Part shown: one piece after another, positions 1 through 52,904 of the stretch
Numbering within the stretch: position 1 is the stretch's first letter
How the letters are laid out: each line of letters starts with the position of its first letter
DNA from: Pseudovirgaria hyperparasitica
Taxonomy: Eukaryota
Length of the DNA: 52,904 nucleotides
Reading direction: 5' to 3' (one strand)
NCBI GenBank assembly: GCA_010093815.1
Contig: ML996572.1
Notes under the pieces: generated by a model
The model's input: the letters and a program-made list of their open reading frames with translations, nothing else
What the model was told of the DNA's origin: nothing
Databases searched by the model: none
Translations under genes and position numbers: made by a program

Positions 1-1044
1 ACTACTCGCCTTACCAAGTTAGAACGCTTAGTTTCTAGAATAATAAATATTATATTACTAATTACTTACTTAGACAAGCTAATAACCTCGCTCTATATAA
101 TAAATAATATTAATATACTACTCGTAGAGACCGTTTAATAAATATTTAGAATCCGCGGCTATTAACACGTTATATATACTAATATTAATAGAGATTACGC
201 GTACATGGTAAATAACTTAATATATAATATAGACTTATTACGTTTCACTTAGTAGATTATTACTAAGCTCTTCTATTATAGCGTTATACTTAATCGCGTA
301 CTCTATATTTCTATATATACTATCTAACGTAATCTATTTAAAGGGATAGTTAGGAACTCGCTTCTAACTATACTTGCCGTAGCGGATAAAGGTCGATTTA
401 ATACTCTATCTAAGCCGGTATAGAAGCTTATCTAATAGCGTTTATAGGACGGTTCTTAGGGTTATAATAATAATATAGTCCTTATTAATCTAGTCTAAAC
501 TAATTACTTCGGCTTTCTCTTAGAAGGAAACCATAATATTATTACTATTATACGCGCTAAATAGATAATAGTTATTATTACTAACTTCGTATCTCTTAAG
601 AGATAGAAAGTCCTAGACGGTATACTTAGCGAGATATAGAATAAGTACTCTAAGATTTATACGATATACACGTGTATAACCCCCGACCTAGATAGCCTCC
701 CTCTACTCTCTAATATATCTAATCTCTAATATAGTTACTCTATACTTAGTATTAGAGAGAGGGAAGAACGAAGTAATTAATAAACTACTAATAGTACTAA
801 GCCCCGTAAGCCGCTAGTCTACCGTAAATATAATATTAAAGAATATAAGTCTATTAAGTATCTAAGAGGGTTAACGCTTATATATAATAACTATTAGAAT
901 ATTAGCTATAAAGCTAATATTTACCCTAAACCTAAGACGCTTATAGGTACATTTTACTATAATTATAGAACTACTAGTTATACTCAGTGTTATTATCCTA
1001 GCCGTACTAAATTACTAGTATATATAAATAGTAATAATCTAGTT

Positions 1045-1144
1045 AATACTACTAGAGCTAATACTACTAGAGCTAATACTACTAGAACTAATACTACTAG
1101 AACTAATACTACTAGAACTAATACTACTAGAGCTAATACTACTA
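1045..1144. repeat. 15-bp tandem repeat (aatactactagagct), about 6.5 copies
   Basis: Visible tandem units; period is a multiple of 3, so possibly a decayed coding repeat. Confidence 0.9.
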
Positions 1145-2547
1145 ATAAAGTAACTACTAGCGGCTAGGATAATAGAGACTACGAGGATACTAACCGAGAT
1201 AGCGGTATTATAATATATAAAGATATAGAAGTTAATTAGTAATAGTATACGATTAGACTTACGTATTAGGGCTACTTAGTTACGGCTTCTTAGTAAGTAT
1301 ATCTCTATATCTATTTTAGATATAGTTATGATATTCTACTAGATAGATAGTTTAGCTCTATTAAAGACCTATTAAGGGTATTTCTATTACGTCTACTCTA
1401 GTATAGACGCGCTATTAGATAATACGGCGCTACTAGGTACGTTAACTAGTATCTACCGATTAAGAAATAAACACGATTCTATATCTACTATAAGCCCCGG
1501 CCTAATAACGTAGGCTTCCTTTAGTTATCCCCTTTATACTTTTAAAACTACTTCTAGCCTTTATATTAGAAGATATTACTATCTAAAGAGAAAATATAAA
1601 AAAATATACGCTCTAATTAAAGCCTCTACCTTTAGACTTTAACTATAATATATATAGGATATAGTAAACCTAAATATTACGTACTTTAAAAGTATAGAAG
1701 GATATAATACTTAAATATAATAAAATATAGACTTATAATACTCGGAGAGTATCTAGGGATAAGTATATAAATATAAAATGGGATAAGACTAACGCGGTAC
1801 CTTATATATACGTGGCTATATACCGTCCTAGACGTAGTCGCCTACGATATAATATTATAAGATAAGAATTATAGCTATCTAATTCTATTAAGGGTATTAG
1901 ATAATATAAAGTAAATAACTATACGTCTAACCACACTACACTAAGTTACATACATATTATAAACGCGTATTTAAGGAATAATAAGAATATAAATAAGGTT
2001 CACCTAGTAGATACCTTATTATTCTAGCTTCTACCTCTATTATCTAATCTATACCTCTATCTTCCTCACGCCTATAATATACTATATATATACTATATAA
2101 TTAGTCTATAAATTATAAACACTATATTAACTACATACATTAACTACATATAATTAATATATTAAATCCAATTCTATAATAAAGTAACCATCTAAATATA
2201 GTAATTACTATAGTACTACTTCGTATCTTAAGCCTAGATATATAAGTAAAGCATAAAGCTATAGAGGCGCATATAAGGTAGCTATATATAGAAGTATATA
2301 TAGCTACTCTACTCATAGACTATAGGCATTAAACTAAGAATAAGCTTAGTATAAAAAGAGTACATAAGATTATTAATAAGGTAGTAGATAAATTTCTAGT
2401 AGTATAGAAAAGAGTAGTAGAGTATATAGAGATAAAGACACTATACTATATCTATAACTAGGTACGTACTATAGTATAGAAAACCATATATTATAGAAAA
2501 ACTATCTCTAAGTATAAGAAGAGACGCGTAATTATAGCTCTATATTC

Positions 2548-2658
2548 TATAACCTTATAATCCCCACCTATTATAACCTTATAACCTCCGCCTATTACAA
2601 CCTTATAACCCCTATCTATTATAACCTTATAGCTCTTATATACTATAACCTTATAGTC
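2548..2658. repeat. 24-bp tandem repeat (aaccttataacctccgcctattac-like), about 4.5 copies
   Basis: 'aaccttata' recurs every 24 bp; explains the YKVI periodicity in ORF 2491-2739. Confidence 0.8.
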
Positions 2659-3789
2659 TATACTTATAGCGGTCCTATAGCCTACTAATATATATACTAC
2701 AAGAAAAATTAAATTTATAATTAGATTTAATAATAACATATTCCTTAAAATACTAGTACCTATATCTAACTAGTAGAAAGACTATAGCAACGCTTCGTGT
2801 ATTAATTTAGTAGTATTTATATAGCAAATTAGAATCTAATACATAATAAAGACTAGGAGAGCACTAAACTAGAGCCATACTACTATATATTCTATCATAC
2901 TAGTAGTCAAGTATATAATAAGTAAAACAGAACTAGAGGTAGATATTAGATAGCTCCTATAGTTAGTAATCAAATATATTCTAGAATATAGTAATAGTAT
3001 AATACTCCTCAGCCTTAGATAGAATATAGATAGTATACCTAAAGTAAAATAAAATATAAACTAGTAACTAATATATAATAGTATAGACAGCTATATATAG
3101 GTTACACTTAAATAAATCCACCTCTCCATCCCTAATACTATACTCACTATAATTAGTATAATAATAGTAATAGAAAGCTACCGTCTATAACAGTAGAGAT
3201 ACCTACAGAGATAGTATTATAGGTAGTAGATAGTATTATCAAAATAACTTAACCCTTCCTCTAGCAATACTATATATACTACTATTAGTACCCAGAAAGT
3301 TATAAGACTAATCTATAAGCTCTAAAGATAGTAACTTCAAAAGCCTTAAAAGTACCTTAGATATAGAGAATATAGATATCGCTTTTAAAGACTAATAGAA
3401 TAATAAAAAGGGTGCTAGAGATAGTAAGAGTAGCGTACATACTTAGCTAAGGTAATACAATCCGACATAAGACGGCTTCTACCTACTATATATTAGTATA
3501 TACCCAATTCTACTAGCTATATAACTATAGTATATATATTCAGTTAAGATATTACAACACCAGTATAAGCCGGCATCTACCTAGTTTATATTAGAATACA
3601 CCCGGTCCTACTAGCTATATTATTACTATAACTATAATCATATAAGATCTACTCTAATAATTAAATATTTACTTATATACTTTACTTCCTCTATACTTAT
3701 TAAAATTATATTATAATTACTAAACACAGTAACTTAACTCCTACCGCCTAAATCTAGTTTTTATATCTTATTACTATTAACGCTATCTT

Positions 3790-6700
3790 ACTACCTATAG
3801 CCTAAGTTATATATAGAAATAGATAGATATAACAAGAGTCACAACTATCCTAGTTTAACTACCAGCTATAGAATAGCTAACTATAATACGCATATACAAC
3901 GTACAGAGGCCTTAAGCATTAGCACCCTCCTACCTTATATCTAGTACCTCCAAGACCTATATCTAATATCTAAAATAAGTTATAATATATATAGAGCTAC
4001 TATTATTAAGATAGTAAGTAAAGAAGTAGTAATAGAGCTTAAAACTAGTAGTATAGATACTACTATACTCTATAGAATAGTTAAGGAAACCGTTACTAGA
4101 GAATTTAATTAGCATATCGCGGCTATAAATAGTAAGTTAGTACCGACGGTTATAACCATAGATATAATAGAGACTAAACTAGATATAGATACTATAGATA
4201 TAGGTACGTAGATATAGTTACCGCTAGAATATAAGAAGAAAGATAATATAGAAGATACTAAAATAGAAGACGACGTAGCTAGTATACTTAGATATATATA
4301 TATATATATAGTTCTAGATACTAATATTAGAGTAGTGTTAAAGATAGGTACGGCTATAACTACTAATATAGATAATCTATCTATGAATATCGTCGTGTCT
4401 AGCGAAGCTTATCTATATATAAATATACTAGCTATAGAGATATAGTTATAGTTACCGCTAGAATATATAGAGAAAGAGAATATAGAAGATACTAAAATAG
4501 AAGACGACGTAGCTAGTATACTTAGATATATATATATATATACACGGTCCTAGATACTAATATTAGAGTAGTATTAAAGATAGATATAGCTATAACTACT
4601 AATATAGATAATCTATCTATAAATATCGTCGTGTCTAGCGAAGCTTATCTACGCGTAAATATACTAGCTATAGAGATATAGTTATAGTTACTATTAGAAT
4701 ATATAGAGAAAGAGAATATAGAAGATACTAAAATGGAAGACGACGTAGCTAGTATACTTAGATATATATATATATATATATAGTTCTAGATANNNNNNNN
4801 NNNNNNNNNNNNNNNNNNNNNNNNNNNNNNNNNNNNNNNNNNNNNNNNNNNNNNNNNNNNNNNNNNNNNNNNNNNNNNNNNNNNNNNNNNNNNNNNNNNN
4901 NNNNNNNNNNNNNNNNNNNNNNNNNNNNNNNNNNNNNNNNNNNNNNNNNNNNNNNNNNNNNNNNNNNNNNNTAGATACTAATATTAGAGTAGTATTAAAG
5001 ATAGATACGGCTATAATTACTAATATAGATAATTCCCCTACGAATACTATTATACCTCTAGATACTAGTAAGACTTATCTACGGCTACTAGAAATAAAGA
5101 GGATACTCTTAGATAATATAGTAAACCTAGTCGATTCTCCGAAACGCCTAAAACTAGAATATATTATACTACTAGATATTAACTAGTAGATACGTGAAAA
5201 CCAGGAACTATTTAGATTAGTAGATAATTTATATAGTAGATATATATCGGATAGTATATTAGCGAACGGCCTTAACTTTAAAATCCTTTCTATAGATAAT
5301 AACTCTAACGGAGATAAAGTAAAGCTAGATATAGAGGACTTAATTCCGGTAGATAATAATATTAGTACGAAACTATAGAAAGTATAAGTTATACTAAGAA
5401 GTAAGTAGAAATATATACTACTATACTAATATATCTATAGAATATTCGCTATTAATAACTCTAATAAAGTAGTCTAAGCTATCTCTTATTATACGGAAGA
5501 GATATAGTTACTTACTATAAGTATATTTAGGCTTACGCTAGACGACCTAATAAAGAAGTTCGGCTATATACCTACTCTATATCTAGCCTTTAGTATAAGT
5601 AGGTTATATAGGCTATGGGCCGGCTAGTTACTCGCGGTAGTTACTATATTTAAGTAGCGGGCGGGTCCGTAGAAGTACTAGATCTTAGTAGATAGTCTAG
5701 GGCTAGAGAAGATAATTATACTTATAACGTTCATCTACCTTACGTTTTATTAGGACTTTCCATATAATAATATAGAACTTAATCTAGGAAATTATCTATA
5801 ACTAACTTAAGACTTAGGTATAGATAGAAAGTACCTAATATAATCTCTATATCCAATTAAATGTCCGTATAGCTAGACCGATAATTTTATCTATATACCC
5901 CGCCTTTAAGGACTATTTATACTATACTATCTAAGGTCCCTTCTAATAGTATATTAGCTATAGCGCTTTAAATAGATATATAATAATATAGATAGTATAT
6001 TTACCGATTAAATTAATAAACGGAATCTAATAAAGATAATAGTACAGCTAGCGTACTCGAAAACCCTTACTAACGCCTCTAGTATCCGATAATTCTTATA
6101 TATAGACTAATAATACTTAGCTAAGAGATATCTATACCCTAAATAGGAATATAGTATTAATATTAGTAATACTACTAAATTCAAGACTAATAAGGAGTAT
6201 ATTATTAGGGCATGGTTAATTCCCATTAATAGAACTACTACTACTAAATTTCCGTCGCGATATATAAAGAACTATATAATCTATAGTACTATCTAGAGTA
6301 TAGAACTCTAATATCTTAAATCTTTTAAGAGATGTATAGTTATAAGAGTAAAGAGGGCGAAATAATTTAGTACTAAAAATACTTAAACTCGTAAAGTAGT
6401 ATTCCTCGGTATATTAATAGTAGACGAGTTCTATTCTATAAAGAACCCCGATATAAAATAGTATAAATATACGATATATAATACCCTTATATTTAGTATA
6501 TAGGTTAGTATAACGCCCCTCTTAAATAGTCTAGTAGATATTCTAGTAGCTATCGAGGTAGGTACTCCGGATAAGTTATCTAACTATATTAATAATAATA
6601 CTACTAAAAGGGTATTCGAGAGCCTATAGAATAAAACTATAAGAAAGATTATTATAATATAGTTAAATAAACTTCTTAGTTTAATAAAAGATAAGCCGGC

Positions 6701-7372
6701 GGATACGATGGCCGTAATAGTCTATAGGGCATTAGAAACTATAGAAGGTAAGCGTATACTACGTATAGTAGCCGATTAGTATTTACTATTTATTCTATAA
6801 TAGGGACTACTAACTAAATAGTTTAACGGAGAGGCATATCTATCTATAATATTAAAGCTAGTAGTAGAGTTTATATCTATCCCGGCTATAGAACTAGAGA
6901 AGATAATTATATAGTTATACGAGAATAGAGATAGATAGTTTAATAATCTATAGTCTAACGGAACGCCGCGGGACTTATAGATATAATCTACCGCCTAGAG
7001 TAAATTAAAAGAGGGTACTAGGTCTAGACTTAACGCATACTACTATTAGGCTAGGCTAGCTACTACGTATATACTACTTATATACCTTACTAATAAAAAG
7101 ATAGAAGATAAGTAAATTAATATTACGCTTACGCGTTAGAGGGATAGTAATAATAGTATACTAAGTAAGATAATCGCTAATTCTATACACGAAGCGCTTC
7201 TATAGCTAGATAAGGCTATATAAAAGAAGATAGTATCGCTAGCTAATAAATACGCTTCGAAGGTAAACTAGATCTATAACTTTATTAATAATAACGTTTA
7301 TAATAAAAGTACTAGATATACGCGATAAATATCTACTAACTACCTAGAGAAAATTATACTCGTATATACTAT
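3790..7372 (+). pseudogene. SNF2-family helicase/ATPase pseudogene, 5' part (RIP-decayed; start uncertain)
   Basis: One frame carries ILVDSLGLEKI (ILAD..GLGKT, 5682), LIVDEFY (DExH, 6423), VSITPLLNSL (motif III, 6504) and EKIILV (7347). Confidence 0.8.
4217..5032. repeat. About 235-bp tandem repeat with internal (TA)n, at least 3 copies, spanning an N gap
   Basis: Units start near 4217, 4451 and 4687 and share 'gaagatactaaaatagaagacgacgtagctagtatacttag'; unit sequence resumes after the Ns. Confidence 0.9.
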
Positions 7373-7744
7373 TGTGGTGAGCCATCGCCACGTGTATCCC
7401 TTTTATAAATGGCTGTGTTCCTAGTATAGTAGTCGCGACGAACTCACAAGTATCTCTCCTAGGTATTATAAGTTCTCTTTGAACGCACGACTTCTTATTA
7501 GTTCTCTTTTATAATAGGACGGGTCTATATAATACTCTTAATTAATTCTTTAATAGCTAAGCCTAATAATTAATACCTATAGAGGCCCATAAACATAAGG
7601 AAAGGTCGAATAGTCGAATATTAGTAATGGGGGAAGCGCGCCGAGCAGAATGACCAAGGAAAACGCCCTCCTTAAATATATAATGAAGCCATATAATCGA
7701 GCTAGGGACATATATATATAGGGCTGCAGGAGCGGCCTTCCACA
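7373..7744 (-). repeat. 3' LTR of element A (372 bp)
   Basis: tgtggtgagcc...ggccttccaca; matches 18441-18761. Confidence 0.95.
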
Positions 7745-7759
7745 TATACCTCCCCGGCC
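7745..7759 (-). promoter_or_regulatory. Polypurine tract of element A
   Basis: Minus strand ggccggggaggtata immediately before the 3' LTR. Confidence 0.65.
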
Positions 7760-7890
7760 TATAGAACTACTACCCTTAGTAGTGTAGTAACCGTGTGAGA
7801 AACCGTGTAAAGAACGCCTAAAAGAAAGACCTTAATACGAATAAAATGCGCCCCTAGTAAACCTCTTAGCGCGGGTAAACCTTAGCCCGG

Positions 7891-7923
7891 ATTATTAGTT
7901 AAGGGTAGCCCTTAACTAATAAT
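7891..7923. repeat. Shared palindrome copy 1 (attattagttaaggg-tag-cccttaactaataat)
   Basis: Perfect 15-bp arms with a 3-nt spacer. Confidence 0.95.
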
Positions 7924-7955
7924 TAGGTAGGTTTTTAGGCGCCTAATCTTAGTAC

Positions 7956-10877
7956 TTAAGGTCGCGAGCCAGCTCCTAAAGAATCGTGTTCGCTTATCTT
8001 AGAGAGGTTAGATTTCTCCTTATCAGATAGTTTATTAGGCCTCTTCTATCTATAGAAGTTCTCTTTAATATTATCTAGACCCGCGTCGGACTCGAATTTC
8101 TTAAAATTAATTAGCCGCTTAGCGGCGCGCGCCTCATTAAATTCCTTCTAGAACGACCTATCCCTATAGACTAGCCTTTTCTACCTTACTATTTTCTTAA
8201 AGGTCTCTACGAATACCCTCGAGCCCTCCTTAAACCAGGCGTCTATCTTAGCTTTAAGTTATTAAGGACTTACGTTAAGCTACGTAGCTACCTCTTCTTT
8301 TACCTCCTAGCTATTCTATCTTTTACGGCCGACTAATACGTTACTAACGGCGTTAAAACTCGGGAGTTAAACTACGGCTAGGAAGGTAAAAGGAATCGCG
8401 CTATATTTATTAGAAAATCCTAACGGAGACATAGGTCCCGGAGTTAAATTCCTATAAGCTACTACGAGTTGTTCCCATGTACCTATTTTAGACACTTCTA
8501 TTATTATGTGATTAGGGCTAATCGCGATATACTATAGAAGCATCATACATCTTCTACCCTTTACGGGACCCTAGGCGCCGTATATTATTAGTAGGCTAGA
8601 GATATGTACTTTAAGGGACTAGTAGGGGACTAGGACGAAGGGACTAAATCGTTTCTTATCGTCCGTATTATAGATCTTATCATTAATAGCCGTAATTATA
8701 CCGTTTCGATTGACCCCCTCGCGGAGCTTAGCCTTCGACTACTATTTATTTAAGAACTTATAGGAGCGGGGAACGATTATAGTATAGTTATTACTTCGTT
8801 CGTCGTCGAGACTAATACTCCCCTAGATCATGTTAAACCCGTATCTATCGCTAGGATCGAGGATTCGATTAATGGCGTTATCGAGATACTTAAAACCCGT
8901 CTTATTACCCCTATCCTAGGACTTCGCATAGTACGGGTACGAGATTAGATAGTAGTTAAGATCGGGCCGAAGAGCGATATAGGTGAGCTAGTAAAGTAGG
9001 CATTACCTAATAAACTATTAGATATAGGAGTAGTATGTAGTTCGTAGCCAGCCGTAGTTCGATTTCTTATTAAACATGCGCTGGTGGTACTTATACATAT
9101 TAAATTCATCCCTCGCGAGTTCTAGAATACTCTTATTAAGTATAGAGGTCGTCTTTTTAAGTGGCTCGAAGAGCCCTTTAATATTAATACTTCCGGTACG
9201 TTCCTACTCGTCGAAGAGTTATCTATCTATCCTACTATCCTCCTTCTAAATTATAAATGCGATACTAGTAAGGATGGTTTTAATATTAATAACTTGCTTC
9301 GGGGTCTCTAGGGCCTAGTAACAATAGACACCTAATACCTCTATCAGATAAGGTAGCCACGCGTACTTCGCGAACCAGATATAACAGTCCTTATAAACTT
9401 TAAGGGCCCCTACGTTATCTCTAAACTTATATACTATTTTAAGTCTCGCTACTAGGTTTAAGTAGGACACGCTAACGAGTATATTATTCTTTCTAGCCAC
9501 GTCTTGGTAATGCTTATAGTAGACTTTATACGGAACAGCCATGTTACCTATCTACGCTTTCTAGCGCACTAGTAGGGCCATTCCCTTAATACTCGTGAAA
9601 TTCTTCTTTAATAATATAGCTACCTTAAAAGTCTTCGTTACTAAAGGCGCGTATTAATACTTCTTAGGCTCGTCCTCTTCCTTAACCGATACTATTATCT
9701 TAGAGTACGAACTAAGAATAACCGGGGATTATCGTATAGGCGCCCCTAGTAATTACTAAGGGCCGGTAGATAAGGCACGTCCGCGAGTAGGTTTTATCGG
9801 TATAGCCGTAATAGATACTAAAGAGGTTCTTACATGGCCCGGTAAGGGATATATACTAGTAGTAGTAGAAGGAATACTTACTTTAAACGGACGACTAGCT
9901 TTAAAGAGATAACGTGCTACTAAACTAGAAGGCGTGCTTCGTGGAGGGGACTTTACTATAGACGTTACCTATACTAGTTTTAGTAACGGTAAGGTCTAAG
10001 GCGGAGGCAATATACTCATCTCTTTGATTTATAGGTAGTATTCGACGGGCCTATAAACCATTCTACTTATCTATAACTATTAACTAGCGGGGATAATAAG
10101 TCCTATCTTATTATAGAACGTTAGTTTATTTTATCGGCTAGGGTAGTTCGAGAGTTACTAGAGAGATAGACTATCCTCGTTACTATCGCTAGCTAGGGTA
10201 GCATCGATATTAGAGCTCTAAAGATATACCTTAATTCCCCTTCCCTTCTATCCCTAGCCGATTCGGGACTATAGAGATACGTTTAACTAGTTCCTCGCTC
10301 TCGCCTATATCCGCATTCGTAAGAGCGCTACTAGCTTTTCTATAAAGTTCTATGTTTACTAGAGCTATCCGAGGGCGGATTAGAGTAACTAGCTATTATT
10401 ATTAGGGAGGTCTTTTCGCTAGTTTTATAGGATCGCATTTTTGGCTTTTAGGATATGGGAGTTAGTATCTCTTCTATAATAAATTATCTTATAGACTTCT
10501 TTCGGAATGGAGGAGTTAATCTTTACCTTACTATACCCTATTACGGCTCCTACTTCCTAGAAGAGGTTAACTATACTACTTAAGAGCTATTCTATAAGGC
10601 TAGTAATGTGAAGGAGATTATTAAATATATCTAGAATATAGTCCTATCGCTCTTACGGGTCCTAGATAGCGATGATTCGGTTAATAGTAGACTTATTTAC
10701 TTCTATAGCTTCTATAGCCTATCCGTGCGGAGTAGTAGATGGCCTCGATACTATAATAGCTATTAATGGCCCTACTTTAGTACTTACGACTCTTAACTAG
10801 GACCGCGTCTATCTTATTAGTACTTAACGATCTTATAACTCTTTATAGGTAGGCGTTTTCTTTTTCGGCGGGGCTAT
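7956..10877 (-). pseudogene. Extra gene in element A: long N-terminal region plus PhyH-like 2OG-Fe(II) dioxygenase domain (RIP-inactivated)
   Basis: Frame of ORF 9542-9315 reads through TAG/TAA stops: EFNMYKYHQR..NYGWLRT..ALRPD..LISYPYYAK..TGFKYLD (HLD), MI*GSISLDDE, IIVPRSY, IIYGA*GP..RR (HGA); in-frame putative start ata-gcc-ccg-ccg-aaa-aag-aaa at 10877. Confidence 0.7.
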
Positions 10878-10924
10878 TATTATTATTAGTTCTATTAGCG
10901 AGTTACGTTCTAAGAAGAGATAGT

Positions 10925-11280
10925 TAAGCGAGGCGGAAGTAGAGGAGGAGGTTTTATCGATTAAGGAGGTATAGAGAGGTGTAAGAGGAAAGAGTTATAT
11001 ACTATCTTAAGTTCTCTTTTTATGCCTCCTCGAATGCCGGGTATATAGTAATTTTTATAAATGATTCTTGCTAACGGCTATAGGCCCGTATACGTGTCGA
11101 ATCTATGAATGAATATATACTAGGTATATAGGAAATCTATGAATAAATGTGTCTACCGGGTATATAGCGGAATCTATAAATAAATAGATACCGGGTATAT
11201 TCTTATCCTTATAAGACTTCCTATAAGTATCTTTTTCTTCTATACCTCCTCCTTCTTTTCTTCCTTATTAGTTTCTAATA
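10925..11280. promoter_or_regulatory. Putative bidirectional internal promoter of element A
   Basis: Minus-strand TATATAA (~10995-11001) followed by a CT-rich tract toward the extra gene; plus-strand tataagta (~11222) followed by a CT-rich tract; repeated ccgggtatat motifs in between. Confidence 0.45.
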
Positions 11281-11434
11281 GGGCCCGTTCTATAGTAATA
11301 AAATAGGCCTTTAATAGGTGGGCTTCGATTACACGACCGGCTTTAATATATGGTAGATAGAATTCGCGTAAACGCCATTATGTCTTCTTTCGAGCATTGC
11401 TTACTTTAATAATAAGTTTTATTATTTTATAGTA

Positions 11435-11503
11435 ATGATAGGGTTTATCATCCTCTTTCGATGATAGAGTTCATCGTCCTTTTTCGATGATAGAGTTTAT
11501 CGT
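11435..11503. repeat. 26-bp tandem repeat (gatgatagagttcatcgtcctttttc), about 2.5 copies
   Basis: Visible tandem units, each with a short internal inverted repeat. Confidence 0.75.
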
Positions 11504-14500
11504 TATAAGACTACTTTTATAAGTATCCCTTCCCTCCTTAAAAAAACTTCTATCCTCTAGAAGAAGATATTAATTCTAGGGAAACATAAATATTCTTCTC
11601 TATTAAAGTCTTGCGGAGTAGGAATTACTACTTCTACCCGGGTTCGTGTAGCGTCATCGAGGTGTTCCATAAGTTATTTATAATAGTTTTCCTTATCGCT
11701 ACTCTCCTTATTTTCCTTGGTAATTCTTCTAATTAGTAGTCGCGAGGGCTCGTTATAACTCTTATTACTTATATTTCTCATGAAATATTTCTTTAATCTA
11801 TGGCTAGGAAACGTCCCTCTAAGCATGGCTCTATTAAGCTCCGCGAGCTTATAAGTGTAATTAAACACGGACTAGATTCTATATGGCCCTCTCTAATACT
11901 ACCTTAGCTTCCGCCCTATATCCTTCTATTACTACGAGTCGTATAGAAGGATAATTATATTAACTAGTAACGACTCTTAACGAAGGTAATGGTTATTATT
12001 CTATGCCTCTCTCGATTCCTCACGCGTTCGTGTTACGTAGATATAGGCCTCCTTAAGATCCTCGGATCTTCTCTTAAGTTATCTAGCTTAAAGAGCGAGT
12101 AAGTCGGACGTTAATCGCACCTCGTCCTAAGGGAGTATTTAGAGCGACTCGAATTCGACTTTAATAGATATAATTAGTTTATGGCCGAGCACGAGGTATA
12201 TAGTACTATACCCTATACTAGTACGTGTCGTTATTCTATCTACCTAGACGACCGCATAGAGGTGGCCGGGCTAGTTCTTAAATCCGCTATTAGTTATCTT
12301 CGCGAGAGTATTAGCGAGTAGTATAAAACTTCTCTTAATAATTCTATTTACTCAGGGATTATACATAGACGTAACCTTCTAATAAATTCTATAGAGTCAG
12401 AGGAGCTCCTCTATAGCACCTATATTTTCTCTACTACCATTATAGGTGATTTTAGGAATGATTCTATATCTATAGATTACGTTCTTAAAGAGGAACTTTA
12501 CGATAACTATGGACGTGGCCGCCGTACATGCCTCCGCCTTAGTCTATCCGCTTAGCTATTCTTATATAGATACTACTTTACTATACCCTATAGAAGGTAG
12601 TAGCGTCGTTACGTCTAAGTATATTCTTTACTAAAGAATAGGCGTTATAACATGGTGGAGCCCTTTATTAAGACCTCTAAGGAGTTTACTTCGTCGTTAA
12701 TATTTATTATAGGTTTTCACGTGCTATCGCACGTCTCTACGTATACCTACCTACTAATACTTATTCTTAATTCTTCCGAGGGTCCCTTTACTACCTCTAT
12801 AATCTATCTTATTATAAGTAGCGGTAATTATACACGCCCTAGTATTCGGATCCTTAATTACTCGTGTATGTTAGCGATACCTATCTTCTCTCTACTAGAG
12901 TATTTGGTCACGCATAAGGAACTTTAGATAGTCGGTTATAAAGGCCTTATACGCTCGGTCGGTTAGATTAGTTAGCCTCTTAAGTATAGTAAGGTATTTC
13001 GTAATCCTCTACTATTTATTACTATATTTATCTATTAAGGGAGACTTAATGGCGGTATAGTCGAGTGTCCCTATCGTGTAATCTCTTCTACTAACGGGCT
13101 TAATTAACGACGTCTCTAGCACGTCTATATATAGAGCTATGTCTATAAACTCGTCTAGGTTAAAGGTAGAGATGTCTAGTGGTTCTTCTCCTTCGTATAT
13201 CCGTAAGATACTATCGGTGACTACGTTACGCTTCCTAGGTACGTGCCTAACTATAAAGTTCTATAGCTAAATCCACGCGAGCCACCTAGTAACGAGCGCC
13301 CCTAGTAAGTTAGTTACGGTATAGTTAATTTAAGCGACTAGAGTATTCGCGTCTATTTCTATAATAAAGTGCGTGCTATAGAGATATTACTAGAACTTCT
13401 ATAACGCGTGGAGGAGGGCTCGGTACTCTAGCTTCACGGTATCGTAGTTTCTCTTAGCTTTTAACTATATTCCTCTATTATACCGCGATAGCTAATATTT
13501 ATAATTCTCGTTCTCCTATATTAACGTAGCTCCCTACCCAACGTTACTAGAGTCCACTACTAGGATTATATCTTCTGTATCTATCCCGTACCGTAACGTT
13601 GTTAGTGCGGGAGTAGTAGTTAGAGCTATCTTTAGCGCGTCTATCGAGGTCTACTCCTTAGCTATCTACTACTAGGCCGATTTATTCTTTAATAGTATAA
13701 ATAGCGGCGATGCGATAATAGCGTACCCGGGGATCTATATCCGGAAATATATATAAACGCTAAGGAAGGCTCGTATATTCGTCGTGTTTTTGTAGGGTTT
13801 CTAGTCCCTAATAGTAGTAACCTTTTTATTACTCGGTCGCCTCCCTTTAATGTCGTAGATATATCCTATAACGTTAGCGGCTTTAACATACTACTAAGTC
13901 TTCTTACTACTTAGGGCGTATCCGGCGCGCTCTATATCCGCGAGAACCTTATCCACGTTAATTAAATATTCTAGGATATACCTACGAATTCTAGGTAGGG
14001 CCTCCTTAGAGTTATATTTTATTATAGGTCCTTTAATGCCTAAGTCATCTAGGAATAGTAGAGCCCTCTCCGGGATATGTTCTTATATAATAGTTAATAT
14101 AATCCTAACGAACTAAGCTACTAAATTAGTAGCCCCTTAAGGTAATATTATCCCGTGTAGTAATCCTAGGGGCGTTATAAACCCCGTTAAGTCTTAGTAA
14201 TGCTCTACTAATAGAATCTAATCATATTCTAAGAAGAAGTCGGTAAATGTTAAGACGGCTATCCCCGTAAAGTGCTCCGAGAACTCTTTATATAAGGGCG
14301 GCGTGGCCGTATCACGAATGGTAACTTAGTTAATTTCTATCGCCGAATTAATTAACCTATAATCTCGTTCCTTATTAGCTTCCTTCTTCTTTTCTATAAG
14401 AAAATAGACGTTTTAATAAGGACTACTATAGGGCTCGAGCCTTCCGCTATTAAGACGCTCTTTTAGAATCGTAAGTACCTTCCTATAAAGGGCTCTAGAA

Positions 14501-15191
14501 ATGTTAAAGTTCTTGGTCTACTATACCTTATGTTCTACCGTTCGGATCTCCTACGGAGGTACCACCTCTTCGTTAAATTTACTAAGGTATAAGAATTTCT
14601 ATGCTAGTACTTTCTCGCGATATAATAAGATTATATATAGTAACTTAAGTTCCGCGGGACGTAGCTCTATTCTAATCTTTAGCTAACTTATACGTAGAGG
14701 CGTTAGACGTGTTCCTAGCGGGATAGTTACCCTTCGAGGCTCTATTAGTCTATTAAACACGTTAAGGCCTAGATAGACGGCTAGAAGAAGTGTCTACCGT
14801 GCGATTACTTATTTACGCTAGTCTAGATACCCTAATGGATTTCTAGGAACCTTTCGGTGGGCTTCGGAGTTATCCACGGGGTGTACTTTAACTCCCTTTC
14901 TTTTATATATAGTAGCTATACTAAATCCCTTTAATACCCCGGATGAATACCGTCTTTAGAGGCCGGTAGAGCCTACTATAAGCCGTTCTATTATCGTGCC
15001 TTATTTATATACGAAGGTAGCGTACCTTACCGCCATAACTAGGGCGGCTAAGTTATCTTTTCTCGATAACTAAGTAATATTTTTAGGCCGGATTTTCTCG
15101 GAAAGTAACTCTATATAACTTATTTCTATATCCATATAAAAATATAGCCTATCCCCTTTATTAGTGGGTTTACCGGACCCTATTTAGTACG

Positions 15192-15226
15192 GATTATTAG
15201 TTAAGGGTAGCCCTTAACTAATAATC
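15192..15226. repeat. Shared palindrome copy 2, between protease and RT
   Basis: gattattagttaaggg-tag-cccttaactaataatc, perfect 16-bp arms. Confidence 0.95.
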
Positions 15227-17908
15227 TAGCTTAACTCCGGCTTCCGGCGACATGCTCCGCTATATAGTTAGTCTCTAGCCACGGAGTTACCCTCCTTCTC
15301 TAAGACTAGAATATACTTATCCGGACTAGTTTCGAAGGTTATACATTCTTATCTATATACGGAGTAGACTATTAAGAGTACTTACCTAGAGGCTAACCTC
15401 TATACCGTAAGTAAGGCCTATCTAGTATATAGCTCCCCTAGGATAAGGTTATAATTAAGTTCTCTATATATAAATATTAAAGTGGCCGTAACGATCCGAC
15501 CTATATAGATAGGGTATTACTATACTATTCCCACGAATAGAGTACTATACTAAGTAGCGCTAACTAAACTCGAGTTCTTTATATATAGTAGAAGCGAAGA
15601 TATCGCTAGCCTAAGACGCCTCGTAGCATCTAGTTAAATACTATTTATCTATGCGCCACTATCGAATAGTACTATACTAGTCGCCCTTTTAGGACTAACT
15701 TCTATAGGGTATCTTAGACACTTAGCTACTAGCCTTACTATCTCTTCCTTAAGCTAATTAATATCTTATTACGTAATAGCTATCCCCGTAGTATAGAGGG
15801 GTACTAATACGTTAAGTTTATTTATCTCGGGAGCTATTATATGGTCGTTTCTTCCTTTCTTCTCGGCTCTCTCTTCTTAAGCCTTATAGACCTCTCTAGC
15901 TATAAAGTCGGGAGCGCCCTTCTTAAATACCGCACGACGTAAGTCGCTATTAAGGCTTAATAGTTCGCTAATAGTAATGTTCATGGTTATCTCTAGAACG
16001 CGCACCAGCCATACTTCGCTAGCTTCTATGCTTAGCCGCTATCCTTCGCGTAGATAGTTATTAAGCTTAACGCCTTAGATACGTGCCTTTTAACTAGAAT
16101 TTAGGCTATCCCCTTTATCTATCTTATCCTCTAGCGCCGTTAGCTCTTATTTAGACGTTCCCTAGTCGCTACTCTTCTCGCCGTCCTCCTATTCCTTAAT
16201 AATCCTTATATACTACCCTTCATGCATTCTACGGAGACGGGCGATCTTTCTTTTCTTAGTACGATTAGGTATACTCTTTATAATCCCCCTTCTAGATATT
16301 ACGAGCATAGCGGGCTCTTCTAGAGCCATCTCCTCGTGGATATATCTATTACTAGCTACGTCGAAGCGTTCATAGAATTCTATATATCTATCTTTCTTAC
16401 TCTTGGGCGACGTGACTTCTTCTTCTAAATCGCTATCCGCTAAGGCCTAGTAGGGACCCTTTATAGATTTTATACTAATACTATATACTAGCACTCCCTA
16501 TAAAGCGTTAATATTTACTACGGACGTAGAAACCTTCACTCCTCCTCCGTACTAGCTTAGGCCGTTTTAAACCGTTACTACGTAGTTCCGGATAGCTTAT
16601 AGAGTAGCTTATGGCCCTACCGAGGAGGGTAGTAATAGAATTTCTTCTCCGTTCGTCCTAAAACGCCCTTAGAATACTCGCACCCTATTAATATTTAGTA
16701 ATCCGTCTCTAATGTATCCTACTATCTCTAGACATCTATATATTAGGTAATCTCCTCTATATATAATATATATAATTAGTCTTCGAGGTCTATTCTAGGC
16801 TATAACGCCTTCTTAGGAGTCTCGGGTAGAGACGTATTCTCTATTCTATATATAATTCTATAGATAAACTTACGTTAGTTCTATAGATATACCTTATACT
16901 TAGAGATATACTAAAAGATTTAGCCTTCGCGCCTACTAGTTAATAATGGCCGAAAGTAGCTTAGGTTCGTACTTCTTAAGGGATGGGAATAAGAGATTAG
17001 AGGTAAAGTAGAACTTCATCTTAATTAACGTGAGGTCTAGTTTACTAAATCTCTCTACCATCTTATTAAACTTATCCGATTCTAGCGCGACGTGTACTAC
17101 GACTAGAGAGGGGTGGTTAAATTCATTAGTTCTTCTTTCTTCATGTGACTACTCTTCTAAGCCGGTCTTCTTACTCTCTATCTTTAATTTATGGTATATG
17201 GCTATAGCTAGCTCTTATACGGCTAAGTACTTATTAATACGAGCTAGTTTCTTAAGTGCTCTAGCCTTTCGTGATACGAAGCTATAGATAATTACCTAGT
17301 CGTAACTATGTACTTCTATCGTAAGTTAACATTTCTCTATAGCCCGAGCCTTAAGACTATTAGGTAGCCCTTCTAGGAAGAGCTCTATTCGCGAATACGA
17401 GCTTAGGCTTCCTTTAGCCGTAAGTTTCTCCGTGATAATATAATACTAGGAGTAGTATATGGGGAGAGAGTAGGATGGGTCTACTTTAACCATTTCCACG
17501 TATTTTCGGATAAAGTAGATGGTACCTTCCTTAAGGGCAGAGTTAAATGGAGAGAATTCCTTTAATAATTCTTCACGTAGCGTGGCCTACTACTATTTCT
17601 AAAACCTACTTATTCCTTTAATAGTAGGATAGAGATAGTCCTTATAGTATGACGGTAGGGAGGTTATCTTCTTATTAGGCGGAACTTTATAGTTTATATA
17701 TATGTCCTTATACTTCTAAAGGAAGGCCGTAATGTTTATTCCTTTAAAGCGCTTAGGGGCTAGAATAGATAGAGGTACTATCCTTCCTTATCGCGTAAAT
17801 GCTATGAAGAAGTTAAGTATCTCTCTACGAGTTACTAGGTTATTATTTTAAGCTCCTATTATACTATTACTAGTAGTAGGTATACTAGTAGAGACGCTAG
17901 GGGTAAGG

Positions 17909-17936
17909 TTATTAGTTAAGGGATTACCTTAACTAA
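17909..17936. repeat. Shared palindrome copy 3 (degenerate), near the gag start
   Basis: Exact left arm ttattagttaaggg, then atta-ccttaactaa. Confidence 0.8.
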
Positions 17937-18419
17937 AGGTTAGCCTAATGCGTCTACCTATAACACCTATCATCCCTTCTCCATGTTAACTAATCCCTTT
18001 ATAAGGTAAACTATTACTATCGTCTTTATCGATATAAGGTTCACGGTATCCTACTTATATTATTATCTTCGTGTAAGGCGTTCCTAAAGTAGTATACTCG
18101 TATAGCCGTGTTTATAAATAACAGCTATAGTAGTACTAAATAGATTATATTTATCGTTTTTAAACTCTTCTTTACTACTTCATCTAGCCCTATTTTATAT
18201 CCTATTCCCCTAAGACATTTTCGAGTCGTGCTATCACCCGTGTTAGCATGCGTATACTTTTTACAGCTACTTTTAAGAGGCTAGCCCCTAGCGACTCCGG
18301 ACTCCCTATTTTCCGGACTCGTAGCTTCGATCTAGTAAATCTAGACTACCTTATTAGGCACGCTATATACTTCCCCTAAGCTAGTTTCGGAGTCCTAATC
18401 TCCCCCTATAAGTTCGTAG

Positions 18420-18436
18420 TCCGGGTATAACCTCTA
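18420..18436 (-). promoter_or_regulatory. Primer binding site, probably tRNA-Gln
   Basis: Plus strand tccgggtataacctcta resembles a RIP-altered fungal tRNA-Gln 3' end (..CCGGG..ACCT-CCA), 4 nt from the 5' LTR. Confidence 0.65.
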
Positions 18437-18440
18437 AAAT

Positions 18441-18761
18441 TATGGTAAGCTATCGCCACGAGTGTCCCTTTTATAAATGGCTATGTTCCTAGTATAGTAG
18501 TCGCGACGAACTCATAAGTATCTCTCCTAGGTATTATAAGTTCTCTTTGAACGCACGACTTCTTATTAGTTCTCTTTTATAATAGGACGGGTCTATATAA
18601 TACTCTTAATNNNNNNNNNNNNNNNNNNNNNNNNNNNNNNNNNNNNNNNNNNNNNNNNNNAGTAGAATGACCAAGGAAAACGCCCTCCTTAAATATATAA
18701 TGAAGCCATGTAATCGAGCTAGGGACACATACATATAGGGCTGTAGGAGCGGCCTTCCACA
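18441..18761 (-). repeat. 5' LTR of element A (contains a 50-N gap)
   Basis: Matches 7373-7744 apart from transitions and the gap. Confidence 0.95.
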
Positions 18762-19250
18762 CTATATTAGTAAGCTTAATGTTTCTATACTTAGTAAGTA
18801 TTTATACTACCTACTAGTAATATAATTCACTAATATATATAGGTACTACGTCTATATATATAAGCGAAAATATTAGTATATTTACTAGCCGGCCTAAGTA
18901 CGTCCGAATTAAATAAGGTATATAGATTATTTAGATTAACTAAGTTAGATTCTCCGTGTATTCTACTAGTATTAGCTTCGTAGGTCTATAAAGGATAAGA
19001 TCTAATAGTTACTAGTTTTATAGTATTAGTAGACTAATACTTACGTAAGAAGACGTGGCCGTAGATAAGTATAAGATATTATTACTATAGATAATATTAG
19101 CCTATAGTATATATATATACTTTAATTTTAGACTATTTAGAGGTTAAGGCTAGACTTACCGCGTTAGGTAAGGCAATCGAAAGTATAAGAATATAAGCCT
19201 TAGACCTAGGAAAAGAAGATATAGCTATAGTAGAGATAGCTATATCTAAT
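18762..19250 (+). pseudogene. SNF2-family helicase pseudogene, 3' part after the LTR insertion
   Basis: Continues across TSD CTAT; intron-like gtaag..ctaat..tag at ~18793-18842; motif VI-like R-x-H-R-x-G-Q-x-x-P-V after RIP correction at ~19075-19120. Confidence 0.6.
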
Positions 19251-19449
19251 ATACTAGTAATAGGCGTACGCTTTAATTCTATAGAAATATAGTAGTATAG
19301 AAGTAAGTAAGGTAGTTAGTTAATTAGCTTCTAAGAGACTAGATAGTATAGTAGTATAAATATAAACCGCTATTTACTCGTAATTATATATCTATATATA
19401 TCTATACGTGAAGAGAAATAAGATATTTATTCTATACTATTATATAGTA

Positions 19450-19755
19450 GGATATTACTATATATGCCGGTATATAACGGAATATTCTAATATACGCCGG
19501 TATATTATAGAATATTCCTAGATACTTAAAGTATAGTCGTAGTATAAAGTAGTATTACTATTATATACCGGCATATAGTAGAACGTTACTATATATACCG
19601 GTATATAACGGGATCATGTTCCGACATACTATACGCCGCTAGTATATTATAGAATATTTCTAGATACTTAAAGTATAGTCGTAATATAAAGTAGTATCGC
19701 TATACTATACCGGTATTTAGTAGAACGTTACTATATATACCGGTATATAACGGGA
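19450..19755. repeat. Duplicated ~140-bp unit with multiple tat(a/g)ccggtatata motifs
   Basis: 'tagatacttaaagtatagtcgta' and 'gtagaacgttactatatataccggtatataacgggat' each occur twice. Confidence 0.8.
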
Positions 19756-19784
19756 TTAAACGTTTTCTTAATATTTAATAGAAC

Positions 19785-19975
19785 GATTCTAAAAGAACCG
19801 GGATAGCTCTAGAAGAACTAGTAGGACGACTCTAGAAGAACTAGGATAACTCTAGAAGGACTAGAACGACTCTAGAAGTACCGGGACGACTCCGGGAGGA
19901 TTGGGATAACTCTAGAAGTACCGGGACCCATTTAGGATAACTTTAGAAGTACTAGAAGACCTAGAAGTATTAGGA
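19785..19975. repeat. About 20-bp degenerate tandem repeat (gactctagaagaactaggac-like)
   Basis: ctctagaag core recurring about every 20 bp. Confidence 0.75.
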
Positions 19976-20019
19976 GCGTCATATCTTTTCTAATGTAAGT
20001 ATTCTATTTATACTAAACG

Positions 20020-20160
20020 TTCTATTTATACTAAACGTTCTATTTATACTAAACGTCCTATTTATACTAAATATACTAGTTATACTAAATATTCTATTTA
20101 TACTAAATATACTAGTTATACTAAACGTCCCGTTTATACTAAACGTACTATTTATACTAA
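20020..20160. repeat. 18-bp tandem repeat (ctatttatactaaacgtt), about 8 copies
   Basis: Visible tandem units. Confidence 0.9.
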
Positions 20161-22318
20161 TAGAATAATTAGTACTAGTTATTCTCTTAATACTAATTAG
20201 CTTACTAGTACTACTTATTTACTATATACTAATCACTCTCATAGAATAAATAGTATATAGTATTTTAGCTTCTCTATCTACTCTACCTACTCTATCTACT
20301 CTATATACTCTATCTATTTTAATAGAAGTCTCTTTTCTAAAGTAATATCTTTATCTAAAGTATCTCTATAACTCTATATATCTTATTATTTTAAATTATA
20401 TCTTTAGTATATTTAATTATAGTCTTTAAATTTAATACTAGAAAGATAGTATATAATAGAGAGTAGAGGTTAAAAATTAATTAGACTAGGAACTTAAATT
20501 AAATAGTACTATTCTAAGCTCTCTCCGACTATATAGCTATAATAAAATATAGTAGACCTTTCTTTCTTCTATCTTTAGAAGGTATCCTTTATCTATTAAA
20601 AGATATTCTTATCTAGAACTATCTTTAATAACCTTTTCTTCTACTAGATACTTCCCTCTATATTTCTAGTTACTATTTTTATTCTCTTTTATATTATCTA
20701 TTCGGCCTCGTGGTAGTCTATATAGTTCTCTAGCTATATACTAATATCCGACTTCTCTTAAAAGTATATACTCTTTATATATAGATTAAAGACCCGACTT
20801 AAACGTCCGCTACTATCTAACTTTATTTTAATTTAAGTATTAGTCGGGGTAGATAGACTACTAGTTAAGGTAGCTATAACTAGAGATAATAAGTTAGTAA
20901 TAGACTTATTTATACTATATATATATATATATACTATTATTTACTATTCCTATAGTTACTTAGAGTAGATCTATACTTAATATCTAAGATAGTATAATCT
21001 TATCCGTAGCTACTACTAGTAGTATAGAACTCTTATCTATATCTAATAGTATATAAGATAATTTAAGGTACTTATCTAACTAGTTTAGAGTATCTAACTT
21101 ATTCTTTTTATAGTAGTTAGTATCTATATAGCCTCTATAACTTTAGTATATACTTATATTATCTAATAGCTTAGACTTCTTACTCTTATCTAAGTTATCT
21201 ATATTTACTTTAGAGAAGTTATCTAGGTTATCTTTATATAGATTTATATATATAGTATCTAGGTTAATTAGTATTAGTACTATAAATACTAATACTATTA
21301 GTAATTTTTAAATATAGTTAATATAGTAGGGCGCCTAGTTCGACTATATTAGGCTTAGCGCTTACTATTTCTCTATATAATTTAGTATATAATTAGATAA
21401 AAGTATATATATATATCTAGTATTAGTAGAGAGTATACGAATCTATAGTAACTAAAGAATAAGTTTAGTATCTACCCGCTACTATATTTATTAAGGGTAT
21501 GCCTTATTATAATATATATAATAGTAATTATAGATAGTAGGATTAGTTGGAATATACTACTATAGTACTCCTTTAATCTAAGGAATCTTAGAGACTATAG
21601 TAGAACTAACTTTAGAGCCTTAATTACTACTAGCTCTATAAATATTTTCCGAGTTATACTAGTATTATACTAATAATTAGTAATATATCTAATATAATAT
21701 AAGTAATATACCTTTACTTCTATATACATGTTATTATATATTAGGTTACTTATACTAGCTTTTCTTTTCTTAGCTATCTTCTAGTTCTAGTATTTAGATA
21801 CTATCTATCTAACTCTAGAGAGGAGTTAGTAATAGAAGTTTATTATATCTTTCTTTACTAGCGTAATAATATAGACGGGAGATATATTTTATAAATTATA
21901 ATTAAGGTAGTAGCTACTAAGATTAATATCTCTAGCGGCTATCTAGGCTACTATCTAGCTATATATTAAGGTAATTAAATACTAGTAGTAACCGGTCTAA
22001 AAACGTTATAGTAATTAAAATCTCTATTATTATAAGATACTAGTCTTATTTATAAGACTAGAGACTATCTCTATAAGACCGCCTCTTTTTATAGATAGTT
22101 AGTTCTCTCTCTACTACTATTTCTCTATCTTCTTCTATTAAGCTAGATAGCTAATATAGTAGAGGAGAGGATATAAGACCGTAGTATCCCTAGTTACTAT
22201 TACGGTAGAATATTACTATGATATCTAAGCTATATAGAGCGTTACTACTATATTTACTACTAGTATATCTAGACTACTAGTTTATTAGTAGATAAATAAA
22301 CACGTTAAGATAAGCTAG

Positions 22319-22533
22319 TATTAAGGGTAGACCCTAGGTATACTTAACGCTAGCGTACTACGCCTACGCTACTACTCTCTCCTCGCTTAATAAAGCTAAG
22401 TAAGCCCCTTTTCAATAGCGTACTCCGTCCCTTATCTTAAGGAAGCTAAGTAGACTCTAGCTTCCTCCCTTATTAAACTTACTATATTCTATAAATACTC
22501 TTATATCTATATATATATTGTATTTCCGTAATA
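22319..22533 (+). repeat. 5' LTR of element B
   Basis: Direct repeat of 29368-29582; RIP-altered TG..CA ends. Confidence 0.95.
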
Positions 22534-22571
22534 TTAAGTTTAATTCTATTTTACTCTCTAAGTACTTTACT

Positions 22572-25500
22572 ATGGACTTCGGAGATAATACGTAGAGTAA
22601 CGCTAGGGGTAAGCTAGACTAAGACCTAGATCTAAATATAGGGTTATAAAGCGCCGAAGAGGCGATCTTTAACCTACTATAACGCTAGTAAGCCCTTAAA
22701 TAAGAGATTCTTACTATAAGGAACTAAGCCTCCTAGAATTAATTAAGCCCCGCTATAAATGAACTACTAAAGTCTCTACTTAAAAAGATAACCTTAACCC
22801 CGTAAACTAACTAGAAACTATTAGAATCTAGGGACTAGAAACCGCCCTCCTAGAACGGTAAAGTAGCTACCTTCTAAGACTATCTATTATAGTTATATAG
22901 CTTCTATAAGGTACGATCCGCGCTTAAGCTAAAGCTATCTCTAGATTACTACTAGAACGCTATCTACGATACTCTACTAGCGCGTAAGAGAAACTAAATA
23001 TAATACTTCTAGAAAAGGGGAGACTCTATAAAAGGCAAGGACCCTAAAGTCTTCTTTATATAACTTAAGTATATATACACGGATAGTAATAAGAAGGCTA
23101 AGACCTTAGAAAAGCTTTCGTTACTTAAATATATAAACGGCTAACCTTAGTATAAATACTAACTTGAATTCGACGGGCTTCTACTAAGCGCCGGTAGAGA
23201 TAACTAGAAAGATAGTATAAAAATCAGCTATTTCTAAAATACCTTCTCGAATCCCGCTCGCACGTATATAGCCTCTATACTAAGGATTATAGACTACTAT
23301 AGCTTTGCGGAAGAGGTTAAGAGAATTATAATAAACTTAGAAGATACTAAGTAGTTTAAGGTAGCTAATAAGAAGTAGAAATAGGATATAGTTACTATAA
23401 TAAAAAGCACGGTAGCTATAAGGTTATATAAGTATTACGCCGCGGCTAAAAAGAATAAGAATAGAGATACTATTATAGACCCTATATATACGAGTAGAGA
23501 CTAGAAGAAAGAATCTAGATTCTACTATAAGACGGAGGAGATACCGAAGGTAAAGTAGATTAACTAAGTAGAAAGAGATAGACGCTAGAAAGAAGGGCTC
23601 TACTTCCGTTATAGGGTATCGGGATACTAGATTAAAGACTATCTATATACTAACCCCTCCTTAACCTCTAAAAGGATTATAAAGATTAATTAAGTTAAAA
23701 TTACACCTCTATTAGAGATTAAAGATAATCTTACGGATTCCGATAATAAGTACTTAGAAAATATTTAATTCCCTCTTAAAGTTAAGAGTAGAGAGTAGAG
23801 GATACACTAGTAGATAGATAGGCTAAGTTCTAAAGTATAATAGATAGAAACCTTGTATATACGGACGTAGTCCTCTAAAAAGCTATTAGGACTTTTACGC
23901 TTATTAATAAAGGCTACTAGTACTACGCTATAATTTAAGAAGATCTAATAGAAGGTCTAGAACTCCTCTATAGATATCGCGGAAAGCGTATAATTAAGGG
24001 AGTAATAGACGCTATAAATAACTCTAAAATTCGTAGAGTCGTCACGTTTTATATAGAGATAGATAATTATAGATAAGATATCTACGCTTATATAGTACCT
24101 AACTTAGCCTTCCTACTTATCCTTAGAAATACTTAGAAAGCATATAATAAGGTATAGACCACGCCTGATAAGCGACGGTACTACTATAGCTAAGTAAAGC
24201 GATAGATAGATAAAGATCTTAACTACTATAAGCTAGGGACCGCCGAAGAGTAGACGGACCCTATAAAAGAATATAAGAACTCTAAAGGGGTCCTTATAGT
24301 AAACACGGTATCTATAGAGAATATCTATAAGACGCTAGAGAAGAAGAAAGAGCTATTACTAGAATAGATATAGAAGATACTACCCCCGTAACTCTAGAAT
24401 ATAGCTCCGCTATTTTCTAAAAGAGAAGCGGATAAACTCGCGCCGTACTAACTAGATATTAATTATAAAATTAAGATACGCGAGAAAGCGGACGGGATAC
24501 TAATAGACTTACTATAGAGGCGGCTATTTAGTATAGTAAAGGACGAGCTCCTTATACTAGTAAAACTTCTAAGAAATCTTCTAGTAAAAGGGCTAATTTA
24601 GTATACTATATTAGAAGCTACGGCCTCTATATTATTTATAAGAAAGTCTAGTAGAGAACTCCGGTTCTATTATAACTACCGCGCCTTAAACGCTATTACT
24701 AAGCCTAACTAGTACCTCTTACTACTAATACTAGAGACCCTCTAAAATCTAACGGACGCTAAATAGTTAACTAAGGTAGATATTATCGCTGCCTTCTACT
24801 AGATCCGTATAGCCCCTAGTTACGAATATAAAATGGTATTTAGAACTCGGCTAGGGTCGTTCGAATAGACGGTATATCCGTTCGGGTTATTAGGGGCTCT
24901 AGTAACCTTCTAACGGTATATTAACTTCTTACTATAAGAATAGCTAGATAACTTTACTTTAGCCTATATAGATAACGTAATTATCTACTTAAATAGATTA
25001 AAGAAAGACTATTTTAGTAAAGTACGTATTATTCTTTAGAAGCTCTAGAACGGAGATCTCTATCTAGACCCTAGGAAAAGTAAGTTTACTTATAAAAAGA
25101 TTAAGTACCTTAGGTTTATTATATATACTAATAGAAAAGGTATAGGCCCCGACCTAGAGAAGCTAGAAGTAGTAAAGGTCTAGTAGAAGCCGAATACCTA
25201 GAAGAAAGTATAATGGTTCCTTAGGTTCTATAACTACTACCGGATGTTTATTATAAACTATTCTAAGCTAGCCGGGCCTCTTACGGTACTTACTAGTAAG
25301 AATACTCTATTCTTCTAGGGAAAGAATAAGGAAGAGTCGTTCTAGGCCCTAAAGGAGAAGTTCTTAGGGGCCCTAGTTATAGTATACTAGGACCCTTATT
25401 AGAAGACGTTCCTTAAGATAGACTATAGTAGGTTTACGCTTAGAGAAGTACTACTTTAGAAAAATAAAGGAACTCTTAGACCCGTTAGATTTTTCTTATA

Positions 25501-27560
25501 GAAGCTAAATAAAGCGGAGATTAACTATAATATCTATAATAAGGAGATACTTACTATAATCTTCTACTTAAAGTTCTAGAACCCTAAGTTAAAAGTATAT
25601 GGTCCCTTTACTATATAGACGGATTATAAGAATCTTAAATACTTTATAATAAAGCGTTATCTATTAGAACGCTAAATATAGTAGTACGAAACCTTATCTA
25701 AGTACTAGTTCTTCTTAGTTTACTAACCGGGATCCGAAGCGGTCGTCTCTAATACTCTATTAAGATAGGAATAAGATATACTTAGAGTAGATAATAAAGA
25801 GTCTAGGTTCTATAGGTTTCTAGACCCTAAGAATATAAAAGATTAGCTAGTCTCTAAGGTAAGACTATCGGCGGCCTATACTACCGACTTACTATTTAAG
25901 AATATATCGCTAGAGACTAAGTCTATCTATAAAGAGCCGGCTTTCCCGGGACCTTTCTAGGACTACTCTCTAAATAATCTATAGACTATAATAGTAGAAA
26001 AGGACTTAATATACTAAACTATACTCCATATAGTAACGGAAGAAGTATAGTTATTTCTAAGTAAGGTAAAGCTAAAAGTCTAAGTAGTAGATTATAGTAT
26101 TAGCTCGGAGGGCTACCTTAACTACCGTAGAAAATTATAGATACTAGGCGCAAAGGTAACTATAGAAGCTAAGTATAAAGTACTAGGGCCCGGCGATTTA
26201 GAAGGGGACGTCCTTTAGACTAAGCTTATCTAGTCTATATACGACTTACCGCTCTATAGCTACCTAGACTAAGATTCTACTACTTCTATACTAGCACGAA
26301 GCTTCTACTAGCCGCTATAGGTAAGATACGTAAGGTAGTTTCTATAAAATTATAACTACTATAGACGGAATAAGGTATAGTAGGAATAAAAACACGGACT
26401 TCTAAAGTCTCTCCTAGTCTCTAATTATTTCTTCTAGAAGATCTTAATAGACTTTCTTACTAACCTACCCGGCTTAGAAGAGAACTACTACTTATAGGTT
26501 ATTAAAGACCGCCTAAGTAAGACCGTAGTATTATAAGCGATATCTACTATAAAGATAGAGAAATATACTAAGGCGTTTATAGATTACTAGGTAAGGTACT
26601 ATAGTATACCCTTAGTAATAATAAGTAATTAAGAAATAAACTAGACTAGCTATTTCTAGAAGACCTTTTATAGCCTTACCGGAGTAATCTAAAGACTAAG
26701 CTCTATATACTATCCTTAAATAGACGGAGACCTAGAGAGAATAAACTAGGAGGTATAGAGCTACCTACGAAACTTTATTAATTAGAAATAGTCTAATTAG
26801 AAAACCTAGCTTCTAACTATGTAACTAGTACTAAACGCGCGCTACTAAGTAGGGCTAGGAATAAGCCTATTCTTCGCTACCTATAGATATAACCTACCGT
26901 CCCTCGTGCCTCTATAGATAGAAACTAACTCTAGTTTCTCGCTCCCTACTAAATAAAGAGCGGAAACCTTTATAAAAAAGATAAAGGATATTACTAAGCT
27001 ATATTAAGTAAATATAGTAGAGACCGTCTAAAAGTAAGAGGAGTCCGTAAATAGAAAGTAAACTCTAGTACTAGTATACCGTGTAGGAGATAAAGTATAG
27101 CTTAATTTAAGAAACTATATAATAAGTTAACTAAAGAAGAACCTAGACTTAAAGTACGCGAAATATACCGTAGATAAAGTTCTATTACTAGTGTCCGTTA
27201 GACTAAGGGGGCTTCCTAGTAATATCTACCTAGTATTCTATATAGATCTACTTAGACTAGCTAGCGAAGACTCTCTACCTAGATAGGAGACTAATAATAA
27301 ATAACTAGACTCTATACTTATTAAGATACACGAAGAGTAGTAAGTTAAAGAGATACTATATACTAGAAATAAAGGGCGAGGATAGAGAAGAGAAGTCCTA
27401 GTAAAATAGGCTAGATACCACGACCTAATATAGAAACCCTTAGTAAACCTAATAGATACTACCGTATTAGATAAGTTTAAATAGAAGTTCGGACCCGCTA
27501 AGATAAATAATAGCCTACTAGAGTAGTAGACTATAAAGAAAAAGAAGATATCTATCTAGT
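22572..27560 (+). pseudogene. gag-pol of element B (heavily RIP-mutated)
   Basis: ATG 22572; CCHC knuckle ~23600; protease ~23900; RT YIDNVII ~24965; RNase H ~25420; integrase ~26250-26900; chromodomain EVLVK*ARYHDLI*KP ~27330-27480. Confidence 0.9.
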
Positions 27561-29367
27561 AATCTATAGAATATATAGATAAAGAAGAGGAAGACTATAC
27601 GGTCTTAAGAGAGAATAGAAAAGGAATTCATTCTATAGAAAAAAAAAAGGAAAAAAAAGAGAGAGAACTAAACGCTAAAGGAAAAGGCCCGGAGGCTAGT
27701 ATATTCTAATAGGCCTACGGGTTAGCCTAACGGGGCCCTAATACTAACGCTAGAGGAATACCGCCTATACTATAATAGGAGGTTAGCGAGAGAATTTAAC
27801 TAGAGTCTAGAATTAAACTTATATTTAACTCTACTAGACTACTATATTAGTTATTTAAGTAGTTATCTAGGAGGCGACGGTACTAAAAGTATAGTTAGTA
27901 ATTATTTATCTAGGGAGTCTAAATAGTCTTATACGGGAAGTAGACTAGCTACTTATAAAGACTATAAAGCCTTTACTACTTTTAGAACCTAGGCGAGGTT
28001 CTTATAGATATCTAGCCTAAACTAACTATTAGCCGGGCGTTAAAATATAGAACTAGAAGAGAAAAGAACTTACGCCCTAGTATTAGTCGACTAAGTCTAT
28101 ACTACGTAAGTAATATGAGTAATCTCCGGTCTAAAACACTCGGTTAGCGGTTATTATAATAAGGGTTTCTAAGTTAGCTTATAGATTCTAGTAATTTACC
28201 CTTCTTAAGGTATAACGAGTATAGAAGTAACTTTAGTTTAACTAAGTAAATTAGCGGAGTCTAATATAAATAATATAGAGTCTAATACTTATCGCTTAGT
28301 TAGCGTAGTCTTCGCTAGCTAGGGCATAGCCCTAGTAGTAGATAATATTATTTATCTATAGAACCTAAGTATTAGTAACTAGACTCTAACTAGACGAGAA
28401 GAGAGAATCTAATCTTACTACGGAGAAGAATAAGATTATTAAGGTCTAGAAAAACAGAAGAGAAACTATACCTTTATACTTAGGACCCTTAAAATTATAA
28501 ATAGACCTTTATAAATAGGATATTATAAATAGAATATCTATAATACGTAAATATCTATTTACGTACGACTCTAAAAACGCGTAAATAACTCTTATTTACG
28601 TACTCTTAATAGATAAGTAAATAGTCCTAGCGTACGTAATAATAGGCACCCTATTAACTAAGAAGTACCCGGTAAGAGATAGGTTAATATAAAAATAGTT
28701 CTTAATTAAAGAACTAAACCCTTTCTTCTATATACTTAATAATAGGTCTAAGGCCTAAGAAGGTATAGGGCTAAGGCCTAAGAAGGTATAGGGCTAAATT
28801 AAAGTAGACGCGCGGATAGTAAGTCTAGTAGGATTTCGCTAGACTTACTACGCAAATATATATATTAAGTCTAAGTAGCCTAGCTTATAGAGAGTACTAT
28901 ACGTAGCGGTAATAGAGGCTACTACTATCCTATAATAATAATTATTACTACTAGAGTAATAATAGGCACTACTATATTAGGAAGCTATTCTTAGATAGAC
29001 GGCTATCTACCCGGTACTAGGGGGATATAGATATAAAAGGAGCTACTAATGTAGGAATTAAACTACCTTCTATAAATAACCTATAATAGGTTTAATAGGT
29101 AGATTCTTTTAATAGGAGGTGTACGCGCCACGACCTAATAGTAGACGTTAAGTCTAGTTACTAAGGCCTATATTAGGGGGCGTCGTATATAATAATAAGT
29201 ATTACCACGAGCCGATAGTAATTACTACTATAATAACTAGATATAGAAGAGCGGCTTTATTAAGGGTTTTCTAGGAAGCCGGCGGGAATTAGCTAGATAA
29301 TACTTACTTATAAGCGGTCCGCGGCTAGAATAGGGTATAGTAATAAATAAGTAGAGAGAGGGGGTAA

Positions 29368-29582
29368 TATTAAGGGTAGACCCTAGGTATACTTAACGCT
29401 AGCGTACTACGTCTACGCTACTACTCTCTCCTCGCTTAATAAAGCTAAGCGAGCTCCTTTTTAATAGTATACTCTATCCCTTATCTTAAGGAAGCTAAGT
29501 AGACTTTGGCTTCCTCCCTTATTAAACTTACTATATTCTATAAATACTCTTACGTCTATGTATACGTCGTATTCCCGTAATA
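29368..29582 (+). repeat. 3' LTR of element B
   Basis: Direct repeat of 22319-22533. Confidence 0.95.
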
Positions 29583-30843
29583 GCTAGGTATATATATATA
29601 TATATTTTATATTAATAGCTATTATATAAGTCCCTATTATTAATACTAATATATATCTATATTATATTATATCTTTATTTACCTATTCTATTTAGTTTAC
29701 TATAGTTACTAGATTATCTTCTATTAGTTTTACTACTATAGTAGCTAGATAGCCCCTTAACTATCTTCTATATTAGAGATTCTATAGAGAAGATATATAA
29801 GAGATTAGTAGATATTTTTATTAGCTATAGATTAGTAATCTACTAGATAAAATATTAGATAGTAGAATAATAACTAGCTAATAGATATAATAAAGATTTA
29901 GACGTAGACTAATATAGTATTTTATATAGACGTGTAATACTTATATATTATTATTAATAATTTTACATAAGTATATATAGAAATTAAGAGACTAAGAGCT
30001 AGGTAGAAGTCGGGGGCTAGTAGATATATATCGGGCTTTCAACGGGCTTATACCTAACTTCTTCTAGTATATATCTAGAATATCTACTATATACTATATT
30101 ATTACTATCTACTAATAATTATACTATAGTATTTTTCCTTTATAGTAACTATATCTTAAGATACTATAGACTATAGTCTTCTACTAATACTATAGTAGAA
30201 AGATTAGTAGTATATACTATATAATCCGTAGGTACTATAACTCGGAACTATATAGACGAGTATAGCTTACTATATTACTATTATTATTATAACTATTAGG
30301 TCTATAGCTACTACTATTAACCGGGTTATAGCGCGGCTTTAGTACTTATAGTTATATTAGTTAATAGAACTCTTTAGTTTACTCTATTAGTATTAAGCTA
30401 CTAAGCGTTAATTAGAAGTCTAAGTCTATAGAATTAGATACTTCTACTACTAATACGGCCCTATATAAAGATACTACTATATTCCCTAATTATATTTTAG
30501 ACCTAGAATCTATAGAGGGCGTTACTAGTAGCTATAGTACTAATTTAGTATATTAGTCTAATATATATAGTAGAAATACTATAACTATAGTAATAAGAGT
30601 ATCTAGTACTATATATTTAATAAAAACGTTTAAAGAAGAGAGTAGTATATATATTCTAGTAGACTAGAGTAGACGTAATAATCTATCTAATATAAGTATA
30701 TATAGTCTATTATTATAGTAGTAACTAATTTAGTAGACCCGATTCGGTTAATTTAATAGTAAGTTTATAGAGCGCCTTATAATATAGATAAATTGGTTTA
30801 GTATTTTAAATATAGCGTATAATAAATTAACTACTATCCTTAA

Positions 30844-31606
30844 TAATAATAATAATATTATATAACTAGATAGAGTAGTACTCTATAGGCCTATGCCTTC
30901 TCTAGTCTAAGCTACTATATAAGAAGAAACCCTATAGAAAAAAACTTCCTTATATCTATAACTATATCTCGTTAAACCTCTATTTTATCTTAAGTATATA
31001 GCTATAGAGTACGCCTATTAGTCTATAGCCTATATTACTATTATTTTACCCTTAGATAGTACGTATAGATATAGAGGTTATTAGTTAAGGGCTACCCTTA
31101 ACTAATAATCGGGGTTCTTCCGGGGTTCTTCTAGTATATATTAGGTTACTACTAGCGTATATCGGGTCTCTTCTAGTATATATTTCTAGGTCTACTAGTA
31201 CTAGAGGAGTAGTAGATATATAAGTATCTATTAGGAGACATTCTTAGGGTACTTATTAAGCTATTATATAATATCTAAAGTCTTTATAATATAGATAAGC
31301 TATTACCGTTATATATAGAGGTTAGGGTATATAGCTAGATAGTAGCGTATTATACCTCTCTAGCCGTATACCTTATACTATAGGGAGGTATTAGGAACGC
31401 CTCTCTTATAGAGGTAGTATAGAAGTTCTATAGTATCTATTCGGGCTTAGATAAGTATAGATACTTAGGCTTTCGTTAGCCCTTTATATATCTATTTACT
31501 TAGTTCCTTCTATAGTCCTTAAATCTACTCTAGATATCTATCCTACTAGAAGGTCTAGTAGATATAGAGTATCTCTTTCTACTTGTCTTAAGTCTACGAC
31601 TATATG
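30844..31606 (-). mobile_element. 5'-truncated copy of the Tad1-like LINE
   Basis: Reverse complement of ~40160-40925; (TTA)n tail; 17-bp TSD ttaactactatccttaa (30827-30843, 31607-31623). Confidence 0.95.
31078..31108. repeat. Shared palindrome copy 4 (3' UTR of the truncated LINE)
   Basis: ttattagttaaggg-cta-cccttaactaataa. Confidence 0.95.
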
Positions 31607-34600
31607 TTAACTACTATCCTTAAATAGACTTCCGCTATACCCTCTAATCTTTTTATACTAAAATCTAATATTATATATAAGTAGTTATTATACTACCCTA
31701 AAGGGATACCGTATAAAAGTTAGTAGTATAGCTATAATATATTTAGTACTACTATAGTTAAATGCTAGTATAGAAATCCACTTATATTAGTAGAATTCCT
31801 TCTTAGATACTAACTATTTACTAGTAAGCTCGTATTTAAGCTAGTGTAATAATTTACTAGTTTAGACGACTAGATATATAGTAAAGTCTATATAGTAGAT
31901 AGTTAGTAGAATATATATACTACTATTCCGGACGGTATCTTTATCGTCTCTATTATTTTATCTTTAGATAAGATAAACCTTACTAACTATAGTAGTAATA
32001 GAGTAGTATAGCTAGTCTATCTATCTATTTATAATCTACTACTAAACGTCTACTTATCTAGAAGTCTACTATTATTTCTACTACTTACTCTATTACTAGT
32101 AGTTAAGCTAGAAATAGTAGCGAATTACTTTATATTCTATTAGATTATAAGTAAAGTTCTAGTCTATATATCCGCCTACGATAGAGTCGTTAACTATACT
32201 AATTATTATATAGTATTATAGGCTATATAGAGTACTAGAGTATTAGTATTATATACTAATAGTAGCTTACGTATATACTATCCGTGTTTAGCTTTATATA
32301 TTATAGATTTTCTAGAGTAGGTACTTATTATAGGTATATTCTATTAGTATATATATCTAATATATATAGTCTCTAGTAATAGACAATAGTATCTACAAGA
32401 AGCTATTACTAGTATATAGAAGTTCTATATATACTTATTATTATAGAAATAGATTTACTATATATATTATAAGTTAATAACTAATAGCTATAGTAGTAAG
32501 TATACTAGTAGTAAGATAGATAATAGAATAAGTATACCTAGTATCTTATTATTTTCGTCAATATCTTTCACGCTAGTAGTATAGAGCTATTATATTTACT
32601 AATTAGTTAAGAGTTAGTATTCTAGTAGATAGATAGAGCTATTAGATAATTTCGTCTAGTTACTTACTAGAGTTAATATATACTACGCGGTTACTCTAGA
32701 TATTCTATATTAACTATATAAGGGTATATTAGAATATATATTTAATTAGATAGTCTTATATATTATTAATTAAGAGCGTACGGGATATAGATTAAAGGGT
32801 ATATTTACTAGTATACCCTCTATAGAATAAGTAAAGAAGGTAATTAATAAGTAATTTACGTCTATTAGGGTATTTAGTTATTATAATCTACTTATATATA
32901 TAACTTTAGTAATATAATAGATAGGGGTAATGTTTAAGTATATACTAGTAGTATTTATAGTTACGTTTAAACCGCTCCTATATTATAATTAATACTTTCT
33001 AAGTATAGTATAGACGGTTATTAATATATATATATTAGCGGCGTACTATATATATAATATATAGATACTAGTATACTTAGAGGAGACTATATAATACTTA
33101 GACGATCTAAAATACTAGTTTATACTATATTATAGAGATAAATTAGAGGATAATTATTTTAACTTTCTAAAGTTCTATATATTATTGTACCTAGTTAATA
33201 CTATTAAGTACTATAGTTTATTATATCTAATATTAGCGGAGCTACTAGAGTAATCTTATATTATAGTAAAGAAATTATATTAAGGTTTAAATAAGAGGGA
33301 GATATTTCTATAGTAGATACTAGTAGTAGATATACGTATAACTAATACTAAAATCTCTAGTAGTATAGAGGTAGTAGCTAGTAATAGTATATTAGTAGCC
33401 TCTAGCCTAGAGTAGCTTAATAATATATATAAGCTAGTTAGCTAGCGGCGTATTTTCAAGGAGCTATACTAGAGTAAATATATAATCTATATCTTATAGA
33501 GCTATAGACTATCTATATCCTACTAGACTACTATTAGTAACCTCTATAATATATATAGTAGTAGTTTTATATTACTTAATATGGTTACCCCCTTTATATA
33601 TAACTATTATAATTAGCTTATTAGAGATAATATATTAAGAGAAGTAAATATTAAATATATTAAAAAGAACCCTTCGTAGGTACGGGTTCTTTCTATCTAT
33701 ATATATAAGACTATATACGTACTAATATAACTAGATAGAGATATATCTATAGAGGCCTTCGATCTAGTTTAGATAAGATATATCTATAACTAGTAAAAGA
33801 GTAGTAAGGCTAGAGAGAATTATATATTAGTATAGGAGTTTAATAAGGGTAGTAACTACCTTAATAGAAAGCGGGTTAGTAAAGTCCGTATATTTCTAGA
33901 GGTATATAATATAGAGAGTATCGATATAACCAGTAGTATAGCGGCGTGATTCCTAGGTATATTAGTTAAACTACTTAATAACTTAGGTAGAGGTAATATT
34001 AATACTATTAGTAGCCTTATACTATTATATATAGCGGGTTAAAGGTTAGATAATAAGACTTATATAATAGATAGGTTCCGTATCTACGAGCTAGAGTATA
34101 TTCTACACCCTATATAGATTATATTATATTAGTTAGTTACGGATAGTTTATTCTAGTTAAATATATATAGTAATTAGGGAATCTATAATAAGGTATATAA
34201 TCTAGACTTCTAGGCTATAAATAGATAGAATATAACTATAGCGTTAAAATATAGACGCGTGTTATAAGTCTATCGCTATCTACTACTATCTACTATAGTA
34301 TACTAGTATATACTATTATATAGCGGAAGTTATAGTTTATATATAGTAGTACTTAATAGTTATATTCTATACTAGAATATCTCTAAGGAATAATTATAGT
34401 TTATTATAATTAGTTCTATAAAAGACTTATATTTAATAACTATCTATAATTTTAGCTAAGGAGTATCTAGGGATATACCTCCTTATTATCTAATAATTAC
34501 TAGCTAGTATAAAAACTCTACGTCTCTAAAAAGGGTATATAGAACTTAAAGAATTCTTATTTATAGATAGAACTAGATCTAGATAGTATTAATCTAAAAT

Positions 34601-34744
34601 AGATAGATTATATATATTAATACTCTAAAATCCGAATTATATCTCTAGATCTACTAGACCTAGCTCGTATCTAATTCTAATATTTTCGTTATTCGCGTTT
34701 ATATCTTATTAGATACTAGGTATATAATAAGTCTATAGTTAAGT

Positions 34745-34920
34745 AAGTATCGGGTATATAACGAGTCTATTAATAAATAAATACCGGGTATATAACGAGT
34801 CTATATAAATAAGTATAAATAAGTATATACTAGGTATATAACGCTCTTACTAGAGAAACGTCTTCCTTAAGTATCTCCCTCTTCTAATATTTCTTCTTCT
34901 CTTTCTTTATTCTTTCTCTA
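34745..34920 (+). promoter_or_regulatory. ccgggtatataacg motif cluster followed by taagtatct and a CT-rich tract
   Basis: Three motif copies; same layout as 11035-11265. Confidence 0.45.
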
Positions 34921-35881
34921 GTCTTATAAGTATAGTTAGACTTATATTACTATATTATTAATATATATATTCTTATATAGACCGTTAGAAACTATAGTAA
35001 CTAGATATACGCTCTTATAATAGATAAATATACTATACTAATACGTTATATTATTCGTGTTTAATATAAGAGTTCGCTACTACGATCGTTTATTATTATA
35101 CTTATCTATCTCTTCTTAATAATAGTACTAATTAATAGTAATCTATTATAGAGATAATAGTTAGTATTATATACTTCTCTTAAATATTTATATATTAATA
35201 TTATATAAGTATATACTTCGCGGAGGTCCTCTATTCTTTTCTTAAGCTATCTAGACTATTCTCTAATTACTAAAAAACTCTTATATCTAACTATTTCTAC
35301 TATTTATTCCTTAGTTCTACTTATTAGACTTCGAATAATAGTAAACTATAATAGATTAGTAGTTATCTATATTTTATATATACTAAGTTAGTATACCTAA
35401 ATATAACGGATAATAGTATATTTATAATAGTATATACTAGATCTTATAGTATTTCTCTTTAGTGGTAGATCTATATAGTTATAAAGACGGTCTACTATTC
35501 TATTATATCTATATACTACGCTACTCTTTTATTATATATAGATAGTATTACTAGAGTAGAGCTATCGCCTAGTAAACTTAATATTATATATAGAGTATTA
35601 TATATTTAACGTTGTTATTTCACGTACCCTATATTAGTACGGAGTTAAAAACTTCTTATACTCTAATAGACTAAACTAGTTAATTCGGGGTAAAATAGTA
35701 ATTTACATATATTAAACGATAGAGTATACCGAGTATAATAACCTCCAATATACGTACGTATATATAGCGTATAATATACGATAATACTAATATATAGAGA
35801 TACTATATATATATACTCGAAGACTCTTTAATAATATAAGTATAGACTATATCTAATAAACGTCGATATACCGACCCCCTT

Positions 35882-35912
35882 TTATTAGTTAAGGGCTACC
35901 CTTAACTAATAA
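35882..35912. repeat. Shared palindrome copy 5, 2 nt before the ORF1 ATG
   Basis: ttattagttaaggg-cta-cccttaactaataa-cc-ATG. Confidence 0.95.
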
Positions 35913-35914
35913 CC

Positions 35915-37400
35915 ATGGCGGCCTTAGGTATTATAATACCCTAGTATACGCCGGATATACCCCTACTAGTATAGTAGAAACGGCTATATAGCGATATTAA
36001 TATAGATAGCTAGATACCTATCTAAAATATAGGAACTAACTAAGGGTACGAAGCGCTATAGATAACCTAGACTAAGGGGACCCCGAGAGGGGAGACCCTC
36101 CTAGATAAAATTAAATACTAGATAATATATATAGAGAGGGACGCCGAGAAGGGAAAGAAGACTCTCCTTTATATATTCTAGAACCTTATCTAGAATCTAA
36201 GAGAAATTATAGAGGAAGAAAGGAAGTTACTACGAGAGGAACCTAGTAGTAGACTTAACTAAATAGAAGTTAGCCTACGAAGAATCTAGAAAGAGCTATC
36301 CTAAGGTAAGCGCCCTAATACGTAGGCTTAGATTATAGTAATACCCGGAGCTACCGTACTAAGAACTACTAGAACTATAGATAGAGTATATAGTATACGT
36401 ATTATAATCTAGGATAAGAATATACTAGTATAGATCTAATAGATATCTCTAAAGGAAATTATAAATAAGATTAATAAATAGAAAGGAATATAGTTAAGCG
36501 TCGTAGCTACTAAAGTTACGCTAGGTAGGGTAGTACTTACTACTATAACGAATACTACGTAGTAAAACATCTTACGAGATCCGAACACGATAGATAGTAT
36601 CTTCTCTAGCGCGTCTATTAGGGTAGCTATATATCTAATTATAGTATATATAGTATCTATACGGGGATAGGCTATCGGAGCGGAGAATATTACGTGTATA
36701 GAATAATCTAACATATAAAAATACCTAGGGATTAAGATTATAAAGCGTAATAGAAGAATCTATAGGCGATTAAGACGACGGTAAAAAAACACTCTACTAT
36801 AATTATAGAGCTCTAAGACCCCGCTCTTATATAATATATTATATAGAAGGGATTCCTAGTAGAAGGAGAGCTCCTTATAGCCGAGCCATAGAATAGGGTA
36901 TAGGTAATAATATAGTACTTTAACTATTAAGGGTATAGATATACTATATAAAGATACTTATAGAAGACTAAGTGCGGATAGTACTATAGGGACCACGCCA
37001 CCTAGAAGTACTCTTATAAACTATAAGAAGACGGACTAAGAAATAGGGATATAGTATAGTATTTAAACTATAACGGGAAATATCTATTATAGTCGTTAAC
37101 GTATATAAAACGTAAATAGATTATAGAATATATTTATATAATAAAAGCGAGAGACGTAAGATAGTTATAGAATATAATATCTACTACGGGCTCTTTCTTT
37201 ATAATACCTCTAACCTCCCCTCTAGAAGGTAGTTAGATAGAATAGTAGACTATTCTAAAGACGATAGAACGACTAAAAGATATAGTTAAAGCCGCTACCG
37301 CGCGAGGATAGTCGCGTCTCTAAGGAATAAGTATATAGATATATATACTCCCTAGTATCTAATAAGGGACTAGAATATACTCTAAATTATATAGATAAAT
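35915..37400 (+). pseudogene. LINE ORF1 (gag-like, three CCHC knuckles)
   Basis: ATG 35915; RIP-altered CFNCQGYGH..C, CGQC.GDH..C and CLNCNGKH..C at ~36915-37105. Confidence 0.85.
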
Positions 37401-40400
37401 ATATAATATAAAAGAGAGAACTAGGCGACGCTCCTCGAAGAGACTAGTACTATAATACTTACTATCTAGGAACCCTATAAATACTACTAGATGAGTAAAC
37501 TAACCATACACCCCGGATACTATACTATATACCCTCTAGAACTAGAAAGACGAGTTCTCTTCTATATTTATAGGTTAATACTACTCTTATTATAGTTATA
37601 TACCAAGCGTAATAACCTTAGGATAATACTATACCTATAAATAGATATAGGCCCCCTATATATATATAATATATATAACTAATAATATATATTTATACTA
37701 GATAAGATACTTAAGGGTACTACGGAACTAGGGTAATACATCCTTCTAGAAGACTTTAACCTCTACTACTAATAGTAGGGAGGCCTAGCCGTAGTTAGAG
37801 AAGAACTTAGAGTAAGGGAACTACGTACCCGCTACCACGACTTTCTATATCTACTTATATCTATAGAATAAGTTATATAGAAAAAATATAAATAGAATAA
37901 AGATAGGTCTACGCTTAATCTTATCTTCGCTACGGAGTATATTAGTTACTAGATCTAATACTACTACCTAGGCTAGGTATAGACGGATTCCGACTATAAA
38001 TATATAGAAACTATAATAAATATATATACCCCGAATAAATAACGGGGATAATAGATATAGAAGAATACTAACTAGAAAAAGTATCTAAAGGACCTGGAAT
38101 CGGCGATTCTAGATCCCTCTATAGTCGATATATCTAATAATCTAGCTATAGACTAGGCCGTATAGATACTCCTATAAATATACTAGAATATAAGAAATAA
38201 ATATATACTATACTAAATATACTAGCCCCTAGAAGTAAAGAGAATTCCTTAAGTATAGGAAAGTAGATAAGACGCCTAAAGACTATATATATATATATAC
38301 TATACGAGAATACCTAAGTCGTAGAAAGAATAGAAGAAAGCGATATAATAATATAATAAAGTCCTCCGTAATAAAAGGCGTAAATAGTAGTATATAATTA
38401 CTAGTTAATAGATATGATACGTAATAGGGCTATAGTATATAGTAAAATAGGCTAAGGGCATAGATACTCCGATACCCCTACTACTTATATCTCCCCTAAT
38501 ATATTAGGGGAGAATATACTCTATAAGTCTTAAGAAAACTAAGGCCCTATAGAAGACTATATTCCCTCTCCTAGAACTAGTAGATCTATTAGATATTTAT
38601 AGCGCTAAATATCTATACGCGGTAGATATCTCTAAAGAAGTTACGGAGAAGGATATACTTAATATTATTAAGATACTTCTAAATAATAAAGTATCTAGAC
38701 TAGATGGAATTCTAAATTAATACCTAAAAAGTACTATAAAAGTAACCCTACCGCTTATTACTCGTATATTCTAAGCATGCGTTACGTAGGGATACTACCC
38801 CTAGTACTTCCGAGTTGCCTATACTATTATACTTCTAAAACTAGAAAAGAGCTCTAACTTTCTAAAGGGATAGAGACTAATTACTCTTCTCTTCTATCTA
38901 GATAAGATACTAGAGACTATAATAGCGAAGAAGATAAGTACCGTAGTATAGAAATATAATCTTCTCCCTCTAAACTAGAAGGTAAAGGTAGATAGCTCCC
39001 TAATAATAGCTATCTAATATATTATTAAAGTCGTCTAGGCCGTATAGAAATAGGGACGGGTAGTATCGCTTCTCTCCCTTAATATGGCCGGAGCGTTTAA
39101 TAAGGTAAACTATATAAGACTTATTTATAACCTCCGGATAAGACGAATACTAGAATAGATTATACGCTTTATATAGTTATTCCTTATAGAAAGAATAACT
39201 TAGGTATATATCCCTAGATACTAGAGCGAATATAAAGAGATGGTATACGGTATCCTATAAGGGAGTACTATCTCTCCAATCCTATTCCTCTTCTTTATAG
39301 TAGACCTTCTTTAAGAAATAAAGTATATAGAGATAGTTAGATACGCTAATAATATATACCTTCTAGCTATTAATAATAATACTAACTAAACGTATAGATA
39401 ACTAGAATAGAACTATAAGAGGTACCTCTAGTAGATAAAACGCCACGGAGTAAAGTTCGCCCTAGAGAAATACTAGCTTATATACTTTATTAATTATTAA
39501 GAAAAATAGATAACTAGGGAAGGCGAACGACGCCTCTAAATCGACGTATTTAATAAACTACTAGTATAAAGTATACGCGCGCTTAGAGTTATACTAGATA
39601 GTAAGCTTAAATAGGGACTATAAGTAGTATACGCTATCTCTAGGGCCCTCCGGGTAGAAGCTACTATATAATAGATTATAGTCTCTATGTAGGGAACCGC
39701 CTAGGATAAGGTACGCTAGCTATATATATCTATAGTATAACCCGCCTTTATATATAGACACGAGTACTAGTATACGGCCCTTATATAGACTAGGCGAATA
39801 AAGCTCGAATCTATATAGAACCGTATACTCCGTCTTATATTAGATATATATAAAGCTACTAATATGGTACTACTACGACGCGAGATAGATATTATAAGTA
39901 TATATAACTTCTACTAGATATAGAGGGTGGTATACTTTACTAAATAATAAGTATAGAAATATATAGGAAACGTAGAATATACTTTTACCACGCTATATAT
40001 ATGAATTAGTATATATTACCATATACTCCTATATATAGACCGGAATTAAATATAGTATAGGTACTTAATAGAAGCCGACTCTAGCTAAGTAGTATAAGAA
40101 GTCTAAGATGCCCTAGACACTCTTCTAGACTAGTAGAGCCTTTAAGAACTCGTGAAAAATATATAGTCGTAGACTTAAGATAAGTAGAAAGAGACACTCT
40201 ATATCTACTAGACCTCCTAGTAGAATAGGTACCTAGAGTAGATTCGAGGGCCATAGAAGAAACTAAGTAAATAGATATATAAAGGGCTAACGAAAGCCTA
40301 AGTATCTATACTTATCTAAGCCCGAACGGGCGCTATAGGACTTCTATACTATATCTATAAGAGAGGCGTTCCTAATACCTCCCTATAGTATAAGGCGTAT

Positions 40401-40640
40401 AGCTAGAGAGGTATAATACGCTACTATCTAGCTATATACCCTAACCTCTATATATAACGGTAATAGCTTATCCACGTTATAAAGACTTTAGATATTATAT
40501 AATAGCTTAATAAGTACCCTAAGGACGTCTCCTAATAGATACTTATATATCTACTACTTCTCTAGTACTAGTAGACCTAGAAATATATACCGGAAGAGAC
40601 CCGGTATACGCCGGTAGTAACCCGATATATACTAGAAGAA
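37400..40640 (+). pseudogene. LINE ORF2 (APE endonuclease, reverse transcriptase, C-terminal CCHC)
   Basis: GDFNLHH (~37750), DSDH (~37990), PGPDG (~38700), D.AGAFD.V (~39080), GIPQGS.ISPILF (~39250), YADD (~39345), QARTG (~40320). Confidence 0.9.
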
Positions 40641-40657
40641 CTCTAGGAGAACCCTAA

Positions 40658-40688
40658 TTATTAGTCGAGAGTAGCCCTTAACTAATAA
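40658..40688. repeat. Shared palindrome copy 6 (LINE 3' UTR)
   Basis: ttattagtcgagag-tag-cccttaactaataa; keeps a CG where other copies have TA. Confidence 0.9.
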
Positions 40689-42755
40689 CCTCCGTATCTA
40701 TACGTACTATCTAAGGGTAAAATAATAGTAATATAGACTATAGACTAATAGGCGTATTCTATAGCTATATACTTAAGATAAAATAGAGGTTTAATAAGAT
40801 ATAGTTATAGATATAAGGAAGTTTTTCCCTATAGGGTTTCTTCTTATATAGTAGCTTAGACTAGAGGAGATATAGGTCTATAGAGTACTACTCTACCTAG
40901 TTATATAATATTATTATTATTATTATTATATTAGTATAGGATTAGATACTAGCCGTATATTTCCCTACCTCTATTAAATTAATAAGTTATTACTAATAAC
41001 TATATAGACTACTCGCGTTAATATAGCCGTAATGTATATATTATACCTACGTCTATTATATAGTATATATATCTCGTCTCTCTATTACCCTAGTAATATA
41101 TACTATTCTCTATTCTATCTATCTATAGCTATATCTAGCTAGCCGCAAATAAATAGCTAAGTAGAAGCGAGTCTTAATCTACTTTATATATTTAGAGCGT
41201 CTAATAGATAGAAACTTTAGATATATATAGAAGAGTTAATTTAGGAGGAATTTACTAGTCTATTACTAAATCTACGTAGTAAGGAAGTAAAGGACTACTA
41301 TATAAAACGAGAGTATTACCTATAGATAGTCGTAGATAAATATATATTTATTAATAGTAGTTATACTATTTTATAGATAGATACTATATATTAACTTAAT
41401 ACTATATTCTTAGTATTTATACGTAACTAGCGGCGGTTAGCTAAATACTATTATATACGTTAAAACGATACCCTAGGCTAGATAAGCTATTATAATATTA
41501 TATATACCCTATGAACCCGCCTAATATATCTAGCTAACCTAGTTATTTAACTATTAGACTACTAGTATCTATATCTTCTAAGGTAGCTATACTACTATAT
41601 TATATATATATATATCTATAGTCCTTATCCGCGATTATACTCGGGTTACCCTAGTACTAATAATAGCTATATAGAATAGTATAATACCGTTAAATATTAA
41701 GGGTATAAAAATATATAATATAGTAGGTCTTAGTATAAATAAACTATTAGAATTTATTAGCTTATCTATAGATATACTAGGGGACGTAGATAGTTATAGA
41801 TATAGTTGCGTCTACCTAGAATATCTAATTCTACTAAGTAAGTTAAGTAATATAGTCCTTTATAAGGATAGTTTAGACTAGGTATTATAGTAGACTATTA
41901 AATAGATACTAGGCTTAGGACTAGATCGGGTGGTTTTCCGCGTAGGTAATATAAACGGTATATTTAGAAGTCTACTATAATATATTAACTATAATCTAAC
42001 TATATAGAAACGTCGCGCTATAAGTATAGTAGTAGAATTCCTCTATCTAGCGCGTGTAGATAAGCTTAAGATATATATATACTAATAGATATTAGTATAT
42101 ATTAATATATTACGACTACTAAGCGGCGTATACTAATATATACTAGTATATCTAGTATATACTAGTATAATACTATCGCTCTTCTATAGACCTAATACTA
42201 TTTATATATCTTAGGTTTTCGGTTATTAGTTATATATAGAGTTATATATATGGCGGATACCTTACTAGATTTAGATCTTTTATTAATAGTATATAGATAC
42301 GCCCTAGTCTACTTAATATAGACGTAGTTAATACTTTATCTACTTAAATAATAGATATTAATAACGACGCGACTAGTATATTTATCTATTATATTATTAG
42401 CTAGCTAATATTATATTAGAAGAGTTAAGCGCCGCTATTCTATATACTCTACCTATTAATATTAATATACTAGTAATTATAATCTAATTACCTTATAAAT
42501 TAATATATAATACTAGTATACTTAAGAGTTTAAGCGAACGTATAAAAGTCTAATATTATATATTATTTAGGGCTAGAGAGAAAGCGCCTACTAGCGTAGT
42601 AGTTATTAAGATAATAGTAGAAGTCTATATATAACTAGATATACTAAGTCCGTCTCCTTCTTATATAGTTCTATTACTAGATAATATTACTAGTTTTAAT
42701 ATTACGGGAGAGGAGTTTATAGATATAAATCTATAAATATTAGTATAATATCGGC

Positions 42756-42983
42756 TGTTAGGACTCAGCCTTAGGCAGGACTCGACCTGCACGTACCTTA
42801 GCTAACAGGGTTAGGAGGTGACGTGAAGGGCGGTAAACAGTCACGTGCTAGATAGATCGGCGTCCCTTTGTATATATACTCTCGGATTCCTACCGAAAGG
42901 GTTCGGTAGTAATTCGTTCTATAACAGAATACACCCTATTATTCCATCTAGCTACACTACTATCTAATAACCCTATTCTTACA
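42756..42983 (+). repeat. 5' LTR of element C
   Basis: Direct repeat of 49911-50138. Confidence 0.97.
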
Positions 42984-43017
42984 TTCGAATTACTACCTAT
43001 ATAGTACTATAGTTAAG

Positions 43018-46000
43018 ATGGTCCAACCAGAACCAAGAAGGTCGACACGATCCACTATAGGGATAAGCAATACTATATTAAACAATAGGGATCCTCTATA
43101 ATTAGCATTAAATCCGGCCGTTCTTAATAGAGAAGTAGAGATGTCCGACCGAATCACGGAACTTTCTAATAAGGAAATAGTAGATACACTAAGCGACTTC
43201 CCACGATAGGAAGCTAGATAACGAGTCGTGGTAGAGCTACACGAGGAATCGCAACTATTAATCGCTAAACTATAGGAGTATATCGCTAATCAAGCCCGAG
43301 AGATATAAATCTTTAAAGAACAGACTAAACGTGCGAAACTCCTCGCAAAACGACGAGAACTTAACGAGTCTCTTAAAAGACTACGCGGAACGATAGTAGG
43401 TGGACGACTTCCTACACCAATTCAGGCGGAATTAGTTCACCTACCATTAGAGTTGCGATAATCCACCGTACACCCGGCCGCTTCGTTGCCGATTTACCCT
43501 GCTCCTTCCTTAGGTGTGCCGAAACCTAAAGATCCGACTATATTTATAGGGAAGAACCAAAAGGAGTGGAAAGATTGGAAGAGAGACTGCGAGAAGTACT
43601 TCCTCGATAACCCTATACTCTTTTCTACCGAAGTATAACGTATTTCATTCGGAGAACGTTACTTAGATTTATAATCCCGTAATCAATAGGATAGATAGAA
43701 GGAAGTTAAGCTACTATTAGCGACAACCTGGGAACATTTAGCTATATTTATACTAAATACCCTCGGAACTAACGGAGAACGCGAAAGAAAGGCACTATCT
43801 AAGTTAAGAAGCGTGGCATAACGACCGAACTAGACACCTACTTAACTACTATAATACCTATAAAACCTCTAGGATAATATCCCTACACTATAGAAAAATA
43901 TTCGTATATTCTAGTTTCGCGAAGTACTACTCCCGTTAATCCGCGAAAGATTAGGAATAGTATTATTAAGTTTTAACTATCTACACGAATTAGAGGAGAA
44001 AGCTAACGAACACTACCGCATCCTTAAGGAACGCGGCTCTCTAGGTAAAACCGACGAACCCTATACGGGTTAGAAACGAGGTCGATCGAATACGTTCGAT
44101 TAAGAGTAACCTTACCGCGATTAACGCTAGAAGAGCGTAAATCGGGGTAGAAACGCGTCAAGAGGACACCAAAACAATCAAGACGGTGGTTCCCAACGCG
44201 GAAAAGGATAAGGCACAGGCTTAAATATAACGCCTATCGCAAAACAGTAGGATCATAGCGCACTTTATTACTATAAGTATAGAGAAAAGGGATATATTTC
44301 GCCTAACTACAAGAATCCGAAAAAAGAATAGGCTAGTACGCGAGATCTAACCGCGTTCTTAGCTAAATTATATATACTTAGAAGGAGCCATAGCGCCTTC
44401 CAGCGAGTAAAGACCTAATATTACTAAAAGTATCGTTACCTATAGTAAATGGTAATAAAACTATATAGGCCCTCGTGGACACTAGTATAGAAGATAACTA
44501 TATTTCGTCGATTCTCGCTAAGGAGTATAGATTATCGTACGATCTCGGTAAAGTTGGCCGAACCATCGTAGTTAATGGATATAAAGTTAGAACTTTAGAT
44601 AAAACTATAACGAATTACGAAGTTCATGACTTAAAGATAATAAAATAGTAGATGTCTAATGAATTCATCGTGGCTAATATTAGCCAATAGAATATGATTC
44701 TAGGGATGCCTTAGCTTAAACGCCTAAACCTAATCCTCGATTTTTAGAAGGAGATATTAACGTTCCGTTAATATCGCGGTAAATTATACTAGTAAGTCGT
44801 AACTATTAGTAAGGAGACATGGAACCTCGCCGTGCGGACCCGATCGTCGCTAGTCTACCTTATATCCCTATTAATCGTCGACGAAGACGAAGAGAATAGT
44901 AATAATCGGGGTAAAGACACGCTATCTAACGTATATTCGCAGTACACGGATGTGTTTTCGGTAGGGGACGCGTTACTTCTCCCCGACCATAGACCATATA
45001 AGCTAAAGATCGAGCTCGAAGAGGGAGTAGACGTCCCTTATAGTCTACTTTACCTACTTTTAAGACTAGAACTCGAAGTTCTTCGTAAATATATTAAAGA
45101 ATATCTCGGAAGAGGCTAGATACGTTATAGTACGTCATTAGCCGGCGTATCTATTCTCTTCGTGAAGAAGAAAGACGGAAGTTTACGTCTATGCGTCGAC
45201 TATCGAGCACTAAATGCGGTGACTAAGAAGAATCGTCACCCATTGCCGTTAGTTAGTAAATCTTTAGACTAATTAATAAAGGTAAAGTACTTTACGAAGC
45301 TAGATTTGCGAGATATATATTACCGGCTTCGAATCCGTCGCGGAGATGAGTAGAAAACCGTATTTCGGACTAGATATAGTCATTTTAAGTATACTATTAT
45401 GCCGTTTAGGCTAACAAATGCGCTAGGAGCGTTCTAAGGATACATTAATACTACACTTATAGGATTACTTAATGTGATCTGCGTAGTTTACCTTGATAAC
45501 ATACTGATTTACTTCGATAGCATGTAGGATCACGAAGAACACGTGAAATCGGTGCTAAATCGTTTAAGACAGTATAAACTCTACGTAAAGTTATCTAAAT
45601 GTAAGTTTCACTAATAAGAAGTTGGGTTTCTCGGCTTTATTATAACACACGGCGGCCTTAAAATGGAGCTAGAGCGTGTCAAGACCATTATGGAATGGCT
45701 AGAACCTACTACTATACGTTAAATCAGGACGTTTATAGGTTTCGTGAACTATTATCGTAAATTCATTATAGGTTTCTTACGAATTGCGGCGCCGCTTAAT
45801 AAACTCATAGAGAATGGCGGTAAAATCCCTATAGGTGGGCGAGCATAGCGTAAAGCTAAGTTGGTCGAGATATAGTTAACGCCGGAAGCGCGAGATGCGT
45901 TCCGATCATTAAAGAATTGCTTTATAACTACGCCGATTCTTAGGTATTTCGATCCCAAGAAGCATATTCGGGTCGAAATAGACGTATCTAGATTCGCAAT

Positions 46001-47995
46001 TGCTGGAATTATTAGTTAACCGTATAAAGATGCGAAAGATAAGGTGTAATAGCACCCGGTCGCCTTCTTTTCCCGTAAAATGGCGGATATAGAGACGCGT
46101 TATAACACGCACGACTAGGAACTACTCGTAATTATCGAGAGTTTCAAGCAATAGCGACATTATTTAGAAGGCTCCGTATATTAGATTGAATTATTATCGG
46201 ATCACGTAAATCTACGTTACTTCATGTCGACTAAGGTCCTTAATTACTAATAAGTACGTTAGGCTAAGTGGATATTAATATTTAACTTTAAAATCTTATA
46301 TAAAGCTAGAAGAGAGAATAAAGTAGATCCTCTATCACGGCGTAAAGATTACGAGAAATCGTCGTAGAATAACGTAGATAGTCGGTGTAATTTAGACTAT
46401 GCTATACTATAGATACTAAAAGACTAGTTATCTAATAGAGTGCCGGAAGCCAGGATACTTTCGGCGACTCTCCGCGGGAATTAGAGCGGGCATTAAGTAA
46501 TCTAAACTAACGTCTAAGAAACAGAGTAAATCCTCGAAGACTTAATTAAATCTACCTAGAATTCCGATGTATTAGTAAAGAAAGTCATAAGCATAAAGGG
46601 AATGGCTATAGAACCGCCGTAGTTGTTAAGGTAGGAACGACGATCGGACGCGATCTACTTCCAAGGCCGACTCTACGTGCCGGAAGGCGGCTTACGAATC
46701 GATGTTTTAAGGGAATAGCACGATTACGCGTTAGTAGGGCACTTCGGCGTTATAAGGACGGTCGATTTAATCCGAAGGACGTACGACTAGCCGGGTCTTT
46801 ATAAATATATAAAAGACTACGTAAAAACGTGTAACGTTTGCCAGCATACGAAAGTGTATAGACACTTGCCATATGGCGAATTGAGGCCATTACCTATGCT
46901 AAAGGAAGCATGGAAGGAATTGTCGATGGATTTTATTACAGATCTACCCCTAAGTAAGTGTCTTAGGCATGTTTATAATAGTTTACTCGTAGTTTTAGAT
47001 AGATTTACGAAGATATTATACTATATCCCTATAAGGAAGACGATCTAAGTACCGGATCTTATAGATATACTACTTCGTGATGTAGTTCGGCTCTATAGTA
47101 CGCCGAATAGTATAGTTTTAGATAGAGGTCCGTAGATAACGTCTAAGTTTTGGAAGGATTTCTACTATACGCTAGGAATTAAGCGGAAACTTAGTACCGC
47201 GTTCTACCTATAAATAGATAGGTAGATAGAGCGGTAGAATTAGATAGTTAAGGCGTATTTACGCGTATATTATAACTATAAGTAAGATAACTAGGTAAGG
47301 TTGGTCTGTATCGCGGAATTCGCGTATAATAATAGCCGATATGCGTTAACCTACGTAAGTCCGTTCGAAGTAAACTTCGGTCAAAACCATAAAGTGTAGT
47401 TCATAGGAACTTAGTATAAATTAGAGTAGCCTAACGTTAAGGCGACGGAGATTACGATAGAACTATTCTAAACGTAAAGAAGCGTTATAAAGTTATTATA
47501 AGATGCTATAGATTATAGTAAATCGTACTATAATAAGGGTAGAAAGCCTATGATCTTTAATGTTAGAGATAAAGTTTTACTAAATAGTAAAAATATTCGT
47601 AGTATCAGGCCAAAGAAGAAGCTTAACTACACGATGATAGGTCTATTTAAGGTTACTCGTGTAATTAATAACCAGGCGTATAAGTTAAAACTCCCTCCCA
47701 CGTTAAAGATATATAATATATTCTATATCACGCTTCTCGAGCCATTCCATGCCTTATCGTTACCGGATCGTTCCGAACAGACGTTATATAAAGTAGTTAC
47801 GTAAGGAGGTGCGGATATCTATGAAGTTAAGTAGATACTAGGCCAATAACGTGCCGAAGATGGCACGTGGCTATATAAAATTCGTTGGAAAGGGTATAAT
47901 CCTAACGAAGATACTTGGGAACCCGTAATATACATTAGTAAAGCAGCGATGTTAGCGTATAAGTAGCGATTAGCAAAGGAAGCCGCGGAATCGTA
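43018..47995 (+). pseudogene. gag-pol of element C
   Basis: ATG 43018; CCHC ~44270; protease LVDT ~44472; [13 protein letters not shown] and YLDNILIY ~45490; RNase H ~45975; integrase GHFG, LSMDFITDLP; chromodomain YKIRWKGYNPNEDTWEP ~47875. Confidence 0.95.
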
Positions 47996-48444
47996 GAGAA
48001 TTATACTAAAGTACGGCGATTTAACGTTTTTTAGTATAGTTCGGCGCTGAGGACGGCCGCCTAAAAGGAAGAAGATAAAAGAGATATAGATCTTTAAAAC
48101 ATTCTAAGGAATTAAGGAACTTCCTTAGAAAGTTCGAACTTAGAACTTTAAAAAATTAACTAAAAAAGAGACTTAGAAAAATGATTTACTAAGAGAAATG
48201 GACATCGAAAATCGGTGTCGATCGGTATAGATCGGTATAGATCACTAAAGAGATTAAAGAAGTTATTATTAAAGAAAGATAAAATTAAGGAAGCTAAAAG
48301 AAAATATAAAGATCTATATAGATCTATGTAAACTCGTACTAATCTATCTAGAAGAAGTAAGATCGCTTTAAAATTAAAACCGAAAAAACCAAAACGCCAG
48401 ATAAAAGAGACATATTAGCACCGATCGGTGTAGATCCAAACCGA

Positions 48445-49339
48445 TTAAGTCGGAGTAGGAGTAGAAGTACTAATTACCGCGATGGTTGCATCCAATTCCT
48501 TCCGCTAGTTCTTATTTAGCATAGTATAGAGCTTTATAATATAAGTCTCTAGCCTTTCGTTCCGACGCTATAAATTCTATATAGCGCGTCTTATAGCTAT
48601 GAACTCCTCTATAGAAACCTATGGAGCGGCGGAACCCGGGACGGAGAGGGACGGACCGGTGCGGGCACGCTGAGAATTACATAAATCAGCGAAAAGATTT
48701 AACGATCGGTATAGAACTATATACCGTTGGTATAGAAACTTCTAGATTAGAGCCATCTTCCCTAAATTTACGGCTCTTTAGCACGCGCGAGGAAGGAACC
48801 TTGGCCTTTTTACTAGAACCTTTTCTAGGAATTTTAATATCGCCGGTGTATAGAAAGAAGTCCGAAGTGGTAGAGATTTTAGCACTATTATAGAGATTGA
48901 TATATATTAGTAAGAATCTATAACGATTTAAGAAAAACGATATTACCTAGTAATCGCGGTAATAATAGCTATAGTAGATTCCGATAAACCCTTACGGATC
49001 TTATTAGAATCGTACTCCTAGGCGTAACCCTTACCTTAGGTATATAGCTCGTAGAAAGCCTTCTCTAAGGTGTTGCGATCGGTAGTACCACGCTCCTTAT
49101 CGGTAGGGGTTACTAGAGGCCTAGTAGTAATCTATACTAATATAAGTAAATCTACGTAAAGTTCTTCGAACTTACTTAAATACCTATAAGTAATAACGCT
49201 TCTTGGTTATGTAAGTGCCGTATATCATAGATTTAGTACTACCGTGAGTAATGTACGACGGAAAGCGATAACTATAATAATATATAGCTAGATTATTAGA
49301 GCCCGGCCTAGGTCGGGGTAGATTAATGGCTTTTGACAT
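48445..49339 (-). pseudogene. Putative antisense ORF in the 3' extension of element C
   Basis: ATG at 49339 (MSKAINLPRPRPG..); TAT/TAC codons spaced like a RIP-mutated Cys cluster. Confidence 0.4.
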
Positions 49340-49910
49340 ATTGGTAATGTATGCGAGACAGGGATTATTCGAAGGCGCCTGTTTCCGCGCTAATTACTTT
49401 AGAGCGTCGAGATTTCGGGAAACCATATTATGATTATTATTAATTTATGCGGATTATTACGAATTATGTTATTACTAGCTAAGGACGGCACGAAAATTAG
49501 TAAATTGCGTAAATCGTACTAAATAGTAGTAAATCTATATAAATCTATGTCTATAAGGATCGGGTGATATACCTAATAATCTAAAAAACTCTATAAAGAG
49601 TTAAGAAGTTTTTTAAAGAAAGGAATATTTCTAAGAAAAGATTTTAATATAGGTAGCACCCGGGCTTACCTAATCATATTACGTGATACGCTAGGCCTAA
49701 TTAGGTAATCTCACCTATGTAAGAAGTTAAGATAGATAAAATCTAGTTTATTAGGAAAACGCTTATGTAAATCTTAGATTAGTGAATATCGGTAAGTATC
49801 TAAGACGAAGCGTAGAGAACGACTAAGGTCTTACGAGACTTAGGATGGGGATATAGAGATAGATAATAATCTAGGTTGCTAAGGGTAGCTTCCTAGAGGG
49901 AAGGGATAAT

Positions 49911-50138
49911 TATTAGGACTTAGCCTTAGGTAGGACCCGACCTACATATACCTTAGCTAATAGGGTTAGGAGGTGACGTGAAGGGCGGTAAACAGTCACG
50001 TGCTAGATAGATCGGCGTCCCTTTATATATATACTCTCGGATTCCTACCGAAAGGGTTCGGTAGTAATTCGTTCTGTAATAGAATACACCCTATTGTTCT
50101 ATCTAGCTACACTACTATCTAATAACCCTATTCTTACA
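49911..50138 (+). repeat. 3' LTR of element C
   Basis: Direct repeat of 42756-42983. Confidence 0.97.
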
Positions 50139-50782
50139 TCGGCTCGATAGTACGTATTATAGTATAAGGTAAGTTATATTTAAGTAGTAGTTAGATATAT
50201 ACGCTAGTATACTAATAGATATATAGTATCTCTACTATAAATAGAATAGATAAGATATAGCTAGTAATATCTTACTATCTAGAAGAGATAGTTATTATAG
50301 AATTTAGAAGATAGACTTAGTATCTATAGCGTTAGTATATCGGACGGCTAAACTTTTATATAATACTATTTACTTATATCTATATTTATCTAAGCCCTAA
50401 TTTAATAGTCTTCTATAACGTACTATATACTTAGTTAGTAAGCTACTAGACTTATATAATAGTAGTATACTACCCTACTTTATATACTACTTAAGCTACT
50501 ATTACTTTAGTCTACGTTAATCTTAGCTTCCTTTAGTTATCTCTATATTATAAAAGAAAACTTCTATAAACCTTTCTTCTATTTATCTTAGTTTTTAAAT
50601 CTAAATCTTATCTTCTATACTTTATTCTATGTTAATTATAACTATATATAAATACTATATTAAACTTAACTCTATTAACCCTTAAGGTCTATTCTATATA
50701 ATAGTTAATAAGGTTATATTTATAGTTTATAATATAGATTAAGAACTTATTATATTTAGTAATATTTAGGACTAGTCTATAC

Positions 50783-51232
50783 TTAACATAATTAAGCCTT
50801 ATATTTAAGTCGAGTCTTATATTTAAGTTAAGCCTTACGTTTAAGTTAAGCCTTATACTTAAGTTAAGCCTTATATTTAAGCTAAGCCTTATACTTAAGT
50901 TAAGCCTTACGTTTAAGTTAAGCCTTATATTTAAGCCAAGCCTTACGTTTAAGTCGAGCCTTATATTTAAGCTAAGTCTTATATTTAAGTTAAGCCTTAT
51001 ACTTAAGTTAATTCTTATGTTTAAGTTAAGCCTTATATTTAAGCTAAGCCTTACGTTTAAGTTAAGCCTTACGTTTAAGCTAAGCCTTATATTTAAGTTA
51101 AGCCTTATACTTAAGCCGATTCTTACGTTTAAGCTAAGCCTTATATTTAAGTTAAGCCTTACGCTTAAGCTAATTCTTATATTTAAGCCGATCCTTATAT
51201 TAAAGCTAAGTCTTATACTTAAGTTAAAGCTT
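50783..51232. repeat. 18-bp minisatellite (ttaagccttatatttaag), about 24 copies
   Basis: Visible tandem units; variants such as gtcgagccttac and gccgattctt preserve older bases. Confidence 0.95.
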
Positions 51233-52904
51233 ATAATATAACTACCGTCTCAACCGATAATAAACTACTTATCTTTAGTATACTTACTAGTAACTACTAT
51301 TCTAATAATAAGTATAAACTTAAGAAGGTCTAAAGTAGTAAGGCTCCTATTCCTACTTACGCTATCTATTAGATCTCTCTTATATAGAGTAATCTATAGT
51401 TAACCTTTAGGAATATCTATAGTATTAGTAGAGAAATAGATAGACTTAAGTAGAAATAAGCGAAAACTTAAGCCGAGCTTAAGCTAGTAGTATTTAAGGC
51501 TTATAGTAAAGGTTATAGCTTCGAAGAGTTAATTAGTTATATATATAGATTTCTTAAATTCTCTAAGTACCGCTCTTAGATTAAGTTATATACTTACTTC
51601 TAATAGATTAATAAAGGGAAATTAATATCCTTAATAAGCTTACTCCGCTTTAATTATACTAATATCCTTCTATTATCTAACTACTCTATAGTATAGATCT
51701 TTAAGATTAAGTAAGTAGATAACTTTATTAAGTATTTTTCTAAACTTTCTAATCTTATTATAAGCGAAGCGGATAAAGCTAATATACTATATATTAATAC
51801 CGGTCTCTATAAAGACTCTTATGACTTTTAGATTATTAAACTTATAGCTAGTAAGCTTCTTAGTATAGGTTTTACTATCCCGTTATATATTAGACCCGAT
51901 ATAATATATAAATAAGTAAAGTAATTCTTTAAAGATCTAGGTACTTATACTATAGTTTATATCTTACTACCGCTACGTAACCCTATAGATCTTACTAGCT
52001 TTAATAATAAGCTTAAACTAGAGAGCGATCTAATTAATTTATAGTATATAGAAGTTACTACTCTCTATATATAATACGGTATATTAAGTAGGCCGGATAC
52101 TTAGCCCTAGATCTCTATTCTCTACCACGAGTTATTCGATAAGAAATTTAACTACCTAATATATATTACTATAAGTATCTTATAAGATAAATAGGCGGAT
52201 CTTCTATTATCCTAATTCTAAGACGTTACTATTAGATATATCTAGCTCTTATATATTACTTAGGCGCTCTTAGCTATTATCTATTCTATTAATATAAAAG
52301 AATTCTATTATATAGAACTAGGTAGTCGTAGATACCTTAAAGTAGATTTAAAGAATTATAATAATAATACGTACTACTTTAAAGTCCTTTAATTTCGTCT
52401 AGGTATCCTTAAGGCTATTTACATGCCTTACTCTAAAAGTCTTTAATAAGGTTAGACGTTCTTCTAAAGTATCTAAGGTACTAATTATATTAATAGATAC
52501 GGTTACTAATATAACTTAAGCTCGTCCTAAATATTTTATTTAGACTAGTAATACTAGTTTAAGTATAATTAGGTCGTCCCTTACTACGCTTATAGAGTTT
52601 ATAGATATTCCGGCTTTAGTTAGCGTATAAATCTATAATAAGCTTACTAAGTAATATATTAATACGTGCTAGAAACTAATCTACCACGCTATATAAGCTT
52701 CTAGAGATAGCGGCGTAGACGACTACGCCGCTTAGAATATGTTTAATATAATAGTCCTTAATATTATCGTGGACTCGGTATCTATATCTCTAATATATAG
52801 GTCCCCTAACCCTAATAATAAGATTCTAGATTATAGTATAGAGCCTTAGAATACCCTTATTACTCTTTCTAAATTATCTATATCCCTAGATAATAATAAG
52901 GATA

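Follow-up and report, generated by a model that had tools for sequence, protein, structure and literature searches.

The window, the whole stretch of DNA that was analysed, comprises 52,904 nucleotides of contig ML996572.1 of Pseudovirgaria hyperparasitica. Two retroelements in it, a Ty3/gypsy LTR retrotransposon (gypsy A) and a non-LTR element (LINE), carry copies of a short palindrome, designated s1 to s6 (Table 1). The two elements make up about 32% of the window. Repeat-induced point mutation (RIP) was strong throughout (TpA/ApT, 1.68; (CpA+TpG)/(ApC+GpT), 0.17). Gaps of N were located at 4793-4971 and 18611-18660, and no copy of the palindrome lies near either.

Table 1. Features of the two host retroelements and the copies of the palindrome.
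Feature	Positions	Strand	Condition	Location or remarks
Gypsy A (host 1), Ty3/gypsy LTR retrotransposon	7371..18766	-	RIP-degraded	
LTRs of gypsy A	7371-7744 (3') and 18439-18766 (5')	-		
s1	7892-7922		perfect; loop TAG on + strand	gypsy A; left flank CCCGGA
Extra ORF of gypsy A	~9641-8150	-		
Reverse transcriptase to integrase of gypsy A	14922-12157	-		
s2	15194-15224		perfect; loop TAG on + strand	protease-RT linker of gypsy A; left flank TACGGA
s6	17909-17939		decayed; left arm intact, loop ATT, right arm ACCTTAACTAAAGG	gypsy A
Truncated second LINE copy	30841..31608	-		inverted, 5'-truncated 3' end
s3	31078-31108		perfect; loop CTA on + strand (TAG on LINE sense)	truncated LINE copy; same site as s5
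LINE (host 2), non-LTR element	35882..40925	+	RIP-degraded	endonuclease and reverse transcriptase; (ATT)n tail
s4	35882-35912		perfect; loop CTA on LINE sense strand	LINE 5' end
s5	40658-40688		3 transitions, all in left arm (TCGAGAG); CpG retained	LINE

RNase H domains were identified in gypsy A with Pfam. The closest gypsy Pol proteins were 35-40% identical and could be aligned from the reverse transcriptase (RT) onward only, leaving the linker at 15194 uncovered; protein matches upstream of s2 were weak (E 0.015-0.3). On the assumption that no further indel lies in the approximately 745 nt of unconserved linker, gag (17424), protease (DSGA near 15660) and RT (from 14925) share one frame that runs across s2, between protease and RT. 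In this frame s2 reads IIS*GLPLTNN, the sole stop being a TAA where s5 keeps CGA. The first copy, s1, lies between the extra ORF, which ends approximately 120 bp before it, and the 3' LTR, 148 bp beyond it, while s6 lies approximately 500 bp inside the 5' LTR, upstream of the first similarity to gag.

Between 37731 and 40364 a single frame of the LINE resembled ORF2 proteins bearing an endonuclease and RT, and an RVT_1 domain was located at residues 152-361 of the translation of 38400-39599. No Pfam match was obtained for its ORF1 or endonuclease region, nor for either host when 118 stop-free ORF pieces were screened. Positions 30841-31608 and 40158-40925 form an inverted repeat of 768 nt with 92% identity, so that s3 and s5 are one site present in two LINE copies. 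Copy s4 stops 2 nt short of an ATG in the context CCATGG (35915), likely the start of LINE ORF1. Copy s5 was placed where ORF2 is estimated to end or the 3' UTR to begin, 237 bp ahead of the (ATT)n tail (about 40925); the left flank at this hairpin, CCCCGA, repeats a native LINE motif (AGAACCCCGGA / AGAACCCCGA). The other LTR elements of the window (B and C) gave no alignment with the flanks of any palindrome site.

The palindrome, TTATTAGTTAAGGG-NNN-CCCTTAACTAATAA, has a length of 31 bases, with arms of 14 nt that are perfect inverted repeats in four copies. An earlier note on this DNA had reported one palindrome at six sites, and all six were recovered: four are exact, that at 40658 differs by three transitions and that at 17909 is decayed. 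Four of its coordinates were exact, and the remaining two were corrected from 7891 to 7892 and from 15192 to 15194. The earlier pairing of 31078 with 40658 is borne out by the inverted repeat, and five independent sites result. On the sense strand of the host the loop reads CTA in s1, s2 and s4 and TAG in s3/s5, thus both orientations occur. As DNA the sequence folds stably into a hairpin (-10.9 kcal/mol; z -6.8).

Chance was assessed by shuffling. With the 3-nt loop left free, the 31-mer matched five times in the window at up to three mismatches, and no match of any kind was found in 100 shuffles. A transition-tolerant (Y/R) pattern matched six times, adding 17909-17939 at two mismatches, again with none in 100 shuffles. 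Five of the six copies agree at all 28 arm positions in Y/R classes, and only the six copies in the window reach 26 or more. Seventeen other listed places scored 23-24 of 28, which is the chance level (14-38 in each of 20 simulated sequences). In a half-site search of the window 11 of the 14 matches were arms of the six copies, the three elsewhere comparing with 3.56 expected by chance. A candidate half-site near 15158 (TTATTAGTGGG) was rejected as chance; TTATTAGT occurred outside the copies 22 times against 20.6 expected. The six copies are homologous, and chance is excluded. All five independent sites fall to the two retroelement families, and the remaining 36 kb or so of the window has none; the probability that all would fall inside these hosts is about 0.004 (0.325^5, by hand and post hoc).

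The exact identity of four copies was examined against the background of RIP. The palindrome contains no CpA, TpG or CpG, a lack that it shares with 27.6% of the 31-mers of the window. With none of these left it is immune to RIP, and the identity of the four copies is therefore an end-state of RIP rather than a sign of selection or recent insertion. Between the two LINE copies 58 of 59 substitutions were transitions, the commonest difference was CG-to-TA, and there were 14 CG/TA pairs against 10 CG/CG. From this pattern the TCGA of s5 is taken as ancestral, and since s5 keeps TCGAG the core before RIP would have been about GTCGAGGG-TAG-CCCTCGAC; the ancestral arm proposed earlier, ending in GTCGAGGG, is supported by the same evidence. 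The copies at 40658 and 17909 have decayed on one arm only. The palindrome thus illustrates in detail how old repeats can come to look perfectly conserved through RIP, and identity of this RIP-immune kind matters to readers of 'conserved motifs' in RIP-affected fungal genomes.

The flanks were compared with the loop read as TAG. At the four independent perfect sites the two left-hand bases are GA, GA, GA and GG, and the four left-hand bases CGGA, CGGA, CCGA and ATGG, the site at 35882 (CCATGG) being the exception. Conservation on the left gave p = 0.006-0.024 (2-10 nt, four sites); on the right p was 0.90-0.99. The sites at 7892 and 15194 have 36 exact bases in common (CGGA, the 31-mer and T), and 33 (GA and the 31-mer) are shared with 31078 as well. 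The former description of the flanks as unrelated consequently fails for these bases and holds for the remaining context. Conservation of ...C(C/G)GA in one flank alone suggests that the inserted unit may really measure 33-37 bp and have a direction. No direct repeat, and hence no target duplication, was found outside the 31 bases at the palindrome sites, as had been noted before. A TA stands near either end within the 31-mer (T-TA...TA-A), and a duplicated TA target could be concealed there. A 10-bp duplication at 7892 (TTAG...) was considered and rejected; the other sites do not have it. Placement at gene or domain boundaries was confirmed approximately (after an ORF, in the protease-RT linker, before gag, before an ATG, at the end of ORF2), and all the sites are permissive.

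The palindrome is probably an inserted, hitch-hiking micro-element, and of the four options raised in the earlier note a micro-insertion element best fits the homology of the copies, their two orientations and their unrelated contexts; the other three fit less well. The six copies would be descendants of a single short hairpin-forming insert with a 31-bp palindromic core, which would have entered the gypsy and LINE lineages at five separate places while both were still active. Insertions would have lasted only where they did no harm: in the 5' leader or immediately upstream of an ATG, in frame within the protease-RT linker, and shortly downstream of ORFs. Retrotransposition of the hosts would then have multiplied the insert passively, and RIP would later have ruined the hosts and driven the insert to its RIP-immune form, lacking CpA, TpG and CpG, which would explain the present identity of four copies. 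We infer from these data that the sequence was inserted and is not native, and that its amplification was passive. As the mechanism we tentatively propose that a hairpin was inserted as DNA in a fixed direction and without duplicating the target, under guidance of the hairpin or through capture in break repair; a cut-and-paste element of the classical kind, with inverted ends, seems less likely. Taken whole, an inserted hairpin micro-element multiplied with its hosts is the best explanation, with belief and doubt about equally weighted. Genome-wide confirmation would show that active retrotransposons can take up a hairpin of about 31-37 bp where it does no harm and then disseminate it; the hairpin would then be a parasite of parasites, under the size range of repeat finders and MITE tools. 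Such an element was not found described in the literature searched on RIP, palindromes and MITEs, and an 11-mer searched in full-text literature returned unrelated papers only.

Several known systems were compared with the palindrome. Bacterial REP elements and the hairpin ends of the IS200/IS605 type resemble it in being short palindromes, and a short conserved motif on one side, directional insertion and the lack of a target duplication may be further likenesses. Such systems belong to prokaryotes and depend on a Y1 HUH transposase, which is not known in fungi. A eukaryotic counterpart, a hairpin of about 35 nt inserted directionally and without duplication next to C(C/G)GA, is a doubtful proposition by this analogy. 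The mover could be an unrecognised fungal enzyme or break repair, and a high copy number would be attained mainly through carriage in active retrotransposons. No enzyme able to move such a unit was found in the window, and none is known in fungi; if the analogy were true, no mobile unit so far described from a fungal nuclear genome would be nearly as small. The RIPed 25-nt core gave no match in JGI metagenome contigs, 185,579 prokaryote genomes or viral contigs, none of them built from fungal genomes. The de-RIPed degenerate pattern likewise gave none in metagenomes and the prokaryote genomes, collections that say little about fungi.

Helitrons begin with 5'-TC, end with CTRR-3', insert between A and T and carry a hairpin some 10 nt upstream of the 3' end. 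With a 31-bp unit the A|T context was found at two of four sites, and the hairpin abuts the end rather than lying upstream; a 25-bp unit (TTAG...CTAA, its second T derived from C) fits a Helitron only if TTA...TAA is a constant target. Recombinase sites of the lox/FRT type, another of the options raised earlier, have inverted arms around an asymmetric spacer of 6-8 bp, and the spacer of only 3 nt makes the palindrome a poor fit. The palindromic elements of Rickettsia, bacterial and 100-150 bp long, are tolerated in frame in coding regions; the copy at 15194 is like them in being in frame and coding, unlike them in that only one of the five sites is coding. A tRNA origin was rejected, no tRNA genes having been found. 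An introner-like or symmetrical intron was also rejected, 31 bp being too short and the ends of the unit lacking GT...AG. A report on Hypoxylaceae describes 'sister' introns that are internally symmetrical, form hairpins, multiply and integrate seamlessly, with capture in break repair as the proposed route (PMC8469720). They are like the palindrome as nearly palindromic hairpin sequences in a filamentous ascomycete, and differ in being 93-207 nt long, spliceosomal and located in genes (PMC8469720); the palindrome is 31 bp and lies within retroelements, from whose RNA splicing would remove it. Short palindromic hairpin repeats of a selfish kind are also described from the organelle genomes of Volvox carteri, with inert nuclear copies (PMC2670323). 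The likeness is that of short hairpins spreading as selfish DNA in a eukaryote, whereas the present palindrome is nuclear and occurs in RIP-mutated retroelements at few primary sites.

The alternative that survives best is a Tc1/mariner-type MITE, in which a 25-bp unit (TTAG...CTAA, with 11-bp inverted ends) duplicates TA, giving T-TA-[25]-TA-A, and the transposase is elsewhere in the genome. The perfect inverted arms and the TA rightly placed on both sides within the 31-mer agree with it; the net gain of 27 bp would keep the frame at 15194, and the de-RIPed end could have read TCAGT, like mariner-type ends. MITEs, of which mimp and Guest are fungal examples, resemble the palindrome further in being non-coding, with perfect terminal inverted repeats, in either orientation and often inside other transposons, and perhaps in being dispersed in unrelated contexts. 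However, at 31 bp the palindrome is far below their usual size, and in the window it has neither a demonstrable target duplication nor a parent element, nor solo half-sites beyond chance. A T before and an A after the TA would be needed at all four independent perfect sites, while TTAA accounts for 6.9% of the TA in the window; ends of 11 bases without subterminal sequence leave a transposase hardly any DNA to recognise; and flank conservation on one side, tied to the orientation of the loop, is unexpected of a symmetric element. This origin is considered unlikely.

The palindrome in the LINE could instead be native. By this explanation the donor was a stem-loop where ORF2 ends, and short pieces of LINE RNA or cDNA, comprising the left flank and the hairpin, were copied into gypsy A and the LINE 5' end through template switching by RT or by use as filler in break repair. 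The gypsy left flanks (CCCGGA, CGGA) match a repeated LINE motif by the hairpin, AACCCCGGA / AACCCCGA, every host is a retroelement of a family at high copy number here, and the copying of a template fits a right end that stays fixed while the left varies. For Hypoxylaceae fungi it has been proposed that hairpin-forming sequences are gained seamlessly and without duplication (PMC8469720). Against this, the identical right boundary of the 31 bp must have arisen at least three times, and the distance of 237 bp from the LINE 3' end shows that no normal truncated LINE insertion was involved. No direct sign of switching was seen, and three of four flanks is a modest similarity statistically. Copying from the LINE was accordingly judged rather improbable; if the palindrome is merely a LINE stem-loop copied into gypsy A, it is a minor curiosity.

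A selected cis-acting element, put forward earlier as a protein site or an RNA hairpin, would bind a dimeric protein with an anti-silencing or insulator role, or would act as a hairpin in packaging, export or translation. Its repeated gain and retention (three sites in gypsy A, two in the LINE), the position of s4 2 nt ahead of the ORF1 ATG and the stability of the hairpin speak for such a role. The compensatory changes between arms that the earlier note had looked to were absent, none of the 14 stem pairs being altered on both sides among the copies, and s5 and s6 are unpaired through one arm only; in dead copies this is weak evidence. The loop orientation on the sense strand varies among sites, Rfam returned no match to the palindrome at the gathering score, and RIP immunity accounts for the identity. 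Selection for such a function is thus quite improbable. A link to the cargo gene is unsupported, since only one of the five sites lies near it. Excision footprints of a DNA transposon with 14-bp inverted ends would explain a structure of two inverted ends and 3 bp with nothing internal, but footprints should vary from site to site and four copies are identical, no target duplication flanks them, and flank conservation is one-sided, so that this origin is very improbable.

That there is no real shared element, the copies being due to chance, RIP-driven convergence or an assembly or adapter artefact, can practically be dismissed: RIP does lower sequence complexity and the window has two N gaps, but no shuffle of 100 matched even in the two-letter Y/R alphabet, s5 and s6 show RIP-type changes and decay in situ, the gaps lie near no copy, an independent assembly of reads contains contigs starting inside the palindrome, and the palindrome is not known to resemble any adapter.

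Reads from two runs of one sample were used as contigs and aligned at 80% likeness to 15150-35149, a range that excludes 7892, 35882 and 40658. The runs are probably from the source sample, and so are not independent, and their contigs break at the palindrome. Among the 12 of 39 indel rows listed, none has a 31-base gap at 15194 or 31078, where the contigs break. The flank at the s1 junction was present in three contigs. A contig of 305 nt, found in both runs, starts at 31087 inside the palindrome and differs at 41 of 297 positions, which indicates a third, more diverged LINE copy with the palindrome. Summed contig depth (run X1) was 112,000-159,000 for gypsy A and 156,000-166,000 for the 3' arm of the LINE, compared with 4,000-7,800 for element B. 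Both host families are present at high copy number, and other genomic copies carry the palindrome too.

The 31-bp palindrome TTATTAGTTAAGGG-NNN-CCCTTAACTAATAA, in which NNN is a three-nucleotide loop, was located in the window in four exact copies, at 7892 and 15194 (loop TAG) and at 31078 and 35882 (loop CTA), and in a fifth at 40658 with three mismatches. Shuffles of the window gave no match. The purine/pyrimidine form of the pattern additionally found a decayed copy at 17909. The earlier note had claimed such a palindrome at six sites, and all six were recovered, four at its coordinates and two off by one and by two bases. In a separate scan at least 26 of the 28 arm positions were reached at these copies only; a further 17 places scored 23-24/28, which is chance level, because 14-38 such places occurred in each of 20 simulated sequences. 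The copies at 31078 and 40658 are a single site within a 768-nt inverted repeat (92% identity), as had been proposed, leaving five independent sites.

Three LTR elements are delimited in the window by LTR pairs. One of them, gypsy A (7371-18766, minus strand), aligned in a single frame (14922 to 12157) to fungal Pol proteins carrying reverse transcriptase (RT), RNase H and integrase families, and matched RT_RNaseH Pfam families directly; from these matches it is classed as Ty3/gypsy. The plus-strand host is classed from its sequence as a LINE, with an RVT_1 match at 38400-39599, a one-frame alignment (37731 to 40364) to ORF2 proteins bearing endonuclease and reverse transcriptase, and an (ATT)n tail near 40925, the point at which similarity to a second, truncated copy ends. 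The ATG beside the 35882 copy is likely the LINE ORF1 start; the ORF1 translation had no Pfam match. At 15194 the protease, the RT and two weak matches upstream share one frame, with the palindrome between them, so the number of bases gained there should be divisible by three: 33 if GA is counted, 27 if a TA duplication is hidden in the unit. In that frame the palindrome contributes a single stop, a TAA that was formerly CGA.

Palindrome copies and other features of the window (RIP, repeat-induced point mutation)
Feature	Position	Strand	Context
Palindrome copy	7892		gypsy A; about 120 bp past extra ORF, 148 bp ahead of 3' LTR
Palindrome copy	15194		gypsy A; protease-RT linker
Palindrome copy	17909		gypsy A; leader or gag start
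Palindrome copy	35882		LINE; ends 2 nt ahead of ATG in CCATGG
Palindrome copy	31078/40658		LINE; estimated ORF2 end, 237 bp before tail
CCATGG	35913-35920		follows 35882 copy; un-RIPed CA and TG amid otherwise saturated region
Tandem duplication, 10-11 nt	40635-40657; inverted at 31109-31131		LINE; AGAACCCCGGA / AGAACCCCGA (less mutated copy); abuts palindrome's left side and includes its left flank
Extra ORF	8150-9641	minus	gypsy A; between integrase and 3' LTR; RIP-damaged
50-N gap	18611-18660		within 5' LTR of gypsy A
Gypsy element C	42758-50139	plus	RT, integrase zinc and SH3 domain matches
18-bp tandem repeat, long arrays	50684-51313; 19963-20232
Sole ORF >150 codons	50689-51249	minus	inside one 18-bp array
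236-bp tandem repeat, 3 copies	4058-4763		abuts 179-base N run, 4793-4971

RIP indices of the window were extreme (TpA/ApT 1.68; (CpA+TpG)/(ApC+GpT) 0.17), and open frames were nearly absent (one ORF of at least 150 codons). No CpA, TpG or CpG remains in the palindrome as it now stands, a state shared by 27.6% of the window's 31-mers. Because RIP cannot alter a sequence lacking these dinucleotides, the identity of four copies is not a sign of constraint or of youth. Between the two LINE copies (30841-31608 and 40158-40925) transitions made up 58 of the 59 substitutions, and CG stood opposite TA 14 times against 10 conserved CG; RIP in this genome therefore acts not on CpA alone but also on CpG, which it erodes to TpA. 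The 40658 copy reads TCGAG where the others read TTAAG, all three of its differences being transitions. Together with the CpG-to-TpA erosion this points to an older arm ...GTCGAGGG, which had been guessed from sequence alone, TTAA elsewhere being a RIP product. This pre-RIP reading covers the TCGAG core, the remaining TpA positions not being de-RIPable from the window. RIP-driven convergence of unrelated sequences was excluded, as the copies still agree at 28 of 28 arm positions when reduced to purines and pyrimidines.

At none of the sites is the 31-mer flanked by a direct repeat, in agreement with the earlier note. The copies at 7892 and 15194 have 36 exact bases in common (CGGA + 31 + T), and GA + 31 is common to these and 31078. 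With the loop turned to TAG, the four independent perfect sites have CCCGGA, TACGGA, CCCCGA and CCATGG on their left. These flanks are more similar to each other than random window positions (p = 0.006-0.024 over 2-10 nt), whereas the right flanks are not (p = 0.90-0.99); the description of the flanks as unrelated holds in part. This one-sided similarity suggests that the unit has a direction: either 2-6 extra bases would belong to it, or insertion would adjoin such a motif.

Contigs from two sequencing runs of one sample, containing 72% and 53% of sampled words from 7800-17799, were compared over 15150-35149. Among the 12 of 39 indel rows listed no empty site appeared, which does not count against empty copies because contigs are interrupted at the palindrome. 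In run X1 the summed depth was 112,000-159,000 for gypsy A, 156,000-166,000 for the LINE 3' arm and 4,000-7,800 for element B. A 305-nt contig begins within the palindrome, at 31087, and over 297 positions shows 41 differences; it represents a third palindrome-bearing LINE copy, because this divergence exceeds the 8% that separates the LINE copies of the window. The flank of the 7892 junction was present in three contigs. Given these further copies, the insert is common to several copies per family and predates their multiplication. All five sites fall within two high-copy families occupying about 32% of the window (0.325^5, about 0.004, a post hoc hand calculation).

The explanation with the best support is that all copies go back to one short hairpin insert riding retroelements. 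It would have got into two retroelement lineages, both active at the time, at five positions that tolerated it, multiplied through retrotransposition of its hosts and later been frozen by RIP. Primary insertion would have been directional and free of target duplication, for example hairpin-guided or captured at a repaired break; such a mechanism is favoured because the flank is one-sided and a duplication is missing. Among the options first raised, a micro-insertion fits best. Placement at gene or domain boundaries would be survivorship, because an insertion in a master copy is amplified only where it does no harm, and sharing between gypsy and LINE would reflect active, abundant families, not a common function.

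A classical TA-duplicating micro-MITE is a doubtful alternative, as the one-sided flank is unlike what a MITE should leave; neither a target duplication outside the 31-mer nor a parent element, both features of a MITE, was seen in the window. Somewhat less probable is a native LINE stem-loop copied into other places; the left flank is part of the local LINE repeat, an indication that the unit may stem from the LINE. CCCGGA is common to that repeat and the left side of the gypsy copy at 7892. A selected cis-element, the interpretation first put forward, is unlikely. The stem is stable as DNA (-10.9 kcal/mol), with pairing lost on one arm at 40658 and 17909, but no stem pair in any copy shows a compensatory change, neither an Rfam family nor a tRNA was found for the palindrome, and the identity of copies is explained by RIP. 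Excision footprints are very improbable, and artefact or chance is negligible, since even the purine/pyrimidine pattern had no match in window shuffles.

In its behaviour the hairpin insert comes closest to MITEs and to bacterial REP-type hairpins, and it is a proven member of neither group. Analogues are described in two papers: hairpin-forming symmetrical introns of Hypoxylaceae fungi, which multiply and integrate seamlessly (PMC8469720), and short palindromic selfish repeats of Volvox organelles (PMC2670323). No earlier description of such an element was found in the literature searched, and no copies in metagenome contigs, prokaryote genomes or viral contigs, collections not built from fungal genomes. 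The palindrome probably belongs with the short palindromic interspersed elements and is known from five sites in one window; its very small size, its apparent direction and its carriage by retroelements make the pattern unusual.

Element C contains no palindrome copy and is far less RIP-affected than its neighbours (index 0.40; 333 CpA/TpG remaining). The read-through translation of the extra ORF of gypsy A had 561 relatives in a 1.84-billion-protein library (best E 7e-72) and aligned to the C-terminal half of ~900-aa proteins. Its top five matches, when scanned, had no Pfam family, and the three named ones are 'hypothetical'. The ESM Atlas supplied no more than a lead, to PhyH-type dioxygenases (score 0.91); the dioxygenase identity suggested earlier is plausible but unproven. 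Weak 'outer membrane beta-barrel' Pfam matches of the ORF inside the 18-bp array look like a low-complexity artefact.

Follow-up and report, generated by a model that had tools for sequence, protein, structure and literature searches.

The minus strand of positions 7,373 to 18,761 in the window, by which we mean the whole 52,904-nucleotide stretch of Pseudovirgaria hyperparasitica DNA that was analyzed, is a single RIP-mutated Ty3/Gypsy LTR retrotransposon. It is a dead copy, from a lineage whose third gene probably encodes an oxygenase that helps the element to spread. An earlier note on this DNA had interpreted positions 7,956 to 10,877 as cargo of an LTR retrotransposon, encoding a PhyH-like dioxygenase that bears a nuclear localization signal (NLS). 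The LTR element, the cargo, and the oxygenase fold all withstood our analysis. The NLS-like motif is not a feature of the family, which also proved not to be confined to LTR elements.

Read along the minus strand, the element is bounded by a target site duplication, with the same four bases, ATAG, at positions 18,762 to 18,765 on the upstream side and 7,369 to 7,372 on the downstream side. The 5′ LTR (18,441 to 18,761, TGTGG...CCATA, with a run of Ns at 18,611 to 18,660) and the 3′ LTR (7,373 to 7,744, TGTGG...CCACA) are direct repeats with TG..CA ends and 94 to 96% identity. A heavily RIP-mutated region with the leader, gag, and aspartic protease (15,277 to 18,440, frame P0002) is followed by pol, comprising reverse transcriptase, RNase H, and integrase (11,695 to 14,928). 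Both regions were matched to L018, an intact element from our set of related loci. In tblastn, residues 819 to 971 of the L018 gag-protease matched window positions 15,741 to 15,277, and residues 42 to 1099 of its pol matched the window pol with 34.8% identity (E = 7e-159), collinear after gag-protease. The Pfam domain RT_RNaseH was found in frame P0002 of the window. As the earlier note had placed it, the cargo lies in the element's sense orientation between integrase, where the pol match ends at 11,695, and the 3′ LTR. The spacer from integrase to cargo (10,878 to 11,694) has no coding frame that stands out, and its CT-rich tract adjoins position 10,877. A polypurine tract, GGCCGGGGAGG, sits just before the 3′ LTR (7,750 to 7,760, minus strand), and L018 has its own, GGCGGGGGAGG, at the equivalent place. 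The window order of LTR, gag-protease, pol, ORF3, polypurine tract, and LTR is that of intact L018. No tRNA-complementary primer-binding site was recognized after the window's 5′ LTR; RIP may have destroyed it.

The cargo pseudogene (7,956 to 10,877, minus strand) spans 974 codons. As had been described, the frame is broken by TAG and TAA stops only, 64 in number (44 TAG, 20 TAA, and 0 TGA), and every peptide string previously quoted from it is present (NYGWLRT, ALRPD, LISYPYYAK, GFKYLD, MIxGSISLDDE, IVPRSY, IIYGAxGP, and RRCMM). Stop density is no better than chance as a sign of a gene; one antisense frame of the same stretch has just 56 stops, again with no TGA. We recognize the frame as a former gene because of its homology to other proteins (best E = 1.5e-71), not because of stop counts. 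RIP indices of the cargo (TpA/ApT, 1.76; [CpA + TpG]/[ApC + GpT], 0.25) were nearly equal to those of pol. An alignment of 25 relatives had 106 columns with conservation of 90% or more; the window departed from the relatives at 47 of these columns, and 35 of the departures can be explained by C-to-T or G-to-A changes alone. The putative start at 10,877 is among the 35; its codon is now ATA, followed by APPKKK, and RIP of an ATG explains it.

The residues expected of an oxygenase show the same damage. The putative HxD metal-binding motif (8,880 to 8,888, minus strand) reads TAT CTC GAT, with a Tyr codon (TAT, 8,888 to 8,886) in place of His. The putative distal metal-binding His, located from relatives, is a Tyr codon as well (TAC, 8,580 to 8,582), and Tyr codons at both positions are the change that RIP predicts. 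An Arg-Arg pair (AGA AGA) follows at 8,550 to 8,555, the first Arg being the likely 2-oxoglutarate-binding residue, judged from its place in the alignment. From alignment to relatives, the N-terminal helical domain occupies approximately 10,130 to 10,700, and the C-terminal domain (8,133 to 9,665) holds a Cys-x-Cys...Cys-x2-His site, a helical part, and a double-stranded beta-helix core. In the window copy, the three Cys residues of the Cys/His site are now Tyr codons. With 64 stops, Tyr at both metal-binding His positions, and a Cys/His site that has lost three of its four residues, the window copy cannot work. A CT-rich tract and TATA-like strings, which had been read as the cargo's own leader and TATA element, are visible upstream of 10,877 and are indistinguishable from chance in DNA so rich in AT.

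To find relatives, we compared the cargo translation with 1.84 billion representative sequences using phmmer. There were 551 relatives at E ≤ 1e-3 and 72 at E ≤ 1e-30, with matches spanning query residues of about 410 to 917. Most of these proteins are 800 to 1,000 amino acids long, come from Pezizomycotina, and are annotated as “hypothetical.” A second, word-based search with the best match as the query (residues 470 to 880) returned 173 proteins, and all the named ones were from Pezizomycotina. Xylona heveae and Venustampulla echinocandica are among the fungi with a homologue. A pattern scan for bacterial or archaeal relatives gave 9 stretches, none of which was confirmed. No pol-cargo fusion proteins appeared among the longer proteins searched, which is weak evidence. 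In 135 aligned relatives, the catalytic-type residues were nearly invariant (His in 133, Asp in 132, distal His in 134, and Arg in 134). The His residues that the earlier note had reconstructed at the window's TAT and TAC codons were thus correct. Only 10 of the 135 had an NLS-like K[KR]x[KR] motif among their first 60 residues, so it is not a feature of the family.

Fold analysis was performed on ORF3 of L018, the intact relative, rather than on the broken window copy. The AlphaFold model had a pLDDT above 90 across most of residues 390 to 900. Foldseek returned 191 matches in the PDB (E ≤ 1e-3), with Fe/2-oxoglutarate oxygenases filling all the top places. With VIA, Z scores ranged from 20.6 to about 14 over model residues 524 to 861. 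The closest structures were DUF1479, YbiU, and Candida GIG2 proteins (4rgk, 7twe, 2csg, 2dbi, and 6akz; Z, 18.4 to 20.6; 267 to 281 residues aligned; root mean square deviation [RMSD], 3.3 to 3.8), led by 4rgk (Z, 20.6; RMSD, 3.3; 279 aligned) and 7twe (Z, 20.2), whose alignment extends back to model residue 423; GIG2 scored 19.1, GriE 15.6, and EctD 15.2. The putative HxD motif and distal His lie on or beside model strands 636 to 639 and 739 to 741, and Arg 749, ten residues past the distal His, lies on strand 749 to 752. Together with the conserved HxD...H...R residues, the model supports a PhyH-like double-stranded beta-helix Fe(II)/2-oxoglutarate oxygenase fold for the C-terminal part, as the earlier note had proposed. 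The DUF1479/YbiU/GIG2 proteins differ in being about 400 amino acids long and in having no counterpart to the cargo's N-terminal domain, linker, or Cys/His site. In the literature searched, YbiU appears chiefly in papers on Escherichia coli genes without experimental evidence of function. The Cys-x-Cys...Cys-x2-His site is probably zinc binding. The N-terminal domain is helical with no known fold. That of the L018 relative folded alone with a pLDDT of 87, the best VIA-align match among 48,161 chains was a helical hairpin only (Z, 6.0), Foldseek gave no match at E ≤ 1e-3, and feature matches of any use were lacking from the ESM Atlas (structure rows with a TM score of ≤0.34).

Sequence profiles place the family at a distance from known oxygenases. 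Pfam found nothing in the read-through translation of the window cargo, PF05721 (PhyH) included, and the scan of L018 ORF3 gave no PF05721 match. Five of 20 relatives matched PF05721 weakly at E ≤ 0.01, over the triad-bearing strands, and a single one reached the gathering cutoff (22.5 against 22 bits). A precomputed PF05721 assignment was present for 12 of 120 relatives among the matches listed, and two JGI records are named PhyH. With one relative in 20 above the cutoff and no match for the window copy, the cargo family is at best an outlier of the PhyH clan. Its spacing of 10 from distal His to Arg presumably resembles that of PhyH. DUF1479 had no Pfam match at E ≤ 0.01 in the 20 relatives or L018 ORF3, and a cargo family profile compared with all PDB sequences gave chance matches only (E, 0.3 to 1). 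On the model, the family is like DUF1479/YbiU in fold only and not in sequence. TET/JBP, AlkB, and JmjC domains likewise had no Pfam match at E ≤ 0.01 in the same 20 relatives or L018 ORF3. TET/JBP and AlkB structures were also absent from the Foldseek and VIA matches listed, a result compatible with distant kinship.

Taken together, these data suggest the following model. In a Ty3/Gypsy lineage of Pezizomycotina, pol is followed by a third gene, placed shortly before the polypurine tract. Its product, of about 850 to 1,000 amino acids, is predicted to consist of an N-terminal helical domain, a disordered linker, the Cys/His site, and a C-terminal PhyH-type oxygenase domain whose fold most resembles that of DUF1479/YbiU. 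Where the element is still alive, this enzyme would very probably be active, with the His-x-Asp...His triad binding Fe(II) and the Arg ten residues past the distal His binding 2-oxoglutarate. It would oxidize a substrate, and the gene would be kept because the spread of the element benefits. Our preferred but unproven version is that the enzyme acts on a macromolecule tied to host control of the element; a role against silencing, through action on nucleic acid or chromatin, is an inference only. It is also quite possible, if somewhat doubtful, that the oxygenase serves the element without erasing any silencing mark, by hydroxylating Gag, integrase, a host restriction or trafficking factor, or a metabolite. 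The nearest folds are small-molecule hydroxylases or uncharacterized proteins, not nucleic acid- or histone-modifying enzymes; the best structures include the amino acid and small-molecule hydroxylases GriE, EctD, proline hydroxylase H11, and SnoN beside the DUF1479 proteins, and the lack of TET/JBP, AlkB, and JmjC matches fits as well. However, a fold match tells little about the substrate, no one protein or metabolite is indicated, and the large N-terminal domain and Cys/His site are unlike simple metabolic enzymes.

A different question is whether the gene belongs to the element. Of 80 loci, 26 had 3 kb or more of sequence ahead of the inferred start. In a tally by hand, a full pol lay directly upstream on the same strand at 10 of these 26 (metagenome), and an integrase fragment lay upstream at 3 (one sequence seen three times). 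At five further loci, pol was seen at the end of a contig or in a contig assembled as a circle. The earlier note had proposed looking for homologues inside LTR elements. They do lie there, with LTR pairs enclosing both pol and cargo at six loci, and so its reading stands on this point. L018 and L016 are intact three-ORF elements; L018 has a protease in ORF1, the Pfam domains RVT_1, RT_RNaseH, Integrase_H2C2, and rve in ORF2, and the cargo as ORF3 (L018 positions 7,570 to 10,419). The spacer between pol and ORF3 is strongly conserved between the two, which is the one hint that the cargo may be transcribed independently. In L063, which the tree places nearest to the window, direct repeats of 284 bp enclose the cargo with no detectable pol between them. 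The pairing of L063 with the window may be an artifact of RIP composition.

The remaining 13 of the 26 loci had no adjacent pol, meaning that the cargo protein survives outside LTR elements, where it may serve the host. Among pol-less family members, some adjoin Helitron genes or sit inside inverted repeats. We considered it very unlikely that the cargo is a host gene carried as a passenger of no use to the element, with the LTR-linked copies being incidental captures. The 13 pol-less loci speak for this, as do the ordinary neighbors of some of them (Snf7 and fungal rhodopsin-domain proteins). Selection speaks against it. Between L018 and L016, dN/dS was 0.071 for the cargo and 0.069 for pol, with 0.173 for gag-protease, so in this one comparison, a single pair with similarly named records, the cargo is under purifying selection as tight as that on pol. 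In addition, the pol lineages that bear the cargo number at least five and are deeply diverged; cargo and pol divergence rise together in them, and cargo identity between lineages is 32 to 42%. The pol tree and the cargo tree are congruent wherever nodes are resolved. One LTR-linked clade was not rejected by an approximately unbiased (AU) test with a quick tree (p = 0.876), and every pol-linked lineage has the ORF in one and the same place, from pol to the polypurine tract. The cargo gene is a lineage trait and not a one-off.

That positions 10,877 to 7,956 are foreign to the element, whether as a nested insertion or as a frame that arose by chance in AT-rich sequence, is hardly credible: stop counts alone fail to single out the frame and the window holds no second copy of the element, but collinearity with L018 and five other LTR-enclosed pol-cargo loci rules it out. 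The absence of internal repeats bounding the stretch, a RIP level like that of pol, and the homology also speak against it.

We return to an oxygenase that would help its own element to spread. In a broader version that we regard as speculative and rather unlikely, Pezizomycotina would hold a previously unnamed mobile-element Fe(II)/2-oxoglutarate oxygenase family, native to a Gypsy lineage, with moves to or from TIR transposons, units associated with Helitrons, and host loci. It would erase a mark that triggers defense (5-methylcytosine, H3K9 methylation, or some modification of RNA or DNA that feeds RIP or quelling). With L018 and L016 intact, the question is directly testable. If the substrate is a silencing mark, the enzyme would be a new eraser and a way into the study of retrotransposon escape from fungal genome defense. 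If it is not, there is still a family with over 500 sequence clusters, and the DUF1479-like fold gains a biological context.

We found no description in the literature of an oxygenase carried as cargo by fungal retrotransposons. To our knowledge, LTR retrotransposons rarely have an additional enzyme gene fixed in them, and every such gene has pointed to conflict between host and element. Other third ORFs occur in Ty3/Gypsy elements, such as the env-like ORF3 of insect errantiviruses and the extra ORFs of plant elements. The cargo shares their sense position, from pol to the polypurine tract or 3′ LTR; they encode envelope or movement-type proteins, whereas the cargo product is a predicted enzyme.

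The closest parallel in architecture comes from a plant. According to PMC9289625, the extra ORF in Ty3/Gypsy elements of Phalaenopsis orchids is an AlkB-type m6A RNA demethylase with demonstrated activity. Like the window element, these are Ty3/Gypsy LTR elements with an additional 2-oxoglutarate oxygenase ORF. Unlike the orchid AlkB domain, the cargo family is fungal and PhyH-like, and its activity is predicted only. The orchid acquisition is described there as recent and limited to one lineage, while cargo divergence is deep.

In fungi, TET/JBP dioxygenase genes are carried by DNA transposons and were proposed to counter silencing, according to Kojima 2025 (PMC12730594). Both families are 2-oxoglutarate/Fe(II) oxygenases with an HxD/E...H triad, found as an extra gene in several kinds of fungal mobile elements. 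They differ in fold, with the cargo family being PhyH/DUF1479-like and without TET/JBP Pfam matches, and in hosts, which are many Pezizomycotina classes for the cargo family and rusts, mushrooms, and Pezizomycetes for TET/JBP. The orchid AlkB pointed to m6A control, and TET/JBP on transposons to cytosine methylation. The fungal Gypsy lineage has an oxygenase scaffold of another kind, under conservation as tight as that of pol. If the mark-erasing reading is true, the family would be an ascomycete, retrotransposon-side counterpart of the basidiomycete transposon TET/JBP and a new class of demodifying enzymes.

The earlier note read the 974-codon sense frame at 10877-7956 (minus strand) as an oxygenase cargo gene, and all of the peptide strings that it quoted are present in the translation. 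This frame contains 64 stops, every one TAA or TAG and none TGA. Since an antisense frame has just 56 stops, also without TGA, the stop pattern is not decisive by itself. Judged from sequence comparison, it is homology that decides that the frame was a gene. A phmmer search with the cargo against 1.84 billion representatives returned 551 proteins at E ≤ 1e-3, of which 295 reached E ≤ 1e-10 and 72 reached E ≤ 1e-30. The top match, P0005 (911 aa), aligned over its residues 388-874 to query residues 413-910 (E 1.5e-71), and the window protein could be aligned to its relatives over the full length, including the N-terminus.

In a comparison over 106 columns conserved at 90% or more among 25 relatives, the window matched 59 and differed at 47. 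C>T/G>A changes only are needed for 35 of the 47 differences, among them ATA for the start ATG, and RIP therefore accounts for the damage. Tyr codons (TAT and TAC) stand at the two conserved His positions of the cargo, and three Cys positions of a conserved Cys/His set are likewise Tyr codons. The residues that had been reconstructed as His in the earlier note are thus correct, being conserved His in the relatives. The window is AT-rich (32% G+C) with a strong RIP signature. TpA/ApT was 1.68 for the whole window, 1.76 for the cargo, and 1.74 for pol, and (CpA+TpG)/(ApC+GpT) was 0.17, 0.25, and 0.25, the customary cut-offs being about 0.89 and 1.03, respectively.

The element is bounded by direct repeats with 94-96% identity, about 11 kb apart. 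The 5′ LTR (18761-18441, minus strand) begins TGTGG and ends CCATA, and the 3′ LTR (7744-7373, minus strand) begins TGTGG and ends CCACA. A run of 50 N (18611-18660) lies inside the 5′ LTR and breaks the LTR match into two parts. Both element ends are flanked by ATAG (18765-18762 and 7372-7369, read on the minus strand), and a polypurine tract, GGCCGGGGAGG, lies at 7760-7750 (minus strand). Gag, protease, RT, RNase H, and integrase all fall within one minus-strand frame, in which RT_RNaseH is still recognized by Pfam. The pol of L018, an intact reference element from metagenome data, aligned by tblastn to 14928-11695 with 34.8% identity (E 7e-159). A palindromic repeat (about 42 nt), perhaps a hairpin or small foldback element, occurs twice inside the element with 95% identity, just past the cargo stop (7882-7923) and in the gag/protease-pol region (15184-15225); shorter copies lie at 31075-31114, 35882-35912, and 40657-40691. 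The AT-rich flanks hold tandem arrays at 1008-1172 (15-nt unit), 4058-4763 (236-nt unit), and 19963-20232 (18-nt unit). An unrelated RT-like stretch at 45093-46343 (plus strand), which matches L018 pol residues 191-609 at 21.6% identity (E 4e-7), suggests another decayed retroelement in the window.

Searching with P0005 residues 470-880, we listed 173 relatives, most of them 800-1000 aa long. Nearly all named relatives are annotated as hypothetical; two JGI records are called PhyH, and precomputed PF05721 was found on 12 of 120 listed rows. All named organisms are Pezizomycotina, including Coccidioides posadasii, Rhinocladiella mackenziei, Sclerotinia borealis, Venustampulla, Coleophoma, Xylona, and many lichen fungi. 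The single record labeled Sphagnum is probably a fungal contaminant. Among 135 aligned relatives (L018 ORF3 numbering), His638 was conserved in 133, Asp640 in 132, His739 in 134, and Arg749 in 134. A second set, Cys397-x-Cys399...Cys443-x2-His446, was present in 135, 126, 133, and 130 relatives, in that order. Pfam PhyH matched 5 of 20 relatives weakly, 1 of them above the cut-off, and a family profile found no real match among all PDB sequences. At the level of sequence, the family is isolated.

The structure of the intact relative L018 ORF3 (986 aa) was predicted from a 72-row alignment. The model had a mean pLDDT of 76, with values above 90 across most of residues 120-245 and 390-900 and disorder in the first 52 residues and the linker at 247-383. 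Foldseek returned 191 PDB matches at E ≤ 1e-3. The top matches are all Fe(II)/2OG oxygenases: DUF1479/YbiU, GriE, SnoN/SnoK, EvdO1, EctD, and proline hydroxylase H11. VIA structural comparison ranked the DUF1479/YbiU group first (4rgk, Z 20.6, rmsd 3.3, 279 aligned, model residues 524-825; 7twe, Z 20.2; Candida GIG2, Z 19.1), with GriE (15.6) and EctD (15.2) trailing by about five Z units. The triad and Arg lie on or beside model strands 636-639, 739-741, and 749-752, which are their expected sites in the 2OG oxygenase fold by general knowledge rather than by residue-level superposition. Taken together, the predicted fold of an intact relative and the near-invariant triad support the PhyH-like 2OG oxygenase reading. 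The N-terminal domain, predicted alone with a pLDDT of 87, matched no known fold in structure searches. Papers listed for DUF1479/YbiU deal mainly with E. coli genes for which experimental evidence of function is lacking.

A scan of metagenome contigs gave 133 confirmed stretches, the best 80 of which were retained as loci and searched by tblastn with the window pol and the intact L018 gag-PR and pol. We tallied by hand the 26 loci whose contigs extend 3 kb or more upstream of the inferred cargo start. Full pol lay directly upstream on the same strand in 10 (L016, L018, L037, L048, L050, L052, L060, L069, L072, and L079), an integrase C-terminal fragment only in 3 (L022, L023, and L025, one sequence seen three times), and no adjacent pol in 13 (L006, L012, L013, L021, L027, L032, L033, L043, L051, L061, L063, L070, and L074). 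Pol was found at five further loci, three at a contig edge (L071, L075, and L077) and two in end-overlapping contigs (L046 and L055). In each of the latter two, one contig end is an exact or near-exact copy of the other (167 and 127 nt). These are circular-looking assemblies of the LTR element in which the two LTRs were merged into one, so that the cargo appears before pol.

At six loci (L018, L037, L048, L060, L072, and L079), an LTR pair encloses both pol and cargo, placing homologues inside LTR elements. L018 is fully intact, with LTRs 99.6% identical to each other and three ORFs: ORF1, gag and aspartic protease (582-3515); ORF2, RVT_1, RNase H, Integrase_H2C2, and rve (3737-7105); and ORF3, the cargo (7462-10422). 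About 35 bp past the end of the cargo come a polypurine tract and a TGTGG LTR that strongly resembles that of the window. L016 carries the same three ORFs. For this single pair, cargo, pol, and gag-PR had dN/dS values of 0.071, 0.069, and 0.173, respectively (dS 0.33-0.56). Across lineages, cargo and pol divergence increase in step, and pol and cargo trees of 13 elements are concordant at every resolved node. These data point to a long shared evolution of cargo and element, the selection figure coming from one pair. The retrotransposon-cargo reading is supported and extends from one dead copy to a lineage with intact, selected members.

The family also occurs outside LTR elements. In L012, 72-bp inverted repeats (6368-6438 and 12703-12774) surround an ORF matching the rva_4 integrase-core model, an unknown ORF, and the cargo; this 6.4-kb unit (6368-12774) is possibly a DNA transposon bearing the same cargo. 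The cargo adjoins opposite-strand Helitron Rep/helicase genes in L027 (2911-13444) and L032 (7457-17121) and a DUF6589 gene in L033 (6506-14523). All three share a conserved unknown opposite-strand neighbor, and 249-bp direct repeats bracket the whole L027 unit. In L022 (2254-13260), 290-bp inverted repeats surround the integrase fragment and two genes, a distant cargo paralogue (1044 aa, 21% identity, E 4e-9) and an intact cargo. This intact copy groups with the Coccidioides protein in the tree. Further neighbors are Plavaka, DDE_1/DDE_3, DEAD-helicase/OrsD, and DUF6589, and ordinary genes too. In a quick tree of 90 rows (built without 8 loci that had under 300 aligned residues), pol-linked copies fell in at least five places, with an unresolved backbone and RIP-damaged rows of aberrant composition. 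Well-supported branches of a tree of 36 intact rows are compatible with a single origin, and an AU test did not reject one clade of six intact pol-linked copies versus 12 pol-less copies (p 0.876). One clade (11 rows, 99% SH-aLRT) contains pol-less copies only.

The spacer between pol and ORF3 (L018 7105-7570, L016 8297-8760) is 92% identical despite a dS of 0.33-0.43 at synonymous sites around it, which argues for a functional signal there, whether promoter, splice site, or RNA structure, and probably one that serves ORF3. Its near-invariant stretch holds a perfect palindrome with an 11-bp stem, TTTTCCATGCC/GGCATGGAAAA. The first ATG of L018 ORF3 is GTG in L016, so the true start is probably Met37, where the Atlas record begins. 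A basic N-terminal cluster resembling PPKKK in the window was found in only 10 of 135 relatives; therefore, an N-terminal NLS does not characterize the family. The data show the domain composition of the ORF3 protein, its conserved catalytic residues, its place in the element, and the selection on it. We propose further that this protein is made by the element, is very probably an active Fe(II)/2OG oxygenase, and raises the success of the element. A protein or small-molecule substrate, still serving the element, is a real possibility at somewhat under even chances. A silencing-related nucleic-acid or chromatin mark, as the earlier note proposed, seems rather unlikely. That the cargo is a functionless passenger we consider very improbable.

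A term search of the main text of "LTR Retrotransposons in Fungi" (Muszewska et al. 2011, PMC3248453) gave no hit for dioxygenase, oxygenase, or PhyH. Full-text searches of main texts, largely outside subscription journals and Repbase reports, yielded no fungal LTR retrotransposon with such an oxygenase gene, so an earlier description may exist. The cargo belongs among the mobile-element-borne 2OG oxygenases, a kind with known members. Orchid Gypsy elements carry an AlkB m6A demethylase ORF (Alvarado-Marchena et al. 2022, PMC9289625), and in fungi DNA transposons of many lineages bear TET/JBP genes (Kojima 2025, PMC12730594). Like the TET/JBP genes, the cargo family occupies varied mobile contexts, seen here from the contexts of the loci rather than from transfer events.
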